Part shown: piece by piece, positions 1-32,960 of the stretch | Position numbering within the stretch: position 1 is the stretch's first letter | How the letters are laid out: each line of letters opens with the position of its first letter | Program-made: the position numbers and the translations under genes | Source: a bacterium | GTDB taxonomy: Bacteria > Patescibacteriota > Minisyncoccia > UBA6257 > GWB1-50-10 | NCBI GenBank assembly: GCA_027310235.1 | Contig: DAIDBF010000049.1 | Location: 1-32,960 of the forward strand | DNA length: 32,960 nucleotides | Direction of reading: 5' to 3' | The notes under the pieces: model-generated | Told to the model about the DNA's origin: nothing | Databases searched by the model: none | The model's input: the letters and a program-made list of their open reading frames with translations, nothing else

Positions 1-216
1 GATCACGGGAGGGTGTTTCGTATGAAGGGGACTCGTCTCGTTCTGCCGCTCTATCATCCCGCCGCGGCACTTCGCTCGACATCGGTGCTCCAGGAGCTCG
101 AGAAAGATTTTGCGAAGCTCAAGGTGGTTGTCGAAAAAGCCGACGAACTTCTCGTCGTGGAAGGAAAAGTTGCGGAAGAGGAGAGCGAAGAGAAAAAACA
201 AGAAACATTATTATGA
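1..216 (+). CDS. C-terminal fragment of a family-4-type uracil-DNA glycosylase-like protein (5' end outside window)
   Basis: Frame 1 is open from base 1 to TGA 214-216. The tail GTRLVLPLYHPAAALRSTSVLQELEKDF resembles the conserved YHP(A/S)..LR C-terminal motif of family 4 UDGs. The stop overlaps the next start (ATGA at 213-216). Confidence 0.45.
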   Translation, partial: DHGRVFRMKGTRLVLPLYHPAAALRSTSVLQELEKDFAKLKVVVEKADELLVVEGKVAEEESEEKKQETLL

Positions 217-760
217 AAAAACGCGGACCGTGGAAAATAAAAAAGACGAAGACCGTTTATAGAAATCGTTGGATCTCGGTACGGGAGGACTCCGTGATAC
301 ACCCCGACGGGAGGCCCGGCATTTTCGGAGTGGTAACGATGCTTCCCGGAAGTTCGGTGATTCCCATGGATGAGAAAGGAAACGTGTATCTCACGAAAGG
401 ATTTCACTACGGAATCAACAGAGTGACTATCGAAGCAATAGGCGGGGGATCGAAAAGGGGGAAGACAAGCTCGCTGCCGCCAAGCGGGAACTGAAAGAAG
501 AAGCAGGCCTTGTCGCGAGGAAGTGGGTCTATCTCGGGATGGTTGATCCGTTTACGATGGTAGTGAATTCCCCCAATCATATGTATCTCGCCCAAGGGTT
601 GTCGCAAAAGCAGGCCCATCAGGAAGGAACGGAATCCCTGCAGATCATCAAGGTTTCTCTCAGGAAAGCGTTGCAGCTGATGGAAGAGAGAAAGATAACT
701 CACTCGGCCACATGCGTGGCCATTCTTAAAATAGCGTTGTTGTCGAAGGAGAAAAAATAA
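213..760 (+). pseudogene. NUDIX hydrolase (ADP-ribose pyrophosphatase-like) split by a 1-nt frameshift
   Basis: ORF 213-494 ends ...TIEAIGGGSKRGKTSSLPPSGN*. Shifting frame at the G5A run (444-450) reads GG(I)EKGEDKLAAAKRELKEEAGLVARKWVYLGMVDPF..., a canonical NUDIX box (Gx5Ex7REUxEExGU) that runs into ORF 539-760. Confidence 0.7.
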
Positions 761-819
761 GATTCGGACGGTAGCCACCTTTCATCGTTTTTCTGATATA
801 GTTATGAAATTCGAAAGGC

Positions 820-2778
820 ATGGCGGATGAAATCAAATCACATTTGAACGAACGACAGTGGAAGGCGGTCTCTACGACGGAGGGGCCGCTTCTCGTGATT
901 GCGGGTCCGGGATCGGGAAAGACGCGGGTTATCGAATATCGCGTGTTGCATCTTATCGAGAAAGGAGTTATTCCGGGACAGATTCTCCTTCTCACGTTTA
1001 CCAGAAAAGCGGCGCAGGAGATGCTTTCTCGTGCGGCCGCTCATGACGAGCGTGCAGGCCACGTACACGGGGGAACATTCCACTCATTCTCCTACAAACT
1101 CGTCGGCGAGTTCAGAAAACAGCTTGGATTTCCGGGCTCGCTTACCGTACTCGATGAAGGCGATGCGGAAGAAGCGCTCCAAAAACTCGTCGTACGTCTG
1201 GAACTCGGGGTCGGGGATACGGCATTTCCCAAAAAGCGTACGCTCCGCGCGATTCTGAGCGAGGCGACCAATAAAGACAAAACGATCTTCGAAATACTTG
1301 AACATTCTTACGAACATCTTCTGCCACATGCAAAAGCAATCGCACGGCTTGAGGAAGCGTACGCCGTCTACAAGCGAGAAGCAGGATATCTTGATTTCGA
1401 CGATCTTCTTCTCCTTGCAGTTAAATTGCTCCGCGATAAAGAGGTGGCGCGCGTCGTAGGTTCGCGCTACCGGTACGTCATGGTCGACGAGTATCAGGAT
1501 ACGAATCGTCTTCAAGGAGAAATCGCGTATCTTCTTGCGCATGCGCACGCGAATATCATGGTGGTGGGAGATGATGCACAGAGTATTTACGGATTCCGGG
1601 GCGCATTTCACGAGAATATCATGGAGTTTCCGAAATTGTTTCCCGGTTGCGTTACCGTGCTTCTCGAAGAGAACTACAGAAGTACGCAGAGGATTCTGAA
1701 TCTCGGCAACGCGATCTTGGAAACAATGCCGAAGAAGTTTAAAAAAACGCTTGTCGCGGCGCGCGGGGAAGCAGGCACCACGCCGCACATGGCGTACTTC
1801 GGGGATACTGAGGAAGAAGCGCATTGGATAAGAAGCCACATTCAATTCTTAGAGAAAAAAGGAATGCCGCTCTCGCGTCAGGCAGTGCTTTTCCGGTCCT
1901 CGTATATTTCAATCCCGCTTCAGGCGGAGCTTACCAAACACGGAATTCCCTATGAAGTATTCGGAGGATTGAAGTTCTATGAGATGGCGCACGTAAAAGA
2001 TGTGCTCGCGTATCTCAAAATTCTCGCGAACCCCCGCGATGAACTAAGCTGGAGCAGAGTGCTGCTTCTTATTCCCGGCGTGGGATTGAAGACCGCAGAT
2101 ACGATCTGGAATCATGTGAAGCGCGAGAATGGCGCGGCTTCGAATCTAGAATGGGGGAACTACCCCAACGGGGTGCGGGCGCTTGTTGAGACGCTGCATC
2201 TTGCCGCAGAGGAGTCGAAACCGATTCAGGATCGTTTTGATGTTCTTCTCTCGTACTACACGCCCGTACTGAAACAAAAATTCGATGACTGGCCCTCGCG
2301 CAAGAACGATCTCGAGGTACTCCGCGAGATTGCCGGATATTATAACGATCTTCACTCGTTCCTCGCCGACTGCGCGATCGAACCGCCGGAACGCCGACAA
2401 AAAAGAAAAGAACATGCGCTTACGCTCTCCACAATTCATTCGGCAAAGGGACTCGAGTGGGATTCGGTGTGCCTCTTGGGTGCGATCGATGGAGTACTCC
2501 CTTCGAAGATGGCATTTGATTCTGAGGAAGAGCTCGAAGAAGAACAACGCCTCCTCTATGTCGCGGTGACGCGCGCGAAAAACGACCTTGCGCTCTCGTT
2601 CCATTTGGAGGGTGGGCGCGGGGGATTCTCCTTACACAGATTATCCCGTTTTCTCGAGGAAGAAGAGGTATTTGCCGCGCTCGAACACAGGGATTATTCG
2701 GAGCGTCGCGCGCGGGAGCAGGCGGTGTGGAACGATGGGACTGACGGGGTTTATGAAGAAGATGAGGTGGAGTATTAA
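820..2778 (+). CDS. UvrD/PcrA/Rep-family ATP-dependent DNA helicase
   Basis: 652 aa with SF1 motifs AGPGSGKT (Walker A), MVDEYQDTN, ENYRST, TIHSAKGLEW and LLYVAVTRAK. A GAAAGG SD-like sequence precedes the ATG. Confidence 0.92.
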   Translation: MADEIKSHLNERQWKAVSTTEGPLLVIAGPGSGKTRVIEYRVLHLIEKGVIPGQILLLTFTRKAAQEMLSRAAAHDERAGHVHGGTFHSFSYKLVGEFRKQLGFPGSLTVLDEGDAEEALQKLVVRLELGVGDTAFPKKRTLRAILSEATNKDKTIFEILEHSYEHLLPHAKAIARLEEAYAVYKREAGYLDFDDLLLLAVKLLRDKEVARVVGSRYRYVMVDEYQDTNRLQGEIAYLLAHAHANIMVVGDDAQSIYGFRGAFHENIMEFPKLFPGCVTVLLEENYRSTQRILNLGNAILETMPKKFKKTLVAARGEAGTTPHMAYFGDTEEEAHWIRSHIQFLEKKGMPLSRQAVLFRSSYISIPLQAELTKHGIPYEVFGGLKFYEMAHVKDVLAYLKILANPRDELSWSRVLLLIPGVGLKTADTIWNHVKRENGAASNLEWGNYPNGVRALVETLHLAAEESKPIQDRFDVLLSYYTPVLKQKFDDWPSRKNDLEVLREIAGYYNDLHSFLADCAIEPPERRQKRKEHALTLSTIHSAKGLEWDSVCLLGAIDGVLPSKMAFDSEEELEEEQRLLYVAVTRAKNDLALSFHLEGGRGGFSLHRLSRFLEEEEVFAALEHRDYSERRAREQAVWNDGTDGVYEEDEVEY

Positions 2779-2835
2779 ATATCCGGCCGTAATGTTTTTG
2801 ATGAAAACGTGGTAAAACCCAAAACTTTTGCTGAG

Positions 2836-2864
2836 TTGACACGAAAATAAAGACACCTTATTCT
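2836..2864 (+). promoter_or_regulatory. Candidate sigma-70-type promoter for the glutaredoxin-like gene
   Basis: TTGACA (2836-2841), a 17-nt spacer, then TATTCT (2859-2864). The ATG at 2874 lies only 9 nt downstream. Confidence 0.45.
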
Positions 2865-2873
2865 AAGAAAACT

Positions 2874-3107
2874 ATGGCAAAGGTTACTATCTACTCCACC
2901 CCAACTTGCGTATTTTGCAAGATGGCAAAGGCGTTTTTCGCCGCAAATAAAGTTGAGTATGCCGAGAAGGACGTCGCGGCAGACCTCGAAGCGCGCAAGG
3001 AGATGGTCGAAAAATCGGGCCAGCTTGGCGTGCCGGTTATCGACATCGACGGGGCGATCACCGTAGGGTTCGACAAGGATCGACTCTCGGAATTGCTTCA
3101 CTTGTAA
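2874..3107 (+). CDS. Glutaredoxin-like / NrdH-like small thioredoxin-fold protein
   Basis: 77 aa. It has the redox motif CVFC near the N-terminus (VTIYSTPTCVFCKMAK) and the GVPVI..DG motif typical of the Grx/NrdH fold. Confidence 0.85.
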   Translation: MAKVTIYSTPTCVFCKMAKAFFAANKVEYAEKDVAADLEARKEMVEKSGQLGVPVIDIDGAITVGFDKDRLSELLHL

Positions 3108-3163
3108 TTCCACCCGGTTCAATAGAGTAAGGAGTTGTTCTTTAACCTCGAATATTCGGGGTT

Positions 3164-3328
3164 CTCTCTGCGCCGCATTCCTCCGAACGAGGGTAGGACT
3201 TGGCCTAAGATAATAAAGTAGCCCCTCGTCGTGAACTCCTCGGGATGCTTACGAAGCGTGTTTATCTTCCTTGTTAGTGCGCTTCGTAAGCAAGCGCCCG
3301 AGCCGAGGAGGAATGCGGCGCAGGAGAG
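3164..3328. other. Long imperfect palindrome / candidate three-way-junction structured RNA
   Basis: The outer stem 3169-3184 (tgcgccgcattcctcc) pairs perfectly with 3307-3322 (ggaggaatgcggcgca). Inside it are acgaggg/ccctcgt, ctcggg/cccgag, and a perfect 12-bp hairpin gcttacgaagcg (3247-3258) / cgcttcgtaagc (3280-3291). Confidence 0.4.
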
Positions 3329-3369
3329 TTGTAAAAAATAATTTGCCCAAGTGGGGGTGGTATAGTACA

Positions 3370-4965
3370 ATGAGCGCTGATTTGGATATGAAAGGAGTGA
3401 AACGATTCATATCATCTTTCAAAAAGCCGTGGCGGGCTGTTTTTTTGGGTATTCTGATTCTCGTAGTGATTCTTTTGGTCGTTCAGAAAAACGGGAACGG
3501 CGCTCCGGAACTTGTTCAAGTGACGCGCGGCACTGTTACCCAGGAAGTTATCGCGACGGGACAAATTGTGCCCGAGAAAGACGTGAGTCTCGCATTCCAG
3601 ACGGCAGGCACGATTGCACGCGTGTATGTACAAGTGGGTGATAAGGTGGATGTCGGTACTTTACTTCTCTCGCTCGACGACGCAGAATTCCGGGCCCAGC
3701 TCGCAGAAGCGAATGCGGCAGTAGATTCCGCAGAAGCGAACCTTGGTCTTCTAAAACAGGGAGCCAAGGCGGAGGATGTGCGCGTTTCCGAAGCCCAGGT
3801 TGCGGAGGCCGAGGGGACGCTCATAAGTGCGAAGCGAGGGGTTATGAGTGCGATTCAGAGTGCGGTTGCGGATGCCGACGATGCAATATATAACCGCGCC
3901 GATCAGCTTTTCACGAATGCGACGACGAATCCGCAACTCGTATTTTCTTCAAGTGACACGCAGCTCTCCGGGGATGTGCAATCGGAACGGCTTCAGGTAC
4001 AAGGAATGCTTGTTCCCTGGGAGGCGTCCGTGAGAGGACTTACCGATCAAAACGATCTTCATCTCGCGATTGGAACGGCAAGCGATGTGTTGGGGAACGT
4101 TCAACAAACACTCTCCGATCTTACGCTCGCCTTGAGTAAAGCCGCGACGAATTCTTCCTATCCTCAGTCCACGATCGACGGATGGAAGACCAGCATCGCG
4201 ACCGCGAGGACGAACGTAAGTGCCGCGATCGCGGGTATCGCGTCGGCGCGGGGAACACTTGTGGCCGCGGAGGCGGGTCTCTCGGTTTCCCAGAATCAAC
4301 TTGCATTAAAGAAAGCTCCCGCAACGCCGGAAGAAATTGCGGCGCAGGAAGCAGGAGTGGGACAAGCGCAGGCGAAAGTCGCGCTCATTCAAGCGCAGAT
4401 GGATAAGATGACGCTCCGATCTCCCTTGAAGGGCGTAGTGACGCGCCAAGACGGGAAGATAGGCCAGTCGGTTTTCTCGACGACGGGATTGACCTCTCTC
4501 GTTTCAATAATCGGTGAGAACAGCCTGGAGATAGAAACAAATACCCCGGAGATCGACGTTGCGAAACTACAGACAGGGAACGTCGTGCGATTTACCCTGG
4601 ATGCGCTTCCCGGAGAAAATTTCACGGGACGCATCATTTCGATAGATCCTGCGGAAACGGTAATAGACGGTGTCTCGAATTACAAGGTAAAAATTGCCTT
4701 TGATGCGATGGATCCGCGTTTCAAGAGCGGGCTTACGGCAAACCTGGAGATAGAGACGGTAAAGAAGGAAAATGTCCTGCTCCTTCCGCAATACGCGATC
4801 GTCGAGAACGCTTCGGGAACGTTCATACGACGACTTGAAGGCAAGAAAGAAATCGAGGTACCGGTTACGCTCGGTATCCGGGGGCGGGACGGAAATGTAG
4901 AGGTTATCTCCGGTCTTAAGGAGGGGGATAAAGTCCTGAATGTCGGATCGAAACCGAAGAATTAG
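3370..4965 (+). CDS. HlyD/MacA-type membrane-fusion (efflux adaptor) protein
   Basis: It has an N-terminal TM anchor (AVFLGILILVVILLVV), a barrel-sandwich motif (QTAGTIARVYVQVGDKVDVGTLLLSLD), a long Ala/Gln-rich coiled-coil hairpin, and LRSPLKGVVT. The ORF-track start at 3271 runs across the upstream palindrome, so the ATG at 3370 is preferred. Confidence 0.85.
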   Translation: MSADLDMKGVKRFISSFKKPWRAVFLGILILVVILLVVQKNGNGAPELVQVTRGTVTQEVIATGQIVPEKDVSLAFQTAGTIARVYVQVGDKVDVGTLLLSLDDAEFRAQLAEANAAVDSAEANLGLLKQGAKAEDVRVSEAQVAEAEGTLISAKRGVMSAIQSAVADADDAIYNRADQLFTNATTNPQLVFSSSDTQLSGDVQSERLQVQGMLVPWEASVRGLTDQNDLHLAIGTASDVLGNVQQTLSDLTLALSKAATNSSYPQSTIDGWKTSIATARTNVSAAIAGIASARGTLVAAEAGLSVSQNQLALKKAPATPEEIAAQEAGVGQAQAKVALIQAQMDKMTLRSPLKGVVTRQDGKIGQSVFSTTGLTSLVSIIGENSLEIETNTPEIDVAKLQTGNVVRFTLDALPGENFTGRIISIDPAETVIDGVSNYKVKIAFDAMDPRFKSGLTANLEIETVKKENVLLLPQYAIVENASGTFIRRLEGKKEIEVPVTLGIRGRDGNVEVISGLKEGDKVLNVGSKPKN

Positions 4966-4984
4966 AAACGAAAGGAGTAATCGT

Positions 4985-5071
4985 ATGGCACGCGTGGAAT
5001 TTTGGATTTTTTTGATTATCGGTTTTGTGATCGCCTATGTGGGATTTGCCCACGCGCACGGGGGTTTCTAA
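4985..5071 (+). CDS. Possible 28-aa hydrophobic micro-protein
   Basis: It reads MARVEFWIFLIIGFVIAYVGFAHAHGGF*. The strongest SD in the window (AAGGAG) lies 8 nt upstream, directly after the adaptor gene. It is too short for the ORF track. Confidence 0.35.
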   Translation: MARVEFWIFLIIGFVIAYVGFAHAHGGF

Positions 5072-6522
5072 CTCGCTTTCTTTTTTTGTTCGTAGTTGTT
5101 GTTCCGAAGCGCGAGTCCCTCCGATTCGAACCATGAAAGGAACTTGTCCGGATTATTCTTCTCGAAGGGTATGAAGAACTTCAGCCAGCCGCCTATCCTC
5201 CGGATTTGCGGATTCAGGCCGTTTTCCGATCCAACCTCCTTCATTTTTTCTAAAAGACGGCTTGCATTCTTTTCCTCGATGTATCCGAGAAACGACGTAT
5301 CGCTTATCTCAAAGTAGCCGTGTCGTTCACCCCACGCCGGTTTCCCGTTTTCTTCGGGAGCCCGTGCGGCAACTGCGGGAAGGTTTCCCAACAAACGATC
5401 GCCCCACCCAAGTTTGTTTTTCCGAACATAGACGATGTTTCCGAAACGGCTTTCCCTTACATTTTTCTTCGATTTCAGGTAGCGATGCGATGTTTCCATA
5501 TTTCCCTTTTGTTTTGCAACCGCGCCCTCGATGTGATATTTCGATACGGAATCCTGGGAAAGAGGAATCTGTGATTTTTTTATGACCGCTTCCCGTATCG
5601 TTTCTTTCGTGGAAGAAAAATCGGACCAGTCGGCGCGTACGCCGTGAAGCGCATCCCCCAGTATCTCGGAGAGTTTCTCGGCATCGAGCAGCCGGTTGAT
5701 TTTGAAAAGATTTATCCTCGTCTTGTCGAAAAAATCCTCTTTCGTGTATTTGAGCCACTGGCCGCGTTCAATGATATCGGCGAAGATCGCGGCGCCTAAG
5801 AGCTCTTTCTTTTTGTTTTCTTCGAGTCCTTCAAAAAATCCCGCCTTGCTGAGCGTCTCATAAAGCACCATGGCCGGGCCTGCGTTCATTCTGTGTTGTT
5901 CCTTTTCGTCCGATTCTCTCTTCTCGTATTGTGCGCGTTCTTCGTCGGGTATCGCGACGATAAGGCCATCCTTGAGAAGCTCTTTCGGAATCTCATCCTC
6001 CTTGCCGCCCTCGAAAAAACTCAGTTTCGTCTTGTCGAGTTTGAATCCTGCTTCCTCGAGGAGCGTTTTCTGAATGTCATAATTTAATCCGCGCGGTTCT
6101 TCGATCGCATTTTTCCCGGTTGCGGTATCGTAATGCAGGTAGCCGGGAAACAAAAATCTCTTGTAATGATGAAGCATCTCCGCCTTGAGAGAGCTTTTGA
6201 GCTCCTGTTCGCGGGGGTAGCGTCCGGCCTTCCAATCGGACCTTATCCACGCACCTTCATAAAGAGGATCGATAATGTGTTCTTTGAGACCGGTCAAGAG
6301 ATGATGCGGCATCCTCTTTTCCTCGATGTCGGTTCGCGCGGGATCGATTTCAAAATTCCGTCCGAGCTCTTCCTTCAGTTTTTCAAATACTGCTGTGTTG
6401 AGGACCGTTTCCGCGGCGTTTCCGTAGTCCTTAAGCTGTTCCTTCGGGATGCTCGAGAGCATGGAAAAATCTTTGTTCTCTTCCTCGGGAGTATTCCTTT
6501 GTTCGAAGAAATCTTCTTTCAT
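5068..6522 (-). CDS. Hypothetical protein (Lys/Glu-rich, no recognisable domain)
   Basis: This is the only convincing minus-strand ORF. The track starts it at TTG 6546; ATG 6522 (MKEDFFEQ...) is preferred because a TATAGT hexamer lies 12 nt upstream on the minus strand. I recognised no family motifs. Confidence 0.7.
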   Translation of the reverse strand: MKEDFFEQRNTPEEENKDFSMLSSIPKEQLKDYGNAAETVLNTAVFEKLKEELGRNFEIDPARTDIEEKRMPHHLLTGLKEHIIDPLYEGAWIRSDWKAGRYPREQELKSSLKAEMLHHYKRFLFPGYLHYDTATGKNAIEEPRGLNYDIQKTLLEEAGFKLDKTKLSFFEGGKEDEIPKELLKDGLIVAIPDEERAQYEKRESDEKEQHRMNAGPAMVLYETLSKAGFFEGLEENKKKELLGAAIFADIIERGQWLKYTKEDFFDKTRINLFKINRLLDAEKLSEILGDALHGVRADWSDFSSTKETIREAVIKKSQIPLSQDSVSKYHIEGAVAKQKGNMETSHRYLKSKKNVRESRFGNIVYVRKNKLGWGDRLLGNLPAVAARAPEENGKPAWGERHGYFEISDTSFLGYIEEKNASRLLEKMKEVGSENGLNPQIRRIGGWLKFFIPFEKNNPDKFLSWFESEGLALRNNNYEQKKKAS

Positions 6523-6614
6523 GCGCTTTTCACCACTATATGGCAATCGGAAAGAATGGTCAAAATGCGCGGGAAGGAGTAGTATGGGAAAAAGGTCGTT
6601 CGCGTCTGTTTTTT

Positions 6615-6839
6615 ATGCAAGCATTTCTTCAAAATAATCTGGTATTTCTGTTGATTATCCTTTGGACGCTGCCTTGGAAAGGGGTGGCGCTCTGGAAGTC
6701 GGCGCGTCTCAGCCAAAAATGGTGGTTTGTGGCGCTTCTCGTGATCAACACGATCGGAATTCTCGAGATCCTTTATATCTTCGTGTTCTCGAAACATGCG
6801 GGATCGGGAGGAACTTCGGAAACGTCACTCAAAAACTAG
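6615..6839 (+). CDS. Small two-TM membrane protein (DUF5652-like)
   Basis: It reads MQAFLQNNLVFLLIILWTLPWKGVALWKSARLSQKWWFVALLVINTIGILEILYIFVF. The W.LPWKG.ALW...........WF.......NT.GILEI.Y pattern fits that family. I preferred the internal ATG 6615 over 6540. Confidence 0.7.
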   Translation: MQAFLQNNLVFLLIILWTLPWKGVALWKSARLSQKWWFVALLVINTIGILEILYIFVFSKHAGSGGTSETSLKN

Positions 6840-6843
6840 GACG

Positions 6844-7599
6844 ATGAACGGTACGCGTACGAGAAACATCTTCAGCCCCCAAAGCGGCGAGCCGTTTAAA
6901 TTGAGCCGCTCCAAAATCGAGCTCTTCACGGAGTGCCCGCGCTGTTTCTATCTCGATCGCCGGCTCGGCGTCGGACGTCCTCCGGGGTTTCCCTTCACGC
7001 TGAATTCCGCAGTCGATACGCTTTTGAAAAAAGAGTTCGACGTGCATCGCGCGCAAGGCACCTCGCACCCGCTTATGAAGGCGTATGGCGTCGATGCGGT
7101 TCCTTTCCCGCACGAGATGATGGACGAGTGGCGGGAAAACTTCAAAGGAGTTCAGTTCTACCACGAGCCGACGGGCTTCTTCGTGACGGGTGCGGTGGAC
7201 GACGTCTGGGTGAATCCGAAAAAAGAACTTATCGTCGTGGATTACAAAGCAACCTCGACCTCGAGCGAGATCACGCTCGATGCGGAATACCGTCAGGCGT
7301 ACAAGCGGCAGATGGAGATCTACCAGTGGCTTTTGCGAAAGAATGGTTTCACGGTTTCGGACATCGGTTACTTCGTCTATGCGAACGGCGACAAAGATAA
7401 GGAAGCGTTCGACGGGAAGTTGGAGTTCGCCATCACGCTCCTTTCTTATGCGGGAAACGATGCATGGGTTGAACCGGCACTTCATGCAATAAGAACATGC
7501 CTTGAAGGCGATATGCCAAATCCGAATCCCGCATGCGAATACTGCGCGTACCGGAAGGCGGCGAAAGTGCACGAAGACGAATCAGGAATTATGAATTAG
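6844..7599 (+). CDS. PD-(D/E)XK nuclease with Cas4/RecB-like cysteines
   Basis: It has GAVDDVW ... LIVVDYKAT (D...D-x-K) and QMEIYQWLL (QxxxY). Cys occur at the N-terminus (ECPRCFY) and at the C-terminus (RTC...PACEYCAY), as in Fe-S Cas4/AddB-type nucleases. Confidence 0.75.
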   Translation: MNGTRTRNIFSPQSGEPFKLSRSKIELFTECPRCFYLDRRLGVGRPPGFPFTLNSAVDTLLKKEFDVHRAQGTSHPLMKAYGVDAVPFPHEMMDEWRENFKGVQFYHEPTGFFVTGAVDDVWVNPKKELIVVDYKATSTSSEITLDAEYRQAYKRQMEIYQWLLRKNGFTVSDIGYFVYANGDKDKEAFDGKLEFAITLLSYAGNDAWVEPALHAIRTCLEGDMPNPNPACEYCAYRKAAKVHEDESGIMN

Positions 7600-7613
7600 G
7601 AATTACGAACCGT

Positions 7614-9251
7614 ATGCTTGCGGAAGATTTAAAAAACCTAATACAGGGGGATGTGATGTCCGATGAGAATACGCTCTCGGCATACAGCACCGACTACTCT
7701 ATCTTTAGGGTAACACCGAGCGTGGTAGTGTTCCCGAAGGATAAGGAAGACGTGGAGAAGCTCGTCCAATATGCGGCAGAGAAGAAAAAAAGCGGAGAGG
7801 CCATTTCCCTCACCGGCCGCTCGGCGGGAACGGACATGTCGGGCGGGCCCTTGAACGACTCCGTGATCGTCGAGTTCGCGAAGTATTTCAACCACATCCG
7901 CGAAATCGGGAGCGATTACGCCGTCGTCGAGCCGGGAGTGTACTTCCGTGATTTTGAAAAAGAACTTGATAAGAAAGGACTGCTCTATCCGTCTTATCCC
8001 GCATCCAAAGATCTGTGCGCGATGGGAGGAATTGTGAACAACAACTCGGGCGGCGAGAAGACCCTTGGGTATGGGAAGACGGAAGATTATGTGGAAGAAG
8101 TGACGGTCGTCCTCGCGGACGGAAAAGAACACGTTTTGAGGCCTCTCTCGGCGGACGAACTCTCTTCAAAACTCAAAGAGGAAAATTTCGAAGGCGACAT
8201 CTATCGGAAGCTTTTCAAACTTATTGAGGATAACTACGATGCAATTCAAAATGCGAAGCCGAAGGTTTCGAAAAATTCCGCGGGGTACTTCCTGTGGAAT
8301 GTGTGGGATAGAAAGACGTTCGACATTATAAAGCTCATCGTGGGTTCTCAAGGGACGCTCGGGCTTTTGACCGCCGCGAAACTCCGGCTTGTGAAGAAGA
8401 AGAAATACTCAGCGCTTGCGGTTATCTTTTCAAGAACCCTGGATCCCGTGCCAGATCTCGTGGATGATCTTCTCAAGTTCCACCCTGAAGGCATCGAGTC
8501 ATACGACGATAAGACACTCTCGCTCGCGATGAAGTTTCTCCCATCGCTCATAAAGCTTATGAAGGGAGGAGCGGTGAAATTGTTGTTCCAGTTTCTCCCG
8601 GAGCTTTTCGTAGTACTTCGCGGAGGGATGCCGCAGATGATATTGCTTGTGTCCTTCACCTCGGATGACAAGGAGGAACTTCATCGGGATATGGAAGAAG
8701 TACGTGCGACCGCGAAAAAGTATCCGGTGAGCGTGCGCATTATAAAAACCGAAGAAGGCGCACAAAAGTACTGGGTGATTCGTCGACAGAGTTTTGCGCT
8801 CTTGCACAGCCATGTGAAGGGAATGTATGCCGCGCCCTTCATCGATGATATTATTGTCGATCCGAAGTACATGCCGGAACTCCTGCCGCAAGTGGATATA
8901 ATTCTCGATAAGCACAAGGACAAGCTCATCTACACAATCGCGGGTCATCCCGGAAACGGTAACTTCCACATTATTCCGCTCGTGCGCCTGAATGACGAGG
9001 AAACGAGAAAAATAATTCCGCAGGTAACGGAGGAGGTATATAAACTTGTGTTCAAATACGGCGGCTCGATTACCGCGGAACACAACGACGGCCTCATCCG
9101 CACGCCGTATCTCGAGGAGATGTACGGCGAGAAGATCACCGAGCTTTTCGAAGGGGTGAAGAACATCTTCGATCCTATGGACATCTTCAATCCGCGGAAG
9201 AAAGTGGGAGGGACGACCGAGTATGCGGTGGAGCATATGCGAAGAAGTTGA
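7614..9251 (+). CDS. FAD-binding oxidoreductase (GlcD / D-lactate dehydrogenase-like, PCMH-type)
   Basis: The FAD_binding_4-type N-terminal domain is present (VVVFPKDKEDVEKLVQYA..., LTGRSAGTDMSGGPL, AMGGIVNNNSGGEKTLGYGKTEDYV). The C-terminus contains GGSITAEHNDGL. Confidence 0.85.
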   Translation: MLAEDLKNLIQGDVMSDENTLSAYSTDYSIFRVTPSVVVFPKDKEDVEKLVQYAAEKKKSGEAISLTGRSAGTDMSGGPLNDSVIVEFAKYFNHIREIGSDYAVVEPGVYFRDFEKELDKKGLLYPSYPASKDLCAMGGIVNNNSGGEKTLGYGKTEDYVEEVTVVLADGKEHVLRPLSADELSSKLKEENFEGDIYRKLFKLIEDNYDAIQNAKPKVSKNSAGYFLWNVWDRKTFDIIKLIVGSQGTLGLLTAAKLRLVKKKKYSALAVIFSRTLDPVPDLVDDLLKFHPEGIESYDDKTLSLAMKFLPSLIKLMKGGAVKLLFQFLPELFVVLRGGMPQMILLVSFTSDDKEELHRDMEEVRATAKKYPVSVRIIKTEEGAQKYWVIRRQSFALLHSHVKGMYAAPFIDDIIVDPKYMPELLPQVDIILDKHKDKLIYTIAGHPGNGNFHIIPLVRLNDEETRKIIPQVTEEVYKLVFKYGGSITAEHNDGLIRTPYLEEMYGEKITELFEGVKNIFDPMDIFNPRKKVGGTTEYAVEHMRRS

Positions 9252-9468
9252 ATGAACGACAGCTTCTTTCTCGAACGAGCATAGCGGAGCAAGGCCATGC
9301 CTTCGTGAATGAGAACGAAAGAAATAGGAATTGAAGGTGTTTGAGCCCCCACTTAGTTTCTAAACAGAGGGCGAGTTCCTTCAATTCCGTTCGTTTCTAA
9401 GGGCGAGTGAACAAGAAGACATCCGAGCGGAGCTCTCTGCAAGTGAGGGGAAGAAGCTGTCGTTCATT
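9251..9468. repeat. 218-nt long-range palindromic element
   Basis: Perfect 18-bp terminal inverted repeats aatgaacgacagcttctt (9251-9268) / aagaagctgtcgttcatt (9451-9468). An inner imperfect stem is built around ggaattgaagg / ccttcaattcc. The element starts on the last base of the upstream stop codon. Confidence 0.6.
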
Positions 9469-9575
9469 TCGATGGAGGGAATGTACCCTTTTATCCGCCT
9501 GCGCGAGAATACCCCGGGCGTAAGCCCGCGGAGCTTCATTTGTAAGGAGGTTAAACCTCCTTTACTATTCTTTTA

Positions 9576-10886
9576 ATGTCTTATTTTGAGGTTATAAAAA
9601 GTGACTCAAGAACCAGTGCACGGGCGGGGGTTTTAAAGACGCCACACGGGGAGGTGAAAACACCCTCCTATGTGGTCGTGGGGACGGATGCGGCGGTGCG
9701 GTGCGTGCCGCCCGAAGAACTGTCGCGCACGAAAACGCAGCTTATTATCGCAAATACTTATCATCTTTGGAGAACATTGGAGGAACGATTGGAGACATTC
9801 GAAGGACTGCACGAACGGATGAGATGGAACGGACCCCTCATGACCGATAGCGGGGGATTTCAAGTTTTCAGTTTTGGCTTCGGGCGGGAGCACGGCATGG
9901 GGAAGATGGGAAGAGTATTCCCGGGAAGAAAACTATCTTCCGGAACCGGGCGTTCTTCGTCTCCAGCGGACGAAGCCGCCCTGCGCTCTCGCCCCGATAA
10001 GTCCGATAAAAATCGGACATCAAGCTCATCGGGGCTCCGAGAGCTTCCGTCGGATAGTTTTCTTCCCGGGAGCAAAGAAAATCTGGTGAGGGTAGTTGAT
10101 GACGGCGTTTATTTCATTATTGAAGGTGGAGAGCAATATTTGGATGCTGAACTCTCTATTCATATTCAGGAAAAACTCGGCGCGGATATTATTGTAGCGT
10201 TCGACGAGCCGACCTCGCCTTTGCATGATCATGCCTATACGAAAGAATCGCTTGCGCGGACGCATGCGTGGGCGCTCCGTTCACTCGCGGCGCGGACACG
10301 CAGAGATCAAATGATGTACGGCGTGGTGCAGGGAGGCGCTTTTGAGGACTTGAGGAAAGAGAGCGCGGACTTTATCGGGAAACAAGCATTCGAAGGGTTT
10401 GCGATCGGCGGATCGTACGGAGAGTCCATGGGCGCACCGCGCGAGCAGATGCTCTCGGTCTTGAAGTGGAGTGTCCCATATCTCCCGAGAGAAAAACCGC
10501 GGCATCTTTTGGGGATTGGGCGCATCGAGGACGTCTTCGATGCGGTCGAACTCGGCATGGACACGTTCGATTGCGTAATCCCGACAAGAGAGGCGCGCCA
10601 TGGATCAATATGGACGGCGCACGGCAGATTCGACGTGCGGAAAGGTGCGTTCGAGGGGAGTAAAGAATCGATCGAAGAAGGATGCGAGTGTATCGCATGC
10701 GGAGAGAAAAAAATCACGCGAGGAGAGCTCCGTGAGCTTTTTAAGTTGAAAAATCTGAAGGCGGGTCATCTTGCCACGGTGCATAATATCTATTTTTTCA
10801 ACAACTTACTCGAACAAATCAGGAAGTCGATTTTTGAAAGTACGTTTTCGGAGTTCAAGAAAAAATTCATTTTGAATATTTCTTAG
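9576..10886 (+). CDS. tgt: tRNA-guanine transglycosylase (queuine tRNA-ribosyltransferase) carrying an internal insertion
   Basis: TGT signatures TDSGGFQVFS, VAFDE, GVVQGG, LLGIG and the Zn site CECIAC...H are present. An insertion of roughly 55 aa, rich in Ser/Arg/Pro, follows the DSGGFQ motif. Confidence 0.9.
   Translation: MSYFEVIKSDSRTSARAGVLKTPHGEVKTPSYVVVGTDAAVRCVPPEELSRTKTQLIIANTYHLWRTLEERLETFEGLHERMRWNGPLMTDSGGFQVFSFGFGREHGMGKMGRVFPGRKLSSGTGRSSSPADEAALRSRPDKSDKNRTSSSSGLRELPSDSFLPGSKENLVRVVDDGVYFIIEGGEQYLDAELSIHIQEKLGADIIVAFDEPTSPLHDHAYTKESLARTHAWALRSLAARTRRDQMMYGVVQGGAFEDLRKESADFIGKQAFEGFAIGGSYGESMGAPREQMLSVLKWSVPYLPREKPRHLLGIGRIEDVFDAVELGMDTFDCVIPTREARHGSIWTAHGRFDVRKGAFEGSKESIEEGCECIACGEKKITRGELRELFKLKNLKAGHLATVHNIYFFNNLLEQIRKSIFESTFSEFKKKFILNIS
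9920..10070. repeat. Palindromic element inserted in frame inside tgt
   Basis: Perfect 18-bp inverted repeat cccgggaagaaaactatc (9920-9937) / gatagttttcttcccggg (10053-10070). Nested hairpins lie inside it (cttcgtc..gacgaag, gtccgat aaaa atcggac, ccccgat..atcgggg). Confidence 0.65.
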
Positions 10887-10905
10887 TTCCAGTACAATAA
10901 AAGCA

Positions 10906-11937
10906 ATGAAGTATGGAGTCATTGTGTTATTGATCCTCGGCATCGGAATCATCGGGGGAATTCTAGTTTTTGGGGAAAGAAATCAGACGATCACGGTGCC
11001 GAATACCGCGCCCGGAGAGACAGCGCCCCTTGTGTCTTCGTCGGTATCCGCGGGGGAAGACGTTTTAAGTCCGGTTTCTGGTATGACTACGACGACTTCA
11101 ATCGCCATCTCTGCGGCGATTGCAACAAACACACCGGTTGAGTCGGTGGCCACTTCGGTACTTTCCGTACAGTTCTCCGATCTCACGCCGTCCCAGGGAG
11201 AGACGGTGGTTGTAACTATTTCGGGGAGTCCGGAGCATCCCAAGGTGTCTTTCGACAATAAAGAAATTCCGGTATTTTTCTATCAAGGCGGATTGCGTGC
11301 GTTGGTTGCGATCGGGGCGCATGAGTCAATTGGGTCGCACATGGTGAAGGTAACAGCCGACGGCTTCCCAGATTATTCACAGTCGATAACGGTGAAGAGC
11401 GGGAAGTTTCCCGTGGTGGATCTTGGGATTCCGGAGAAGATGGGGACGACTACGCCAGCCCGGCTTGTACAGGATCTCTCAAAAGAGAATGCTGAATTGA
11501 ATGCGATTGTGGCGCTCGTAACTCCCGAGACGTTCTTCACGCGCGGGTTCGGCTTGTCGCTTGCCGACAATACCCGTCTCGGATCGGTTTTCGGCGAAAT
11601 CAGAAAAACGGGAGATCAAACAATTTCGCATCTTGGCGTGGATTTCCGCGGAGCGGAGGGGAGTAAAGTTGTGGCGATGAATGACGGCGTGGTGGAAAAA
11701 GCGGAGAGCACCGCACTCTACGGCAACACGATAATCATCGATCATGGAGAGGGTATCTTCTCCATGTATCTTCATTTGAAGACGATTCTTGTCGCGAAAG
11801 GAGCGAGAGTGAAAAGGGGACAGGTTATCGGTACCTTGGGACAGACGGGATATGCGACGGGGCCTCATCTTCATCTTTCGGTGAAGATTAACGGCATCTC
11901 GGTAGATCCCATCAAGTTCGTGGATGCGTTTAGATGA
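10906..11937 (+). CDS. M23-family metallopeptidase (peptidoglycan endopeptidase) with N-terminal membrane anchor
   Basis: M23 motifs HLGVDFRG, NTIIIDHGEGIFSMYLHL and GYATGPHLHLSVKINGISVDP are present, along with an N-terminal TM segment (YGVIVLLILGIGIIGGILVF). Confidence 0.9.
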   Translation: MKYGVIVLLILGIGIIGGILVFGERNQTITVPNTAPGETAPLVSSSVSAGEDVLSPVSGMTTTTSIAISAAIATNTPVESVATSVLSVQFSDLTPSQGETVVVTISGSPEHPKVSFDNKEIPVFFYQGGLRALVAIGAHESIGSHMVKVTADGFPDYSQSITVKSGKFPVVDLGIPEKMGTTTPARLVQDLSKENAELNAIVALVTPETFFTRGFGLSLADNTRLGSVFGEIRKTGDQTISHLGVDFRGAEGSKVVAMNDGVVEKAESTALYGNTIIIDHGEGIFSMYLHLKTILVAKGARVKRGQVIGTLGQTGYATGPHLHLSVKINGISVDPIKFVDAFR

Positions 11938-11965
11938 GAGGAGTAGTACTCTTCGATTTCTCGAA

Positions 11966-12165
11966 CCACTCCTTTTCCTCCCTCACGAGCAGAAACGTTC
12001 GCTCGCAGGAATCCATCTTCGTTCGTCCTCGCACTCGCGGCAATTATGCAAACTCGACCTTAGGGGACTCGGACAGTGCATAATTGCTCGTGTGCGTCGT
12101 CCTCACTCGGGGATTCCTTACCTCGCTCACGTATGCTCGTGAGGGAGGAAAAGGAGTGGTTCTCA
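11966..12165. repeat. 200-nt palindromic element with a perfect 28-bp basal stem
   Basis: gaaccactccttttcctccctcacgagc (11966-11993) is the exact reverse complement of 12138-12165. There is an inner perfect 11-bp stem gcaattatgca (12043-12053) / tgcataattgc (12080-12090). Confidence 0.65.
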
Positions 12166-12199
12166 AATCCACAGAGGTTCTATCTCGAATTTTCTCCAC

Positions 12200-12418
12200 G
12201 GGGAAGAACCTTTATCTCGGTGAAGCATCGTGGAGCGAAATAGATGTCTTCCCGAGCGAAGACGAAGGAACCAAAGAGGTTCTGCACTGTACGAATCCCG
12301 AATCTGCCGAAGGCAGAGAAGGTTGAGTTGCAGGACCCTTTAGGTTCCGAGGATGAGCGAGGAGGAGACATATTGAGCGGAACGTTTTGTTGGCCGAGAG
12401 GAAGGTTCTTCCCCGTGA
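12200..12418. repeat. 219-nt palindromic element
   Basis: cacggggaagaacc (12200-12213) pairs perfectly with ggttcttccccgtg (12405-12418), extended by tctcgg/ccgaga. An internal hairpin tctgcc-gaa-ggcaga lies near 12311-12325. Confidence 0.55.
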
Positions 12419-12508
12419 GTTGTGTCTAGAGGGCTTTACAAGAGAGAGAAGAGAAACCTCTCGCTTTGTAAGTTGATTCTTGGTTATTTGTGATATACAC
12501 TCTTAGGG

Positions 12509-13795
12509 ATGTTTTCACGGAAAAAGGCGGGAGTATTACTCATTGTCGTCATAGTGCTTTCACTAAGTGCCGCGGCGTTCGCGTACGAACCCGTCTAGCA
12601 GAAGATAAGTTCGTTTCGTCCGTGGAATCTCGGGCTTGATCTTGCCGGAGGGAGCTTGCTTACGTATGAGATCGATCTCTCGAAAATTCCCGCTACCGAC
12701 AGGGATTCGGTAGTGGCGGGAATGCGTGATGTAATTGAAAAACGGGTGAACCTGTTCGGCGTGAGTGAGCCGAGGGTATATACCGAGACCAGCGGCGATA
12801 CGTCGCGGCTCGTGGTGGAACTTGCGGGCATCAAGGATATCAATCAGGCGATACGGGAAATCGGTGCAACACCCTACCTCGATTTCAGGGAGGTAGAGGC
12901 GACGGGGACGAGTACCGCCACTTTTATTCCCACTGAACTCAACGGACGCTACGTACAAAGCGCACAGGTGGGATTCAATCAAACGACTCGCGCGCCGGAG
13001 ATAGATTTTTCATTGAACGACGAAGGCGCGAAATTATTCCAGGAGATCACAGGGCGCGCGATCGGCAAGCCGCTTTGTATTTTCATTGACGGCAGTTTCA
13101 TCATTCCCGACAGCCCCACCGACAGCTGTCCCACGGTGCAGACGGAAATTTCGGGAGGAAAGGCGGTTATTTCGGGGAGTTTTACACTCGATCGGGTGCG
13201 TCAGATCGTGGAGCGTTTCAATGCGGGAGCGCTTCCCGCGCCCATCACGCTCGTGAACCAACGGACGGTCAATGCCGATTTCGGCCGAGATGCCCTGAAC
13301 CGCGCGATTATCGCGGGGCTTGTGGGCACGCTTGCCGTGATGCTCTTCATGGTGTTCTACTACAGGAAACTGGGACTCTTCGCCGCGGCGGCGCTCGCGA
13401 TGTATATCGCCTTGGCACTCGCAATCTTCAAAATACTGCCGGTTACCATGACACTTTCGGGAATCGCCGGGTTCATTCTCTCGATCGGCATGGCGGTTGA
13501 TGCCAACGTGCTCGTGTTCGAGCGCACAAAAGAAGAGTTGCAGAAGGGATTGAGTCATGTGGCGGCGATCGAAGAAGGGTTCAGGAGAGCATGGACTTCG
13601 ATCCGCGATTCGAACATCTCGACGATGCTCACGGCCGCGGTGCTCTACTATCTGACCTCGAGTTTCGTCCGCGGGTTCGCGCTCACGCTGTTCTTGGGAG
13701 TGGTAATAAGCATGTTCTCCGCGATCACGATTACCCGCACTATGCTTCGCGTCTCCATGAGTCGGAATGATAAAAAACAAGAGCGGACGCAATAA
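12509..13795 (+). CDS. secD: Protein translocase subunit SecD, interrupted by an in-frame TAG at 12596-12598
   Basis: ATG 12509 gives MFSRKKAGVLLIVVIVLSLSAAAFAYEPV, a signal-anchor TM. After the TAG, the same frame continues QKISSFRPWNLGLDLAGGSLLTYEIDL, which contains the conserved SecD LGLDL.GG motif. The ORF track restarts at TTG 12656. The C-terminal 6-TM SecD core is present. Confidence 0.8.
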
Positions 13796-13800
13796 CGATT

Positions 13801-14700
13801 ATGATTAAAAACCTGGACATCATAAAAAATAAGAAGTACTTCCTCGGATTTTCGCTGATGCTCGTCATCGCGAGTTTCGTAGTGATTGCGGTGTTCGGTT
13901 TAAAATCGGGGATCGATCTCGAAGGGGGAACGCAGTGGCAGGTTACGGTCCAAAAAGCAGGCGTGAGCGAAGAGGAACTGCAGTCCGTGTTGCAACAGAC
14001 AAACAAGAATACCGAAGTGATCGTAAAAAAAGCGGATGACGGCAGTTTTCTTATCCGCACGCACACCATGAACAACGACGAGCACCAGACGAACGTGAAG
14101 GCGCTTGAGGCGGCGTTCGGAGGCGTGGATGAAAAAAGTTTCTCCTCGATTGGGCCCGCAATCGGTGCCGAACTGAAACGGAATGCAATATGGGCGATCG
14201 TGGCGGTGCTCTTCGGCATCTCGCTCTACATCGCGTGGGCGTTCAGGAAAGTTTCCGAGCCGGTGCGATCGTGGAAGTACGGAGTGGCTACGCTCATCTC
14301 GCTTCTTCATGATGTGAGTATTCCCACGGGCATACTTGCGATCTTGGGCGCGGTGAAGGGGATTGAAATCGATACGAATTTCATCGTGGCGCTCCTTGTG
14401 GTGATGGGATTCTCGGTACACGATACGATCGTCGTATTCGACCGCATCCGCGAGAACCTTATCCGTGAACGCGGGAAAAAGACCCCGCTTGGCGACATCA
14501 TCAACTACAGCGTGAGAGAAACGTTCGCCCGGTCGGTGAACACCTCTTTCACGCTCTTTCTCGTGCTTCTTGCACTTCTCCTATTTGGCCCCGCTTCCTT
14601 GTTCTATTTCGTTCTTACTATTCTCGTAGGCACCATATTCGGTACTTACTCATCAATCTTCGTGGCAAGCCCGCTTTTGTACCTCTGGCAGAGGAAATAA
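13801..14700 (+). CDS. secF: Protein translocase subunit SecF
   Basis: 299 aa, directly after secD. It has an N-terminal TM segment, GIDLEGGT, and a C-terminal multi-TM SecD/SecF core (HDTIVVFDRIREN). Confidence 0.9.
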   Translation: MIKNLDIIKNKKYFLGFSLMLVIASFVVIAVFGLKSGIDLEGGTQWQVTVQKAGVSEEELQSVLQQTNKNTEVIVKKADDGSFLIRTHTMNNDEHQTNVKALEAAFGGVDEKSFSSIGPAIGAELKRNAIWAIVAVLFGISLYIAWAFRKVSEPVRSWKYGVATLISLLHDVSIPTGILAILGAVKGIEIDTNFIVALLVVMGFSVHDTIVVFDRIRENLIRERGKKTPLGDIINYSVRETFARSVNTSFTLFLVLLALLLFGPASLFYFVLTILVGTIFGTYSSIFVASPLLYLWQRK

Positions 14701-14752
14701 GAGGTTATCCCGGAGTGTACTAAATACGGGTCTCCCCGGAGGGGTTGACCCC

Positions 14753-14868
14753 GTAGTGAAAACTCGATAATCATTTACTCAATAAGAACACTTTATAAGA
14801 CACTGCCCCTGAGGGAGTTGTAAGCGAAACCAAAACCAAAAGGTCGCATAAAATCGAGTTTCTACTAC
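14753..14868 (+). repeat. Inverted-repeat element copy 1 (conserved 16-nt termini, unique interior)
   Basis: gtagtgaaaactcgat (14753-14768) ... atcgagtttctactac (14853-14868) form 14 Watson-Crick pairs, one G-U and one mismatch. The element is flanked by an identical 12-mer ggggttgacccc at 14741-14752 and 14869-14880. Confidence 0.6.
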
Positions 14869-14891
14869 GGGGTTGACCCCATTTCCGAATT

Positions 14892-15935
14892 ATGCTAAAA
14901 TCTTTTTCAGATATGAAAGAGATAACAATACATGAATTTATAGACAACCTTCTGTCGGATTTTTCCCCGAAGCAGCGGCGGGTAGTCGTCGGGCGTTTTG
15001 GGCTGAAAAATGGCGAGGTGATGACGCTCCAAGCGATCGGTGATGAACTCAAGATCACGAGGGAACGGGTCCGCCAGATCGAGGAACAGGCGATAAAGAA
15101 GCTTCGCGATAAGATAAAAGTTTCCGCTGCGCATATCCTCGAAGTTGCGGAGAAGCACCTGAAGTTGGTCGGAGACGTTCGTCGCGATGATTTGTTTATC
15201 CAGGATCTCATCTTTGCGCTCGGCATCGATTCTTCCGTGAAATATCCGGGGGAAAAGCTGCGGTTCATCCTTTCCGTCGCCGGCGTCCCTTCATTCGCGA
15301 AGGAAGATGAAAAATATAATGCGTACTGGTACTCCGATGAAAAGGCGAAAACAAAATTCCTGGAATTTGTGAAAGAAGTGACGAACTTTTTGAAAACGGG
15401 GAAAAAGCAGGAAATGATCGACAAAAAATTATATCTCATGCACTGCAAAGATTTAATTTCCTGCCACTTGCTTTCAATACCCAAGCATTTCGGAGTGAAC
15501 GTATTCGGCGACTTCGGACTTGCGGTGTGGCCCGAGATTGCACCGAAGACCATTCGCGACAAAGTGTACCTCGTCTTGAAAAAGCACGAGAAACCCCTTC
15601 ACTTTGAAGATATCGCGAAGTACATCAACCGCTACGGCCTCGACAAAAAATCGGCGCACATACAGACGGTTCATAATGAACTTATCAAAGATAAGCGGTT
15701 CGTACTGGTGGGGCGCGGCGTGTATGCGCTCCGCGAGAACGGATTCGAGGCGGGCACGGTACGGGAAGTGATTGCGCGGCTTCTTTCGACGCATGGGCCT
15801 CTTCACTCGACCGAGGTAGTAAACCTGGTAAATCAACAGCGCTTTTTGAAGGAAAATACCATTCTCCTGAATCTCCAGAATCGGCGTCATTTTAAACGGC
15901 TTGACGACGGCCGTTACAAGATACGAGAAGCATAA
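14892..15935 (+). CDS. Sigma-70 region-4-like HTH protein with two C-terminal HARE-HTH/winged-helix-like domains
   Basis: The N-terminus RRVVVGRFGLKNGEVMTLQAIGDELKITRERVRQIEEQAIKKLR is a region 4.2 HTH. The C-terminal PLHFEDIAKYI...FVLVGRGVYALRE and GPLHSTEVVNLV...FKRLDDGRYKI resemble HARE-HTH. The start may instead be ATG 14913, because TTGACC-17-TAAAAT (14874-14901) overlaps the first ATG. Confidence 0.75.
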   Translation: MLKSFSDMKEITIHEFIDNLLSDFSPKQRRVVVGRFGLKNGEVMTLQAIGDELKITRERVRQIEEQAIKKLRDKIKVSAAHILEVAEKHLKLVGDVRRDDLFIQDLIFALGIDSSVKYPGEKLRFILSVAGVPSFAKEDEKYNAYWYSDEKAKTKFLEFVKEVTNFLKTGKKQEMIDKKLYLMHCKDLISCHLLSIPKHFGVNVFGDFGLAVWPEIAPKTIRDKVYLVLKKHEKPLHFEDIAKYINRYGLDKKSAHIQTVHNELIKDKRFVLVGRGVYALRENGFEAGTVREVIARLLSTHGPLHSTEVVNLVNQQRFLKENTILLNLQNRRHFKRLDDGRYKIREA

Positions 15936-15966
15936 CAAAAACCGCGGGACTGTCCCGCGGTTTTCC
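15936..15966 (+). terminator. Intrinsic (bidirectional-type) terminator
   Basis: aaaaaccgcggga-ctg-tcccgcggtttt is a perfect 9-bp GC-rich stem with a 3-nt loop, an A-tract upstream and a T-tract downstream. It begins directly after the TAA stop at 15933-15935. Confidence 0.8.
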
Positions 15967-15999
15967 TTTCTCTCCAAACGCGTTACAATAAGGGAGAAA

Positions 16000-17406
16000 A
16001 TGCTTGATCATTTGCTTCGGGAAATAGGCACTTTTCTTGAAGAACTCTTCAGAAAAGAAGAGGTATGGGTCATTCTCTTTTTTATGGCGATAGGAGGATT
16101 CTTCCTTGTGCCGCGTTTCGGAATAGGGGATGTGATTCTTTACTTTCTGGAAAGTACCTGGTGGTTGTGGGCGTTTCTTATCATCGCTCCGATTGCGAAC
16201 GGCACATGGCTCCACTGGCGGCAGGAGGTATTTATGCATGATATCAAGTGGGTAATTTTCGAGCTTCGCATGCCGCGGCACGTCGAGAAAAGTCCGCAGG
16301 CTATGGAACAGGTATTCGCCGCAATCCATACGCTTAGGAACACCGCGAACGACTTGGAGGAAAAATACAAGGACGGCGAGGTGACGCGGTGGTTCGCATT
16401 CGAGATGGTATCCTTCGAAGGCGAAACCCATTTTTATGTGCGGACGTACGCACGCCTTAAGGGCCTCGTCGAAGCGGCGTTCTTCTCGTACTATCCCGAT
16501 CTTGATATCGTGGAAGTCCCCGACTACATGGAAAAAATTCCCGAGAGTGTCCGTGACGTGTATGAACAAGGATTGGACATGTGGGGAAGCGAGATGCTGC
16601 TCACCAAGGAAGAATATTATCCGATAAAGACCTACGTTGATTTCGAAAGCGAGGCCGATGAGAAAAAATTCGATCCCATCTCGACCTTCCTCGAGGTGTT
16701 TGCGAAACTTGCGAAAGGGGAGGTAGTGGGAGTCCAGATACTTGTCGCACCCGCGGGGGCGGAAGAATGGGTTGATAAATGGGAAGAAGGCGTGAAGAAG
16801 ATGAGGGAGCCGGAGACGAAGAAGAAAAAATTCATGACGCCGCAGGGTCAAGAGCAGGAGTTCGAGTCGTTTATCATGCGTTCGCCGGGACAGACGGACG
16901 TGTTGAAGGCGATCGAGAAAAATCTTTCGAAACCCGCATTCGATACCATCATCCGCTTTGTCTATCTTTCGCCCAAATCGACGTTCTACGACAGCTTCGC
17001 GCGAAGAGGTATCGTGGGGTCGTTCAACCAGTATGGAGCGCTTGATCTGAACTCGTTCATTCAAAACTATGCCTTGAGTACCCGCACGAGAATCTGGAAT
17101 AAGCCCTACGTGTTTCCGAGGACGCGCGGCGAATACCGCAAGGCGCGGCTTCTTCATATGTATCGTGAGCGTACCATTCCTCCGGAAACGGTCATGGGCC
17201 GTATCTTGACCTCGTACTTCTTCAATTGGAATAAGCCATCCCGCTTTGTAAAGATGAATACCGAGTGCCTTGCCTCGCTCTTCCACGTGCCCACGATCAA
17301 TGTGCTGACCGAGCCGCACCTTCGCCATTTGGAGAGTAAGAAAACGGGACCTCCGGCGGGTCTTGCGATTTTCGGCGGAGAGGAAGAGGTAGAACGGTTC
17401 AAATAA
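16000..17406 (+). CDS. Hypothetical membrane protein (two N-terminal TM helices plus a large soluble domain)
   Basis: ATG 16000 follows the terminator, a TACAAT hexamer and AGGGAG. The TM segments are VWVILFFMAIGGFFLV and WWLWAFLIIAPIA. The rest has normal coding composition but no motif I can name. The track start at 15901 would read through the terminator. Confidence 0.75.
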   Translation: MLDHLLREIGTFLEELFRKEEVWVILFFMAIGGFFLVPRFGIGDVILYFLESTWWLWAFLIIAPIANGTWLHWRQEVFMHDIKWVIFELRMPRHVEKSPQAMEQVFAAIHTLRNTANDLEEKYKDGEVTRWFAFEMVSFEGETHFYVRTYARLKGLVEAAFFSYYPDLDIVEVPDYMEKIPESVRDVYEQGLDMWGSEMLLTKEEYYPIKTYVDFESEADEKKFDPISTFLEVFAKLAKGEVVGVQILVAPAGAEEWVDKWEEGVKKMREPETKKKKFMTPQGQEQEFESFIMRSPGQTDVLKAIEKNLSKPAFDTIIRFVYLSPKSTFYDSFARRGIVGSFNQYGALDLNSFIQNYALSTRTRIWNKPYVFPRTRGEYRKARLLHMYRERTIPPETVMGRILTSYFFNWNKPSRFVKMNTECLASLFHVPTINVLTEPHLRHLESKKTGPPAGLAIFGGEEEVERFK

Positions 17407-17412
17407 TCAGCT

Positions 17413-17955
17413 ATGGGTTCATTTTTTTCAGGCATCGGTAATTTTTTCACCAGTTTCCCATGGGAGGGACTTTTCTCGGTTGCGCGAGTGGTGTTTATTG
17501 TCCTTGATATACTCCTCCTTGTCGCATTTTGTTTTGCGGCGTGGAAGGCATGGAAATTTCGCCCCGATCTCGAGATGAACTTCAGGGGCGGGATAAAAGA
17601 AAAGAAGGAAAAGAAAGCGCTTCCCGTCGATCGTGCGCGTGTAAAAAATCATTGGGAGAAAATCAAAAAGGATGCGGTAAGCGCGCCGCCGCACTCCATG
17701 AAACTCGGAGTGATCGCCGCAGATAATCTCACGGATTCGGTGTTACAGACCATAGGGCTTCCCGGTGAACACATGGCGGATCGTCTTCAAGAACTCGATC
17801 TTGAAGAGCTCGAAACGATCGAGGATCTTTGGAGGGCGCATAAGATACGAAATCAGCTTGTGCATACGCCCGGGTTCGAAATCTCAAAAAAGGAAGGAGA
17901 AGAAATGCTCGACGCGTATGAGGCGTTTTTAAAAGAATTGGGAGCGCTTCAATAA
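17413..17955 (+). CDS. Small membrane-anchored protein with a HEPN-like (DUF4145-like) C-terminal domain
   Basis: An N-terminal TM segment (VARVVFIVLDILLLVAFCFAAW) is followed by a basic linker. The C-terminus ...ADRLQELDLEELETIEDLWRAHKIRNQLVHTPG contains an R-x4-H motif (17848-17865) in a helical context like HEPN/DUF4145. The assignment is tentative. Confidence 0.6.
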   Translation: MGSFFSGIGNFFTSFPWEGLFSVARVVFIVLDILLLVAFCFAAWKAWKFRPDLEMNFRGGIKEKKEKKALPVDRARVKNHWEKIKKDAVSAPPHSMKLGVIAADNLTDSVLQTIGLPGEHMADRLQELDLEELETIEDLWRAHKIRNQLVHTPGFEISKKEGEEMLDAYEAFLKELGALQ

Positions 17956-18080
17956 TTTTTTAATTTACAATTTGAAATTTTTATTCAATTTTAAATGATT
18001 TAAGTTTAAATTTTTAAAACATTATAACATTAGGATTTGATTAAAAATTAAAAATTTTGAATTAAAAATTATCGTCTATT
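17956..18080. promoter_or_regulatory. Extreme AT-rich spacer (about 125 nt) with repeated ttga(a)ttaaaaatta units
   Basis: Only a handful of G/C occur in 125 nt, against a background that looks close to balanced in GC by eye. A near-direct repeat occurs at 18036-18050 and 18056-18071. The spacer lies immediately upstream of the ATPase gene. Confidence 0.5.
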
Positions 18081-19526
18081 ATGCCTCGCGAATCAAAACT
18101 GCAAATTATCAAATATGCTCCTCCGCCGCCGGAGCTGCCGATCTACGGGCAAGTTGACCCGAAGGACGTGTCGTTTATAGGGAGAACCAATTACGTCGCC
18201 GCGCTTGAGCGGAAGAATTTCATCTTTGGCATCAAACGCGTCGACAGAAGAAGGCACGCGTACATCATCGGGAAAAGCGGCGTCGGAAAATCGAAGCTCT
18301 TGGAACTTTTTACGCGCCAGGATATCGCCTATGGCCACGGACTTTGCCTTATCGATCCGCACGGCGAAACGATCGACGACATCCTTCCGTTTATCCCAAA
18401 GGAACGCATTGATGATGTGTGCATCATCGATCCTTCCGACATTAATTACCCCGTATCCTTCAACCCGCTTGCAAACATCGATCCCTCTTTCAAACATCAG
18501 CTTACCCAAGGTCTTATTGAAGTCATGGAAAAGCAGTTCGGTGCGAACTGGACGCCGCGGCTCGAGCACGTATTCCGCTTTACCTGTCTCGCGCTTCTCG
18601 ATTATCCGCATGCCACCATGCGCGGCATGATCTCGATGTTGACCGATAGAAACTACCGCCAAAAAGTAGTGGAATATATCGAGGACGACATGGTAAAACG
18701 CTTCTGGGCGATCGAGTTTGCCGACTGGTCGGAAAAGTTCGACACGGAGGCCATCATCCCGCTTGTAAACAAGCTCGGACAGTTCCTTTCGGATCCGATG
18801 CTTCGGAACATCTTCGGGCAGAAAGAAAACAAGGTAAAACTCGAAGAGTTGATGCAGGAGAAGAAGATCATTCTCATCAATCTTTCGAAGGGGAAGATCG
18901 GAGAAGAAAATTCAAGTTTCTTCGGTTCGATGTTCATCACGAAAATTAAGCAAGCCGGCATGGCGCGCGCCGCGCTTCCAACCTCCGAACGGCACGACTA
19001 CTACGTGTATGTGGACGAGTTCCAGAATCTCGTAACCGATACGTTTGAAAACCTTTTGTCCGAGGCGCGCAAGTACGGATTGTGTCTTACAGTCGCGCAT
19101 CAGTATGTGGGGCAACTCTTGCCGAAGGTAGAAGCCGCCGTTCTGGGAAATACCGGAACGATTATCATTTTCCGCGTAGGCGGCGAAGATGCCGTGAAAC
19201 TGAAACCGGAGATGGCGCCCATCTTCGATATTAAGGATATGATCAACCTCGGTATGGGTCAGATTTATATCAAGATGACGATTGATGGCGAGACGTACGA
19301 TCCATTTTCCGCAGAGACGCTGAAAGTGCTCCCGCCGACGCATCCCTCATATAAGGAAGAAATCGTCGCGCGATCGCGCGAGAAGTATTCAATCTCCGCG
19401 GATGCGGCAAAGCGGCTCATCGCGGAAGAGGAAGAAGGAATTTTCCGAAGTGCCCAGGAAAAGGCGGCGATCACTGGCAAACCGCAGGCGGCGGCCGGAA
19501 ACGATACTCCAGAACCACTCATATAG
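18081..19526 (+). CDS. Soluble VirD4/TraD/TraG (type IV coupling protein)-like P-loop ATPase, paralogue 1
   Basis: It has Walker A IIGKSGVGKS, Walker B YYVYVDEFQN, then LLSEARKYGLCLTVAHQYVGQL, matching the T4CP-type pattern DE..L....L.E.RK.G....HQ...QL. There is no N-terminal TM segment. Confidence 0.8.
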   Translation: MPRESKLQIIKYAPPPPELPIYGQVDPKDVSFIGRTNYVAALERKNFIFGIKRVDRRRHAYIIGKSGVGKSKLLELFTRQDIAYGHGLCLIDPHGETIDDILPFIPKERIDDVCIIDPSDINYPVSFNPLANIDPSFKHQLTQGLIEVMEKQFGANWTPRLEHVFRFTCLALLDYPHATMRGMISMLTDRNYRQKVVEYIEDDMVKRFWAIEFADWSEKFDTEAIIPLVNKLGQFLSDPMLRNIFGQKENKVKLEELMQEKKIILINLSKGKIGEENSSFFGSMFITKIKQAGMARAALPTSERHDYYVYVDEFQNLVTDTFENLLSEARKYGLCLTVAHQYVGQLLPKVEAAVLGNTGTIIIFRVGGEDAVKLKPEMAPIFDIKDMINLGMGQIYIKMTIDGETYDPFSAETLKVLPPTHPSYKEEIVARSREKYSISADAAKRLIAEEEEGIFRSAQEKAAITGKPQAAAGNDTPEPLI

Positions 19527-19542
19527 ATTTCTCCTAAACCCA

Positions 19543-19662
19543 GTAGTGAAAACTCGATTGTGTATTGCCCCTCTTTTCCTCGATTTATTTCATATCTCCA
19601 CAAAGGCGTAAAATAATTAAGAAGATTCAAGCATCAAAAACAAATTATCGAGTTTCTACTAC
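19543..19662 (+). repeat. Inverted-repeat element copy 2
   Basis: The 16-nt termini are identical to copy 1 (19543-19558 and 19647-19662). The stem is extended by ccca/tggg. The 88-nt interior is unrelated to that of copy 1. Confidence 0.6.
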
Positions 19663-19694
19663 TGGGAAAGGTCGCTAGTTTAAAAGTAAATTAT

Positions 19695-20000
19695 ATGGTT
19701 CTCATTTATACCACGTGTAAAAATGAAGAAGAGGGAAAGAAACTCGCAAAACTGATTATCGAGCATCATATGGCCTCGTGCGTGAACGTGTGGCCCATTC
19801 AGTCGGTCTATCGCTGGGAAGGGGAGATCAAGGAGGACCAGGAGGCCGGGGTTCTTGTAAAGACGCTCGAGTCGAAACTGCAGCCGATTGAAGATCTGAT
19901 CATGCAGAATCACGCGTATGTCACTCCTTTTATAGGGGCTGTCGATGTGCGTCGTATCAACCATGCCTACAAGGAGTGGATGTCGGAGGTGGTCCGGTAG
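19695..20000 (+). CDS. cutA: Divalent-cation tolerance protein CutA
   Basis: 101 aa with the typical CutA1 pattern: VLIYTTC.....A..LA..I.....ASCVN..P..S.Y.W.G.I......L..KT. Confidence 0.85.
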   Translation: MVLIYTTCKNEEEGKKLAKLIIEHHMASCVNVWPIQSVYRWEGEIKEDQEAGVLVKTLESKLQPIEDLIMQNHAYVTPFIGAVDVRRINHAYKEWMSEVVR

Positions 20001-20028
20001 TTGCATTTTTTGGAAGTTGTGATATAAT
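20001..20028 (+). promoter_or_regulatory. Candidate promoter with extended -10
   Basis: TTGCAT (20001-20006), a 16-nt spacer, then TGaTATAAT (20020-20028). The ATG at 20041 is 12 nt downstream. Confidence 0.5.
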
Positions 20029-20040
20029 ATAACCATTGAA

Positions 20041-20223
20041 ATGCCACTCTGGCTCATTATTGTTGTAGCGTTAGTTATTGCATACACGGTCTACTCGATT
20101 GTGAAGGGTCTCACACTCACCTTCAGATGTAGGAGACTTCTGAGGCGTCACCGCATGCTCTTAGGAGAGAAAGTGGAGGAACTCGAAGAAGATAGTGACA
20201 GCGGTGACTCGGGAGGATTATAG
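20041..20223 (+). CDS. Small single-TM protein with basic then acidic tail
   Basis: It reads MPLWLIIVVALVIAYTVYSIV followed by RCRRLLRRHR and EELEEDSDSGDSGG. A promoter lies directly upstream. Confidence 0.55.
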   Translation: MPLWLIIVVALVIAYTVYSIVKGLTLTFRCRRLLRRHRMLLGEKVEELEEDSDSGDSGGL

Positions 20224-20285
20224 AGAAAAAATAGGAGTCGCTTCTTTCATAGGAAAGAGCGGAGTTTGCTTCGTAGTATTTTGGC

Positions 20286-20307
20286 AGGAGGTTAATCCTC
20301 CTTTTTT
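20286..20307 (+). terminator. Hairpin plus T-tract, a likely intrinsic terminator
   Basis: aggagg-ttaat-cctcct is followed by tttttg. A near-identical hairpin (aaggagg-ttaaa-cctcctt) occurs at 9544-9562. Confidence 0.5.
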
Positions 20308-20333
20308 GTTTGTGGCTGTCGACAGGTTATAAT
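20306..20333 (+). promoter_or_regulatory. Candidate promoter giving a leaderless array transcript
   Basis: TTGTTT (20306-20311), a 16-nt spacer, then TATAAT (20328-20333). ATG 20340 is 6 nt after the -10 hexamer and has no SD. Confidence 0.45.
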
Positions 20334-20339
20334 AATCAG

Positions 20340-22061
20340 ATGCAATCGACTGAAAATATCTGCGTTACTTGCAATCTTCATTTTGAGGTTCTGCCCGACG
20401 ACGCGGTCTTTTACGAAAAAATCGGAGTACCTATCCCGCGATCGTGTCCTTTATGTCGTGCGCGGCACCGACTGACGTTTCGAAACGAACGATCGTTCTA
20501 CAAGAGAAAATGCGATCGATGCGGGAAAGAAAATGTCTCGATGTATAGTTCGAACAAACCGTTCAGAGTGTGGTGTCATGAGTGCTGGTTCTCGGATGCG
20601 TGGGATGCAAAAGATTTCGGGATCTCGTACGACTCCTCGAAACCGTTTTTGGATCAGTTCGGCGCACTTTTGAATACGGTGCCGAAAGTAGGTCTTATGT
20701 ACGAACGGAGCGTGAACTCGGAGTATGTGAATATCTCAGCCGACAACAAGAGCTGCTACATGATTATCGAGTCCTCGAATAATGAGGACTGCACGCATTG
20801 TTACTGGATTCAGGAGTGTCGCAACCTGACGGACGTTTCGTTCGCTTCGAAGACCGAACTCTCATACGAAAGCGACGACTGCTACAAGTCCTACAAACTT
20901 TTCTACAGTAAGGGATGTCACGATTCTCACGACGGATATTTTCTTCTCGATTGCCGCGGGTGCTCCGATTGCATCGGGTGCGTGAACTTGAGGAATACGC
21001 AATACCACGTGTTCAACAAGCCACTCTCGCGGGAGGAGTACGAGGCGTTCAAACAAAAAGTGCGTCTCGATACATGGAGTGGCAAAGAAAAAATACGAAA
21101 GCAATTCGAAGAGTTCATCGCGACGCAACCGAGAAGGTTCGGCGAGGTTTACAATGCGCCGAACTCGTCGGGAAACTACATCAAGGATTCGAAAAACTGC
21201 CGTTCCTGCTTTCATTGCTATGACTCCGAGGACTGCGCGTACGGCGTGCACGTGTGGCGGAACGCGAAGGATTGCATGGATTCCGATACGGCGGGAAGGA
21301 ATGCCGCGCTCGTCTACAACTCGATCAATGCGGGTATCGATACCTCCCATTATATAAGCTGTGCGGTGTGTTGGTCGTGCAGTTTTATGGAGTATTCGTC
21401 ATACTGCTTCAACTCCAATCACTGTTTCGGGTGTGTGGGATTAAGAAAGAAGGATTACTGTATTTTGAACAAGCAGTACTCCAAGGAAGAGTACGAAGAG
21501 AAAAGAGAAAAAATTATTGCGGAAATGAGGCATTCCGGGGCGTACGGCGAGTTTTTCCCCGTCGGAATGAGCACCTTCGGGTATAACGAAAGTGCCGCGC
21601 AGGACCAGTTTCCGCTTACGAAGGAAAAGGCGCTCACGCTCGGATTTTCGTGGGAAGACACTCCGCGCGGAACATACGGGAAAGAAACCATTTCGTGGGA
21701 GGCGATCCCTGATTCGATCCGTGAAATCAAAATTGACGTGTCGAAAGAAATTTTCGCGTGTGTCACGTGTAAAAAGAACTTCAGGATTATCCCGAGCGAG
21801 TTCGAATTTTATAAGCACCTTGAGATTCCTTTACCGAGAGAATGTCCGGATTGTAGACATTTAAGAAGATTCCGTGCACGAGGACCGAACCGACTCTTTG
21901 AGCCGCGGCAGTGCGCGTGCGATTACAAGGTGTATAAGAACTCGACGGTACACCTTCATCATCGTGAAGGGAGATGTCCCAATACGTTTCAGTCGAATTA
22001 TCCCCCGGACGCGAAAGAAATTTTATACTGTGAATCATGTTACCAAACTGAGGTAGTGTGA
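20340..22061 (+). CDS. Cys-rich multi-zinc-ribbon repeat protein, array member g1 (B-like subtype)
   Basis: All family motifs are present: the N-terminal CVTC...FYEKIGVPIPRSCPLCR, then CDRCGK...CHECWFSDAW, two C..C.GC..LR..Y...N caps, YGEFFP..YNESAAQDQFP, the C-terminal CVTCKKNFRIIPSEFEFYKHLEIPLPRECPDCR, and the terminal YCESCYQTEVV. I preferred ATG 20340 over the track's TTG 20310. Confidence 0.9.
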   Translation: MQSTENICVTCNLHFEVLPDDAVFYEKIGVPIPRSCPLCRARHRLTFRNERSFYKRKCDRCGKENVSMYSSNKPFRVWCHECWFSDAWDAKDFGISYDSSKPFLDQFGALLNTVPKVGLMYERSVNSEYVNISADNKSCYMIIESSNNEDCTHCYWIQECRNLTDVSFASKTELSYESDDCYKSYKLFYSKGCHDSHDGYFLLDCRGCSDCIGCVNLRNTQYHVFNKPLSREEYEAFKQKVRLDTWSGKEKIRKQFEEFIATQPRRFGEVYNAPNSSGNYIKDSKNCRSCFHCYDSEDCAYGVHVWRNAKDCMDSDTAGRNAALVYNSINAGIDTSHYISCAVCWSCSFMEYSSYCFNSNHCFGCVGLRKKDYCILNKQYSKEEYEEKREKIIAEMRHSGAYGEFFPVGMSTFGYNESAAQDQFPLTKEKALTLGFSWEDTPRGTYGKETISWEAIPDSIREIKIDVSKEIFACVTCKKNFRIIPSEFEFYKHLEIPLPRECPDCRHLRRFRARGPNRLFEPRQCACDYKVYKNSTVHLHHREGRCPNTFQSNYPPDAKEILYCESCYQTEVV

Positions 22062-22094
22062 TGAGTATCAAGTAGTTAGTATTAAGTATCAAGT

Positions 22095-23858
22095 ATGCAA
22101 GAGACGAAACAGTGTCAGAATTGCAAGAATGAGTTTGTCATCGAACCGAACGATTTCTTATTTTACGAGCGCATACAAGTACCGCCGCCGACGTTTTGCC
22201 CGGAATGCAGGGAGCAGAGAAGAATCGCCTGGAGAAACGAGCGTGCGCTCTATAAGAGAAAATGCGACTTGTGCGGCGAGTCGGTCGTCTCGCGTGTCTC
22301 GCCAGACAAACCATATCCGATGTACTGCAAGAAATGCTGGTGGGGCGACACGTGGAGCCCCTTCTCTTACGGGAGGGAGTATGACTTCTCGCGTCCCTTT
22401 TTCGAGCAGTTCAAGGAGCTCCTGTATGCGACGCCGCATGTCTCGATCCTGAACCTGAATACCGTAAACAGCGAGTGGGTAAATCAGGAAACCGACGACA
22501 AGAACTGCTATCTGAACGTGGGCGGGCATTACAACGAGGATTCCGCCTACAACACCTACTCCCTTTACACCAAGGATTCTCTCGACAACTTCTGGCTTTT
22601 GAACGGCGAGCTCGCATACGAAAACATGAACTGCGAGAAGTGCTACCGCATTCTAGGATCGAGGGATTGCTCCGATTCGCAAAACATCGCCTTCTCCTTC
22701 GATTGTAGGAACTGCTCGGACTGTCTCGGATGCGCGGGACTCAGAAACAAACAATACTACATCTTCAATGAGTCGCATTCGAAGGAGTCGTACGAGAAGT
22801 TTTTGGAAGAACACCCACTGAGTTCATATAAGCATTTTTGCGAATTACGTGCCCGCGCGGCAGTATTTTGGAACACCATTCCTCATCGTTTCGCGTCCAT
22901 CCTAAGATCAAGTGAGGTGAGTGGAAACCACATCACCAATTCGAAGCGAGTATTCAACTCCTGGGACGTAGAAGACAGCGAGGATGCGAAGTACATCTAC
23001 ATCGGAGGATGGCTTCGCGACAGCTACGATGAGAGTGCGCATGGGGCGTCCGAGTTGAGTTATGAGTGCGCAAGCGGCGGGGGGGTATATGATTCGAAGT
23101 TCTGCGTTTTCTGCATGAGCGGCGATCCTTTGAAAAAGATACACTCGTCCGATATTGAGTATTGCTACTCCATAATCGACAGCAAAAACTGTTTCGGGTG
23201 CGCCAATTTGAGAAACGGGGAGTATTGTATTTTGAACAAGAAGTATACGAAAGAGGAGTACGAGGCGCTTCTTCCGAAGATACGACAGCATATGATGGAG
23301 ATGCCGTATCAAGGGAAGAATGGACGGGAGTACCGATACGGAGAATTTTTCCCGATTGAGTTTGCCCCTTATGGTTATAACGAGACCGCGGCGCAGGACT
23401 ACTATCCGCTCGCGAAGGAAGAAGCGATCGAAAAAGGATATTCGTGGTGCGATTACGAGTCGGACGCGAAGTACGAATTTTCGGACTATACGATTCCGGA
23501 CGATATCAAAGACGTGAAAGACGATATTCTTCAGAAAATTCTGAAGTGCGAAGTGTCGTGGAAACCCTATCGCCTCGTTCCTATGGAACTGGAGTTTTAT
23601 AGGAGAATGAACCTCCCGATTCCTCGCGTCTCGCCGCTCGAGCGTCATAATGCGAGAATGAGGAAACTTCTTCCGCGTAAGCTTTTTGAAAGAACATGTG
23701 AATGTAACGGATCATCTTCGGAACGCGGCGGATATAAGAATCTCACCTCCCACGTTCACGGTGTGGGCAGGTGTCCGAATGCGGTGAAAACGCCTTACGC
23801 CCCCGATCGGGGAGAAATCGTGTACTGTGAATTATGTTACCAAGCCGAGGTGGCATAG
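22095..23858 (+). CDS. Cys-rich multi-zinc-ribbon repeat protein, array member g2 (A subtype)
   Basis: 587 aa. The head is MQETKQCQNCKNEFVIEPNDFLFYERIQVPPPTFCPECREQRR. The A-type tail is RTCEC...HVHGVGRCPN...PDRGEIVYCELCYQAEVA. The C-terminal ribbon ligands are lost (KCEVSWKPYRL...RVSPLER). Confidence 0.9.
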   Translation: MQETKQCQNCKNEFVIEPNDFLFYERIQVPPPTFCPECREQRRIAWRNERALYKRKCDLCGESVVSRVSPDKPYPMYCKKCWWGDTWSPFSYGREYDFSRPFFEQFKELLYATPHVSILNLNTVNSEWVNQETDDKNCYLNVGGHYNEDSAYNTYSLYTKDSLDNFWLLNGELAYENMNCEKCYRILGSRDCSDSQNIAFSFDCRNCSDCLGCAGLRNKQYYIFNESHSKESYEKFLEEHPLSSYKHFCELRARAAVFWNTIPHRFASILRSSEVSGNHITNSKRVFNSWDVEDSEDAKYIYIGGWLRDSYDESAHGASELSYECASGGGVYDSKFCVFCMSGDPLKKIHSSDIEYCYSIIDSKNCFGCANLRNGEYCILNKKYTKEEYEALLPKIRQHMMEMPYQGKNGREYRYGEFFPIEFAPYGYNETAAQDYYPLAKEEAIEKGYSWCDYESDAKYEFSDYTIPDDIKDVKDDILQKILKCEVSWKPYRLVPMELEFYRRMNLPIPRVSPLERHNARMRKLLPRKLFERTCECNGSSSERGGYKNLTSHVHGVGRCPNAVKTPYAPDRGEIVYCELCYQAEVA

Positions 23859-23898
23859 TTATCCCCAATATTATCGAGGCCCGGCCTCGATAGATTGA
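23859..23898 (+). repeat. 40-nt repeat containing a GC hairpin (copy 1)
   Basis: ttatccccaatattatcgaggcccggcctcgatagattga is identical over 40/40 nt to 31087-31126. Its core tatcgaggcc-c-ggcctcgata is a 10-nt-arm palindrome. It starts right after the g2 stop. Confidence 0.8.
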
Positions 23899-23909
23899 GA
23901 ACACATCAT

Positions 23910-24029
23910 ATGAACCAAGAAGCCAAAATCTGCCAAAACTCCGACGCTCCGACGAACACGTCGGAGGTCGGAGCCCCGACCCGAAGGCGTCGGGGTTGTG
24001 AAGCGTGCTATCAAAGCGAAGTCATATGA
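23910..24029 (+). pseudogene. Scar of a deleted B-A gene pair (B-type head fused to A-type tail)
   Basis: The 39 codons read MNQEAKICQN...GCEACYQSEVI*. The 5' end matches the g5 head (atgaaccaagagaaaagaatctgccaaaactgc). The 3' end matches the g4 tail (tgctatcaatcagaagtcgtatga) together with its downstream palindrome. The middle consists of GC-rich hairpins. Confidence 0.65.
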
Positions 24030-24033
24030 CAGG

Positions 24034-24053
24034 TGCTATGCTATAGCATAGCA
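24034..24053. repeat. A-to-B junction palindrome (copy 1)
   Basis: tgctatgcta/tagcatagca is a perfect 20-nt palindrome lying 5 nt after the scar's TGA and 13 nt before the g3 ATG. Confidence 0.7.
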
Positions 24054-24066
24054 GTCAAAATATCCC

Positions 24067-25719
24067 ATGAACGAAGAGAAACGAATTTGTCAAAATTGCA
24101 AACAGCCGTTCACAATTGAAATGGATTGTAAGGTTCTGTATGAAAAAATGGGTATTCCGGTACCGAAAGAATGCCACATGTGCATCTGGAAAAATCTGAT
24201 GGCGTTTTGGATCTTCGGAAAATTCAGAAAAACAACCTCGGCACTCTCTGGGAAAACCATCATTACAACGTTTTCAGAAATTACACCATTTCCACTTTAC
24301 GAGTATGAAGAATGGACATCGGATGCGTGGAATCCGTTGGAATACGGCCAGGAATATGATTTTTCGAGGCCATTTTTCGAGCAGTTTGCGGAAGTACAGC
24401 GAAGAACACCTCATCCATATAGATCGGGAACGATGAGCACGAACTGTGAATGGAGTGACGACGCGTGGAGTTGTAAAAACTGTTATCTCTGCCGCTCAAT
24501 GCTTCATTGTGAAGACCTAAGCTATGGTTATCGTACGGTAAATTGTAAGAACTCAATTGATGTCACATTCTGCTTCGATACGGAATATTCTTATGATTGC
24601 ACGTACTGCTTCAAATCATACCGTCTCCGCCACTCATTTGATGCGCGTGATTGTTTGGAAAGCGCATTTCTGTACGACTGCAGGAATGTTCGAAACTGCT
24701 TTATGTGTTGGAATTTGAGGGGAAAACAGTATCACATATTAAACCAACCATACGCAAAGGAGGAGTACTTCAAGAAAATCGGAACGTATAGACTCGACTC
24801 GCGACGTGAACTGGAAAAACTGAGACGCGAATTCGCCAATATCGTCGCTCGCGAAGTGATCCATCGCGCCGATCGCAACTTGAAAGTAGTGAACTCAACC
24901 GGTAATTTTCTCGAGGAATGTAAAAATTGTCATGAGTCATATTTTGCCCAAAAGTCGGAGAATAGTTGTTACCTCTTCCGCGGATTTGAACAACGCGAGG
25001 TTATTTATGCCGCAGGTACCATTGCAGAAAAGGCCGCACTTTCGGTAATGGATGGTTATAACTACGATACGGTTGTGACTTCTCATTGTGGAAGATGTAG
25101 GTATAGCGCATATCTCGATTATTGTGAGGAGTGTGAATATTGTTTCGGGTGCGTAGGATTAAGAAGAAAAAAATATTGCATTTTAAACAAACAATATTCG
25201 GAATCCGAGTATAACGAACTTATCAAGAAAATAAAAGCTCAGATGGTTGCCGATGATGTATGGGGAACGTTTTTCCCATACGCTCTCGCATACGGTGGTT
25301 ATAATCTCTCAACCGCTCAGATGGTTTTTCCGGAAACCCAGGAGGCAATAGAATCGAGAAGAGGAATTTGGGAAGATCTTCCTGAACAAAACTATGAAGG
25401 AATCTCAGGTGATGCAACACCTGATGTAATTGGTGATGTGGGTGATGATTTTTCAAAGCAAGCGGTCATCTGTCCGGAGACAAAGTGGCGATTCAATATA
25501 GCGCCCCAGGAACTCACGTTTTATAGGGAGTTTGGGATACCTCTTCCCAGCTTGCACCCTGATGTACGAACAAAGAATCGTATGAAACCTCTTACTATTA
25601 CTACGCCGCATCAAGGTATCTGTATCTTTTGTTCCAAACCTATAGTGCATTACTATCCTCCGGAGTGGGAATATAAGAAGATCGCATGTATGGAGTGTTA
25701 TCAAAAAGAAGTGATATGA
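24067..25719 (+). CDS. Cys-rich multi-zinc-ribbon repeat protein, array member g3 (B subtype)
   Basis: 550 aa. The head is MNEEKRICQNCKQPFTIE and the short B-type tail is ICIFCSKPIVHYYPPEWEYKKIACMECYQKEVI. The second N-terminal ribbon and the C-terminal ribbon have both lost their Cys. Confidence 0.9.
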   Translation: MNEEKRICQNCKQPFTIEMDCKVLYEKMGIPVPKECHMCIWKNLMAFWIFGKFRKTTSALSGKTIITTFSEITPFPLYEYEEWTSDAWNPLEYGQEYDFSRPFFEQFAEVQRRTPHPYRSGTMSTNCEWSDDAWSCKNCYLCRSMLHCEDLSYGYRTVNCKNSIDVTFCFDTEYSYDCTYCFKSYRLRHSFDARDCLESAFLYDCRNVRNCFMCWNLRGKQYHILNQPYAKEEYFKKIGTYRLDSRRELEKLRREFANIVAREVIHRADRNLKVVNSTGNFLEECKNCHESYFAQKSENSCYLFRGFEQREVIYAAGTIAEKAALSVMDGYNYDTVVTSHCGRCRYSAYLDYCEECEYCFGCVGLRRKKYCILNKQYSESEYNELIKKIKAQMVADDVWGTFFPYALAYGGYNLSTAQMVFPETQEAIESRRGIWEDLPEQNYEGISGDATPDVIGDVGDDFSKQAVICPETKWRFNIAPQELTFYREFGIPLPSLHPDVRTKNRMKPLTITTPHQGICIFCSKPIVHYYPPEWEYKKIACMECYQKEVI

Positions 25720-27509
25720 CCCCGGAAACGAAAACGTGTCAGAACTGTAAGGTTCAGTTCACGATAGAACCCGAGGATTTTGCGTTTTACGAGAAGATGC
25801 AAGTTCCGCCGCCCACGTGGTGCCCGATGTGTCGGATGCAGCGACGACTTGCGATACGAAACGAGCGGTATCTGTTCAAGCGGACAAGCGATTTTTCGGA
25901 AAAGGAGATATTCTCTGGGTACCCGGCATCTGCGCCGATCAAGGTGTATGAGAATGAGGTGTGGTATTCCGATGTATGGGATCCAAGGAGCTTCGCGATG
26001 GATATTGATTTCTCGAGGCCTTTCTTGGATCAACTACTGGAACTCTTCCGTAAGGTCCCCATCTACACGTTGTCTACCGCATTCGGAACGAACAGCGATT
26101 ACGCGAATAACTTCACCGGTTTCAAGAATTGCTACCTTGTGTTTGACGGCAATTATGCCGAGGACTGCATGTACGGGAGGGGCATTAATTATGCGAAAAA
26201 CTCGGTGGATAATTCTTTCCTGGATCACGTGGAAAATGCGTACGGCAACTTCTGGATTAACCGTTCATCGCACCTCATGTATTGTAGCCAGTGCGCCGAT
26301 TCGGTCGATTGTTACTTCTGCAAAAATTGCGTCGGATGTAGCGATTGTTTCGGATGTGTGAACCTGAGAAACAAGAAATATTGCTTTTTCAACAAATCGT
26401 ACCGCAAAGAGGAATACAAAAAACTCCTCGAGCAGTATAATCTCGGATCGTTTAAGGTGATAACGGAACTGGAAGAGAAAACAGGGGAGTTTTACCTGCA
26501 TTTTCCAGTGAAATTCATGGAAGGGATGAAAAACACGAATTCGAGCGGCGAGTACATGTATAACTGCAGAAACGTGCACGATTCGTACATCATTGTGGAT
26601 GCCGAGAATGTCCGTTACTCGTCGTATATGGAGATAGGTCCGATAAAAGATTGCTATGACTATACGGTATGGGGAAACAATGCGGAGCTCCTCTACGAAT
26701 GCGCGGACTGCGGGCTCGGTGTTTCAAACATGAGGTTCTGTATGGCGTGTTGGTCGGAGGTGAGGAACGCGGAGTACTCGCTCTTTTGCCAATCCTCGTC
26801 GGATATTTTCGGGTGTGTCGGACTTCGGAACGGCAAATACTCCATCCTAAATAAAGAATACGGAGAAGAGGAATATAAAATGCTTCGTGAAAAAATTATC
26901 ACGAGCATGAAAGAACTACCCTATCACGCGAACGGAACCGACTACTCATACGGAGAATTCTTCCCTCCCGCGTTTTCCGCGGTTCCTTATAATCACACGC
27001 CGGCATACGAACAATTTCCGCTTACAAAAGAAGAAGCGCTTGCGAAGGGGTATATGTGGGAAGATTCCACCGAGAAGAAGCATGAGCAGACTCTTTTATG
27101 GAGTGATCTACCCGATGCGATACAGGATGTTAAGAACGAAATAACAAAGGAGACGGTACTGTGTGAATCCTGGGAAAAGGATCGGGAAAAAGTCTCGCTT
27201 CGGAACTGCACGAAAGCGTTCCGTTTCCATCCGAACGAAATAGAGTTTTATCGGCGCTACACAACTCCGCTTCCGAGAAAATGTTCCAACTGCAGGGAAT
27301 TCGATCGTCTTCAGAAGAGGAATCCAGCGCGTCTTTATCACCGTGTCTGCCAGTGCGCCGGTGCGAAATCCGAAAACGAAGCGTACGCAAACACCACTAC
27401 TCACCAGCACGGAACGGGGAGATGCGCGAACGAATTCGAAACAAGTTATTCGCCCGACCGAAAAGAGATCATCTACTGCGAGCTGTGCTATCAATCAGAA
27501 GTCGTATGA
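25716..27509 (+). CDS. Cys-rich multi-zinc-ribbon repeat protein, array member g4 (A subtype)
   Basis: The start MTPETKTCQNCKVQFTIEP overlaps the g3 stop (ATGA at 25716-25719). The A-type tail is RVCQCAGAKSENEAY.NTTTHQHGTGRCANEFETSYSPDRKEIIYCELCYQSEVV. The second N-terminal ribbon has lost its Cys (KRTSDFSEK...YENEVWYSDVW). Confidence 0.9.
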   Translation: MTPETKTCQNCKVQFTIEPEDFAFYEKMQVPPPTWCPMCRMQRRLAIRNERYLFKRTSDFSEKEIFSGYPASAPIKVYENEVWYSDVWDPRSFAMDIDFSRPFLDQLLELFRKVPIYTLSTAFGTNSDYANNFTGFKNCYLVFDGNYAEDCMYGRGINYAKNSVDNSFLDHVENAYGNFWINRSSHLMYCSQCADSVDCYFCKNCVGCSDCFGCVNLRNKKYCFFNKSYRKEEYKKLLEQYNLGSFKVITELEEKTGEFYLHFPVKFMEGMKNTNSSGEYMYNCRNVHDSYIIVDAENVRYSSYMEIGPIKDCYDYTVWGNNAELLYECADCGLGVSNMRFCMACWSEVRNAEYSLFCQSSSDIFGCVGLRNGKYSILNKEYGEEEYKMLREKIITSMKELPYHANGTDYSYGEFFPPAFSAVPYNHTPAYEQFPLTKEEALAKGYMWEDSTEKKHEQTLLWSDLPDAIQDVKNEITKETVLCESWEKDREKVSLRNCTKAFRFHPNEIEFYRRYTTPLPRKCSNCREFDRLQKRNPARLYHRVCQCAGAKSENEAYANTTTHQHGTGRCANEFETSYSPDRKEIIYCELCYQSEVV

Positions 27510-27511
27510 TA

Positions 27512-27535
27512 GGTACTATGACGCGTCATAGTACC
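27512..27535. repeat. A-to-B junction palindrome (copy 2)
   Basis: ggtactatgacg/cgtcatagtacc is a perfect 24-nt palindrome lying 2 nt after the g4 stop and 5 nt before the g5 ATG. Confidence 0.7.
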
Positions 27536-27540
27536 CTTAA

Positions 27541-29250
27541 ATGATCATGAACCAAGAGAAAAGAATCTGCCAAAACTGCAAACAATCGTTTACGACAGAA
27601 CCCGAGGACTTCGCATTCTACGAGAAGATGCAAGTACCTCCGCCGACGTTTTGTTCGAAATGTCGGCTTCAGAGAAGATTAGCGTTCTTCAATATTTTTA
27701 ATCTTTACAAGCGCCCTTGTGATCTTTGTGAAAAGGATTTTATTTCGACATACAGATCGGAGGCACCATATAAAGTATATTGTCCGAAGTGTTGGTGGTC
27801 GGACAATTGGGATGTATTTAAATATGGGAGGGAATACGATTTTTCGCGCCCGTTTTTTGAACAATTCAAAGAACTGTGGCACGAGACCCCGGTTTTGGGA
27901 GTTTCAATCGATATTCCCGCGATGCAAACATCACCATACACAAATCACACGGGGCACCTCAAGAACTGCTATCTTCTCTTTCATGCGGATTACGTTGAGG
28001 ATTCGGCATATGGATTTTACCAGGTGCATAATAAATCGGTGTTCGATGCGGTTTGCGCGATGAACTGTGAGATGTGTTATGACAGCCAGAACGCGTTCAA
28101 AAATAATCGGTGCGTGGGGACACGAGGTAATGTCACAAATTCACTCGATTGCTACTTCCTCCGCGATTGCGACAACTGTCAAAATTGTTTCGCGTCCGTG
28201 AATCTCCGGAACGCGAAATTTCAGATATTTAATAAACAGTATTCAAGAGAAGGGTATTTCGAGGAACTCAAGAAATGGGATTTCGGTTCGTATAAGACCT
28301 ATTGCGAGGTGGAAAAAATGGCGCACGAACACTGGAGGGAATTCCCGCCGCGCCCGAAGTACGATGATTTCTCAGTGGATTGCACAGGAAGCTATATTTT
28401 TCAGTCGAAGAACTGCAAGGAATGTTTTGATTCAACAAACGTGCAGGACTCGAAATTCATGCTTCTCGTCGAAGACAGACCGACAAAGGATTCCTACGAT
28501 ATCTCAAGCTGGGGAAATAATATGACGCGCTGCTATGAATGCTGTAATGTCGGTGAAGACGTATCGGACGTGCGATTTTCACAGGAATCGGGACTCACGC
28601 TTATGGATGCTGAGTACTGTAAGCTCTCGACGGGATCGCATCACTTCGGATGTGTATCGGTGAAGAAAGGAGATTATGTCGTTCTGAACAAACGGTATTC
28701 GAAGGAGGCATATGAGGTGCTCACCGCGAAGATCCGCAAACACATGGATATAGTGCCATATATCGACAAGAAGAAGAGGGTATATAGGTATGGCGAGTTC
28801 TTTCCGATCGAGATTGCGCAGTTCGCCTACAATGAAACGATTGCAAATGATTTCTTCCCGATGAGTAGGGCAGAAGCGGAGTCGGATGGGTATTATTGGA
28901 ATGAACCGGAAGAGCGGAATCACATGATTACAAAATCGTACGCCGATCTTCCGGATCACATCAATGATGTGGAGGACAATGTTTTGAATGAAGTCGTTGG
29001 ATGTGAAGTATGCGGTAAGGGATACAGGATCACGCCTATGGAGCTCTCGTTTTTGCGCCAGATGCGCCTGCCACTCCCGCGCACGTGCCCCTTCTGTAGG
29101 ATCAATGAGAAGTTCAAACAATGGGTAAAGAATCTTCGTATAATTCCACGTGTGTGCGATCGATGTGGCGCGCATTTCACGACGAATTACACGAAAGAAG
29201 AAGCACCACACATTTTGTGCAAGGAATGCTATCTTAAGGAGGTAGTATGA
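27541..29250 (+). CDS. Cys-rich multi-zinc-ribbon repeat protein, array member g5 (B subtype)
   Basis: 569 aa with the head M(IM)NQEKRICQNCKQSFTTEP. All ribbons are intact. The short B-type tail is RVCDRCGAHFTTNYTKEEAPHILCKECYLKEVV. The start may be 27547. Confidence 0.9.
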   Translation: MIMNQEKRICQNCKQSFTTEPEDFAFYEKMQVPPPTFCSKCRLQRRLAFFNIFNLYKRPCDLCEKDFISTYRSEAPYKVYCPKCWWSDNWDVFKYGREYDFSRPFFEQFKELWHETPVLGVSIDIPAMQTSPYTNHTGHLKNCYLLFHADYVEDSAYGFYQVHNKSVFDAVCAMNCEMCYDSQNAFKNNRCVGTRGNVTNSLDCYFLRDCDNCQNCFASVNLRNAKFQIFNKQYSREGYFEELKKWDFGSYKTYCEVEKMAHEHWREFPPRPKYDDFSVDCTGSYIFQSKNCKECFDSTNVQDSKFMLLVEDRPTKDSYDISSWGNNMTRCYECCNVGEDVSDVRFSQESGLTLMDAEYCKLSTGSHHFGCVSVKKGDYVVLNKRYSKEAYEVLTAKIRKHMDIVPYIDKKKRVYRYGEFFPIEIAQFAYNETIANDFFPMSRAEAESDGYYWNEPEERNHMITKSYADLPDHINDVEDNVLNEVVGCEVCGKGYRITPMELSFLRQMRLPLPRTCPFCRINEKFKQWVKNLRIIPRVCDRCGAHFTTNYTKEEAPHILCKECYLKEVV

Positions 29251-29291
29251 CGAGCGAGTAGTAAGTAGTTTATAGTGAGTAGGATGAGTTT

Positions 29292-31055
29292 ATGACTACC
29301 GAGACGAGAACGTGTCAGAATTGTAAATCCGAGTTCATTATCGAACCGGACGATTTTGCGTTTTACGAGAAGATTGACGTACCACCGCCGACGTTTTGTC
29401 CCGCGTGTCGAAAACAGCGACGACTCGCGTGGCGCAACGACCTTTCGCTTTATACGAGAAAATGTGATTCCTGCGGAAAAAATGTGGTGTCACTTTATGC
29501 CCCGAATGGACCCATAGAGACCGTATATTGTCAAAAGTGCTGGTGGTCAGATAAATGGGATCCGATGGCGTACGGCCGTGAGTACGATTTCTCGAAGCCA
29601 TTTTTCGAGCAATTTGCCGCGCTCCAAAGACACGTACCGACACTCGCAATGATTAATGACGATGGAGTGGGAAGTATAAATTGCGAATACACGCAGGATT
29701 TTGCGCGTAGCAAGAATTGTTACATGGTGTTTATCGCGTGGAAGCTTGAGGACTGTCTCTATAGTTTCTATATTCTTGACGGCAAGGAAATTGTGGATAG
29801 TTTAAACTCCATGGGCGAGTGTGAGATGATCTACGATACCGTATACACGGAGAAATGTTACCGGTGTCGCAACGTGTATTATTCGGTTACGCTTTCTGAT
29901 TGTAATTTTTGTTGGGATTGTCGTGATTGCTCCGATTGTTTTCTCTGCGTAGGGCTTCGCCATAAACGATACTGCTTCAAGAATAAGCAGTATTCCAAAG
30001 AGGAATATGAACATATTCTTGCCGAATATCGGCTCAATGCGTACTCGGGGATTCAGCGTGCGTCGAGTGAACTTCAACCGCTTTTATTTCAATACCCCCG
30101 CAGGTTTTCAAATTTGCGTAATTGTGTGCGTTGTACCGGTGACGCGCTTATTAATGGAAAGAACTCAAAGGATTGCTTTAACGTTCAGCGACCTGAAGAT
30201 TGTCGATGGATAGAAAATTCCGATACACCTACAGCGAGCTATGATTTGAGTGTCGGGGGAGAACTTGAAAACTGCTATGAGGGAATCACCCCCGACCACT
30301 CGTATCGCGGCCGCTTCGAGATATTTTCTTGGAAAAACACCGAAGTTTCTTATACGGATGCGTGTCATTCTTGTAAAGATGTGTTTGGATGCGTGGGTCT
30401 TAAGAAGGCGCAATACTGTATCCTCAACAAACAGTACTCAAAAGAGGAATATGAAATACTTGTGCCAAAGATTAAAAAACATATGAATGAAATGCCTTAT
30501 ATCGACCGTTCCGAAGTAATATATCGTTTTGGAGAATTTTTCCCCGCCGAACTTTCCTACTTTGCGTACAACGAAACCGGCGCGCAAGAATCGTTTCCTA
30601 TGTCGCACGAAGAAATTTCCGGATGTGGTTTACGGTGGCAGGACAATTTTCAAACTACGGTTGGAAAAGAAACCCTTACGGCGGATGAACTACCAGACAG
30701 TATTAACGATGTTGAAAATTCTATCTTGAATGAGGTGTTGCGGTGTGAAACATGTGCGAGGAACTATCGTATCGTGCCGCGCGAACTGGAGTTCTACCGA
30801 AAGATGCGAATACCTCTCCCGCGCCATTGTTTCCATTGTCGTACGAAAGCACGTTTCAATTTACGAAATCCGTTTTCACTTTGGCACCGCACTTGTCAAT
30901 GTGTTGGTCCAAAATCCGAGAATGGCGCCTACCAAAACACCGCATCTCATGACCACGGGACAGAAAAATGTCCCAATACATTTGAAACGAGTTATGCACC
31001 CGACCGCCCGGAGATTGTATATTGCGAGGGGTGCTATCAAAAGGAGGTAGTATAG
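29292..31055 (+). CDS. Cys-rich multi-zinc-ribbon repeat protein, array member g6 (A subtype)
   Basis: 587 aa with the head MTTETRTCQNCKSEFIIEPDDFAFYEKIDVPPPTFCPACRKQRR. All ribbons are intact. The A-type tail is RTCQCVGPKSENGAYQNTASHDHGTEKCPNTFETSYAPDRPEIVYCEGCYQKEVV. Confidence 0.9.
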   Translation: MTTETRTCQNCKSEFIIEPDDFAFYEKIDVPPPTFCPACRKQRRLAWRNDLSLYTRKCDSCGKNVVSLYAPNGPIETVYCQKCWWSDKWDPMAYGREYDFSKPFFEQFAALQRHVPTLAMINDDGVGSINCEYTQDFARSKNCYMVFIAWKLEDCLYSFYILDGKEIVDSLNSMGECEMIYDTVYTEKCYRCRNVYYSVTLSDCNFCWDCRDCSDCFLCVGLRHKRYCFKNKQYSKEEYEHILAEYRLNAYSGIQRASSELQPLLFQYPRRFSNLRNCVRCTGDALINGKNSKDCFNVQRPEDCRWIENSDTPTASYDLSVGGELENCYEGITPDHSYRGRFEIFSWKNTEVSYTDACHSCKDVFGCVGLKKAQYCILNKQYSKEEYEILVPKIKKHMNEMPYIDRSEVIYRFGEFFPAELSYFAYNETGAQESFPMSHEEISGCGLRWQDNFQTTVGKETLTADELPDSINDVENSILNEVLRCETCARNYRIVPRELEFYRKMRIPLPRHCFHCRTKARFNLRNPFSLWHRTCQCVGPKSENGAYQNTASHDHGTEKCPNTFETSYAPDRPEIVYCEGCYQKEVV

Positions 31056-31126
31056 CCAATATTAAGGAGGCCCGGCCTCGATAAAGTTATCCCCAATATT
31101 ATCGAGGCCCGGCCTCGATAGATTGA
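31056..31126 (+). repeat. Degenerate plus perfect copy of the 40-nt hairpin repeat
   Basis: 31056-31085 (ccaatattaaggaggcccggcctcgataaa) is a variant copy. 31087-31126 is identical to 23859-23898. The repeat begins directly after the g6 stop. Confidence 0.8.
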
Positions 31127-31146
31127 AGAAAAAGCGGGGAAATTGG

Positions 31147-31155
31147 TGGTATAAT
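31147..31155 (+). promoter_or_regulatory. Extended -10 element (TGgTATAAT) giving a leaderless ATPase transcript
   Basis: TGGTATAAT lies at 31147-31155. ATG 31163 is 7 nt downstream and has no SD. Confidence 0.45.
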
Positions 31156-31162
31156 ACGAGCA

Positions 31163-32960
31163 ATGCCAAACGAGGAAGCGGATAAGGACGTCGTCTATTT
31201 TGCGAAGACGAATTTTCGGAACTCGAACCGACTTTTCGGTATCAGGCGGAAAGATCGTCGTCAACACACGTATATCATCGGAAAGACCGGTACCGGTAAG
31301 TCCGCGCTTTTGAACAACTTAATTGTGCAGGATATCGCAAACGGCGAAGGACTTTGCGTTGTGGATCCGCATGGAGAACTTATCGAGGACATCCTTCACA
31401 AGATTCCGGAGGAGCGGATGAAGGACGTCGTGTACTTCAATCCTGCGGACACCGATTTTCATCTCGGATTCAATGTCTTGGAGCTCCCCGATCCGAAGTA
31501 TAAACACCTTGTTGCGTCGGGTCTCATGGGTATTTTCACGAAGATCTGGTCGAACGTATGGTCGGCGAGAATGGAATATATTTTGAATAACGCGATTCTC
31601 GCCCTTCTCGATACTCCGGGAAGTACACTTCTCGGCATCACGCGGCTTCTCGTTGACAAAGAGTATCGCGGAAAGATCGTTTCGAACCTCAAAGACCCCG
31701 TCGTCAAAGCGTTCTGGGTGAACGAGTACGAGGAGTGGCGGGATCAGTTCAGAAACGAGGCAATCGCTCCTATTCAAAACAAGGTAGGCCAGTTCCTTTC
31801 GACTTCGGTGGTTCGAAACATTGTGGGACAAGCGAAAAGCACCTTCGATATTTTCGAAATCATGAATTCGGGAAAAATCTTTCTCGTGAACGTGTCAAAA
31901 GGAAGGATCGGTGAAGATAACTCGGCGCTTTTGGGCGCGATGCTTATCACGAAGATTCAACTCTCCGCGATGGAACGCGTGCGCGTCCCGGAAGAAGAGC
32001 GTGTCGATTTTTTCCTCTATGTCGACGAGTTTCAGAACTTCGCGACCGATTCGTTCGCGAGCATTCTCTCCGAAGCGAGAAAGTACCGACTTGATCTCGT
32101 ACTTGCGCACCAGTACGTGGGACAACTCGTGACGGACGTCTCGACCAAGGTGCGCGACGCGGTATTTGGGAACGTCGGAACGATGATTGTGTTCAGGGTG
32201 GGCGCGGCTGACGCGGAGTTTTTGGAGAAAGAGTTCGAACCGGAGTTCCTTCCGGAAGATTTCGTGAATCTTCCGAACTACAACATTTATTTGAAACTGA
32301 TGGTAAACGGCGTCACGAGTCGTCCTTTTTCCGCCGCCACGCTTCCGCCTTTTAAGTTGAGCACCTCCGAGGATATAGAACAAAAAATCATCGAATATTC
32401 GAGAAAGCACTACGCGCGCCCGCGATGGGTGGTCGAGGAAGAAATCAACAAATGGACCGGCGTCATGGGGCCGAGTGAAGGACAGTTCGAGGTGACGTGT
32501 TCGTCGTGCGGCAAGCAGACGACCGTGCCATTCGAACCAGAGGAAGGTCGTCCGGTGTACTGTAAGGACTGCCTTGCAAAGATAAAGTCGGGCGAGATGA
32601 AGCCGGTACGAATGGCGCCGCGGGAATCGAAGGATGGCGGCCGGCCGCGGGAACAGCAATATGCCGCGCTTGCGGGCCTCGGTATCGAGTTTGAGGAACA
32701 TCCGGAACGATCGGCGGAACGAAAACAAGAAAGAAACGGCGAGGCGCAAGAAAAACCCCACCGCCCCTCGAATCATTTCCAGGAAAGAAAAGAGCAGAAG
32801 GTTGAAGAACGACCGAAGACGACGTTCGAGGAGGAGTCTGTGGTTGCTCCGCAGCCCGAAACGCCGGCGCTTTCGCTCCACGCGCTTGAGACGGGTTCCG
32901 GTGCCGAAGCAAAGAAGAAAGAAGAATCGGAAGAAGTATTGGATGTGGAAGAGCTCCGAA
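31163..32960 (+). CDS. VirD4/TraD/TraG-like P-loop ATPase, paralogue 2, with C-terminal zinc ribbon and charged tail (3' end outside window)
   Basis: This ORF is absent from the ORF track because no stop falls in the window; my manual translation is open from ATG 31163 to the window end. It has IIGKTGTGKS, FFLYVDEFQN and ILSEARKYRLDLVLAHQYVGQL, and is clearly paralogous to 18081-19526. It adds VTCSSCGKQTTVPFEPEEGRPVYCKDCL (32498-32572) and an E/K/R-rich tail. Confidence 0.85.
   Translation, partial: MPNEEADKDVVYFAKTNFRNSNRLFGIRRKDRRQHTYIIGKTGTGKSALLNNLIVQDIANGEGLCVVDPHGELIEDILHKIPEERMKDVVYFNPADTDFHLGFNVLELPDPKYKHLVASGLMGIFTKIWSNVWSARMEYILNNAILALLDTPGSTLLGITRLLVDKEYRGKIVSNLKDPVVKAFWVNEYEEWRDQFRNEAIAPIQNKVGQFLSTSVVRNIVGQAKSTFDIFEIMNSGKIFLVNVSKGRIGEDNSALLGAMLITKIQLSAMERVRVPEEERVDFFLYVDEFQNFATDSFASILSEARKYRLDLVLAHQYVGQLVTDVSTKVRDAVFGNVGTMIVFRVGAADAEFLEKEFEPEFLPEDFVNLPNYNIYLKLMVNGVTSRPFSAATLPPFKLSTSEDIEQKIIEYSRKHYARPRWVVEEEINKWTGVMGPSEGQFEVTCSSCGKQTTVPFEPEEGRPVYCKDCLAKIKSGEMKPVRMAPRESKDGGRPREQQYAALAGLGIEFEEHPERSAERKQERNGEAQEKPHRPSNHFQERKEQKVEERPKTTFEEESVVAPQPETPALSLHALETGSGAEAKKKEESEEVLDVEELR

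Follow-up and report, generated by a model that had tools for sequence, protein, structure and literature searches.

Anatomy of the tgt locus

The window, by which we mean the whole stretch of DNA analysed (32,960 nt of contig DAIDBF010000049.1, from a member of the Patescibacteriota), contains a tgt gene that carries a palindromic element inside its reading frame. The features of the locus are the following.

9576..10886, + strand: tgt (queuine/preQ1 tRNA-ribosyltransferase), single ORF of 436 aa, host of the element
9919..10071, + strand: whole palindromic element in the 'A' orientation, 153 nt = 51 codons, from codon 115 position 2 to codon 166 position 1; encodes FPGRKLSSGTGRSSSPADEAALRSRPDKSDKNRTSSSSGLRELPSDSFLPG
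9920-9937 (cccgggaagaaaactatc) and 10053-10070 (gatagttttcttcccggg): 18-bp inverted repeat, perfectly complementary
9919..9945, + strand: 5' arm of the outer stem (helices 1 and 2), a 27-nt terminal inverted repeat whose sequence varies among copies
10045..10071, + strand: 3' arm of the outer stem, 27 nt
9948..9981, + strand: helix 3 hairpin, GGGCG-TT-CTTCGTC-[TCCAGCG]-GACGAAG-C-CGCCC
9982..10043, + strand: second branch of the Y-shaped fold; CTCTC (9986-9990) pairs with GAGAG (10039-10043), both invariant
9991-10035: variable, covarying hairpin enclosed by CTCTC/GAGAG, with a conserved ACCAAGCT-like internal loop

An example of a peptide encoded across 9919-10071 is GTGRSSSPADEAALR.

Tgt was recognisable throughout, in agreement with a preliminary description of this DNA. 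The intact 436-aa ORF matched Pfam TGT (E = 6e-107) in two stretches that flank the insert, a Pfam search found no other domain in it, and it hit Tgt structures in the PDB with E = 4e-73. The AF2 model of the protein resembled the T. maritima and Z. mobilis TGT (TMt 0.90-0.94; 0.94 for 2ash), its fold being canonical outside the insert, and the catalytic Asp91 and the Zn ligands C370/C372/C375/H403 were invariant in the Tgt alignment (A1). Amino-acid identity between the window tgt and that of L001 is 0.87, with a third-position identity of 0.57; as judged from sequence, the host gene is under purifying selection.

The preliminary description had counted about 55 extra residues of odd composition. 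The odd stretch is present, but its size is ∼68 residues (Tgt residues 100 to 171 correspond to T. maritima 110 to 113 in the solved structures), and the palindrome accounts for only 51 codons of it (115-166). The remaining extra residues (GFGREHGxGK... / ...KENL) belong to a loop that is common to Patescibacteria Tgt, whether the element is present or absent. This loop directly follows the strand bearing Asp91 and was modelled with low confidence (pLDDT 20-42 for residues 100-169); the insert thus falls in a loop that is predicted to be disordered, as is the peptide encoded by the element.

Both the perfect 18-bp repeat and the nested hairpins reported earlier are real. An inverted-repeat search gave 89% complementarity for the 27-nt arms (9919-9945 / 10045-10071), and pairing extended outward from the core reaches 153 nt. 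The RNA fold of 9915-10075 has an energy of -93.7 kcal/mol, whereas 200 dinucleotide shuffles gave -51.6 +/- 4.3 (z = -9.77) and not one was as stable. The single strand adopts a Y shape, in which an outer stem of ∼20 bp, variable in sequence among copies yet paired in all of them, closes a core of two hairpins. The unpaired motifs of this core are near-invariant (GGAACC, the loop CTCCAGCGG, GCCGCCCTGCG-CTCTC, ACCAAGCT and CTCCGAGAGCTTCC); among them, CTCCAGCGG, the apical loop of helix 3, is kept in nearly all copies. Rfam gave no match at the gathering threshold in the whole window and none at E <= 10 in 9850-10150, and a tRNA/tmRNA scan was also negative.

The tgt insert is one copy of a dispersed family

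A covariance model (R1) was built from eight tgt copies, and a DNA-pattern scan was run once each on the genome and metagenome collections. The model matched the window at 9922-10068 with 150.9 bits (E = 8e-30). Beyond the tgt set, there were ∼45 full-length matches in genomes and metagenomes, some of which are the same contig seen twice. Among 185,579 species genomes the pattern scan picked out 27 loci, all but two of which (25/27) were full-length model matches of 79-155 bits; the metagenome scan added 19 confirmed loci. Nearly all of the further matches come from Patescibacteria MAGs and a few from MAGs labelled as Omnitrophota. Several MAGs have 2-3 copies, located on separate contigs, and element length is ∼139-159 bp across copies. 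A single pattern match in viral_contigs and matches in Chloroflexi and Streptomyces genomes were not confirmed by the covariance model. The phage and plasmid collections had no blastn match to the element, and the covariance model found no split half-elements in the window and its syntenic loci or in the genome and metagenome loci. These searches, which located the same family both in other genes and in intergenic DNA, establish that the tgt insert is one copy of a dispersed family of small, non-autonomous palindromes.

No second copy was detected by the covariance model in the window or in eight syntenic loci of 14-21 kb (194 kb), so the copy number per genome looks low. The preliminary description had likened the element to the intergenic palindromes of the window. 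For those at 9251-9468, 11963-12162 and 12197-12417 the likeness holds in style, but blastn and the covariance model found no sequence in common, and they are families distinct from the tgt element. Of the other palindromes of the window, only those at 14741-14880 and 19539-19666 have ends in common with each other. An inverted repeat at 8524-8689 in the FAD-oxidase gene was dropped, as its structure was not significant (z = -1.4).

Besides tgt, the in-frame hosts are glyA (SHMT), a cysteine desulfurase gene, mnmA, folD, recG and parB. Host Pfam domains flank the element on both sides in SHMT, the class-V aminotransferase (cysteine desulfurase-like), MnmA, FolD and RecG, the MnmA copy being found in two genomes. 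In ParB the element is located in the N-terminal tail, so that all the domains come after it. Every genic copy is free of stops and in the frame of its host. The frames used are the one giving GRSSAPAAEAxLRSR in one orientation, which recurs in six host proteins, and GSSRS..ERRAASAAGAEERP in the other, and neither contains stop codons; the ParB copy is read in a third frame. The intergenic copies occupy more than 20 sites and adjoin fusA/tuf-like genes, rpsP and rplC. The length of several of them is not divisible by 3, and in several the frame that the genes use is interrupted by stops. A filled and an empty SHMT allele (P0121 vs P0148) showed that the inserted piece is the whole palindrome, outer stem included. 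Copying of the outer stem from the host at insertion was ruled out, as both arms are extra relative to the nearest empty SHMT orthologue.

Orientation, loss and descent at the tgt site

The tgt inserts of eight genomes (alignments A2 and A3) are one homologous element at one site, in both orientations. In L008 vs L009, for example, the tgt flanks are 83% identical and the element is flipped. The preliminary description had considered that the insert might be conserved as a peptide and not as a palindrome; we observed instead that the DNA palindrome is conserved and that its two orientations encode unrelated peptides at the same Tgt site. Alignment of Tgt orthologues showed a patchy distribution of the insert, and some alleles that look empty are the result of internal deletion. 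One of these, P0011, differs from the filled P0008 allele by a missing 114 nt and still has the entire right arm, together with 11 nt of the left one. As a separate observation, the near-identical flanks of these two alleles hint at a spread by 'homing' (see below). For the 'empty' P0005/L006 allele the alignment is ambiguous and we make no claim that it is a deletion remnant. Identity of the element correlates with that of the host (r = 0.64), and the sequences are consistent with a mostly vertical inheritance of the tgt element.

Pairing is maintained at the level of DNA

Pairing statistics were obtained from 33 distinct copies (alignment A4). In total, 91.9% of the cells are paired and 49 of the 55 pairs show double-sided changes, which was equalled in none of 500 shuffles; slid controls had 38-48% of cells paired. 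All 18 pairs of helix 1 have double-sided changes (85% of cells paired), as do all 15 pairs of helices 5 and 6; helix 3 is paired in 96.5% of cells, with 12/13 pairs covarying, and helix 4 is nearly invariant. Mismatches among the 1,756 cells were G:T 32, A:C 64 and T:C 60. The covariation is therefore almost only Watson-Crick, with neither preference nor tolerance for G:U on either strand.

Codon position has almost no effect on the core: identity by position is 0.86/0.85/0.80 in the genic copies and 0.76/0.74/0.78 in the intergenic ones, far above the host third-position identity of 0.445, and unpaired core columns are more conserved (0.86) than paired ones (0.71). Even in the vertically inherited, deeply diverged tgt copies the core remains far above the host synonymous sites. 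The best reading of these sequence patterns is that pairing and core are maintained at the DNA level, and not at that of the protein or the RNA. A purely parasitic, immobile insert would not stay so conserved, so continuing selection or homogenisation is needed. The Watson-Crick-only covariation (49/55), the conserved core with hypervariable ends and the inversion at a fixed site together indicate that it is a DNA hairpin or cruciform that is recognised and maintained.

Search for signs of mobility

All-against-all clustering of ORFs within 3.5 kb of 26 intergenic copies revealed no recurrent transposase or recombinase gene; the only recurrent neighbours were genes for GTPases of the EF-G/EF-Tu type. 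No Y1 transposase gene was found near any copy, and neither a target-site duplication nor a shared target motif was seen flanking 41 oriented copies. The window element has TTCCCGGGA on both sides, but this is itself palindromic, and the equivalent flanks in L007 are inverted and not direct. Terminal inverted repeats are present in the form of the outer stem, which spans 18-27 bp and is conserved within subfamilies; an example is GCCCAGCACCTTACTGTCTGACGG, found in L013, L018, L021, L044, L047, L052 and L055.

Origin and maintenance of the element

We favour, with a probability of about 0.78, the explanation that the insert is a non-autonomous selfish palindrome resembling RPEs (Rickettsia palindromic elements) and MITEs, which is translated as a tolerated loop. 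Counting against it are the low apparent copy number, the negative searches for a recurrent transposase or recombinase neighbour and for a target-site duplication or motif, and the strong conservation of the core. The proposal of the preliminary description that a mobile or structured palindrome landed in frame in tgt is supported by the dispersed family, the two orientations and the patchy presence among orthologues. The element would have entered a variable loop at the surface of Tgt, in an ancestor of the clade to which the window belongs. It probably survived there because its length is divisible by 3 and the frames used are free of stops, and such an insert would be transcribed and translated together with tgt. 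The product is likely to be a disordered loop rich in Ser, Arg, Pro and Ala, which Tgt would tolerate. Thereafter the element may mostly have been passed down with tgt, with several flips, for which the simplest route is recombination or template switching between the two inverted arms of the element, and with repeated losses by internal deletion. However, the two orientations at one site could also be due to repeated site-specific insertion instead of inversion. The hairpin or cruciform, along with the core motifs, may be what a putative recombinase or transposase recognises, and templated repair within the palindrome possibly helps in its upkeep.

It is unlikely, in our estimate, that the Y-shaped core is a structured signal of benefit to the host, kept for cellular use and not merely selfish. 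It might then bind a protein as DNA or RNA, cause ribosomes to pause, affect mRNA stability, or serve as a regulatory tag for a gene set. Such a role would fit the nearly invariant unpaired motifs and a core that stands well above host synonymous sites in tgt genes with a protein identity of only ∼60%. It would also fit the functional links among five of the seven in-frame hosts, since tgt, mnmA and cysteine desulfurase modify the tRNA wobble base or supply the sulphur for this, and glyA and folD act in one-carbon units, as well as the position of intergenic copies beside highly expressed translation genes (fusA/tuf-like, rpsP, rplC). However, the element occurs in either orientation in tgt despite its asymmetric core, it has been lost many times while the gene was retained, G:U is tolerated on neither strand, and Rfam has no match even at E <= 10. 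Moreover, the sample behind the host list is small and ascertainment-biased, and consists of reduced genomes that are rich in housekeeping genes. We also regard as improbable that the element is a Y-shaped module under nucleotide-level purifying selection, kept in or beside the genes of one circuit. This circuit could comprise the translation apparatus, where the element adjoins fusA/tuf, rpsP and rplC, and tRNA wobble-base modification along with the genes that provide it with sulphur and one-carbon units (tgt, mnmA, cysteine desulfurase, glyA, folD); if so, the module would be a recognition site lying within coding sequence and shared by these genes, to which a putative factor binds as DNA or RNA. 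Alternatively, and within the same low probability, the element could be a 'homing' palindrome, passing from genome to genome through transformation and homologous recombination of conserved gene flanks.

Insertions are known in CPR rRNA genes, and in both orientations the outer stem forms an almost perfect helix that exceeds 20 bp; it might in principle be cut by an RNase III-like enzyme or a splicing endonuclease and the exons re-ligated, yielding Tgt without the insert. Such an intervening sequence is very unlikely. Excision would make the frame and stop constraints needless, so it counts against it that the genic copies are all in frame and stop-free while several intergenic ones are not. 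The element is also far too small for a group I/II intron, no Rfam intron model matches it, and we know of no mRNA splicing of this kind in bacteria. The view that the protein segment itself was selected for its amino acid sequence, for instance as an RS-rich tRNA-binding arm, with the palindrome being incidental, is close to refuted. The motif GRSSAPAAEAxLRSR does recur in the same frame in six host proteins, and codon positions 1/2 of the genic copies are slightly more conserved than position 3 (0.86/0.85 vs 0.80). Against it, the reverse orientation gives an unrelated peptide at the same Tgt site, the ParB copy uses the third frame, the same nucleotides are conserved outside genes, covariation of the stems is seen at the DNA level, and pLDDT is 20-42. 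An assembly artefact, raised already in the preliminary description, or a chimera might be suspected at a palindrome, as short-read metagenomes can misassemble such sequences. However, the same insert lies at the same tgt codon with the frame kept in independent NCBI, JGI, ENA and Logan assemblies, some on contigs of 285-465 kb, and therefore it cannot be an artefact of assembly.

Selfish palindromes in frame within housekeeping genes have hitherto been seen as a peculiarity of Rickettsia, with scattered cases elsewhere. If the selfish-palindrome reading is right, their presence in another lineage with tiny reduced genomes suggests that they are a recurrent outcome of genome reduction and a general route to loop lengthening. 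Alignments of CPR marker proteins become inflated and distorted by such inserts, which may also be mistaken for lineage-specific domains. The filled, empty and flipped alleles could be used as population markers.

Comparison with known systems

The closest comparison is with RPE-1 to RPE-10, which the published accounts describe as palindromic repeats of ∼100-150 bp, with 44 insertions in R. conorii (Ogata et al. 2000 Science 290:347; 2002 Genome Res 12:808; PMC10969869). The analogy with these elements, drawn already in the preliminary description, holds for palindrome size, for the presence of genic and intergenic copies, for frame-keeping and for the recurring peptide. In both systems, copies are intergenic as well as in frame in unrelated housekeeping genes, the encoded peptide is conserved within a family, the genomes are small and reduced, and there is no known associated transposase. 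RPE inserts are considered to suit the folding and activity of their host proteins; for the tgt insert, the AF2 model predicts a low-confidence loop on an otherwise canonical TGT fold. The likeness is one of features and not of compared sequences, and the element is not assigned to the RPEs by descent. In contrast to RPEs, the present family occurs in Patescibacteria/CPR and Omnitrophota-labelled MAGs instead of Rickettsia, folds into a Y whose core is conserved and whose outer stem is hypervariable and covaries, is found in both orientations at one gene site, and has 1-3 copies per MAG (partial data) vs 44 in R. conorii. In the literature searched, no paper links Patescibacteria/CPR with palindromic or MITE-like insertions in coding genes. 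The best reading is that the same phenomenon as RPEs occurs in Patescibacteria, a different bacterial lineage, for which no earlier description was found.

MITEs with intragenic copies that preserve the ORF include ERIC/IRU, pneumococcal BOX, QMITE1/2 of Coxiella burnetii and the Anabaena MITEs (PMC10969869, PMC5896051). Like them, the tgt family is small, non-autonomous and multi-copy, has terminal inverted repeats that fold into a long hairpin, and is occasionally fused in frame to a host ORF. However, neither a target-site duplication nor a parental IS was detected for it, and its ends are the least and its interior the most conserved, the reverse of a typical transposase-driven MITE. Mitochondrial genes of Nematomorpha are reported to contain perfect inverted repeats of up to 284 bp whose arms encode protein (PMC6649704). 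There, too, long inverted repeats lie in frame in essential protein-coding genes and are kept palindromic; the tgt element differs from these in belonging to a dispersed repeat family that adds a predicted disordered loop.

The element is not a self-splicing intron, an intein or a known structured RNA, as there is no Rfam match and Pfam found TGT only. Nor does it belong to REP/BIME, which are mobilised by RAYT transposases, measure 20-40 bp, lie outside genes and have a head that reads GTAG or CGTC (PMC3733652); the present elements are 139-159 bp long, have variable ends without a conserved tetranucleotide head and are often genic. REP/BIME and IS200/IS605-type elements depend on DNA hairpins (PMC3733652), as the present family may, a mechanistic analogy only. 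By this analogy, structure-specific recognition of the single strand would account for both the Watson-Crick-only covariation and the conserved loop motifs.

Structure of the tgt element and its host protein

The tgt gene and its palindromic element
9576-10886, + strand: tgt, complete gene, 436 aa
9919-10071: 153-nt palindrome, in frame in tgt

We observed the perfect 18-bp inverted repeat of the preliminary description at 9920-9937/10053-10070; with three mismatches allowed, the arms reached 27 nt (9919-9945 and 10045-10071). The 161 nt around the palindrome folded at -93.7 kcal/mol, compared to -51.6 +/- 4.3 in dinucleotide shuffles (z = -9.8), and 0/200 shuffles folded as well. The computed fold contained the nested hairpins described earlier. 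When Tgt was compared with solved Tgt structures, two blocks were aligned, between which query residues 100 to 171 corresponded to T. maritima residues 110 to 113. The protein therefore has ~68 residues more than canonical Tgt enzymes, and the palindrome accounts for 51 codons of this stretch (115-166).

Just upstream of the element is GFGREHGMGK (Tgt residues 101-110, window 9876-9905), which shows (almost) no variation among the 30 closest Tgt proteins from Patescibacteria, element present or absent. It has no counterpart in Tgt of T. maritima or Z. mobilis and was modelled with low AF2 confidence. This motif looks like a clade-specific extension beside the catalytic strand and is probably functional.

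AlphaFold2, supplied with the 30-sequence Tgt alignment, gave a confident TGT barrel (pLDDT >= 90 at 235 residues), and the top Foldseek matches of the model were T. maritima and Z. mobilis TGT (TMt 0.90-0.94). At the catalytic Asp and zinc ligands, the alignment showed no variation. Amino-acid identity to tgt of the syntenic relative locus L001 was 0.87, and third-position identity 0.57. Judged from these sequences, tgt is under purifying selection, and the insert very probably leaves Tgt functional. The preliminary description had suggested checking whether the insert is a surface loop away from the active site. A loop was indeed predicted: residues 100-169 had a pLDDT of 20-42 and, apart from two short helices of low confidence before 115, almost no secondary structure. 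The loop directly follows the strand bearing catalytic Asp91, and in a TIM barrel the loop after that strand points to the catalytic face; from this general architecture, the insert would lie on the catalytic face, so that a position away from the active site is not supported.

Presence, orientation and descent of the element in tgt

The closest Tgt proteins came from Patescibacteria MAGs (Minisyncoccia and similar). Comparison with orthologues, suggested in the preliminary description, revealed a patchy insert among the 30 best Tgt proteins (present in P0002-4, 7-10, 17-22 and 24-27; absent from P0005/6, 11-16, 23 and 28-30) with two peptide 'flavours'. The DNA of eight tgt loci showed that the two flavours come from opposite strands of one homologous element of ~140-150 nt. 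Three loci (L003, L005 and L008) have its reverse complement at the same position of tgt, and the element is flipped between L008 and L009 although their tgt flanks are 83% identical in nucleotides. Forward, reverse and empty alleles were all found in every major Tgt subclade of the alignment. Inversion between the element's own arms most simply accounts for both orientations at one site; the alternative is repeated site-specific insertion.

Element identity averaged 0.69 across 12 tgt loci, as high as overall host nucleotide identity (0.68) and far above host third-position identity (0.445), and element and host identities were correlated (r = 0.64). By these figures, the tgt copies were mostly inherited vertically with the gene, under nucleotide-level constraint. 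Two outlier pairs, L005/L009 (elements 82% identical, hosts 64%) and L004/L005 (elements 60%, hosts 77%), suggest occasional exchange of the element.

The empty allele P0011 differed from the filled P0008 by a single 114-nt gap. What P0011 retains of the outer stem is its complete right arm plus 11 nt on the left, so this allele arose by deletion within the element and is not a site that was never filled. The loci of these two alleles (L038 and L037, respectively) are 92-100% identical over ~100 nt to either side of the element site and 60-85% identical elsewhere; this stretch (tgt alignment positions about 300-560) looks like a local tract of recent recombination with the element at its centre. 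Many Tgt proteins without the element have the loop motif GK..IFP(G/E)E, which is therefore probably ancestral host sequence adjoining the insertion point. Neither a target-site duplication nor a shared target motif was found among 41 oriented copies.

A dispersed family in genes and intergenic regions

R1, a covariance model built from the eight tgt copies, detected no copy besides the tgt one in the window and syntenic loci (194 kb in all). A degenerate pattern from the conserved core was then scanned against one genome per species (185,579 species). Together with R1, it uncovered further copies, both in other genes and between genes. The scan gave 27 loci, 25 of them with full-length R1 matches (79-155 bits). 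Nearly all were in Patescibacteria MAGs labelled Niyogi-, Colwell-, Lipton-, Jorgensenbacteria or 'Saccharibacteria'; two Omnitrophota-labelled MAGs were also present. Several MAGs had 2-3 copies on different contigs, and metagenome contigs yielded 19 further R1-confirmed loci. The element was absent from phage and plasmid collections; a single viral-contig pattern match was not confirmed by R1.

Host contexts of the family
tgt: many genomes
SHMT (serine hydroxymethyltransferase): in frame, Pfam domains both sides
Class-V aminotransferase (cysteine desulfurase-like): in frame, Pfam domains both sides
MnmA: in frame, two genomes, same site, Pfam domains both sides
FolD: in frame, Pfam domains both sides
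RecG: in frame between two helicase domains, Pfam domains both sides
ParB: in frame in the N-terminal tail, all Pfam domains downstream
Intergenic: >20 sites, e.g. upstream of rpsP and rplC, beside EF-G/EF-Tu-type genes

None of the genic copies had a length that is not a multiple of 3 or a stop codon in the used frame; several intergenic copies had such lengths, and several had stop codons in that frame. Of the 120 best SHMT homologues, a single protein carried the element. Its nearest orthologue without the element has IFSK|LLISDLIDKAVFPG at this place; therefore, the inserted piece is the whole palindrome including the outer stem.

At the same loop (between ...RGxxIF and ...IDKAVFPG; element in locus L019), many Patescibacteria SHMTs (P0139, P0155, P0168, P0169, P0180, P0204) have other quasi-symmetric low-complexity inserts, e.g. 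KSEIRNPKSETNSKRKIQNSK, which suggests that other palindromic families may have colonised this permissive loop. Copy pairs in opposite orientation, 24-70 nt apart, were seen in three loci; they reflect either nested/tandem insertion or a preferred target beside an existing copy.

Opposite copy pairs
L014, 2913-3053 and 3081-3234: Omnitrophota-type contig
L040, 307-459 and 483-623: Omnitrophota-type contig
L052, 12443-12588 and 12658-12803

A common fold with covarying pairs

A common Y-shaped fold was obtained from 35 copies (33 distinct) aligned to R1.

Helices of the Y fold
Helices 1 and 2: outer stem
Helix 3: hairpin with near-invariant loop CTCCAGCGG
Helix 4: invariant CTCTC/GAGAG closing the second branch
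Helices 5 and 6: variable hairpin enclosed by helix 4

Standard pairs occupied 91.9% of cells; column shuffles gave 64%, and sliding the partners by 1-3 columns gave 38-48%. Both sides had changed in 49 of 55 pairs, and 0/500 shuffles reached the observed pairing values. Pair changes were nearly always from Watson-Crick to Watson-Crick (G:T 32, A:C 64 and T:C 60 among 1,756 cells), and neither strand tolerated G:U in the way that functional RNA helices typically do. We took this as evidence that complementarity is maintained in the DNA. Unpaired core columns were more conserved (0.86) than paired ones (0.71).

Other palindromes in the window

Further palindromes
3168-3323: 156 nt
9251-9468: imperfect, 218 nt, z = -5.2, between FAD-oxidase gene and tgt
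11963-12162: 200 nt, perfect 29-bp arms, z = -10.9, between M23 peptidase gene and secD
12197-12417: 221 nt, z = -10.7, between M23 peptidase gene and secD

The palindromes at 11963-12162 and 12197-12417 are separate mobile families without sequence relationship to the tgt element. L001 has neither of them in its orthologous spacer, which measures 17 nt; a copy of the latter palindrome with 76% identity lies reversed upstream of tgt in L001 (9768-9933), where it occupies the spacer that holds 9251-9468 in the window. In the folds of 9251-9468 and 12197-12417, short paired blocks alternate regularly with 2-3-nt mismatches between an outer stem and a central hairpin that are both perfect. Intergenic elements 14741-14880 and 19539-19666 have common 20-nt ends, CCC(G)TAGTGAAAACTCGAT ... 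ATCGAGTTTCTACTAC(G)GGG, and different interiors, like classic MITEs. The spacers of 14741-14880 and 3168-3323 are 116-133 nt longer than in L001. Over about 20 kb of synteny, the window has at least five palindromic insertions that are absent from this ~80%-identical relative.

An ArsR/HTH_20-type regulator gene, located between UvrD-like helicase and glutaredoxin genes in L001 (3035-3485) and L006, is missing from the window (2747-2869). An AT-rich stretch of ~120 nt (17954-18071), located between one ORF that ends at 17955 and another that starts at 18081, contains several overlapping imperfect inverted repeats.

Nature of the element and comparison with known systems

The element is best supported as a non-autonomous, palindromic selfish element of RPE/MITE type, presumably co-translated as a disordered loop. 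Mobility of the family is shown indirectly: its copies are dispersed over unrelated genes as well as intergenic sites, several can occur in one genome, and they are present in two phyla; no transposase-like neighbour recurred near 26 intergenic copies. A host-selected signal maintaining the element retains some weight, since the element's nucleotides are strongly conserved and its hosts form a curious set (tgt, mnmA, cysteine desulfurase, glyA, folD). Selection of the insert as a domain for its amino-acid sequence is another rival; core conservation hardly depended on codon position (genic copies 0.86/0.85/0.80, intergenic copies 0.76/0.74/0.78). RNA-level excision of the insert and an assembly artefact were also considered beside the selfish element.

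Full-text literature searches returned nothing connecting Patescibacteria/CPR with such in-gene palindromic elements. The closest analogues are the Rickettsia palindromic elements (RPEs), which are about 150 bp long and form ten families; R. conorii has 44 insertions, nearly half of them within ORFs as translational fusions encoding a conserved peptide (PMC10969869). There are also partial analogues: ERIC and BOX copies inside genes, the QMITEs of Coxiella (PMC5896051) and the coding palindromes in mitochondria of Nematomorpha (PMC6649704). The present family differs in its lineage, in its conserved core with hypervariable ends, in lacking a target-site duplication and in its orientation polymorphism at a fixed site.

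Follow-up and report, generated by a model that had tools for sequence, protein, structure and literature searches.

What is the origin of two short units, one following secF and the other a gene for a T4CP-like ATPase, that have identical inverted ends but unrelated interiors: are they structured RNAs with a variable cargo, or mobile DNA? The question arose from contig C20 of a 743-kb bacterial genome (101 contigs, 95.6% complete), the analysed stretch of which, 32,960 nucleotides long, is referred to here as the window. The original prediction, made from the letters of the window, described two copies of a unit with identical 16-nt inverted termini and interiors of 84 and 88 nt, and both copies are indeed present: GTAGTGAAAACTCGAT lies at 14753-14768 and 19543-19558, and its imperfect inverted partner ATCGAGTTTCTACTAC at 14853-14868 and 19647-19662. 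The four matches to the terminus in the window (at most 3 mismatches) compare with 0.47 expected, and four or more were obtained in 0 of 100 shuffles. The parts of the two copies and their neighbors, with the ends named GA and AG, are as follows.

13801-14700, + strand: secF, upstream of copy 1 (Pfam SecD_SecF_C, E = 8e-52).
14745-14748, + strand: left target duplication of copy 1, TTGA; the same-genus genomes G001 and G003 have a single GGGGTTGACCC(C) at the site.
14749-14768, + strand: terminal inverted repeat of copy 1, 20 nt, GA end, CCCC GTAGTGAAAACTCGAT; the outer pairs covary.
14769-14852, + strand: interior of copy 1, 84 nt, AT-rich, with a subterminal AATCATTT ("A-type").
14853-14872, + strand: terminal inverted repeat of copy 1, 20 nt, AG end, ATCGAGTTTCTACTAC GGGG.
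14873-14876, + strand: right target duplication of copy 1, TTGA, the first 4 nt of a -35 box.
14873-14901, + strand: promoter-like site TTGACC-17-TAAAAT with an upstream TG, 10 of 12 consensus matches, serving the downstream gene.
14892-15935, + strand: gene for a Sigma70_r4/HARE-HTH protein, downstream of copy 1 (domain search).
18081-19526, + strand: gene for a T4CP-like ATPase, upstream of copy 2 (Pfam TrwB_AAD_bind/TraG-D_C).
19536-19538, + strand: left duplication of copy 2, AAA, 3 bp; three congeners without the element have AAAGGTCG once.
19539-19558, + strand: terminal inverted repeat of copy 2, GA end, CCCA GTAGTGAAAACTCGAT.
19559-19646, + strand: interior of copy 2, 88 nt, with a subterminal TGTGTATTGCCC ("B-type").
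19647-19666, + strand: terminal inverted repeat of copy 2, AG end, ATCGAGTTTCTACTAC TGGG.
19667-19669, + strand: right duplication of copy 2, AAA, which begins a conserved AAAGGTCGCTAG-N-TAAATTAT-ATG region before cutA.
19695-20000, + strand: cutA, downstream of copy 2 (Pfam CutA1, E = 7e-30).

The copy 1 interior also carries a AAAGGTCGC motif close to its 3' end, and the polarity of the B-type interior of copy 2 is opposite to that of the A-type interior of copy 1.

The elements are inserted DNA, flanked by a duplicated target of 3 to 4 bp that is mostly TATG at start codons or TTGA in -35 boxes. In a comparison of 11 loci with three genomes of the same genus, whose flanks are about 80% identical, every locus (both window copies included) had at least one relative that lacks the whole unit, interior as well as ends, and retains a single copy of the 3-4-bp target. 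At the copy 1 site, GGGG(G)TTGACCC(C) occurs just once in both G001 and G003; it is the -35 box of the downstream promoter. A second locus with a TTGA duplication has an empty allele in G003, GAGGGTTGACTTTT, that is without CCCC, and the outer CCCC/GGGG therefore belong to the element; the predicted termini are correct in sequence but not in extent, being 20 nt long, with CCCC/GGGG (copy 1) or CCCA/TGGG (copy 2) as their outer part. An identical 12-mer, GGGGTTGACCCC, does stand on both sides of copy 1, as had been pointed out, but the two readings of it at full length, as a 12-bp duplication or as an extension of the stem, are ruled out by the empty sites: in the light of G001 and G003 the 12-mer is the target GGGG-TTGA-CCCC, of which TTGA was duplicated, completed on each side by the element's own CCCC/GGGG ends. 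The suspicion of a MITE-like target duplication around copy 1 is thus supported by the empty sites in relatives, at 4 bp and not 12, as is the observation that the right flank supplies the TTGACC -35 box, the first 4 nt of which are the right duplication. This promoter-like site is native, since it is kept in the empty sites of G001 and G003, and it is intact despite the duplication. In short, copy 1 landed in the promoter TTGA of the sigma-r4/HARE-HTH gene, and copy 2, which none of the three relatives has, in AAA at the edge of the AAAGGTCG motif, the 5' edge of the conserved region upstream of cutA.

Target duplication and target choice extend well beyond these two loci. In a set of 96 distinct sites of insertion, drawn from this and many other genomes, the duplication is exact over 4 bp in 57 (chance about 1 in 256 for 4 bp) and over 3 bp in 11. 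Read from the GA to the AG end, the target consensus is T-W-K-R (TATG 21, TTGA 10, CATG 4; reverse complements CATA 4, TCAA 3), and the target word is directional relative to this polarity at about 31:7, a ratio that is indicative only because copies within a lineage are not independent. At two TTGA sites in other species, different elements with the termini CCCCGTTAGAGGC..., TCCCTCACATAA... and TCCCCCCATAAC... sit at exactly the same TTGA; such hot spots, hit by three sister families with other termini, point to a true target preference and not merely to the survival of harmless insertions. Insertions are tolerated in so compact a genome because the duplication restores the start codon or -35 box beside the element.

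That only these two copies might exist, which would have spoken against a family, is contradicted by the genome itself. A genome-wide search found 65 terminus sites, compared with 0 for a reversed control pattern. When these are paired, about 31 elements result: the interior measures 82-94 nt in 24 of them and 19-25 nt in 6, and one further element is 298 nt in length. There are thus 30 gene-less copies, 51-126 nt in size, within 743 kb. The outer four bases are complementary in nearly every copy, mostly as CCCA/TGGG, otherwise as CCCC/GGGG, CCCG/CGGG, TCCA/TGGA, or CCAG/CTGG, and degenerate relics are rare (3 solo or mutated terminus sites compared with 62 intact). Most copies are intergenic and they occur in either orientation relative to genes; one short copy lies in frame inside atpA and is translated there. 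Of 30 genes on the AG side, 22 are co-directional, although these ORF calls are approximate and the orientation bias of the target word is the firmer statistic. GC skew as a proxy for the replication strand was positive on the GA-to-AG strand in 19 of 31 elements, which is not significant and is confounded by gene strand. Within the genus, G001 and G002 have 0 copies and G003 has 1, and the exact 32-nt termini are common to MAGs of Jorgensen-, Harrison-, and Brennerbacteria.

The termini themselves evolve as a pair. When 31 distinct terminus pairs were aligned, 94.5% of cells were paired and 10 of 20 pairs showed compensatory changes, a level reached by 0 of 500 shuffles; the compensatory difference first seen in the window, C:G in copy 1 and A:T in copy 2, proves to be family-wide, the corresponding alignment column 4-41 being GC in 14, AU in 12, and CG in 3. 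Covariation of two ends that are read by one protein is not in itself proof of a hairpin. A tandem mismatch is retained at the same place, G.T at position 6 in 29 of 31 pairs and A.C at position 7 in 28 of 31, and its retention through otherwise compensated change argues that the asymmetry of the termini is functional. The claim that the G-U pair is tolerated only if the + strand is the RNA does not survive this analysis: both strands contain the G.T and the A.C once each, their order exchanged, and the two strands fold equally well (-20.9 versus -20.7 kcal/mol for one copy, -13.5 versus -16.9 kcal/mol for the other).

Two arrangements of the interior relative to this asymmetry can be recognized among the miniatures. 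Isomer 1, to which copy 1 belongs, has a subterminal AATTATTC by the GA end and TGTGTATAGTTC by the AG end; isomer 2, to which copy 2 belongs, has the reverse arrangement. In the small set that can be classified, isomer 1 is found at TTGA and isomer 2 at TATG, and the direction of the target relative to GA-to-AG is the same in both, which suggests that the mismatch, not the interior, sets the polarity of insertion. The ORF of the protein-coding members to be described now likewise runs either way, from the GA end in G006, G106, G112, G086, G105, L177, and L178, and from the AG end in G100 and G009.

The protein-coding members identify the only gene that was found between these termini, a GIY-YIG nuclease gene. 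In G006, a 301-nt element with near-exact termini, CCCA-GTAGTGAAAACTCAAT ... ATTGAGTTTCTACTAC-TGGG, contains an intact 85-aa ORF whose product matches PF01541 (E = 1.3e-18, residues 1-71), and two metagenome contigs (L178 and L177) contain elements of 303 and 307 nt with the exact termini of our genome and intact GIY-YIG ORFs of 87 and 96 aa. These proteins retain the GIY, YIG, Arg, and Glu motifs; their match in NCBIfam is only weak, to a group I intron endonuclease model, and among solved structures the UPF0213 protein 1zg2 is the nearest in sequence (E = 2e-6). The genome's own 298-nt copy (C31:2210-2507) is a rearranged relative, in which positions 1-33 of the Pfam GIY-YIG domain are found on one strand and positions 29-74 on the other, so that the N-terminal half is inverted; no intact cognate nuclease gene was found in the assembly (101 contigs, 95.6% complete) despite the roughly 31 elements. 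Six further small GIY-YIG genes in the genome have other termini. More widely, 76 of 96 genomes of the taxonomic family have small GIY-YIG genes, which with few exceptions are framed by inverted repeats 279-330 nt apart that fall into several terminus families. Of the five genomes with several exact-terminus miniatures, four possess a full-length element from that terminus family too. GIY-YIG nucleases act by hydrolysis, and none is known to carry out strand transfer.

If the miniatures belong to such an element, what are their interiors? The two in the window are unrelated, as predicted: local alignment scores of 15 in the same orientation and 11 in the reverse compare with a null mean of 14.5. 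Of the 276 interior pairs in the genome, only 20 in the same orientation and 5 in reverse score above the 99th percentile of shuffled sequences, the highest score corresponding to about 20 matched bases, and only 1 of 45 interiors exceeds the 99% null when compared with three full-length elements. Since the miniatures resemble the full-length element at about 8-12 subterminal nucleotides only, they are not simple deletion derivatives of it, and we rejected the idea that the interiors are deletion remnants of the nuclease gene, to which no similarity was found. Nor do they appear to be captured host DNA, having no other match in the genome, or spacers against phages or plasmids, having no matches in phage or plasmid records; the search for interior matches that had been proposed as a check was therefore negative in the genome and in both kinds of record. 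A pattern search of viral contigs for the long form (termini 75-105 nt apart) also gave 0 hits. In other genomes, young bursts with interiors 94-95% identical at different loci are seen, and copy-and-spread with the interior carried along therefore does occur.

Ends and interiors have different fates once in place. In two pairs of orthologous filled sites, the flanks are 79% and 74% identical and the interiors about 63% and 73%, but the termini are identical at 32 of 32 positions in both, for which the chance at interior divergence is about 4e-7 and 4e-5; the termini are therefore either under constraint or homogenised in place. A purely selfish element would not be expected to show such conservation, which hints at some homogenising process or at an additional role for the host; continued use by the nuclease, a host-level role, and repeated replacement at hot spots are all candidate causes. 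The fallback offered by the original prediction, an ordinary degenerate MITE, is not quite borne out either: no shared sequence in decay can be detected in the interiors, and the termini are conserved much more strongly than neutral evolution would lead one to expect.

Among published systems, the Ssn proteins (cd10448) with their NTS and SRM repeats come closest. SsnA of Neisseria meningitidis and its relatives are GIY-YIG proteins of about 94 aa that cut only single-stranded DNA, beside their own hairpin repeat, and whose genes have these target repeats on either side, which the authors called an IS-like arrangement; neither target duplication nor mobility was shown, and Patescibacteria were not mentioned (Chenal et al. 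2025, PMC11893778). The proteins and the repeats are alike, with a single-domain protein of about 90 aa and tens to hundreds of short, directional, hairpin-forming repeats in small or symbiont genomes. The Ssn repeat, however, is a complete hairpin of 20-50 nt and the gene lies between two of them, whereas here the two arms of one split hairpin enclose either the gene or a spacer of about 85 nt; and the role proposed for Ssn is control of transformation, with no empty sites shown, whereas here we find insertions with 3-4-bp duplications whose targets are start codons and -35 boxes.

We think it probable, from sequence comparison, that both units in the window are non-autonomous miniatures of a family of terminal-inverted-repeat elements of Patescibacteria (Parcubacteria-type), the complete form of which, about 300 bp long, encodes nothing but a single-domain GIY-YIG nuclease of 85-96 aa. 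The 20-nt termini would be what the nuclease recognizes, probably once both ends have folded into a single-strand hairpin, in the manner of Ssn nucleases with their hairpin repeats; the tandem G.T/A.C mismatch would distinguish the two strands or ends and thereby give insertion its polarity; cutting would take place at the junctions of element and flank; and the miniatures would be mobilised in trans. The interior may then be a spacer, constrained in length but free in sequence, which evolves neutrally and is perhaps co-opted in places, a promoter-like module and a pilin leader being examples.

More tentatively, we suggest that the nuclease of about 85 aa could be the sole protein of the smallest known self-contained DNA transposon (about 300 bp) and could act on the hairpin of its ends, with the mismatch as strand or polarity determinant, like the extrahelical bases of attC, with TWKR targets that rebuild start codons and -35 boxes, and with ends kept by use on the part of the nuclease or the host. 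Integron attC sites are imperfect inverted repeats with variable interiors (57-141 nt), and the unpaired bases of the folded strand decide which strand is chosen. The likeness is one of principle only: attC sites are acted on by a tyrosine integrase and form the ends of cassettes in an array, whereas the elements described here are dispersed copies with target duplications, and have neither integrase nor array.

Three other explanations deserve to be weighed against this one. That a fixed closing helix around a variable interior marks a structured RNA family of the guide or cassette type, as the original prediction had proposed, now seems to us very improbable. Each interior is unique and shows no relation to the others, the helix is both conserved and covarying, and copy 1 has a sub-threshold Rfam match to the long-hairpin family WsnRNA46 (33 bits compared with a gathering score of 65.3), yet Rfam 15 gave 0 hits in the window at the gathering score, and at a permissive threshold gave only this generic match and microRNA noise. 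Whole units, interior included, are missing from empty sites and have target duplications at their flanks; two ends that a single protein reads would be expected to covary just as much; the two strands are equally stable when folded; the interiors lack matches in the genome and in phage or plasmid records; the elements lie in either orientation; one copy is translated within atpA; and full-length members encode a nuclease between the same termini. Scarcely better placed, and in our view improbable, is a REP- or REPIN-like family that owes its mobility to a Y1 (HUH) transposase of the IS200/IS605-RAYT type, with the GIY-YIG gene as a passenger or homing endonuclease. The termini begin with GTAG, which is the typical REP tetranucleotide (Nunvar 2010, Ton-Hoang 2012). 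The elements have a hairpin-forming architecture and the genome has three PF01797 Y1_Tnp matches, but the three loci (C8, C13, and C55) are without these termini, the GIY-YIG gene alone is ever found between them, and IS200/IS605 and REPIN mobility proceeds without target duplication, which here is exact over 3-4 bp at 68 of 96 sites.

Rather unlikely, though less so than either of these, is that the elements derive from transposition but that the host now retains their hairpin termini for some function, an explanation that overlaps with the one we prefer. The function might be that of sites for a hairpin-directed single-strand nuclease that modulates recombination or DNA uptake, as proposed for Neisseria NTS/SsnA, or of intergenic elements for transcript processing or stability. 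It would fit the 32 of 32 identity of the termini at two orthologous sites where the interiors are now about 63% and 73% identical, the ratio of 3 solo or mutated sites to 62 intact ones, the exact 32 nt shared across Jorgensen-, Harrison-, and Brennerbacteria MAGs, the narrow range of interior length (82-94 nt), and the published role of NTS/SsnA in transformation (PMC11893778). On the other hand, G001 and G002 have no copies and G003 only one, so that no conserved host function requires the elements; the sites are hot spots for several unrelated families, which fits parasitic insertion; and the elements lie in either orientation relative to genes. The stem is moreover not an intrinsic terminator, there being no T-run 3' of it in the window copies.

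How do these miniatures of a nuclease-coding element compare with other short repeats of bacteria? With bacterial MITEs (Neisseria Correia/CREE, ERIC, and RUP) they share i) a short, non-coding, multi-copy, and intergenic character; ii) terminal inverted repeats and short target duplications, here with empty sites; iii) a protein-coding element with the same termini; and iv) a likeness in that such MITEs are often co-transcribed with genes and sometimes supply promoters. What they do not share is an interior derived from the autonomous element by deletion: known MITEs descend from insertion sequences with a DDE transposase and have recognizable interior similarity, whereas here there is only a GIY-YIG gene, interiors are unrelated, and termini are invariant. 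REP/BIME, REPIN-RAYT, and IS200/IS605 "peel and paste" systems are alike in their hairpin repeats, GTAG start, directional insertion, and small nuclease-type protein that acts on single-stranded hairpins, but depend on a Y1 HUH transposase and insert without duplicating the target, whereas duplications are present here and no Y1 gene is associated. Finally, the Rickettsia palindromic elements (RPE) are also palindromic mobile repeats that can lie in frame in essential genes, and the short copy in atpA is of this kind; RPE differ in sequence family and lineage, and most copies here are intergenic.

In the literature searched, we found no description of elements of Patescibacteria that combine a GIY-YIG gene, inverted repeats, and target duplications. 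New here are the TTGA of -35 boxes as a second major target, hit independently by sister families; the conservation of termini in place against neutral interiors; and a conserved tandem mismatch linked to target polarity, together with two polarity isomers. We wish to emphasize the practical consequences as well, since the elements break MAG assemblies and create spurious "structured RNA" candidates, and the tiny nucleases, each with a short programmable hairpin site, may be of biotechnological interest. For their hosts, the elements add peptides to essential genes (atpA) and donate leaders or promoters, for example to pilin genes in this genome. If the GIY-YIG protein is indeed the mover, prokaryotic transposases would gain a new class, and the smallest autonomous transposable element would be one that abounds in the very compact genomes of Patescibacteria; the finding would also link the hairpin-specific single-strand nucleases of the Ssn group to a mechanism of mobility that their discoverers merely raised as a possibility.

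The full-length members of the G000 terminus family (G000 being the 743-kb Patescibacteriota genome that contains the window) carry a second inverted repeat inside their termini. All 11 of the 11 full-length members examined have this internal repeat of 12-21 bp (full-length set, as extracted loci: L043; L177; L178; L082-L086; L186-L188). Specifically, i) one arm is formed by the leader and start codon of the nuclease gene (..GCGATTATGTTCT); ii) the other is the segment that codes for EHN, located some 90 nt further downstream (AGAACATAATCGC..); iii) the non-coding arm shows covariation, with the pairings GTGATT/AATCAC, CAATT/AATTG, and AAGATT/AATCTT; and iv) the inversion in the rearranged G000 copy (L061, at C31:2210-2507) falls exactly between the two arms. 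In RNA, the repeat would conceal the start codon of the nuclease gene; alternatively, it would fold into a subterminal hairpin when the DNA is single-stranded.

In two genomes of the same genus (G001 and G002), exactly those TTGA sites where this family is inserted in G000 are taken up by sister-family elements, whose termini differ:

G001:C40:~990-1090, sister-family element
G001:C40:~2790-2910, sister-family element
G002:C3:~12210-12320, sister-family element
G002:C6:~8030-8080, sister-family element

Their termini (CCCCGTTAGAGGC, TCCCTCACATAATATGC, TCCCCCCATAAC, and CCCTTCATATAAC) are similar to inverted repeats framing other small GIY-YIG genes. A "zero-interior" member lies in another genome:

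G032:C1:43012-43043 (L111), 32-nt palindrome

Here two termini, both of the AG type, directly adjoin one another and TCAA is duplicated, one copy on each side; the palindrome looks similar to the short complete hairpin repeats of Ssn systems. Wolbachia is among the genomes described as rich in Ssn-related hairpin repeats (PMC11893778). WsnRNA46, a Wolbachia family of long-hairpin sRNAs, was matched below threshold in Rfam by copy 1 with its flanking 12-mers (window 14730-14891; 33.1 bits, E = 2.3e-5; gathering score 65.3), and copy 2 gave no match; the match of copy 1 probably reflects generic long-stem similarity.

Three matches to Y1_Tnp (IS200/IS605-type transposase, PF01797) were found in G000:

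C8:1210-1569, Y1_Tnp match
C13:2020-2241, Y1_Tnp match
C55:4961-5188, Y1_Tnp match

None of the three adjoins termini of the element family, and they may belong with other repeat families of G000.

Two further sequence features were noted:

Window 19667-19697, flanks on G000 C53, C70, and C89, and many element interiors, AAAGGTCG(N) motif
Window 15937-15965, strong, bidirectional terminator-like hairpin of 12-13 bp (AAAACCGCGGGAC..GTCCCGCGGTTTT), 3' of the sigma-r4/HARE-HTH gene

The motif is followed, some 17-20 nt downstream, by a TAnnTTAT-like box adjoining the ATG; it is kept in congeners upstream of cutA and may be a -35-like promoter element of leaderless genes in these bacteria; copy 1 is among the elements containing it (14839-14847).

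Element copies also contribute to coding sequence in G000:

C63:834-893 (L057:834-893), short copy in the ATP synthase alpha subunit gene, outside the window
C1:270-387 (L001), copy holding the start of a pilin-like gene
C11:4860-4985 (L003), copy holding the start of a pilin-like gene

The atpA copy, absent from all three same-genus genomes, is in frame: together with one copy of the 3-bp AAA, the element of 60 nt lengthens the gene by 63 nt, or 21 codons, and the protein gains PSSENSIGEHADRHRVSTTGK between its N-terminal barrel and nucleotide-binding domain. The two pilin-like genes, which are of the type IV kind and have the N_methyl motif, start within an element, and their ORFs read across the AG terminus, which codes for ...RVSTTG, directly preceding the prepilin cleavage motif G|FT(L/I)(I/V)E in both. 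Because these ORFs start in the element and cross its terminus, the element provides the start codon and a leader of 27-28 amino acid residues.

Follow-up and report, generated by a model that had tools for sequence, protein, structure and literature searches.

How do three consecutive genes of an ultra-small Patescibacteria genome, encoding a membrane protein (ORF1), a small membrane-anchored protein (ORF2), and an ATPase (ORF3), relate to one another? They lie within a 32,960-nt stretch of DNA, the window. All of the sequence features described in an earlier, sequence-only reading are present, and the three genes are where it placed them. It took the three to be one module, in which the membrane proteins might anchor the ATPase, with a flavor of defense or toxin biology. 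We consider it fairly likely, instead, that ORF1 and ORF3 are one membrane-anchored motor in two genes and that ORF2 is a separate housekeeping factor relocated between them.

ORF3 (positions 18081 to 19526, forward strand; 481 aa) is a soluble P-loop ATPase of the FtsK/HerA superfamily resembling type IV coupling proteins (T4CPs) of the TrwB/VirD4/TraD type, as judged from Pfam, NCBIfam, and its Walker motifs (Walker A, GKSGVGKS, at residue 64; Walker B, YVYVDE, at residue 308). It exceeds the Pfam cutoffs for TrwB_AAD_bind (29.5 bits; cutoff, 20.5), TraG-D_C (25.3; cutoff, 22), and DUF87 (26.2; cutoff, 23.2), its best-scoring NCBIfam profiles are TraD and VirD4-like, and no TM segment was found anywhere along its length, bearing out the earlier description of an anchorless T4CP-like ATPase. 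A second TM-less ATPase, a paralogue 48% identical to ORF3, occupies positions 31163 to 32959 of the same strand, where it runs off the window; upstream of it there is no separate ORF1-like gene.

The proposed membrane half of the motor, ORF1 (16000 to 17406, forward strand; 468 aa), consists of a two-TM hairpin followed by a predicted cytoplasmic alpha/beta domain. Its ATG at 16000 is preceded by AAGGGAGAAA, and its stop codon is at 17404 to 17406; this start was preferred to a TTG at 15901 because relatives align from residue 1. The two N-terminal TM helices proposed earlier are recognizable as hydrophobic segments at residues 19 to 43 and 45 to 63, and the AF2 model (mean pLDDT, 83.6) places helices at residues 20 to 36 and 54 to 81. 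When this model was compared with the PDB by Foldseek, the top 14 matches were all TrwK/VirB4 (E values from 1.7e-5), with TM-scores of just 0.30 to 0.33. The ORF1 sequence had no match in Pfam or NCBIfam, its profile had none among PDB sequences, and hhalign against Patescibacteria VirB4 returned a probability of 0.5%; homologues of ORF1 carry the precomputed Pfam label PF26449. By its modeled fold, rather than by sequence profile, the soluble domain appears to resemble the N-terminal domain of VirB4, a likeness that the sequence-only reading had overlooked.

The two proteins are joined by their fusion elsewhere. In other Patescibacteria classes, ORF1-like and ORF3-like regions occur within single ORFs of 943, 1191, 777, and 879 aa (loci L006 to L009), in which Walker A lies near residue 415, as in VirB4, and about 50 of the 150 best ORF1 matches listed fall in open frames of 776 to 1191 aa. 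One phage family profile of 824 positions, phrog_5156, accommodates both, ORF1 aligning to positions 74 to 213 and ORF3 to positions 389 to 809 (E = 8.2e-55). Because they are fused in other lineages and a single profile covers both, we regard ORF1 and ORF3 as two halves of one motor, and the suggestion that a membrane protein supplies the anchor of the ATPase in trans is upheld for ORF1. At loci L011 and L013 to L016 the two genes are directly adjacent, with no ORF2. Of 301 sampled genomes of the phylum, 291 carried ORF1, as did 252 of the 254 that were of high quality; the pair belongs almost universally to the phylum's chromosomal core, and there are two to four paralogues in each genome. 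A TM-less coupling protein recruited by a separately encoded membrane protein is known from plasmid pIP501 (TraJ and TraI, respectively). Like ORF3 with ORF1, TraJ is a soluble T4CP-type ATPase anchored by a separate membrane protein, but TraJ and TraI are plasmid conjugation genes in a type IV secretion system (T4SS) operon, whereas ORF1 and ORF3 are chromosomal, phylum-wide, and fused in sister lineages, and the partner of ORF3 differs in carrying a VirB4-like N-domain.

Counterparts of the three genes in Southlakia epibionticum ML1 were matched by synteny and annotation (Wang et al. 2023, Cell; PMC10633639, Tables S1 and S2). By that matching, the motor is fused in S. epibionticum and split in the window: SEML1_0294, an essential, sigma-like "RpoS" gene of 349 aa, is followed by SEML1_0293, a fused 921-aa TrwB_AAD_bind protein with its P-loop domain at residues 361 to 795 (PMC10633639). 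SEML1_0293 is nonessential, and its paralogue SEML1_0142 is essential (PMC10633639, Table S1).

Similarity to coupling proteins raises the possibility that ORF3, anchored by ORF1, is the remotely encoded coupling protein of the host's own T4SS, whose VirB4 cluster is on contig C27. ORF3 does pass the Pfam cutoffs for T4CP families, the host VirB4 is of the MPF-FATA type, and t4cp genes are often far from virB4, with just 148 of 5,713 VirD4-type homologues in 2,918 Patescibacteria genomes found near it (PMC12102498). We nevertheless judge this role improbable. Of 121 genomes, 115 had a VirB4 match, and the six that had none all retained ORF1; each genome has several paralogues; ORF1 brings its own VirB4-like N-domain, which canonical T4CPs do not have; the T4SS genes of S. 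epibionticum are essential, while the syntenic T4CP-like SEML1_0293 is not (PMC12102498, PMC10633639); and relaxases are scarce across Patescibacteria (109, spread over 103 genomes; PMC12102498). The ORF1-ORF3 motor is separate from the host's VirB4 T4SS and from its FtsK, which is encoded on contig C83.

ORF3 has its P-loop nucleotide-binding domain family in common with T4CPs (TrwB of R388, VirD4, and TraD; PF10412, PF02534, and PF12696), but it has no TM domain at its own N terminus, falls far short of the NCBIfam equivalog cutoffs (44 versus 366 bits), and adjoins neither a T4SS nor a relaxase. It comes paired with, or fused to, a roughly 390-aa N-domain absent from canonical T4CPs, and it is a chromosomal core gene of the phylum rather than a mobile-element gene. 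The fused homologues are laid out like VirB3-VirB4 (TrwM-TrwK of R388; PDB 7o42, 7o43, and 8rtd), with a TM hairpin, an N-domain of about 350 to 400 aa, and a P-loop domain. However, ORF1 has no sequence-profile similarity to VirB4 N-domains, ORF3 matches T4CP profiles better than VirB4 profiles, a bona fide VirB4 is encoded separately in the genome, and no other T4SS genes are nearby.

Between the motor genes lies ORF2 (17413 to 17955, forward strand; 180 aa), a small, N-terminally membrane-anchored protein with a cytoplasmic, HEPN-like four-helix domain predicted by AF2 and Foldseek, whose ATG is 6 nt past the ORF1 stop codon. The single TM helix attributed to it corresponds to a TM segment at residues 17 to 47 and is followed by a Lys/Arg-rich linker (10 K+R in residues 45 to 75). 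Its R-x4-H motif, R146-N147-x3-H151 (R146-N-Q-L-V-H151; 17848 to 17865), was followed across 45 homologues, in which N147 and H151 never vary and conservation of R146 is at least 90%. A Foldseek search with the AF2 model (mean pLDDT, 89.8) was headed by the HEPN structure 2hsb (E = 0.029, probability 1.00), followed by HepT, AbiV, and other HEPN proteins, at E values that are weak throughout (0.03 to 2). In a Pfam scan of the family, HEPN_Swt1 was the commonest match, weakly present in 8 of 45 members (best E, 0.012, below threshold). The conserved motif, the Foldseek ranking, the subthreshold HEPN_Swt1 matches, and the annotation of the Southlakia counterpart all agree with the HEPN assignment made earlier, and we describe the C-terminal domain as HEPN-like, given that the scores are weak and four-helix bundles are common folds. 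The accompanying proposal of a likeness to DUF4145 fared less evenly: none of the 45 homologues scanned locally against Pfam matched that family, although the syntenic Southlakia gene is annotated with it.

Minimal HEPN proteins (AF_0298, 2hsb; HepT/SO_3166, 5yep; AbiV, 9bj7), HEPN_Swt1 (PF18731), and DUF4145 (PF13643) share with ORF2 a helical bundle of about 110 aa and the R-N-x3-H motif, which suggests RNA binding or cleavage. ORF2 differs in its N-terminal membrane anchor and in belonging to the core genome, in linkage with either gatCAB or the motor, and it has no MNT antitoxin or Abi partner. The family was found in 182 of 301 genomes, with a single match in the host genome, which encodes RNase Y elsewhere.

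The wider gene context of ORF2 sets it apart from the motor. Outside the taxonomic order to which the window belongs, the family follows gatA directly in 35 of 38 loci, with gatB immediately downstream in 22 of these, giving the arrangement gatC-gatA-X-gatB in which X is the ORF2 homologue; the motif is kept there as AHK.RN.L.H. Within the window's taxonomic order, a ligA-gatC-gatA cluster ends with neither ORF2 nor gatB, and gatB is elsewhere. S. epibionticum, again by synteny and annotation, has its HEPN gene in the gat operon, not between motor halves: SEML1_0535 (139 aa; DUF4145 and HEPN-type ECOD domain e1wtyA1 in Table S2) lies between gatA and gatB, and its Tn-seq call is GD/GD/ES (PMC10633639). 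The majority place of the gene is directly after gatA, which would also be the ancestral one, and in the window's taxonomic order the gat operon would have been broken up and the gene moved between the motor genes.

The prediction that the three-gene order recurs in related genomes held within that taxonomic order: among 80 species-level relatives found via ORF2, ORF1 was directly upstream in all 80 and ORF3 downstream in 77, and the arrangement was retained down to 32% ORF2 identity. This conservation is far from chance. Elsewhere ORF2 is found in the gatCAB operon, and the idea of one conserved three-gene module is not supported, since ORF2 stands between the motor halves only in the window's taxonomic order. 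These data could also mean that within this order ORF2 has become a true motor component, as a third subunit or a regulator. Its TM helix would then pack on the hairpin of ORF1, with the HEPN domain at the mouth of the ATPase, placed to detect or cleave RNA or to act as a gate; we think this unlikely. The deeply conserved adjacency, the short ORF1-ORF2 spacers suggestive of translational coupling, and the membrane-proximal location of all three proteins, with domains on the cytoplasmic side, speak for it, as does the occurrence of ORF2 within 7 kb of an ORF1-ORF3 pair at 4 of the 38 loci from other orders, where roughly 1 would be expected by chance. However, in-clade synteny alone is no proof of a functional module, because the whole region from secD to a zinc-ribbon gene is collinear in these relatives and conserved order would be expected there without function. 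The motor lacks a nearby ORF2 in most of the phylum, the fused motors contain no HEPN domain, gatA is the dominant gene-order partner of ORF2, and the catalytic motif and architecture of ORF2 are unchanged between its gat and motor contexts. ORF2 does not belong to the motor as an obligate component.

A HEPN domain beside an ATPase also invites a reading as a module for defense or toxicity, with the ATPase as a sensor that controls a membrane-tethered RNase effector of the HEPN type. R-x4-H HEPN domains typify abortive-infection and toxin systems, HepT and AbiV are among the Foldseek matches, and ORF3 has weak PADLOC matches to mad8 (E = 2e-12) and HerA. Against these stand the lack of any PADLOC match for ORF1 or ORF2, the absence of ORF1 tblastn matches in phage and plasmid collections, the near-universality of the ORF1-ORF3 pair in a housekeeping neighborhood beside secDF, and the single copy of ORF2. 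ORF3 has a median identity of 79% across the taxonomic order, the opposite of fast-evolving defense genes, the ORF2 family is embedded in gatCAB across most of the phylum, and its syntenic Southlakia counterpart is essential or causes a growth defect when disrupted (PMC10633639). We therefore consider this reading very improbable, and the defense flavor suggested by the sequence-only reading is not retained. In the reading we favor, ORF2 is neither a toxin nor an obligate motor subunit and is probably a relocated housekeeping factor at the membrane, related to tRNA or other RNA.

The usual 5' neighbors of the motor are secDF, which the pair adjoins, and a gene for a 347-aa protein (14892 to 15935, forward strand) combining a sigma-70 region 4 HTH (Pfam Sigma70_r4, E = 7.5e-15) with a HARE-HTH domain (E = 1.7e-10). 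This gene is directly 5' of ORF1 in all 71 in-order loci with room upstream and is upstream of the motor in 10 of 12 phylum-wide loci; its conservation had been overlooked by the earlier reading. The terminator claimed 5' of ORF1 was found in the gap between them as an intrinsic-terminator-like hairpin (15938 to 15964, forward strand) with a G+C-rich stem of 12 to 13 bp, including 7 G-C pairs, and a T run. Likewise confirmed was the extreme AT-rich spacer before the ATPase gene (17956 to 18080), whose 125 nt have 11.2% G+C and contain an imperfect 47-nt inverted repeat; it may possibly serve as ORF3's own promoter, the promoter-like matches being consensus matches only, and in many relatives the spacer is just 10 to 30 nt. 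A repeat search revealed two copies of a palindromic hairpin element with identical termini, one at 14741 to 14880 between secF and the sigma-like gene (28-nt arms, 84 nt between) and the other at 19539 to 19666, just 3' of ORF3 (20-nt arms, 88 nt between).

The observations support a model in which the ORF1 hairpin would sit in the membrane with its N terminus inside and its alpha/beta domain exposed to the cytoplasm, where it may dock ORF3, the presumably hexameric catalytic P-loop domain. The complex would drive ATP-dependent movement of a polymer at or through the membrane, and we weakly favor DNA as its cargo, by analogy with T4CPs and FtsK and in view of the DNA-binding neighbor. What was first taken for an unusual pairing of a tethered HEPN protein and a translocase-like ATPase looks like core housekeeping machinery, not a defense or toxin module.

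The window corresponds to contig C20 in a MAG of 743 kb (95.6% complete) whose named relatives are the Jorgensen-, Brenner-, Lipton- and Wolfebacteria (alternative label, Paceibacterota). Behind a gene for a protein with sigma-70 region 4 and HARE-HTH domains (positions 14892-15935) and a strong hairpin terminator (15938-15964) lie three open reading frames. ORF1 (16000-17406; 468 aa) starts at an ATG preceded by AAGGGAGAAA, its alignment to relatives beginning at residue 1, and carries two N-terminal hydrophobic segments. Only 6 nt separate its stop from the start of ORF2 (17413-17955; 180 aa), in which one transmembrane (TM) segment is followed by a Lys/Arg-rich linker, so that by the positive-inside rule the C-terminal domain, with its RNQLVH motif (17848-17865), would be cytoplasmic. 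A spacer of 125 nt and 11.2% G+C precedes ORF3 (18081-19526; 481 aa), an ATPase with Walker A at residue 64, Walker B at residue 308, and no TM segment. The features on which an earlier, sequence-only reading of this DNA had built its three-gene module (terminator, three frames, TM segments, AT-rich spacer, and motif) were all present.

Some further details of the locus are recorded here. The AT-rich spacer includes an imperfect 47-nt inverted repeat (17957-18068; 77% complementary), and in many relatives just 10 to 30 nt are found at this position. The block of four genes formed by the sigma-like gene and ORF1 to ORF3 is bracketed precisely by two hairpin elements (14741-14880 and 19539-19666) that have common termini, arms of about 20 to 28 nt, and interiors of 84 and 88 nt. 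Both elements probably belong to a palindromic repeat family of this genome.

Comparison of homologous loci indicates that ORF1 and ORF3 correspond to the halves of a single protein. ORF1 matched nothing in the Pfam and NCBIfam libraries, the Pfam copy searched being one without PF26449, the label that ORF1 homologues bear in precomputed protein-database annotation. It was present in 291 of 301 genomes from an even sampling of the phylum, including 252 of the 254 of high quality. About one-third of the best-listed ORF1 matches lie in open frames of 776 to 1191 aa, and among twelve loci inspected in detail, four (L006-L009) encode a single protein with an ORF1-like N-terminal part (approximately residues 7 to 410) and an ORF3-like C-terminal part; its N terminus holds a single TM segment, and Walker A falls close to residue 415. 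In five others (L011 and L013-L016) ORF3 directly follows ORF1 with nothing intervening, one locus from the window's order (L010) has the three-gene form, and two (L012 and L017) have ORF1 without an ATPase nearby. An independent line of evidence agrees with this interpretation: a single phage-protein profile of 824 positions, phrog_5156, spans both halves, with ORF1 aligned to positions 74-213 (E = 8e-8) and ORF3 to positions 389-809 (E = 8e-55). The earlier proposal that the ATPase receives its membrane anchor in trans is thus well supported, since the two parts are fused or adjacent elsewhere and one profile covers both.

Variations on this arrangement were also seen. The ORF1-like genes without a partner (L012:5134-6543, 469 aa; L017:5308-6705, 465 aa) are not accompanied by any ATPase gene in the 12 kb fetched, and that of L012 still stands behind the sigma-r4/HARE-HTH gene. 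At L014 (5501-10589) there is a tandem of ORF1 (403 aa), an ATPase (555 aa), and a 727-aa protein consisting of a truncated ORF1-like N-terminal part joined to a second ATPase with 53% identity to ORF3.

The ATPase half resembles type IV coupling proteins (T4CPs). ORF3 has an FtsK/HerA-type P-loop NBD with Walker A and B, and it exceeds the Pfam gathering scores of the T4CP profiles TrwB_AAD_bind (29.5 bits; cut-off, 20.5), TraG-D_C (25.3; cut-off, 22), and, marginally, T4SS-DNA_transf (20.3; cut-off, 20.1), as well as that of DUF87. Among NCBIfam families, TraD and VirD4-like profiles score best, ahead of VirB4, HerA, and Ced, and VirB4 profiles match just weakly (E = 2.9e-5 and weaker). The leading scores, 44 bits for SXT_TraD (cut-off, 366) and 43.6 bits for CD1115 VirD4-like (cut-off, 250), are far below the equivalog cut-offs, and no curated TraD or VirD4 cut-off is reached. 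Because the Pfam cut-offs are passed and the NCBIfam scores fall so far short, profile evidence places ORF3 as a T4CP-like member of the FtsK/HerA superfamily and not as a certified TraD or VirD4. The N-terminal TM domain of a T4CP is absent from the ORF3 polypeptide, which has no hydrophobic segment; the missing anchor is carried by ORF1, with which ORF3 is fused in other lineages. T4CPs are encoded with, or work with, a T4SS and a relaxase; here no T4SS gene lies within the window, and VirB4 is on another contig. The genome has additional ATPases of this kind: a second TM-less protein, 48% identical to ORF3, is encoded behind an array of six zinc-ribbon genes (31163-32959) with no ORF1-like gene of its own, and may share ORF1 as an anchor or act as a soluble enzyme. 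A further partial paralogue stands at the start of contig C24.

For the membrane half, structure rather than sequence gave a lead. An AF2 model of ORF1 built with 66 homologues (mean pLDDT, 83.6; pTM, 0.79) was searched against the PDB with Foldseek, and the top 14 matches were all TrwK/VirB4 of plasmid R388 (E = 1.7e-5 to 4e-3; probability, 0.92 to 1.00), at TM-scores of just 0.30 to 0.33 (aligned ranges not displayed). The matches ranked next were FAD-oxidase, Cas6, and ferredoxin-like folds, with E > 0.01. The layout of VirB3-VirB4 fusions, a 2-TM hairpin followed by a domain of about 390 aa and a P-loop domain, is also that of ORF1 plus ORF3. The link between ORF1 and VirB4 is a structural one, since the family profile of ORF1 had no match when searched against every PDB sequence, and an hhalign comparison with 31 VirB4 sequences from Patescibacteria returned a probability of 0.5%; ORF1 also has no sequence-profile match to the VirB4 families PF03135, TIGR00929, and NF045971. 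The window locus lacks the T4SS gene cluster (VirB3, VirB6, VirB8, and so on) in which a VirB4 is embedded, and the neighbors of the motor are secD, secF, the sigma-r4/HARE-HTH gene, cutA, and zinc-ribbon genes. As modeled, the motor has a VirB4-like architecture with a T4CP-like NBD, and we file it under neither family because the TM-scores are low and no sequence method supports the VirB4 link.

The motor appears to be distinct from the T4SS, from FtsK, and from a mobile element. A genuine VirB4 of the MPF-FATA type is encoded on contig C27 of the same genome (377 bits; cut-off, 325), and VirB4 was matched in 115 of 121 sampled genomes, with ORF1 present in all six that had no VirB4 match. 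A role as the replacement for FtsK is ruled out by a canonical FtsK on contig C83. Origin from a mobile element was rejected because tblastn found no match to ORF1 in phage or plasmid collections, yet phrog_5156 does cover both halves. A recent survey counted 5,713 VirD4-type homologues in 2,918 Patescibacteria genomes, only 148 of them near virB4, and its authors suggested that the orphan genes were possibly exapted for other functions (Quinonero-Coronel et al. 2025, PMC12102498). The canonical VirB4 of C27 itself looks split at its N terminus, judging from profile coverage: its 589-aa frame (C27:16434-18709) matches profile positions 187-734, and a separate 223-aa frame ahead of it, probably the TrsD-like protein of PMC12102498, matches positions 2-102.

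HEPN domains, known mainly from toxins and defence systems, have metal-independent RNase activity or bind ligands through R and H residues, usually as dimers. The sequence-only reading had proposed such a domain in the C-terminal part of ORF2 from an R-x4-H motif, and the motif proved to be conserved. Among 45 homologues W81, D104, L111, G118, R124, W140, A142, H143, N147, H151, and F172 are invariant and R146 is at least 90% conserved (consensus, GEHMADRL ... LWRAHRxRNxLVHTPGF), giving the R-x4-6-H signature of HEPN proteins, which is retained in orthologues of other classes. The AF2 model of ORF2 (mean pLDDT, 89.8) consists of a TM helix, a disordered linker (residues 56 to 65), and a helical bundle. 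Its best Foldseek match was the HEPN structure 2hsb (E = 0.029; probability, 1.00; TMt, 0.63), and further matches, all HEPN or HEPN-like, were 5yep, 7ae6, 7bxo, 9bj7, 4nqf, 1ylm, and 1o3u, the named proteins including HepT/SO_3166, an AMPylated HEPN toxin, AbiV, YutE, TM0613, and sacsin HEPN; no match reached E ≤ 0.001. A Pfam scan of every member gave HEPN_Swt1 in 8 of 45 (best E, 0.012) and Hypoth_Ymh in 2, all below threshold. The resemblance to DUF4145 that had been suggested for the surrounding sequence was not borne out, as DUF4145 was listed for none of the 45 members. An exhaustive profile search with the C-terminal domain retrieved 3,007 cluster representatives, of which the best 150 were all close family members of the same architecture and offered no bridge to named HEPN families. 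The HEPN assignment is accordingly supported, not proven, by the motif, the ranking of fold matches, and the subthreshold profile hits; a significant Pfam match to the HEPN clan was not among the results. Against PDB sequences the ORF2 profile yielded only a short match to the Rpb5 N terminus (E = 0.023), which we judged spurious. ORF2 as a stand-in for a membrane RNase is ruled out by the presence of RNase Y; RNase E/G was not found.

The genomic contexts of ORF2 revealed that its home lies elsewhere in most of the phylum. The family profile detected it in 182 of the 301 genomes, in most of them far from ORF1. At 38 such loci from many families outside the window's order, gatA directly precedes the ORF2-family gene in 35 and gatB is downstream in 26 (directly adjacent in 22), the usual arrangement being ligA-gatC-gatA-X-gatB, where X is the ORF2-family gene; in these orthologues both the motif W.AHK.RN.L.H and the TM helix at the N terminus are preserved. 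A second family paralogue of about 210 aa follows gatB in some genomes (L101:9872-10498, L102:11395-12003, L111:5246-5878, and L114:7941-8606); its TM helix is C-terminal instead of N-terminal, and R-N-x3-H is lost.

In genomes of the window's order the gat operon is disrupted: neither X nor gatB comes after ligA-gatC-gatA, gatB is kilobases or contigs away, and a single copy of ORF2 sits between ORF1 and ORF3. At 80 species-level loci retrieved by ORF2 motifs, ORF1 is directly upstream in all 80 and ORF3 downstream in 77. The three-gene arrangement of the sequence-only reading is kept within the order but not beyond it, where ORF2 mostly follows gatA. Conservation of the ORF1-ORF2-ORF3 order is not by itself proof of function, because the entire block secD-secF-sigma-like-ORF1-ORF2-ORF3-(cutA)-zinc-ribbon is collinear in these loci. 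Across the order, ORF3 has a median identity of 79%, ORF1 of 51%, and ORF2 of 44%. Gene order does not link ORF2 to the motor in the phylum as a whole. A gat-ORF2 block within 7 kb of an ORF1-ORF3 pair at 4 of the 38 outside loci hints at an old gat/motor neighborhood from which the window's arrangement may derive.

The domain's usual associations would favor a defence module, and ORF3 shows only generic similarity to mad8 and HerA in PADLOC; ORF1 and ORF2 have no PADLOC match. We consider it probable that the locus combines a split motor with a relocated housekeeping HEPN protein and is not a defence module.

The sigma-like gene is a conserved neighbor of the motor. ORF1 is immediately preceded by it in 71 of 71 loci of the window's order with room upstream and, in other families, in 10 of 12 loci whether the motor is fused or split; there, secD-secF often precede it. 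Counterparts in Southlakia epibionticum, equated with the window's genes by synteny and annotation and not by sequence, add genetic data. According to Table S1 of Wang et al. 2023, the 349-aa gene SEML1_0294 ("RpoS") is essential; the gene that follows it, SEML1_0293, whose 921-aa product has TrwB_AAD_bind at residues 402-719, was non-essential at each of the three passages. A second fused paralogue, SEML1_0142, is essential (Wang et al. 2023). Between gatA and gatB lies SEML1_0535 (139 aa), annotated as "DUF4145 domain-containing" and as the HEPN-type ECOD domain e1wtyA1, with Tn-seq calls of growth-defect, growth-defect, and essential (Wang et al. 2023).

Our observations comprise the split and fused forms of the motor, its distribution, its independence from T4SS and FtsK, its conserved neighbors, the conservation of the ORF2 motif, and the two contexts of ORF2. 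In the mechanism that we envisage, ORF1 would dock ORF3 at the membrane, the complex would form a hexameric translocase, and ORF2 might bind or cut RNA near the membrane. The cargo of the motor could be DNA, a proposal that we regard as doubtful. A more far-reaching combined reading, which we think quite improbable, would make ORF1 plus ORF3 a third, unclassified branch of the VirB4/VirD4 ATPase radiation. A VirB4-type N-terminal domain joined to a coupling-protein-type NBD would then be a T4SS-independent core machine of Patescibacteria, and the phylum's membrane-tethered HEPN protein would have been recruited as a working motor subunit in the window's order; if so, RNA would be the motor's substrate, or the motor would link the translocation of nucleic acid to the processing of RNA or tRNA at the membrane.

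The ATPase half was already in the literature as an orphan T4CP homologue and the HEPN gene in a published supplementary table, neither having been studied. New here is the recognition that the gat-operon protein and the tethered HEPN-like protein of the three-gene form are one and the same, its gene having been relocated in one order. On present evidence, neither the split motor nor the relocated protein is a new kind of biology. The locus does reveal the makeup of an orphan VirD4-type gene, with a membrane half, separate or fused, whose predicted fold is VirB4-like, and the question of function therefore becomes testable by interaction and localization studies and by knockouts in Southlakia, where one motor paralogue is dispensable and another essential. 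The orphan-type motor is kept beside a sigma-like DNA-binding protein and secDF, independent of the T4SS. Two "dark" core genes that recur in the phylum are also brought together by the locus: the split motor and the membrane-tethered HEPN-fold protein of the gatCAB operon, whose family includes the gene inserted between the motor halves. In these minimal cells the HEPN domain seems to serve a housekeeping function.

What the first reader, a model, noticed from the sequence alone, without database searches (positions are those of the whole stretch)
18081..32960. The array is bracketed by two paralogous soluble type-IV-coupling-protein-like ATPases
ORF 18081-19526 and the open-ended ORF starting at 31163 are clear paralogues. 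They align throughout, sharing for example IIGK(S/T)G.GKS, GLC..DPHGE.I.DIL, (V/I)NKLGQFLS, YVDEFQN and LSEARKY.L.L..AHQYVGQL. The Walker A, Walker B and RK.G....HQ...QL architecture matches TraD/VirD4/TraG coupling proteins, but both lack the N-terminal TM anchor of canonical T4CPs.

I found no other T4SS, conjugation, relaxase or integrase genes in the window. Only cutA and a 60-aa TM protein separate ATPase 1 from the array, and ATPase 2 starts 108 nt after the array. Two copies of a substrate-recruiting, translocase-type ATPase flanking a paralogue array suggests a functional link. The array proteins could be clients or partners, or the whole region could be a duplicated ATPase-plus-cargo locus. 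This link is inference, not demonstrated.
Basis: partly seen in the sequence, partly recalled or inferred. Interest (0 to 1): 0.75.

Follow-up and report, generated by a model that had tools for sequence, protein, structure and literature searches.

The report
Split coupling-ATPase pair flanking zinc-protein array
The two ATPases are real, ancient paralogues of the "orphan" type-IV coupling proteins found throughout Patescibacteria; their missing membrane half is a separate gene just upstream, and one of the two paralogue types is non-randomly linked to the cysteine-rich gene family across several bacterial classes.

Summary
ORF 18081-19526 (ATP1) and the open ORF from 31163 (ATP2) are 47% identical (E 7e-134). 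Both are VirD4/TrwB-like P-loop ATPases without TM helices, and they flank cutA, a 60-aa TM gene and six Cys-rich paralogues.

Gene 16000-17406 (DUF8128, two TM helices) lies directly upstream of this ATPase family across Patescibacteria. It is fused to the ATPase in one ORF in 23 homologues. The same fusion occurs in Bacillus plasmid proteins that sit next to a relaxase-like gene in Tcp-like conjugation modules. So ATP1 and ATP2 are the nucleotide-binding halves of a split monoderm-type coupling protein, not autonomous soluble T4CPs.

A crude tree separates two old clades. Clade A (ATP1) has no zinc finger. Clade B (ATP2) carries a C-terminal CxxC-x17-CxxC zinc finger. In related genomes the two genes are directly adjacent, so the array is an insertion into a tandem pair, not an "ATPase-plus-cargo" duplication.

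The array link is nonetheless non-random and specific to clade A. Cys-rich genes occur in 22 of 27 loci with clade A and 1 of 38 without it. In the reverse direction, 41% of Cys-rich loci hold the ATPase, against about 5% expected.

Function remains inferred. This is a new variant of a known kind.

The parts
15938..15964 (+). Strong terminator-like hairpin (12-13 bp G+C-rich stem plus a T run) between the stop of the sigma70_r4/HARE-HTH gene and the DUF8128 start codon
   Evidence: It suggests that DUF8128 starts a new transcription unit and that its real start is ATG 16000, not TTG 15901. This is a consensus scan only.
16000..17406 (+). DUF8128 protein (468 aa from ATG 16000; the ORF opens at TTG 15901). 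It has two N-terminal TM helices and a roughly 400-aa alpha/beta domain. It is the split-off N-terminal half of the coupling-protein-like ATPase.
   Evidence: TM helices at aa 24-42 and 45-63. Orthologues carry PF26449. The gene lies directly upstream of, or is fused to, the ATPase in most loci. AF2 model pLDDT 79.8; the top 13 Foldseek PDB hits are all TrwK/VirB4.
17413..17955 (+). 180-aa single-TM protein (TM180), inserted between DUF8128 and ATP1 only in Jorgensenbacteria-like lineages
   Evidence: No Pfam family.
17956..18080 (.). AT-rich 125-nt intergenic region with promoter-like hexamers, preceded by a terminator-like hairpin at 17919-17951
   Evidence: Site counts are not above the shuffled controls.
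18081..19526 (+). ATP1: clade-A T4CP-like P-loop ATPase, 481 aa, no TM helix and no zinc finger. It is the paralogue type linked to Cys-rich genes.
19695..20000 (+). CutA1 family protein. It recurs next to ATP1-type genes even where no array is present.
20041..20223 (+). 60-aa single-TM ORF
   Evidence: No homologue was detected in other loci.
20310..31055 (+). Array of six Cys-rich paralogues: 20310-22061, 22095-23858, 24067-25719, 25686-27509, 27541-29250 and 29292-31055. Each has 31-40 Cys, 11-16 CxxC motifs, no TM helix and a conserved C-terminus C..CY(Q/L)xEV(V/A/I).
31163..32960 (+). ATP2: clade-B T4CP-like ATPase, open at the window end (about 13 aa missing), with a low-complexity C-terminal tail
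32483..32584 (+). CxxC-x17-CxxC treble-clef zinc finger of ATP2 (aa 441-474)
   Evidence: zf_Tbcl_2 scores 58.6 bits against 27; TIGR04272 scores 61.5 against 36. Zinc binding by this domain type was shown for M. mazei small proteins (PMC12704099).

Best explanation
The two ORFs are the nucleotide-binding halves of a split, monoderm-type type-IV coupling-protein-like machine that is near-universal in Patescibacteria.

The membrane-anchored N-terminal half is the separate gene at 16000-17406 (DUF8128: two TM helices plus an alpha/beta domain whose best structural matches are VirB4/TrwK). By inference, DUF8128 docks a hexameric ATPase at the membrane.

An ancient duplication produced two clades. 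Clade B (ATP2) has a C-terminal zinc finger and is the form that usually sits directly after DUF8128. Clade A (ATP1) has no zinc finger and is extremely conserved.

In this lineage the two genes were ancestrally in tandem downstream of SecD-SecF-sigma/HARE-DUF8128. cutA and the Cys-rich array expanded between them, which produces the 'bracketing'.

Cys-rich genes travel with clade-A ATPases through several different gene orders and bacterial classes. They are therefore most likely clients, adaptors or cofactors of the clade-A motor rather than chance neighbours.

Shown: homology, the split/fused architecture, the paralogue clades, and the synteny statistics.
Inferred: membrane docking, hexamer formation, translocase activity, and the nature of the Cys-rich link.
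For: Paralogy and family:
- 47% identity, E 7e-134.
- TrwB_AAD_bind, T4SS-DNA_transf and TraG-D_C pass Pfam thresholds.
- TrwB is the only PDB sequence hit, through the Walker A and RK..G...Q...QL motifs.

Split and fusion with DUF8128:
- Of 97 ATPase genes with at least 1.6 kb of upstream DNA, 21 are fused to DUF8128 in one ORF, 34 have a DUF8128 gene within 250 nt upstream, and 11 have one further upstream, in the Jorgensenbacteria-like loci with TM180 in between.
- Bacillus plasmid proteins of 833 and 913 aa lie immediately upstream of a 'replication-relaxation' gene and TcpD/TcpE/VirB4-like genes. The 833-aa one (pBM69) matches the DUF8128 N-domain profile (E 1e-29) and the ATPase profile (E 3e-59); the N-domain of the 913-aa one is 34.7% identical to it by tblastn.
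- The DUF8128 AF2 model has pLDDT 79.8. Its top 13 Foldseek hits are all TrwK/VirB4, probability 0.97-1.0.

Clades and tandem origin:
- NJ tree of 105 ATPase domains.
- A and B are directly adjacent in L028, L029, L032 and L034. The order is A-CutA-B in L015 and L017.
- The reverse order DUF8128-B-CYS-A occurs in L142.

Array link:
- Genome loci of at least 10 kb: 22 of 27 with clade A hold Cys-rich genes, against 1 of 38 without (Fisher p 1.4e-11).
- 17 of 24 clade-A genes have a Cys-rich gene within 1 kb, and 11 of 24 within 100 nt.
- Adjacency persists in at least 5 distinct gene orders, including fused clade-A genes whose record titles name Abawaca- and Peribacteria (L033, L035, L080).
- Reverse direction: 11 of 27 Cys-rich-seeded loci of at least 15 kb hold the ATPase, against about 5% expected (p 3e-8).
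- The ATPase is the top co-occurring family in an unbiased clustering, at 20 of 79 loci against 10 or fewer for any other family.

Literature: 5,713 VirD4-type homologues in 2,918 Patescibacteria genomes, about 2 per genome, with only 148 near virB4 (PMC12102498).
Against: - No virB4, virB6, relaxase or other T4SS gene lies in the window. The literature reports these T4CP homologues far from virB4 and non-essential in Ca. Southlakia (PMC12102498). A T4SS-coupled role is therefore unproven.
- About 59% of Cys-rich loci have no ATPase within 10 kb, for example L005 and L007.
- 31 of 97 ATPase genes have no DUF8128 gene upstream, including window ATP2 and the Nomurabacteria-type ATP1 genes.
- No ATPase-Cys-rich fusion was found.
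- The synteny statistics are not corrected for phylogenetic relatedness. The presence of clade A and of the Cys-rich family may simply track the same lineages.
- The VirB4 resemblance of DUF8128 rests on Foldseek alone, with low TM-scores (0.31-0.36). No sequence or profile support was found.
- Terminator-like hairpins between TM180 and ATP1, and before the array, could mean separate transcription units.
Confidence: 0.6

Rival explanations
1. Exapted housekeeping motor with no functional link to the array. Under this reading the DUF8128 + ATPase pair is a core cellular translocase, for example for DNA or protein handling at the membrane. The Cys-rich genes accumulate downstream of it only because that spot tolerates insertions.
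For: - ATP1 is 79-98% identical across many lineages. It is more conserved than the neighbouring SecD and SecF (81% against 64-67% to the Jorgensenbacteria locus L003).
- The phylum-wide synteny SecD-SecF-sigma/HARE-DUF8128-ATPase runs alongside housekeeping genes.
- These homologues lie far from virB4, and the authors raise exaptation themselves (PMC12102498).
- Most Cys-rich arrays lie elsewhere, among aaRS, PGK and MreB genes.
- L032 and L034 have A-B adjacent with no Cys-rich gene within 10 kb.
Against: - Cys-rich genes stay next to clade-A ATPases after the ATPase has left the SecDF context (Nomurabacteria-type loci L013, L018, L020, L025).
- They also stay next to it in fused, distant clade-A genes (L033, L035, L080). 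A fixed insertion hotspot does not predict this.
- Clade-B loci in the same conserved position almost never carry them: 1 of 42.
Confidence: 0.27
2. One reading: two autonomous soluble T4CPs, with the region being a duplicated 'ATPase-plus-cargo' locus.
For: Two paralogues flank the array, and neither has a TM helix.
Against: - The paralogues are only 47% identical. They fall in clades that separate across bacterial classes, so this is not a recent segmental duplication.
- Array genes are not partitioned per ATPase.
- A membrane-anchored partner domain exists as a separate or fused gene.
- The two ATPases are directly adjacent in relatives.
Confidence: 0.04
3. A defence or conflict system: a HerA/MADS-mad8-like ATPase working with diversified zinc-finger sensor proteins.
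For: - PADLOC mad8 hits at E 2e-12 and 3.5e-14, and weak HerA hits.
- Multi-copy divergent paralogues with nucleic-acid-type zinc fingers.
- HicAB toxin-antitoxin pairs sit inside one array (L007).
Against: - Near-universal presence, very high conservation and fixed housekeeping synteny are atypical for defence genes.
- No other defence-system family matched the array proteins tested against PADLOC.
- Individual array members have 60-85% identical counterparts in other genomes, so they are old and stable.
- The family is absent from viral contigs.
Confidence: 0.07

Closest known systems
VirD4/TrwB/TraD type-IV coupling proteins (T4CP)
   Same: - P-loop NBD with Walker A, Walker B and the RK..G...Q...QL motif.
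- Pfam TrwB_AAD_bind, T4SS-DNA_transf and TraG-D_C pass their thresholds.
- TrwB is the only solved structure found by sequence.
   Different: - There is no N-terminal TM domain in the same polypeptide.
- The membrane part is a roughly 470-aa separate protein with a large extra domain, not a short 2-TM stub.
- No relaxase or T4SS genes are nearby.
- NCBIfam T4CP equivalog cut-offs are missed by far: 44-49 bits against 366, and about 43.5 against 250.
- ATP2 adds a C-terminal treble-clef zinc finger.
'Orphan' VirD4-type T4CP homologues of Patescibacteria (Quinonero-Coronel et al. 2025, PMC12102498)
   Same: Almost certainly the same genes. [quoted passage not shown]
   Different: In the passages I read, that paper does not describe the DUF8128 partner or fusion, the two clades, or the link to Cys-rich arrays. 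A full-text search for 'DUF8128' found no paper.
DUF87-annotated 833-913-aa proteins of Bacillus plasmids (pBM69, B. subtilis NRS6116_2) in Tcp-like conjugation modules
   Same: Same two-domain architecture: a DUF8128-like N-domain (E 1e-29 for the pBM69 protein) followed by the ATPase (E 3e-59). This equals the fused Patescibacteria form.
   Different: These are plasmid-borne, sit next to a relaxase-like gene and TcpD/TcpE/VirB4-like genes, and are fused. A T4CP role there is inferred from gene order only. Identity to ATP2 is about 27%.
VirB4/TrwK (with VirB3) of type-IV secretion systems
   Same: The overall layout of the fused form is TM helices, then a non-ATPase N-domain, then a TrwB-related ATPase. 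The DUF8128 model's top 13 structural hits are all TrwK/VirB4 chains.
   Different: - There is no sequence or profile similarity of DUF8128 to VirB4.
- The TM-scores are low.
- The NBD scores better against T4CP models than against VirB4 models (TIGR00929: 18.9 bits against 643).
HerA/FtsK-superfamily ATPases (including MADS mad8)
   Same: Same ASCE P-loop superfamily. There are marginal DUF87 hits (26-27 bits against 23.2) and PADLOC mad8 hits.
   Different: No NurA, Sir2 or other partner was detected. FtsK_SpoIIIE is below threshold. HerA equivalog cut-offs are missed by far.

Membership tests
T4CP (VirD4/TrwB/TraD) | P-loop NBD with Walker A, Walker B and the TrwB-type RK..G...Q...QL motif; Pfam T4CP domain models above gathering score | tested here: met
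   TrwB_AAD_bind scores 29.5 and 54.6 bits (GA 20.5). T4SS-DNA_transf scores 20.3 and 32.4 (GA 20.1). TraG-D_C scores 25.3 and 27.4 (GA 22). The TrwB alignment runs through both motifs.
T4CP (VirD4/TrwB/TraD) | N-terminal transmembrane anchor in the same polypeptide | tested here: not met
   Maximum Kyte-Doolittle 19-mer score is 1.32 and 1.27, so no TM segment. TM helices are on the separate DUF8128 gene, which is fused to the ATPase in 23 homologues.
T4CP (VirD4/TrwB/TraD) | Genomic association with a relaxase and/or mating-pair-formation genes (virB4 etc.) | tested here: not met
   None among the window ORFs scanned. The literature reports 148 of 5,713 near virB4. The association is met only for the Bacillus plasmid homologues.
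T4CP (VirD4/TrwB/TraD) | Curated NCBIfam T4CP models (SXT_TraD, conj_TOL_TraD, CD1115 VirD4-like) above cut-off | tested here: not met
   Best scores are 44-49 bits against 366, and about 43.5 against 250.
T4CP (VirD4/TrwB/TraD) | Hexameric ring; substrate recruitment and hand-off to a T4SS channel | not testable with these tools
   Needs multimer modelling or biochemistry.
VirB4 | VirB4 N-terminal domain followed by the ATPase C-terminal domain | tested here: inconclusive
   The DUF8128 model's top 13 Foldseek hits are TrwK/VirB4 (E 1e-4 to 5e-3, TMq 0.31-0.36). There is no profile or sequence support. The aligned residue ranges were not available.
VirB4 | VirB4_CagE (TIGR00929) or CD1110 models above cut-off on the ATPase | tested here: not met
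   18.9 bits against 643.1, and 22.6 against 325.
HerA / FtsK | HerA or FtsK domain models above threshold, and a partner nuclease (NurA) or FtsK gamma/translocase context | tested here: not met
   DUF87 is marginal (26-27 bits against 23.2). FtsK_SpoIIIE scores 16.4 against 24. HerA equivalogs score 17 against 800. No NurA-like hit was found among the neighbours scanned.
MADS defence system (mad8) | mad8-like ATPase together with the other mad genes | tested here: not met
   mad8 hits at E 2e-12 and 3.5e-14. No PADLOC family matched any of the six array proteins.
CxxC-x17-CxxC / zf_Tbcl_2 zinc finger (ATP2 C-terminus) | Domain model above cut-off with four Cys ligands | tested here: met
   PF23477 scores 58.6 bits against 27. 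TIGR04272 scores 61.5 against 36, at aa 441-474 (CSSC...CKDC).
DUF8128 (PF26449) | Homology to proteins carrying PF26449 | tested here: met
   119 of the 120 listed relatives carry precomputed PF26449; the best is 90% identical. The local Pfam copy gave no hit for the window protein itself. The family has 2,611 representatives at E<=1e-3.

The most novel reading that the evidence does not exclude
The clade-A ATPase (ATP1 type) is a dedicated coupling or recruitment motor for the Cys-rich zinc-protein family. Those proteins would then be the unknown substrates or effectors (or their adaptors) of the Patescibacteria type-IV secretion system, which has been shown to be essential in Ca. Southlakia epibionticum. 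They would be delivered into host cells, where a reducing, zinc-containing cytoplasm lets them fold.
Probability: 0.15. Interest if true: 0.85.

Novelty: new variant of a known kind. Interest (0 to 1): 0.6.

Why it matters
Patescibacteria carry about two VirD4-like genes per genome. These lie far from the T4SS, and their role is openly unknown (PMC12102498).

Three results turn an annotation curiosity into testable hypotheses:
- The ATPases are halves of a split or fused protein with a membrane-anchored, VirB4-like N-domain.
- They form two ancient clades.
- One clade is syntenically tied to a very large uncharacterised zinc-protein family (at least 8,000 relatives).

The resulting questions are which protein anchors the motor, which paralogue does what, and what it might act on. 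What the T4SS of these epibionts moves is still open, and the Cys-rich family is now a concrete candidate.

Tried and rejected
- Recent segmental duplication of 'ATPase + cargo': rejected. Identity is 47%, the clades are deep, and the two genes are adjacent in relatives.
- ATPase-Cys-rich gene fusions as a Rosetta stone: none found. The only double hit is the ATP2 zinc finger weakly matching the Cys-rich profile.
- Cys-rich family on viral contigs: none.
- Mobile-element signs in the window (tRNA, integrase, relaxase): none.
- Sequence-level link between DUF8128 and VirB4: none was found in three searches.
  - Pfam scan of 40 family members.
  - Profile against PDB sequences.
  - hhalign against the pBM69 VirB4-like protein.
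- Fold of the Cys-rich protein: a confident AF2 model (pLDDT 84) has no PDB match. Only E>1 hits to left-handed beta-helix proteins appeared.
- Promoter and terminator scan to define operons: site counts are not above the shuffled controls, so only individual hairpins are noted.
- Defence-system reading: only weak mad8 and HerA hits.
- My first domain HMM iteration drifted, because fused proteins merged the DUF8128 and ATPase profiles. I rebuilt the profiles domain by domain.
- Wang et al. 2023 main text contains no VirD4 or T4CP terms. The non-essentiality statement is therefore taken from PMC12102498.

Full report
**Observation.**
The window carries a co-directional (+) gene run:
- sigma70_r4/HARE-HTH gene (14892-15935)
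- a 468-501-aa ORF (15901/16000-17406)
- a 180-aa ORF (17413-17955)
- ATP1 (18081-19526)
- cutA (19695-20000)
- a 60-aa ORF (20041-20223)
- six 550-607-aa Cys-rich paralogues (20310-31055)
- ATP2 (31163 to the window end)

ATP1 and ATP2 are 47% identical over 428 residues, E 7e-134. Both proteins pass Pfam thresholds for TrwB_AAD_bind, T4SS-DNA_transf and TraG-D_C. A profile of the family finds only TrwB among solved structures, aligned through the Walker A and RK..G...Q...QL motifs. Neither has a hydrophobic segment compatible with a TM helix. No curated NCBIfam T4CP, VirB4, HerA or FtsK model comes near its cut-off. ATP2 also carries a CxxC-x17-CxxC treble-clef zinc finger at aa 441-474 and a low-complexity tail. 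That domain type binds zinc experimentally in M. mazei small proteins (PMC12704099). The window truncates ATP2 by about 13 residues, judged from a 96%-identical orthologue of 612 aa.

**What the family is.**
ATP1 has at least 8,000 relatives. The best 120 are full-length and 79-98% identical, and the named ones come from several Patescibacteria lineages (Jorgensen-, Lipton-, Brennerbacteria, Minisyncoccia). Against the Jorgensenbacteria locus L003, ATP1 (81%) is more conserved than SecD and SecF (67% and 64%), the sigma/HARE protein (59%), DUF8128 (53%) and the Cys-rich genes (33-44%). The surrounding genes in the window are housekeeping: UvrD, TGT, M23 peptidase, SecD, SecF. There is no tRNA, integrase, relaxase or T4SS gene. 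A 2025 survey counted 5,713 VirD4-type homologues in 2,918 Patescibacteria genomes. Only 148 lie near virB4, and the authors note that exaptation 'cannot be ruled out' (PMC12102498). That is about two per genome, which matches the pair seen here.

**The missed partner.**
I searched them with the window proteins. The ORF at 16000-17406 turned out to have a homologue immediately upstream of the ATPase in most loci, at 20-56% identity (92% in the near-identical genome L008). By their record titles, which are unreliable for automated MAGs, these loci span Saccharibacteria, Uhr-, Kerfeld-, Falkow-, Doudna-, Berkel-, Peri- and Abawacabacteria.

Domain-wise HMMs (after a first iteration drifted) show that 23 ORFs of 747-1069 aa are single-frame fusions. 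The DUF8128 domain covers roughly aa 10-380 and the ATPase roughly aa 390-800. Of 97 ATPase genes with at least 1.6 kb of upstream sequence:
- 21 are fused
- 34 have the DUF8128 gene within 250 nt upstream
- 11 have it further upstream; in the Jorgensenbacteria-like loci, including the window, the 180-aa TM gene lies in between
- 31 have none

Orthologues carry PF26449 (DUF8128). The family has 2,611 representatives at 50% clustering. No paper in the library mentions it. The window protein has two N-terminal TM helices.

The same two-domain architecture occurs outside the phylum, in an 833-aa protein of Bacillus methanolicus pBM69 and a 913-aa protein of a B. subtilis plasmid. The pBM69 protein matches the DUF8128 profile at E 1e-29 and the ATPase profile at E 3e-59. 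The N-domain of the B. subtilis protein is 34.7% identical to it by tblastn. Both lie directly upstream of a 'replication-relaxation family' gene, followed by conjugal-transfer, TcpD, TcpE and VirB4-like genes. That is the slot a coupling protein normally occupies, an inference from gene order.

So the 'soluble' ATPases are the nucleotide-binding halves of a split monoderm-type coupling-protein-like protein.

**DUF8128 fold.**
An AF2 model from 40 sequences has pLDDT 79.8 and pTM 0.76. It shows the TM helices followed by beta-alpha-beta-beta-alpha-beta units. Its top 13 Foldseek PDB hits are all TrwK/VirB4 chains of the R388 T4SS, with probability 0.97-1.0, E 1e-4 to 5e-3 and TMq 0.31-0.36. 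DUF8128 has no P-loop and no Rossmann-like strand order, so the match is presumably to the non-ATPase N-terminal domain of VirB4. I could not see the aligned ranges. No sequence or profile method supports the link. I treat it as a lead: the fused protein has a VirB4-like layout with a T4CP-like NBD.

**Two clades and the origin of the 'bracket'.**
A crude NJ tree of 105 ATPase domains splits into two clades.
- Clade A holds window ATP1, all ATP1-type genes, the second copies in L030 and L031, L037, and the fused genes of L033, L035 and L080. None has a zinc finger.
- Clade B holds window ATP2, the ATPases that directly follow DUF8128 in most lineages (most with the zinc finger), and the fused proteins of loci titled Saccharibacteria, which lack it.

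Both clades contain fused members, so the duplication is old and fission probably recurred. The window's DUF8128 is closer to the partners of clade-B genes (27-32% identity, E down to 1e-67) than to the N-domains of fused clade-A genes (about 22%, E 1e-8 to 1e-13). Its ancestral partner was therefore probably the ATP2 type. L142 keeps DUF8128-ATP2-CYS-ATP1, and L030 and L031 keep DUF8128-ATP2-ATP1-CYS.

A and B are directly adjacent in L028, L029, L032 and L034. They are separated only by cutA and one small ORF in L015 and L017. The window's arrangement is therefore a tandem pair into which cutA, a small TM gene and the array were inserted. The ATP1...CYSn...ATP2 order recurs in related loci (L019, L027, L088, L093-L095). 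It is not an 'ATPase-plus-cargo' duplication.

**Is the array link real?**
From the ATPase side, among loci of at least 10 kb:
- 22 of 27 with a clade-A gene contain Cys-rich genes, against 1 of 38 without (Fisher p 1.4e-11)
- 17 of 24 clade-A genes have one within 1 kb, and 11 of 24 within 100 nt
- clade-B genes without a clade-A neighbour have one in 1 of 42 cases

Adjacency survives several gene orders:
- the window type
- ATP2-CYS...CYS-ATP1-CYS in Nomurabacteria-type loci that have left the SecDF context
- an ATPase embedded in arrays of 11 (L021) and 9 (L033) copies
- fused clade-A genes with a Cys-rich gene 4-80 nt away (L033, L035, L080)

From the Cys-rich side, a metagenome scan gave 79 loci.
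- Of the 27 that are at least 15 kb, 11 (41%) hold the ATPase, and 10 of those have it within 1 kb of a Cys-rich gene.
- My rough expectation is about 5% for one or two ATPase loci in a 0.7-1 Mb genome (binomial p 3e-8).
- Excluding the likely orthologous top hits gives 7 of 21 (p 5e-5).
- In an unbiased clustering of all genes in those loci, the ATPase is the most frequent companion: 20 loci, against 10 or fewer for PGK, DUF8128, sigma/HARE, CutA and MreB.

Caveats:
- None of these tests corrects for phylogeny.
- About 59% of arrays lie elsewhere (for example L005 and L007).
- No fusion links the two families.
- Terminator-like hairpins precede ATP1 and the array.

I conclude that the association is real and specific to clade A, but not obligate.

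**The Cys-rich proteins.**
They have at least 8,000 relatives, all annotated as hypothetical, in many Paceibacteria-type lineages. They have no TM helix, 31-40 Cys, 11-16 CxxC motifs and a conserved C-terminus C..CY(Q/L)xEV(V/A/I). There is a weak zf_Tbcl hit at one N-terminus. A confident AF2 model (pLDDT 84) has no PDB counterpart. The family is not found on viral contigs. Individual paralogues have 60-85% identical counterparts in other genomes, whereas paralogues within the window share 35-41%, so the array is old.

**Mechanism, largely inferred.**
DUF8128 anchors a hexameric ATPase at the membrane, as the fused forms do in one chain. The clade-B form adds a zinc finger that may bind nucleic acid or a partner. 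The clade-A form has lost both the N-domain and the zinc finger, and is under very strong constraint. Its persistent neighbourhood with Cys-rich genes suggests that these are its clients, adaptors or cofactors.

Whether the motor feeds the distant T4SS or has been exapted cannot be decided here. The non-essentiality of the homologue in Ca. Southlakia (as cited in PMC12102498) and the lack of T4SS linkage argue for caution.

**Verdict.**
This is a new variant of a known kind: orphan Patescibacteria T4CP homologues, now seen as a split or fused two-domain protein in two clades, one of them tied to a large zinc-protein family. Interest is 0.6.

Noticed in passing
window 24067-25719: The third array gene is an outlier. 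It has lost 10 of the 26 Cys positions conserved among the paralogues. Its GC3 is 42%, against about 60-64% for ATP1, cutA and the first two array genes (the other array genes range from 47% to 58%). It also overlaps the next gene by 34 nt. It may be a degenerating copy or one of different origin.
   Followed up: partly
window 17413-17955: The 180-aa single-TM protein between DUF8128 and ATP1 contains 'HKIRNQLVH', an Rx4H motif reminiscent of HEPN domains. It has no Pfam hit. It is detectable only in Jorgensenbacteria-like loci, where it is always wedged between DUF8128 and ATP1.
   Followed up: partly
window 12656-15935 and loci L003, L010-L087: SecD-SecF-(sigma70_r4 + HARE-HTH protein)-DUF8128-ATPase is a gene order conserved in loci whose record titles span many candidate phyla. 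The reason for linking a Sec accessory pair and a sigma-like protein to this ATPase is unexplained.
   Followed up: partly
window 15938-15964: A near-perfect 12-13-bp G+C-rich hairpin with flanking A and T runs, readable as a bidirectional terminator. It lies inside the 5' part of the TTG-initiated ORF 15901-17406, which argues for ATG 16000 as the true start.
   Followed up: partly
window 15892-17328 (-): A 478-aa antisense ORF fully overlaps the DUF8128 gene and has no family hit. It is probably a spurious shadow ORF.
   Followed up: no
L167 (Sulfitobacter mediterraneus plasmid NZ_CP081110.1, 99994-101181): A stand-alone 395-aa ATPase is 39.6% identical to ATP2, the best hit outside Patescibacteria. 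It sits among transposase and recombinase genes on an alphaproteobacterial plasmid. Further homologues occur on haloarchaeal, Sulfolobus, Streptomyces and many Bacillus plasmids, mostly typed non-mobilizable. This suggests wide horizontal spread of the NBD.
   Followed up: partly
L007 12019-12240 and 17318-17991 (Sungbacteria contig JACQRW010000024.1): HicA/HicB toxin-antitoxin genes are inserted inside and beside an array of at least 8 Cys-rich genes that has no ATPase within reach.
   Followed up: no
window 19695-20000; L010, L015, L017, L021, L036: cutA (divalent-ion tolerance family) recurs immediately next to ATP1-type genes, downstream in most loci and upstream in L021, even where no Cys-rich gene is present. 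A metal-related protein beside a zinc-protein array may not be a coincidence.
   Followed up: partly
window 5068-6546 (-): This is the only long minus-strand gene candidate in the window: 492 aa, no Pfam family, in a stretch with inverted GC and AT skew.
   Followed up: no
L095 9196-12201; window 32585-32960: ATP2-type proteins carry long, fast-evolving low-complexity tails after the zinc finger (P/A/S-rich, then E/K-rich; 1001 aa in L095). A short motif, Y.ALA.LGIEF, is conserved just after the finger.
   Followed up: no

Follow-up and report, generated by a model that had tools for sequence, protein, structure and literature searches.

Tandem Cys-rich, putatively Zn-binding paralogues adjoining VirD4/TrwB-like ATPases in a patescibacterial contig

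The window, i.e. the whole 32,960-nucleotide stretch of patescibacterial DNA analysed here, carries six genes that sequence comparison identifies as ancient paralogues, each conserved separately, in birth-and-death tandem arrays. They belong to a very large, uncharacterised family of ~580-aa cytoplasmic proteins, whose named sources are all Patescibacteria. Judged from gene neighbourhoods, the arrays preferentially adjoin, or sit between, two paralogous VirD4/TrwB-like ATPases. This descriptive account of architecture, ancient paralogy and ATPase adjacency is secure. As for function, we tentatively propose that the array proteins may be Zn-stabilised adaptor or ligand-binding subunits of the VirD4/TrwB-like ATPase system.

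Gene content of the array and history of its paralogues

A first-pass annotation had described six intact, co-directional ORFs of one family on the + strand at 20340–31055, and this description holds, with sizes of 550–597 aa. The relevant features are as follows.

15901–17406, +: membrane protein with two predicted TM helices (TM scan), whose homologues form the N-terminal portion of longer, fused ATPases of this type
17413–17955, +: small single-TM protein, recurring between the membrane protein and ATPase-S
18081–19526, +: ATPase-S, 481 aa, soluble VirD4/TrwB-like paralogue without Zn finger
19695–20000, +: CutA1-family protein
20340–22061, +: g1, 573 aa; four intact Zn fingers; long tail
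22095–23858, +: g2, 587 aa; ZnR3 degenerate (CSSE); long tail
23872–23892, no strand: TATCGAGGCCCGGCCTCGATA, perfect palindrome 3′ of g2; chance expectation, 0 matches
23910–24029, +: relic of a seventh family gene; 40-codon ORF, MNQEAKICQN...CEACYQSEVI and stop
24067–25719, +: g3, 550 aa; without ZnR2 and ZnR3; short tail; most divergent of the six
25716–27509, +: g4, 597 aa; without ZnR2; long tail
27512–27535, no strand: perfect 24-bp palindrome GGTACTATGACGCGTCATAGTACC after g4
27547–29250, +: g5, 567 aa; every Zn finger intact; short tail
29292–31055, +: g6, 587 aa; every Zn finger intact; long tail; protein used for modelling
31063–31120, no strand: palindromes after g6, one perfect (31100–31120) and one degenerate copy (31063–31083); same palindrome as after g2
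31163–32960, +: ATPase-Z, soluble VirD4/TrwB-like P-loop ATPase, running past the window end

For g3 to g6, the same lengths (550, 597, 567 and 587 aa) were obtained by independent gene calling on a Logan contig. The start of g1 was placed at ATG 20340 by N-terminal homology (the program-made ORF list had TTG 20310), and that of g4 at 25716, which creates an ATGA overlap with g3. Junctions within the pairs are short, as described earlier: 33 nt for g1/g2, a 4-nt overlap for g3/g4 and 41 nt for g5/g6. Perfect palindromes are located 3′ of each gene pair. The initial reading had placed a conserved palindrome at the junctions following g2 and g4; both are indeed perfect, but the g4 sequence differs, and g6 is followed by one as well. 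The palindromes after g2 and g6 share one sequence, embedded in a ~40-bp repeat. The relic, located in the 208-bp g2/g3 spacer, retains only a head (MNQEAKICQN) and a tail (CEACYQSEVI and stop); comparable head-tail or head-only fragments occur in loci L026, L029, L041, L025 and L078.

The proposed alternation of two subtypes, B (g1, g3, g5) and A (g2, g4, g6), is only partly reflected in the array. A common head and long tail unite g2, g4 and g6, and the head N.EKRICQNCKQ is common to only g3, g5 and the relic, also at the DNA level; g1, however, has a long tail and a head of neither type. The tail order from g1 to g6 is thus long, long, short, long, short, long. In a tree of 209 members neither A nor B forms a clade, and g3 falls within an early-branching clade of eight. 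Across the family, head type does not correlate with tail type, and adjacent tails elsewhere do not alternate (short–short 26, long–long 17, long–short 17, short–long 12). B-type heads are rare (7/209); the next head is of A type in five of these seven cases, but the commonest head adjacency is A–A. Tight pairs do occur at other loci, e.g. L004 with a 4-nt overlap, while copy number in related genomes ranges from 1 to 11. A duplicated B-then-A module whose products act jointly, for example as heterodimers diversified for recognition or conflict, would explain the short intra-pair junctions, the palindromes and the common heads and tails seen here. Given the evidence above, it is largely refuted as a rule of the family, and we regard it as improbable.

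Sequence divergence speaks to the same point. Identity among the window copies is 32–44% versus 55–87% to orthologues in other genomes, so that every window paralogue has its closer relative elsewhere; orthologues in L006 are 83% (g1), 86–87% (g2) and 83–84% (g5) identical. Relative to these, dN/dS is ~0.05 or less (dN 0.07–0.10, dS at least 1.7 or saturated), the dN being comparable to that of ATPase-Z (0.053), and the repeat blocks evolve no faster than the termini. These values argue against diversifying selection, which the first-pass annotation had invoked for recognition or conflict functions.

The family comprises at least 7,985 clusters at 90% and at least 5,239 at 50%, and GTDB species representatives contain at least 556 loci. 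All record titles that name a lineage name Patescibacteria. Arrays commonly hold 2–11 genes, and solo genes occur in unrelated housekeeping contexts, e.g. by AlaRS, MetRS and LeuRS in L001 and L004.

Modular architecture and predicted core fold

Profile comparisons reveal a common plan of finger A and finger B, two duplicated repeat blocks, and A and B once more, in agreement with the modular organisation noted before. The duplication is evident from hhalign for finger A (ZnR1 to ZnR3, 99.3%, E 2.9e-20), finger B (ZnR2 to ZnR4, 97.2%, E 3.8e-11) and the blocks (99.95%, E 1.5e-38). Each block spans ~135 aa, shows a periodicity of 12 residues, and closes with a Cys-rich cap plus a helix. By sequence, finger A is zf_Tbcl-like and finger B is of the CxxC-x17-CxxC type. 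Weak matches to zf_Tbcl (PF13451) were obtained for finger A in 25/55 members (best E 1.6e-4) and to zf_Tbcl_2 (PF23477) for finger B in 4/55, and the spacing CxxC-x17/18-CxxC of zf_Tbcl_2 and TIGR04272 is kept. Still, the window proteins score under the curated thresholds, and these 35–50-residue modules, which have no assigned function, cover about one third of the protein. The ~300-aa core and the linkers YG.DYDFSRPFF.QF and YGEFFP...YNET.AQ match no described family. Searches of the core against Pfam, NCBIfam, PADLOC, PHROGs, PDB sequences and Foldseek gave no significant match, consistent with the earlier view that the proteins belong to no characterised family. No enzyme family was matched in any library searched; a catalytic role, e.g. 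via the CxxCxxCxxC motif at residues 210–219, is nevertheless conceivable.

Most of the conserved residues are Cys or aromatics. Among the 209 members, finger Cys are conserved at ~95% (ZnR1), ~99% (ZnR4), ~88% (ZnR3) and ~58% (ZnR2); in the window, ZnR2 is degenerate in g3 and g4 and ZnR3 in g2 and g3. The median protein has 35 Cys, and the motif at 210–219 is conserved at 81–96%. At most Cys positions in the blocks, Ser, Val or Leu freely take the place of Cys, suggesting a structural ladder rather than ligands. A basic stretch is conserved after ZnR1 and ZnR3 (CP.CR.QRRLAWRN, in the helix after finger A), and the C-terminus ...YCE.CYQ.EV(V/I) is invariant. None of the six proteins shows a TM segment in a hydropathy scan, nor do they carry a signal peptide; as proposed initially, they look cytoplasmic and Zn-binding. 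For small CxxC-x17-CxxC proteins, Zn binding has been measured by ICP-MS (PMC12704099).

The suggestion of a β-solenoid core is borne out in part and appears plausible from modelling. The 12-residue period and an all-β ladder in the core-only AF2 model resemble β-helix and β-solenoid proteins (AlgE epimerase, tailspikes, SufB/SufD, pentapeptide-repeat proteins), and the top Foldseek matches all belong to this class. Conversely, none of them is significant (E at least 0.038, TM ~0.1, rmsd ~18 Å), the 12-residue unit is unusually short, and the Cys/Ser-Asn/Asp ladder and CxxC-rich caps have no described counterpart. The full-length AlphaFold model of g6 (pTM 0.86, with only moderate pLDDT of 56–72 in the core) shows few regular strands in the repeat blocks, disagrees in detail with the core-only run, and found no analogue in Foldseek; searches of BFVD gave only weak matches to Zn-ribbon and HNH-type proteins.

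Association with VirD4/TrwB-like ATPases

In the window, the array is flanked by both ATPase-S and ATPase-Z, which are 47% identical. ATPase-Z matches TrwB_AAD_bind (1.1e-14), zf_Tbcl_2 (4.9e-16) and TIGR04272 (4.5e-17), and its C-terminal CxxC-x17-CxxC finger (residues 446–470) is accompanied by a K/E-rich tail. According to hhalign, this bona fide TIGR04272 finger is homologous to finger B of the family (ZnR2 96.7%, E 4.4e-10; ZnR4 90.7%), and the ZnR2 and ZnR4 HMMs match ATPase-Z fingers in many loci. The finger in question is a small, widespread module, a property that counts against the adaptor reading. The membrane protein upstream matches the N-terminal part of phrog_5156 (9.3e-8) and, by blastp, the N-terminal parts of fused ATPases in L021 and L080; on this evidence it probably anchors ATPase-S in the membrane.

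The first-pass annotation had suggested checking for linkage to the flanking ATPase, and such linkage is real. Among neighbours of the family the ATPase cluster ranks first (27/~82 loci, median distance 106 bp, with rare exceptions on the same strand), and an ATPase lies within 3 kb of 12/26 arrays of at least two genes versus 1/21 singletons. In the reverse count, a family gene lies within 3 kb at 9/27 ATPase-Z loci; of the arrays, and of the ATPase-Z loci, whose flanks are sequenced, roughly two in three lack the partner within this distance. The trio of ATPase-S, family genes and ATPase-Z was found in two separate genomic contexts, secDF-sigma and dnaK-dnaJ, with arrays between dnaK and dnaJ in seven loci. 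Part of this synteny may reflect common ancestry of close genomes. CutA1 is located between ATPase-S and family genes in five genomes, among them L008, L031, L032 and L046.

The flanking ATPases share nucleotide-binding and all-α domains (TrwB_AAD_bind, TraG-D_C) with type IV coupling proteins (T4CPs) such as VirD4, TraD and TrwB, in which specific partner or substrate proteins are recruited to a hexameric motor, the logic proposed here for the family. They differ in being soluble, with the membrane part encoded separately, and in forming two paralogues; moreover, they score far under all conjugative equivalog cut-offs, do not lie beside VirB4, relaxase or channel genes, and no T4CP has a known partner like the Cys-rich family. 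Across Patescibacteria, 5,713 VirD4-like T4CP homologues were reported in 2,918 genomes, only 148 of them near virB4, and the authors considered exaptation possible (PMC12102498). An analogy, with no implication of membership, may be drawn to type VII secretion, where the gene for FtsK-like EccC adjoins arrayed, paired substrate genes: here too an FtsK/HerA/VirD4 motor is encoded beside tandem, partly paired cytoplasmic paralogues. The family, however, consists of 580-aa Zn proteins without WXG100-like, PE or PPE features, and no other type VII component was found.

Possible roles of the family

Under the adaptor proposal, the proteins would be non-enzymatic, Zn-stabilised binding or adaptor subunits acting with hexameric motor ATPases. 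Docking through the conserved Zn-finger ends would be to a shared partner (the ATPase system, or else a polymer common to all copies, for instance nucleic acid), and ligand specificity might differ from paralogue to paralogue through the less conserved repeat blocks. A possible, though doubtful, alternative is that they bind nucleic acid on their own, as RNA or DNA chaperones, regulators or processing factors, with ATPase proximity a product of operon or synteny history. In line with this are the four modules of treble-clef or Zn-ribbon type, the basic helix that follows finger A, solo copies by translation-related tRNA synthetase genes, the weak BFVD matches and the fact that most loci lack an ATPase within 3 kb. 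Known nucleic-acid-binding domains all scored below threshold in the family, though, and ATPase enrichment beside arrays in two genomic contexts is hard to obtain by chance, albeit neighbourhoods in dense genomes are weak evidence either way.

By analogy with type IV effectors or EccC-linked type VII substrates, the proteins could instead be cargo, recruited by the membrane-tethered ATPase for export or host transfer. Substrate genes arrayed beside a motor gene are a recurring theme, and the T4CP-type domains, the membrane partner, the lack of a signal peptide and the invariant C-terminus would suit such a role. It is unlikely nonetheless: strong purifying selection and the high orthologue identity are unlike effectors, proteins tightly cross-linked by Zn translocate poorly, and the window has no VirB4 or channel genes, in keeping with the scarcity of virB4 near Patescibacteria T4CPs. 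Even less probable is metal or redox handling through storage, buffering or chaperoning of Zn or Fe–S clusters via the ~35 Cys, to which the CxxCxxCxxC motif, the recurrent CutA1 gene, the dnaK and dnaJ genes around arrays in seven loci and SufB/SufD among the generic β-helix matches (E 0.18, not significant) might hint. This reading has to contend with the Cys exchange in the blocks, with ZnR2 being absent in ~42% of members, with the lack of any match of the family to Fe–S or metallochaperone families, and with the unclear molecular role of CutA1 itself. Lastly, conflict loci often carry tandem paralogue arrays, and the ATPases weakly match mad8 (3.5e-14) and HerA models in PADLOC; yet an anti-phage or conflict system pairing a HerA/VirD4-like ATPase with arrayed, variable sensor proteins is very improbable. 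The family itself has no PADLOC match and was not found in phage, viral and plasmid sets (IMG/VR, INPHARED, PLSDB), its orthologues are conserved between genomes under purifying selection, its loci lie in housekeeping operon contexts, and ATPase-Z, 60–92% identical across genomes, resembles a core gene. The array genes look like components of a cell machine rather than a fast-evolving defence set.

Gene array and protein anatomy

The six intact, co-directional ORFs that the first-pass annotation assigned to a single Cys-rich family at 20340-31055 (+ strand) were reproduced by ORF calls. Gene starts were set by N-terminal homology and independent gene calls (public contig with identical proteins).

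Family genes and relic in the array
20340-22061, +, g1, 573 aa; start by N-terminal homology, extended by the ORF caller to TTG 20310
22095-23858, +, g2, 587 aa
23910-24029, +, relic of a family gene, 40 codons (MNQEAKICQN...CEACYQSEVI, stop), in the 208-bp g2/g3 spacer
24067-25719, +, g3, 550 aa
25716-27509, +, g4, 597 aa; ATGA overlap with g3
27547-29250, +, g5, 567 aa
29292-31055, +, g6, 587 aa

The six proteins align over their full length with pairwise identities of 32-44%, and a TM scan found no passing hydrophobic segment in any of them. The relic joins the head of a family gene directly to its tail, the interior being lost; as the remnant of a seventh gene, it indicates that the array formerly held at least seven. 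Comparable head-tail or head-only mini-ORFs occur in or near the arrays of five homologous loci in other genomes (L026, L029, L041, L025 and L078). The L026 fragment reads METRNCQNCKKDFVIAPERMEIVYCEACYNVEII, and the L026 mini-ORF at 4820-4957 retains both CxxC pairs. Such mini-ORFs could be recurrent deletion products or genuine mini Zn-ribbon proteins.

Profile-profile comparison (hhalign) of slices from the 209-member family alignment supports each duplication in the modular plan proposed earlier, i.e. the N- and C-terminal finger copies and the duplicated blocks. Zn finger A is present as ZnR1 (residues 1-52) and ZnR3 (478-528; probability 99.3%, E 2.9e-20), Zn finger B as ZnR2 (53-95) and ZnR4 (529-587; 97.2%, E 3.8e-11), and block 1 (116-250) matches block 2 (268-400; 99.95%, E 1.5e-38). 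Within ZnR4, 22 inserted residues (C.C...H.HG...) make up the long tail. In finger B, the CxxC-x17-CxxC spacing is x17 in g1 and g5 and x18 in g6. A 12-residue periodicity dominates both blocks (autocorrelation 0.35 and 0.28) with the repeat unit (K/E)-(N/D)-(C/S)-x-(Y/F), and each block is closed by a Cys-rich cap, followed by ..LR.K.Y.I.NK.YSKEEY and a helix. Conservation is lowest in the repeat parts (0.39-0.40), as compared to 0.55-0.64 in the Zn modules and 0.60 in the caps; the cap motif CxxCxxCxxC at residues 210-219 is 81-96% conserved.

The 209 members contain a median of 35 Cys per protein. Cys ligand conservation amounts to about 95% in ZnR1 (pairs 94-96%), 58% in ZnR2, 88% in ZnR3 and 99% in ZnR4, and among the window copies ZnR2 is lost in g3 and g4 and ZnR3 in g2 and g3. 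Small CxxC-x17-CxxC proteins bind Zn by ICP-MS (PMC12704099), and from these data and the Cys patterns the family is predicted to bind Zn as well. In the blocks, Cys positions mostly interchange with Ser, Val or Leu across the same members and thus have the appearance of a structural ladder rather than of metal ligands. An Fe–S cluster held by CxxCxxCxxC is supported by no family match, and this exchange speaks against such a reading; the cap motif may still hold a cluster.

Known families, fold and distribution

The core fits no characterised family, as had been claimed: no significant match was obtained in Pfam, NCBIfam, PADLOC or PHROGs. In PHROGs, the Cys-rich proteins matched phrog_15341 (E about 1e-3; function unknown) and a Lar-like Zn-ribbon (E 0.005) and nothing else. 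The zf_Tbcl model (PF13451) is characterised by two CxxC pairs with an intervening F..FY...P.P and a Pfam gathering threshold of 24 bits. Finger A of g6 reaches 19.2 bits (E 1.2e-3), below this threshold, and 25 of 55 members match at E up to 0.01, also sub-threshold (best E 1.6e-4); two database homologues carry a precomputed PF13451 match. For TIGR04272/PF23477 (zf_Tbcl_2/CxxC-x17-CxxC), the criterion was at least the cut-off score besides a CxxC-x17-CxxC spacing with the core ..F.P...RPVYC..C, and finger B matches PF23477 weakly and sub-threshold in 4 of 55 members (g2, E 0.042). When the family profile was compared with all PDB sequences, LIM alone was matched, weakly (E 0.0066) and in the Cys-rich cap; this match was judged compositional. 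In Pfam, neither the DnaJ cysteine-rich domain (PF00684) nor LIM was matched at E up to 1. The long tail (C.C...H.HG...C.N) was also considered as an HNH nuclease, a reading set aside because the segment is missing in short-tail members and no HNH profile matches, and the inteins or insertions suspected from matches of 2.1-2.6 kb proved to be merged adjacent paralogues. Full-text searching of the literature turned up no publication about the family, PF13451 or PF23477.

The AlphaFold2 model of g6, built from a 55-sequence alignment, is compact (mean pLDDT 83, pTM 0.86) with confident termini and two repeat blocks at only pLDDT 56-72. Foldseek revealed no analogue of this full-length model in the PDB (best E 3.8) and merely small Zn-ribbon or HNH-type fragments in BFVD (best E 1.4e-3). 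In a core-only model (pTM 0.50), block 1 forms a continuous beta ladder (pLDDT 75-87) and the top PDB matches are all right-handed beta-helices, none of them significant (E at least 0.038, TM about 0.1). The blocks are thus best read as the beta-solenoid suggested in the first-pass annotation: the periodicity and the resemblance to beta-helices speak for it, but no significant superposition on a solved structure was obtained and the modelled fold is not established.

A word-indexed search confirmed at least 7,985 homologues among 8,000 candidates scored, all full-length (about 570-600 aa) and all unnamed or "hypothetical", with every named source a Patescibacterium. When 1.84 billion 50%-representatives were searched exhaustively with the HMM, 5,239 clusters had E-values no higher than 1e-3, and 2,225 no higher than 1e-30. 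At least 556 loci were confirmed in GTDB species representatives and, among the GTDB matches listed, each title that names a lineage names one of Patescibacteria (Nomura-, Sungii-, Lipton-, Giovannoni-, Jorgensen-, Staskawicz- and Niyogi-bacteria, Paceibacterota and Minisyncoccia, plus one Peregrinibacteria and one Peribacteria record). Many family-bearing MAGs are labelled "Saccharibacteria", by record label only. IMG/VR, INPHARED phages and PLSDB plasmids contained no family homologue, and a mobile or viral origin was rejected on this ground.

Paralogy, pairing and selection

In the window the genes show some pairing, with intra-pair junctions of 33 nt (g1/g2), a 4-nt overlap (g3/g4) and 41 nt (g5/g6), and a perfect palindrome lies 3' of each pair. 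An identical 21-mer, TATCGAGGCCCGGCCTCGATA, follows g2 and g6; the palindrome after g4 is a different 24-mer.

Palindromes in the array
23859-23897 (after g2) and 31086-31125 (after g6), repeat of about 40 bp holding TATCGAGGCCCGGCCTCGATA
24034-24053, perfect palindrome before g3
27512-27535, perfect palindrome after g4
31063-31083, further palindrome after g6

Inspection of the palindromes after g2, g4 and g6 and before g3 for a T-run found none. They may represent RNA-stability or processing hairpins, or protein-binding sites delimiting the gene pairs. The head of g3 and g5 is shared with the relic, also at the DNA level.

The pairing postulated in the first-pass annotation finds some support in the window, with its short junctions and one palindrome per pair, but an alternating B-A two-gene module does not hold as a rule of the family. 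Subtypes A (g2, g4, g6) and B (g1, g3, g5) had been distinguished by head and tail, and a phylogeny had been suggested to see whether they form two clades. A neighbour-joining tree (without support values) does not separate them, grouping g1 with g6 and placing g3 in a small early-branching clade. Across the 209 members, head and tail types are uncorrelated; the ETK.CQNC head is the commonest (97/209) and the B head is rare (7/209). Adjacent genes show no alternation of short (s) and long (L) tails either (s-s 26, L-L 17, L-s 17, s-L 12), and the A/B phylogeny and the alternation rule were rejected.

The 82 non-redundant loci, none longer than 22 kb, contain 95 family clusters: 36 singletons, 29 pairs and 15 triplets, plus arrays of 4, 6, 7 and 11. 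The largest, L049, holds eleven family genes in a 21.7-kb stretch, about 3% of its 621-kb contig (JANBVK010000001.1). The closest relative of each window paralogue is found in another genome and not in its own array, with best outside identities of 87% (g2), 84% (g5), 76% (g6), 66% (g1), 59% (g3) and 55% (g4). The closest genome, L006, keeps the order g1-g2-...-g5-...-g6-ATPase with different middle genes. Against the L006 orthologues, dN is 0.07-0.10 and dS at least 1.7 or saturated, i.e. dN/dS is about 0.05 or less; dN of the neighbouring ATPase is 0.053. Moreover, the repeat blocks evolve no faster than the termini in this comparison. Selection for diversification, as proposed earlier, is contradicted by these ratios. 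The closer outside relatives, the low dN/dS and the relics together point to a birth-and-death array of ancient paralogues that have subfunctionalised and evolve under purifying selection, not to a diversifying set.

Two upstream motifs should be noted: g1, with its ATG at 20340, is preceded at 6 nt by TATAAT (20328-20342), and TGGTATAAT lies 7 nt upstream of the ATG at 31163 of the downstream ATPase gene (31147-31165). This suggests leaderless transcripts for both genes. A hairpin with a T-run (20286-20309) directly precedes g1.

Flanking ATPases and possible function

Clustering of all neighbouring ORFs revealed one outstanding neighbour, a VirD4/TraD/TrwB-type P-loop ATPase that is soluble. 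Of about 82 loci, 27 encode it, with a median of 106 bp between it and a family gene, and its strand is almost always that of the family gene. Two paralogues of it, 47% identical, flank the window array.

ATPases and upstream membrane proteins
15901-17406, +, 2-TM protein, 501 aa, upstream of ATPase-S
17413-17955, +, 1-TM protein, 180 aa, upstream of ATPase-S
18081-19526, ATPase-S, a form of about 485-510 aa without Zn finger
31163 to window end, ATPase-Z, a form of 600-870 aa with C-terminal Zn finger and low-complexity tail; absent from the first-pass coordinates and from the ORF caller's output, as the gene runs off the window

The ATPases resemble type IV coupling proteins (T4CP; VirD4/TraD/TrwB) in their P-loop NBD and TrwB-type all-alpha domain: TrwB_AAD_bind (cut-off 20.5) scores 54.6 bits in ATPase-Z and 29.5 bits in ATPase-S, and TraG-D_C is matched in both. 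Unlike T4CPs, they contain no TM segment, the membrane domain being a separate gene. Their scores against all conjugative equivalog models are far under the cut-offs, and no T4SS genes (VirB4, channel, relaxase) were found in the window. The 15901-17406 product is homologous to the N-terminal halves of fused ATPases of 790-909 aa (L021, L080) and thus appears to be the split membrane anchor of a coupling-protein-like ATPase. A further match of this product is to phrog_5156, in the N-terminal part; the C-terminal part of phrog_5156 is the ATPase. The ATPase-Z finger, CSxCGKxTxVPFxPxxGRPVYCKDC, matches TIGR04272 (E 4.5e-17) and PF23477 (E 4.9e-16) and is homologous to ZnR2 (hhalign 96.7%, E 4.4e-10) and ZnR4 (90.7%) of the family; in many loci ZnR2/ZnR4 HMMs pick up ATPase-Z fingers. 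A search of the neighbouring proteins for further shared domains found only this finger and small relic ORFs.

The neighbourhood survey bears out the proposed linkage in part. Of the 47 arrays flanked on either side by 3 kb or more of sequence, 13 have an ATPase within 3 kb, comprising 12 of 26 with two or more genes vs 1 of 21 singletons; conversely, among the 27 metagenomic ATPase-Z loci whose flanks are long enough, a family gene lies within 3 kb in 9. ATPase-S and ATPase-Z are often adjacent or parted by family genes only. A 2025 survey counted 5,713 VirD4-like T4CP homologues in 2,918 Patescibacteria genomes, only 148 of them near virB4, and stated that exaptation "cannot be ruled out" (PMC12102498). 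At about two such ATPases per ~1-Mb genome, chance adjacency would amount to a few percent; the association is therefore genuine but partial, and some of it may derive from shared ancestry of related genomes.

The S/family/Z trio occurs in two settings, secD-secF-sigma(HARE-HTH)-membrane protein-S-...-Z and dnaK-Z-family-S-dnaJ, and in five genomes, that of the window among them, ATPase-S and the family genes have a CutA1 gene between them. In L006, L043 and L046, TrmD and a split ComEC (Competence and Lactamase_B) lie downstream of ATPase-Z, possibly hinting at a link to DNA uptake. The gene at 14892-15935 (+) encodes a protein whose only domains are sigma-70 region 4 and HARE-HTH (RNAP delta-like). 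This gene shares 35 nt with the next one and is found again upstream of the membrane protein in 10 loci, and its weak PADLOC/NCBIfam match to MzaA is via region 4 only. Between CutA1 and g1, a 60-aa ORF (20041-20223, +) with one hydrophobic helix and an acidic tail shows weak similarity elsewhere (best L087, E 0.008). The antisense ORFs inside ATPase-Z (31319-31831 and 31895-32881, -), which match no family, and 19680-20087 (-) opposite CutA1 are almost certainly spurious. A 492-aa ORF at 5068-6546 (-) has no Pfam match, and GC and AT skew are reversed there.

The family is tentatively read as binding or adaptor subunits that work with the S/Z motor ATPases, rather than as enzymes or arms-race proteins. 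This reading, held with limited confidence, rests on conserved residues that are mostly Cys and aromatic with no enzyme family match, on conserved finger ends, more variable repeat surfaces and the coexistence of many conserved paralogues, and on the one finger type in common with ATPase-Z together with the position of the genes between both ATPases. Docking to a common partner would fall to the Zn-finger ends, and paralogue-specific ligand recognition to the repeat blocks. Stand-alone nucleic-acid-binding factors are a possible, rather unlikely alternative: the four predicted Zn fingers speak for them, and the enrichment of ATPases next to the arrays speaks against. The heterodimer module of the first-pass annotation is improbable, with pairs in the window and no A/B rule across the family; export as cargo of the coupling ATPase, which the T4CP likeness brings to mind beside the missing T4SS genes, is equally doubtful. 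Slightly less credible still is metal or redox handling, for which the many Cys have to be weighed against their exchange in the blocks, and a role in defence is very unlikely, the PADLOC profile search of the Cys-rich proteins having returned 0 families.

Extending the adaptor reading, the family, ATPase-S/Z and the split membrane domain might constitute a Patescibacteria-specific, membrane-associated motor system unrelated to conjugation, with the paralogues as interchangeable specificity subunits; this we regard as speculative and rather improbable. Its role would possibly be the capture, import or processing of host-derived polymers, e.g. DNA or RNA. ATPase-Z adjoins ComEC in three genomes, and its nearest models are DNA translocases.

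In summary, the terminal fingers are known types without a characterised function, and the partner ATPases belong, as divergent members, to a superfamily already known. The whole family, its duplicated 12-residue-repeat core and the tie to orphan T4CP-like ATPases have no described counterpart in the libraries and literature searched. Patescibacteria (CPR) are host-dependent and have genomes of about 1 Mb or less. Despite this small size, up to 11 copies (about 19 kb) are kept at one locus, each under strong purifying selection. Thousands of clusters, with a core that has no domain model, structural analogue or literature, amount to a large blind spot in a major bacterial lineage. Several homologous loci come from the class Minisyncoccia, which now has cultivated relatives, so biochemical tests are conceivable. 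The ATPase link provides a testable handle on both the Cys-rich family and the 5,713 T4CP homologues hardly ever associated with a T4SS; if true, the motor system would account for thousands of "orphan" T4CP homologues in Patescibacteria.

Follow-up and report, generated by a model that had tools for sequence, protein, structure and literature searches.

A probable family-gene stub carrying a two-hairpin palindromic element in a cysteine-rich gene array of Patescibacteria

A 39-codon open reading frame (ORF) lying between two genes of a cysteine-rich protein family was analyzed in the window, the whole 32,960-nt contig (C20) of the genome under study (G000). The ORF is probably an old stub of a family gene, into which a selfish two-hairpin palindromic element was later inserted in frame. 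The inserted block is a copy of a dispersed repeat, it is absent from the colinear mini-ORFs of two sister species, and the sister arrays contain no additional gene pair at this site. What had appeared to be evidence for a recent deletion in the array would thus consist of an older gene stub and a later mobile insertion.

The array and the composition of the ORF

The G000 genome (743 kb, 101 contigs, GC 0.49) contains about 20 full or partial copies of the cysteine-rich family distributed over 15 contigs, and by this count the family was estimated to take up roughly 5% of the genome. Six of the paralogues (g1-g6, 550-607 aa each) form the array at 20310-31055, which is flanked on either side by a T4 coupling-protein-like ATPase. 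Thousands of unnamed homologues of the array proteins were found, with source names such as Staskawiczbacteria, Nomurabacteria and similar, which places G000 in the Patescibacteria; no meaningful match was obtained when the family proteins were searched against Pfam, NCBIfam and PDB sequences. The ATGA overlap is the usual junction between genes inside these arrays, and family genes often end in ATATGA overlapping the next ATG. The features around the ORF are listed in Table 1.

Table 1. Features of the window at and around the 39-codon ORF
Feature	Position	Strand	Remark
g2, upstream family gene, own tail intact	22095..23858	+	87% identity to G003 a2, 85% to G001 b2
REP-A, 40-nt palindromic repeat, core GAGGCCCGGCCTCG, directly 3' of the g2 stop	23859..23898	.	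14-mer core 48 times in the genome
Head remnant MNQEAKICQN, first 10 codons of a family gene	23910..23939	+	25/30 nt to g5 start
Two-hairpin palindromic element copy, 57 nt (19 codons), in frame	23940..23996	+	Missing at the colinear loci of G001 and G002
Tail remnant CEACYQSEVI and stop, last 10 codons and stop of an A-type family gene	23997..24029	+	29/33 nt to the gene at the end of C15
REP-B, palindrome, core GGTGCTATGCTATAGCATAGC	24030..24055	.	Follows the mini-ORF in all three species
g3, family gene led by the mini-ORF	24067..25719	+	From the ORF list

The ORF at 23910-24029 was translated to MNQEAKICQNSDAPTNTSEVGAPTRRRRGCEACYQSEVI followed by a stop codon. Its first 30 nt were compared with 31 sites carrying the CQNC motif in G000 and in two sister arrays, a few of which are internal and not gene starts, and the identities ranged from 13 to 25 positions. 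The best score belonged to g5 (25/30), several A-type heads reached 23/30, and the other B gene of the array, g3, only 20/30. Against the heads of the mini-ORFs in two sister species (G001:C2 and G002:C3), 24 of the 30 positions agreed, as counted by hand from the three-way alignment. Judged by these scores, the ORF begins with a family head whose A or B subtype they do not assign, and the "B-type start" of the original prediction is not significant.

The last 33 nt of the ORF matched the end of g4 at 25 positions, followed by 17/30 over the next 30 nt downstream, so that the g5-like start, the g4-like end and the downstream palindrome that had been described were all recovered by alignment. 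The best match lay outside the window, in an A-type gene located where contig C15 ends (29/33), which encodes the identical peptide CEACYQSEVI, and b2 of the G001 array scored 25/33 with a further 25/30 downstream. The first 20 nt or so of the tail remnant are common to the element-linked tails on C15 and C95. The two GC-rich hairpins were found as placed, at 23939-23973 and 23974-23995. Folded as RNA, the region 23900-24066 reached -65.3 kcal/mol, compared with -39.6 +/- 3.9 kcal/mol for shuffled sequences (z = -6.6). The head, tail and hairpin features are far beyond chance. The earlier view of the ORF as the head-to-tail remnant of a family gene was confirmed, its flanks being a family head and a family tail; the similarity at both ends is real, and it was the B specificity of the head that did not hold.

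A self-complementary octamer, TCATATGA, spans the start (23906-23913) and also the stop (24022-24029) of the mini-ORF; in the predicted fold, these two octamers are paired with each other.

Two palindromic repeats border the ORF. The 14-mer core of REP-A gave 48 matches in 743 kb with both strands counted, and 40-nt copies with 97-100% identity were present on many contigs and at 31056-31126, where two copies lie 3' of g6. REP-A also precedes the G001:C2 mini-ORF and follows the last array gene in G001, and it is probably the main terminator-like or REP-like element of G000. REP-B was found once in G000, about 8 times in G001, about 24 times in G002 and not in G003, in varied contexts. The palindrome that had been proposed as a preserved A-to-B junction signal is therefore a genus-wide repeat and not such a signal. 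The REP-B counts hint that the block of stub, g3 and g4 may have come from a G001-like or G002-like source. The sister species differ in their dominant palindromic repeats.

The inserted block is a dispersed two-hairpin element

The two hairpins had been interpreted as GC-rich filler of a deletion junction, and a search of the genome for this filler had been proposed. By BLAST and by a covariance model built from the copies, five copies were detected in G000, on C20, C95, C15, C22 and, in diverged form, C98, and all five sit at the ends of cysteine-rich family genes. The block is thus a 57-nt copy of a dispersed repeat instead of unique filler, and the colinear mini-ORFs in G001:C2 and G002:C3 are without it. 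The consensus consists of RCTCCGACGC, a variable stem-loop, GGTCGGAG, YCCCGAC, a loop and GTCGGGR, with a total length of 48-68 nt. The ends of the C20 copy at 23940 and 23996 are ambiguous by 1-2 nt, and the longest exact stretch that it has in common with another copy is 48 nt. The terminal inverted repeats, 5' CTCCGAC and 3' GTCGGGG, match at 6 of 7 positions, and compared with the insert-free site in G001 no duplicated flank was found beyond the 1-2 nt ambiguity.

The stems are maintained by covariation. Among 25 copies of the element, 95.7% of the pair cells were paired and double changes were observed at 9 of the 18 pairs, a level reached by none of 500 shuffles. The mismatches in the stems comprised 11 G-T and 10 A-C, and these similar frequencies fit a DNA palindrome better than a strand-specific RNA. 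No Rfam family was matched by the hairpin region; the best E value was 0.53, with a score far under the gathering threshold. In C98 and in L031 the element is traversed in another reading frame, and the C15 copy contains a premature stop. A derivation of the hairpins from the coding sequence of an A-type tail (APDR..., 11/15 nt match) was considered and rejected, as the element copies located in unrelated genes have these bases too.

The covariance model gave matches in 33 of 100 related Patescibacteria genomes, and none anywhere in the G002 genome. Copies in relatives were found in frame inside the long open frames of LeuRS, a glycosyltransferase, Ndh, UvrB and NusA. The LeuRS (22-aa gap), Ndh (15-aa gap) and NusA (gap) of G000 itself are without an insert exactly at these positions. 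Ribosome bypass or intron-like removal was also considered and is not needed, as all genic copies are in frame and free of stops.

The element was compared with known systems of repeats. Rickettsia palindromic elements (RPEs) reportedly lie in frame inside protein-coding genes. They are roughly 100-150 nt in length. Like RPEs, the present element is a short dispersed palindromic repeat that lies in frame in genes which stay open, gives the protein an additional peptide loop and is found in a genome that is small and reduced; it is present in multiple copies, its hairpin structure is kept, and the genes that carry it in frame have insert-free orthologues, so that it is RPE-like by build and placement. 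Unlike RPEs, it occurs in Patescibacteria, has only 48-68 nt with two hairpins and a variable top of hairpin 1, and all five G000 copies are attached to the ends of one gene family. In full-text literature searches, no account of palindromic elements lying in frame was found for this bacterial group. A compact two-hairpin element family, new to the literature searched, is tolerated in frame in essential genes of ultra-small bacteria; its inserts break short-word assemblies and would add spurious loops to predicted proteins.

With REP/BIME repeats and IS200/IS605 elements (Y1/HUH), the element has in common GC-rich hairpins whose stem bases are conserved, the lack of a visible target duplication and a strongly biased orientation with respect to the host genes; G000 also contains three ORFs with a Y1_Tnp domain (C8:1210-1569, C13:2020-2241 and C55:4961-5188). 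In contrast to REP/BIME repeats with their RAYT, its copies lie inside ORFs and are not extragenic, and no 5' GTAG-like tetranucleotide is present, the left flanks showing only a loose A-(A/G)-C. No copy flanks a Y1 gene and no autonomous relative was found. The Y1 ORFs, together with nine GIY-YIG ORFs of G000, are candidate movers of the many hairpin repeats in this genome; none of these ORFs adjoins any of the G000 copies of the element. Of the features of MITEs, terminal inverted repeats (6/7) are present, and a target-site duplication is not. The integron attC site resembles the element in being a palindrome of the recombination-site type, with an outer stem that is conserved, a base that is bulged and a centre that varies, placed between genes with conserved ends. 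Unlike attC, the element has no RYYYAAC/GTTRRRY core sites, no such site lies between the other array genes, and copies occur inside unrelated housekeeping genes.

The stub in sister species and the proposed order of events

A scan for short ORFs revealed hairpin-free mini-ORFs in both sister species, MNAETKTCQNHKQHYQTETL with a stop in G001:C2 and MNPEVKICKDCHQFGVI with a stop in G002:C3. In the three-way alignment, G000 and G001:C2 were colinear from REP-A as far as the head of the following family gene, with the spacer, the mini-ORF and REP-B in between, and the sole large difference between them was the 57-nt block, present in G000 only and lacking in G002:C3 as well. The order of mini-ORF, REP-B and family gene was the same in G000, G001 and G002, with REP-A on the 5' side also in G001. 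The neighbours differ. The genes 5' of the mini-ORF are not the same between species, no orthologue of the gene upstream of the G001:C2 stub was found in a search of G000, and the genes on the 3' side are not orthologous (33-51% identity). These different flanking genes indicate that the module travels with, or is kept before, different family genes. The g3 gene has no orthologue in the sister arrays (identity at most 34%), and its first 60 nt or so align with the genes 3' of the G001 and G002 mini-ORFs.

Start and stop of the mini-ORF are kept in all three species. The tail remnant of G000 agreed with that of G001, which reads HKQHYQTETL, at only 14 of 33 nt (hand-counted), compared with about 85% identity of neighbouring orthologous proteins, and the three orthologous peptides have about half of their residues in common. 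Judged by this alignment, the peptide is not well conserved and does not behave as a small protein under purifying selection; the conserved 39-aa gene in relatives, which the original prediction had named as the observation that would speak against it, was not found. Like internally deleted pseudogenes, the stub retains the first and last 10 codons of a gene of about 580 codons and its peptide drifts quickly. In contrast to them, it has retained its start and stop codons in three species, stands before a family gene in each of them, and served as a landing site for a mobile element.

The sister arrays were then compared at the orthologous site. Between the two conserved ATPases there are seven family genes in G003, six in G000, four in G001 before the contig ends, and none in G002. 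In G002, the interval holds one unrelated 534-aa ORF. Orthologues of g1, g2 and g5 with 84-87% identity were found in the sister arrays, and a weaker counterpart of g6 (62% to a7). Neither g3 nor g4 has an orthologue there, and a3 and a4 have none in G000. In the G003 array (a1-a7), a2 overlaps a3 with no gap and no extra pair, and the G001 array runs b2-b3-b4-b5. There is no intact fourth pair at the orthologous site in the sister arrays, contrary to the proposed in-place deletion of a fourth B-A pair. The expansion and contraction of the array that had been proposed along with it is borne out by the variable gene number between sister species, although the ORF is not its footprint.

Based on these comparisons, three layers of events may be proposed. 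In the first, a family gene would have lost its body, so that a 10-codon head was fused to a 10-codon tail; the ancestral loss may have involved one gene or two, and the resulting stub would predate the species of G000. In the second, the block of REP-A, stub, REP-B, g3 and g4 would have replaced two genes 3' of g2 (a3-a4) in the G000 lineage. In the third, the 57-nt element copy would have entered the stub between the CQN of the head and the CEAC of the tail, in frame and without a stop. As G001 and G002 have the stub without the hairpins, the stub is likely to be older than the insert, with the direction, a gain in G000 as opposed to losses in G001 and G002, inferred from only three genomes.

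The route of arrival is suggested by the extent of similarity between copies. Compared with C95 and C15, the C20 sequence showed 91-92% identity from the first base of the element to +85, about 20 nt into the tail, and C95 and C15 have in common a 182-nt unit (-90 to +92) in surroundings that are otherwise unalignable. Since the similarity extends beyond the element into the tail, by about 20 nt, the element probably arrived by recombination from an element-plus-tail unit 3' of an A-type gene. Judged by the pattern in C95, C15 and C20, it may have spread from one family tail to another by recombination or gene conversion, and a conversion of the tail would explain why it is fresh in G000 and decayed in G001. 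The element itself would be selfish DNA, with hairpin-forming inverted ends and no visible target duplication, which survives only where it is harmless. The stub is most probably without a function of its own, and its translation would do no more than bring ribosomes towards g3.

Alternative readings and the element at other loci

It is also conceivable, though on balance unlikely, that the mini-ORF and its hairpins act as a 5' leader for g3-g6, either by translation that couples ribosomes to g3 or by hairpins that bind a regulator. Such a regulator could possibly be a zinc-ribbon protein of the family itself, and an origin from a selfish element would be compatible with this role. In favour of a leader, the mini-ORF has kept its start and stop in three species and lies immediately 5' of a family gene in each, the inserted element preserves the frame, and the ATGA overlaps make coupling the normal mode in this gene family. 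Moreover, in C98 of G000 and in G003, G047, G167 and G350, short head frames remain open through an element copy, and their stop overlaps the next ATG or precedes it by 0-13 nt. Against a leader, the second half of the peptide, the tail, changes rapidly from species to species, and the mini-ORFs of G001 and G002 have no hairpins. The distance of 37 nt from the mini-ORF stop to g3, with an intervening palindrome, is also a poor geometry for coupling. In addition, the G-T and A-C mismatches are symmetric, there is no Rfam match, no promoter-like or terminator-like site bears on a leader role, and a short GC-rich frame is easily open by chance.

The leader role is retained as a minor possibility because of the recurrence of the CQN head across genera. 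The arrangement of a head ending in CQN, the element, about 12 nt and a full family gene was found again in G003 (the orthologue of the C98 locus), G047, G056, G167 and G350; the element is inverted in G056, and G167 and G350 belong to another taxonomic family. A pattern scan for the junction of CQN head and element in 401 genomes gave 10 matches, compared with 3 for the reversed control, and seven of the matches, in six genomes, were true junctions. A metagenome scan for the head-element junction gave 120 matching stretches, and all 80 loci inspected were chance matches. In a second arrangement, observed on C95, C15 and C22, in G019 and in contig L031, the stop of an A-type gene precedes ATGARGGTRTAC, an element copy and another tail, in that order. 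Among species-representative genomes, no match was found for the pattern of AAC, element and tail, and a looser element pattern gave one match, L031, of the after-gene type. The recurrence of the CQN head shows more order than random selfish insertion predicts, and hints at a site preference or a function. The two arrangements may reflect such a preference, a function, or descent from a common ancestor followed by long retention.

In a broader form of the leader reading, which we regard as doubtful, head and hairpin would be a family leader device conserved across a Patescibacteria order, combined with a site preference of the element for CQN and CExC. If so, the element would help to shuffle, silence or switch family genes and would not be a mere passenger, and its site preference might come about, for example, via homing or hairpin-targeted recombination. 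In any case, the element recurs beside the ends of a family that takes up about 5% of the genome, and it may bear on the turnover of that family.

A deletion mediated by the element itself would give the originally proposed deletion a concrete mechanism: copies located after CQN and before CExC would recombine, the gene or genes between them would be lost, and G001 and G002 would later lose the element. Head sites (C98, L006, L022, L167 and L168) and tail sites (C95, C15, C22, L021 and L031) do exist, each separately. Nevertheless, this route appears improbable. It requires the 57 nt to have been excised twice, independently and almost exactly, once in G001 and once in G002. No copy of the element is present anywhere in G002, and no full-length family gene was seen with the element at either site and without an accompanying duplicate. 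In G002, the fusion point coincides exactly with the shared CxxC codons, suggesting a simple deletion by microhomology in which the element took no part.

The original explanation, a recent in-place deletion of about 3.4 kb that removed a fourth B-A pair and left unique GC-rich filler, is hardly tenable. Head and tail are indeed similar to g5 and g4, and the gene number in the arrays varies between species, but the filler is a repeat, the same stub occurs at other loci in other species, an additional pair is missing from the sister arrays, the head shows no B specificity, and the best match of the tail lies outside the array. The observation thus stands, and its interpretation is largely replaced by a repeat insert, an older stub and the lack of a fourth pair.

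An assembly artefact, with the contig mis-joined across the element or REP-A, was also weighed. The sequencing runs SRR5161795 and SRR5161805 contain this strain. The short-word Logan contigs carrying g2 and g4 end within REP-A and within the element, so that neither repeat is bridged by an independent assembly, and the C20 copy shares an exact stretch of at most 48 nt with another copy. On the other side, synteny with G003 assigns the two halves of the contig alike to the locus between the ATPases. Head and tail are immediate neighbours in G001 and G002, which is the order expected for joining across the element, and both flanks of all five assembled copies are accounted for; these two facts make a chimeric join very unlikely.

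Several further observations were made at other loci of the family and the element. On the minus strand of G000:C98:10240-10495, three family heads are stacked before one gene: VVQEKRTCQN with the element comes first, a second head, MIKQENKVCQNCELAFLIEPE, is followed by another hairpin and a stop, and the third head opens the full gene, so that head remnants of the family accumulate here at the 5' ends of family genes. In L024 (G016:C2) and L016 (G039:C5), copies of the element adjoin tRNA genes. The L024 locus consists of tandem units, each repeating on one side of the element the first 14 nt or so of the neighbouring tRNA gene, which is the same pattern of duplicated 5' ends as in the cysteine-rich protein family.

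In four loci from four genomes of four genera (L013, L016, L018 and L024), a copy is located next to or within the 5' portion of rplL, the gene of L7/L12, and these copies may represent either a shared old insertion or a hot spot. The L031 contig (NZ_JALOBC010000097.1, 2.5 kb) is filed under a Dokdonella MAG and carries a family gene of the Patescibacteria type, the element and an ATPase; it is probably a binning contaminant in that MAG. In L012 (G084:C3), an 86-aa GIY-YIG-like ORF (MSGYVYILKNEKGNFYIGSTDN...) begins 10 nt after a copy of the element.
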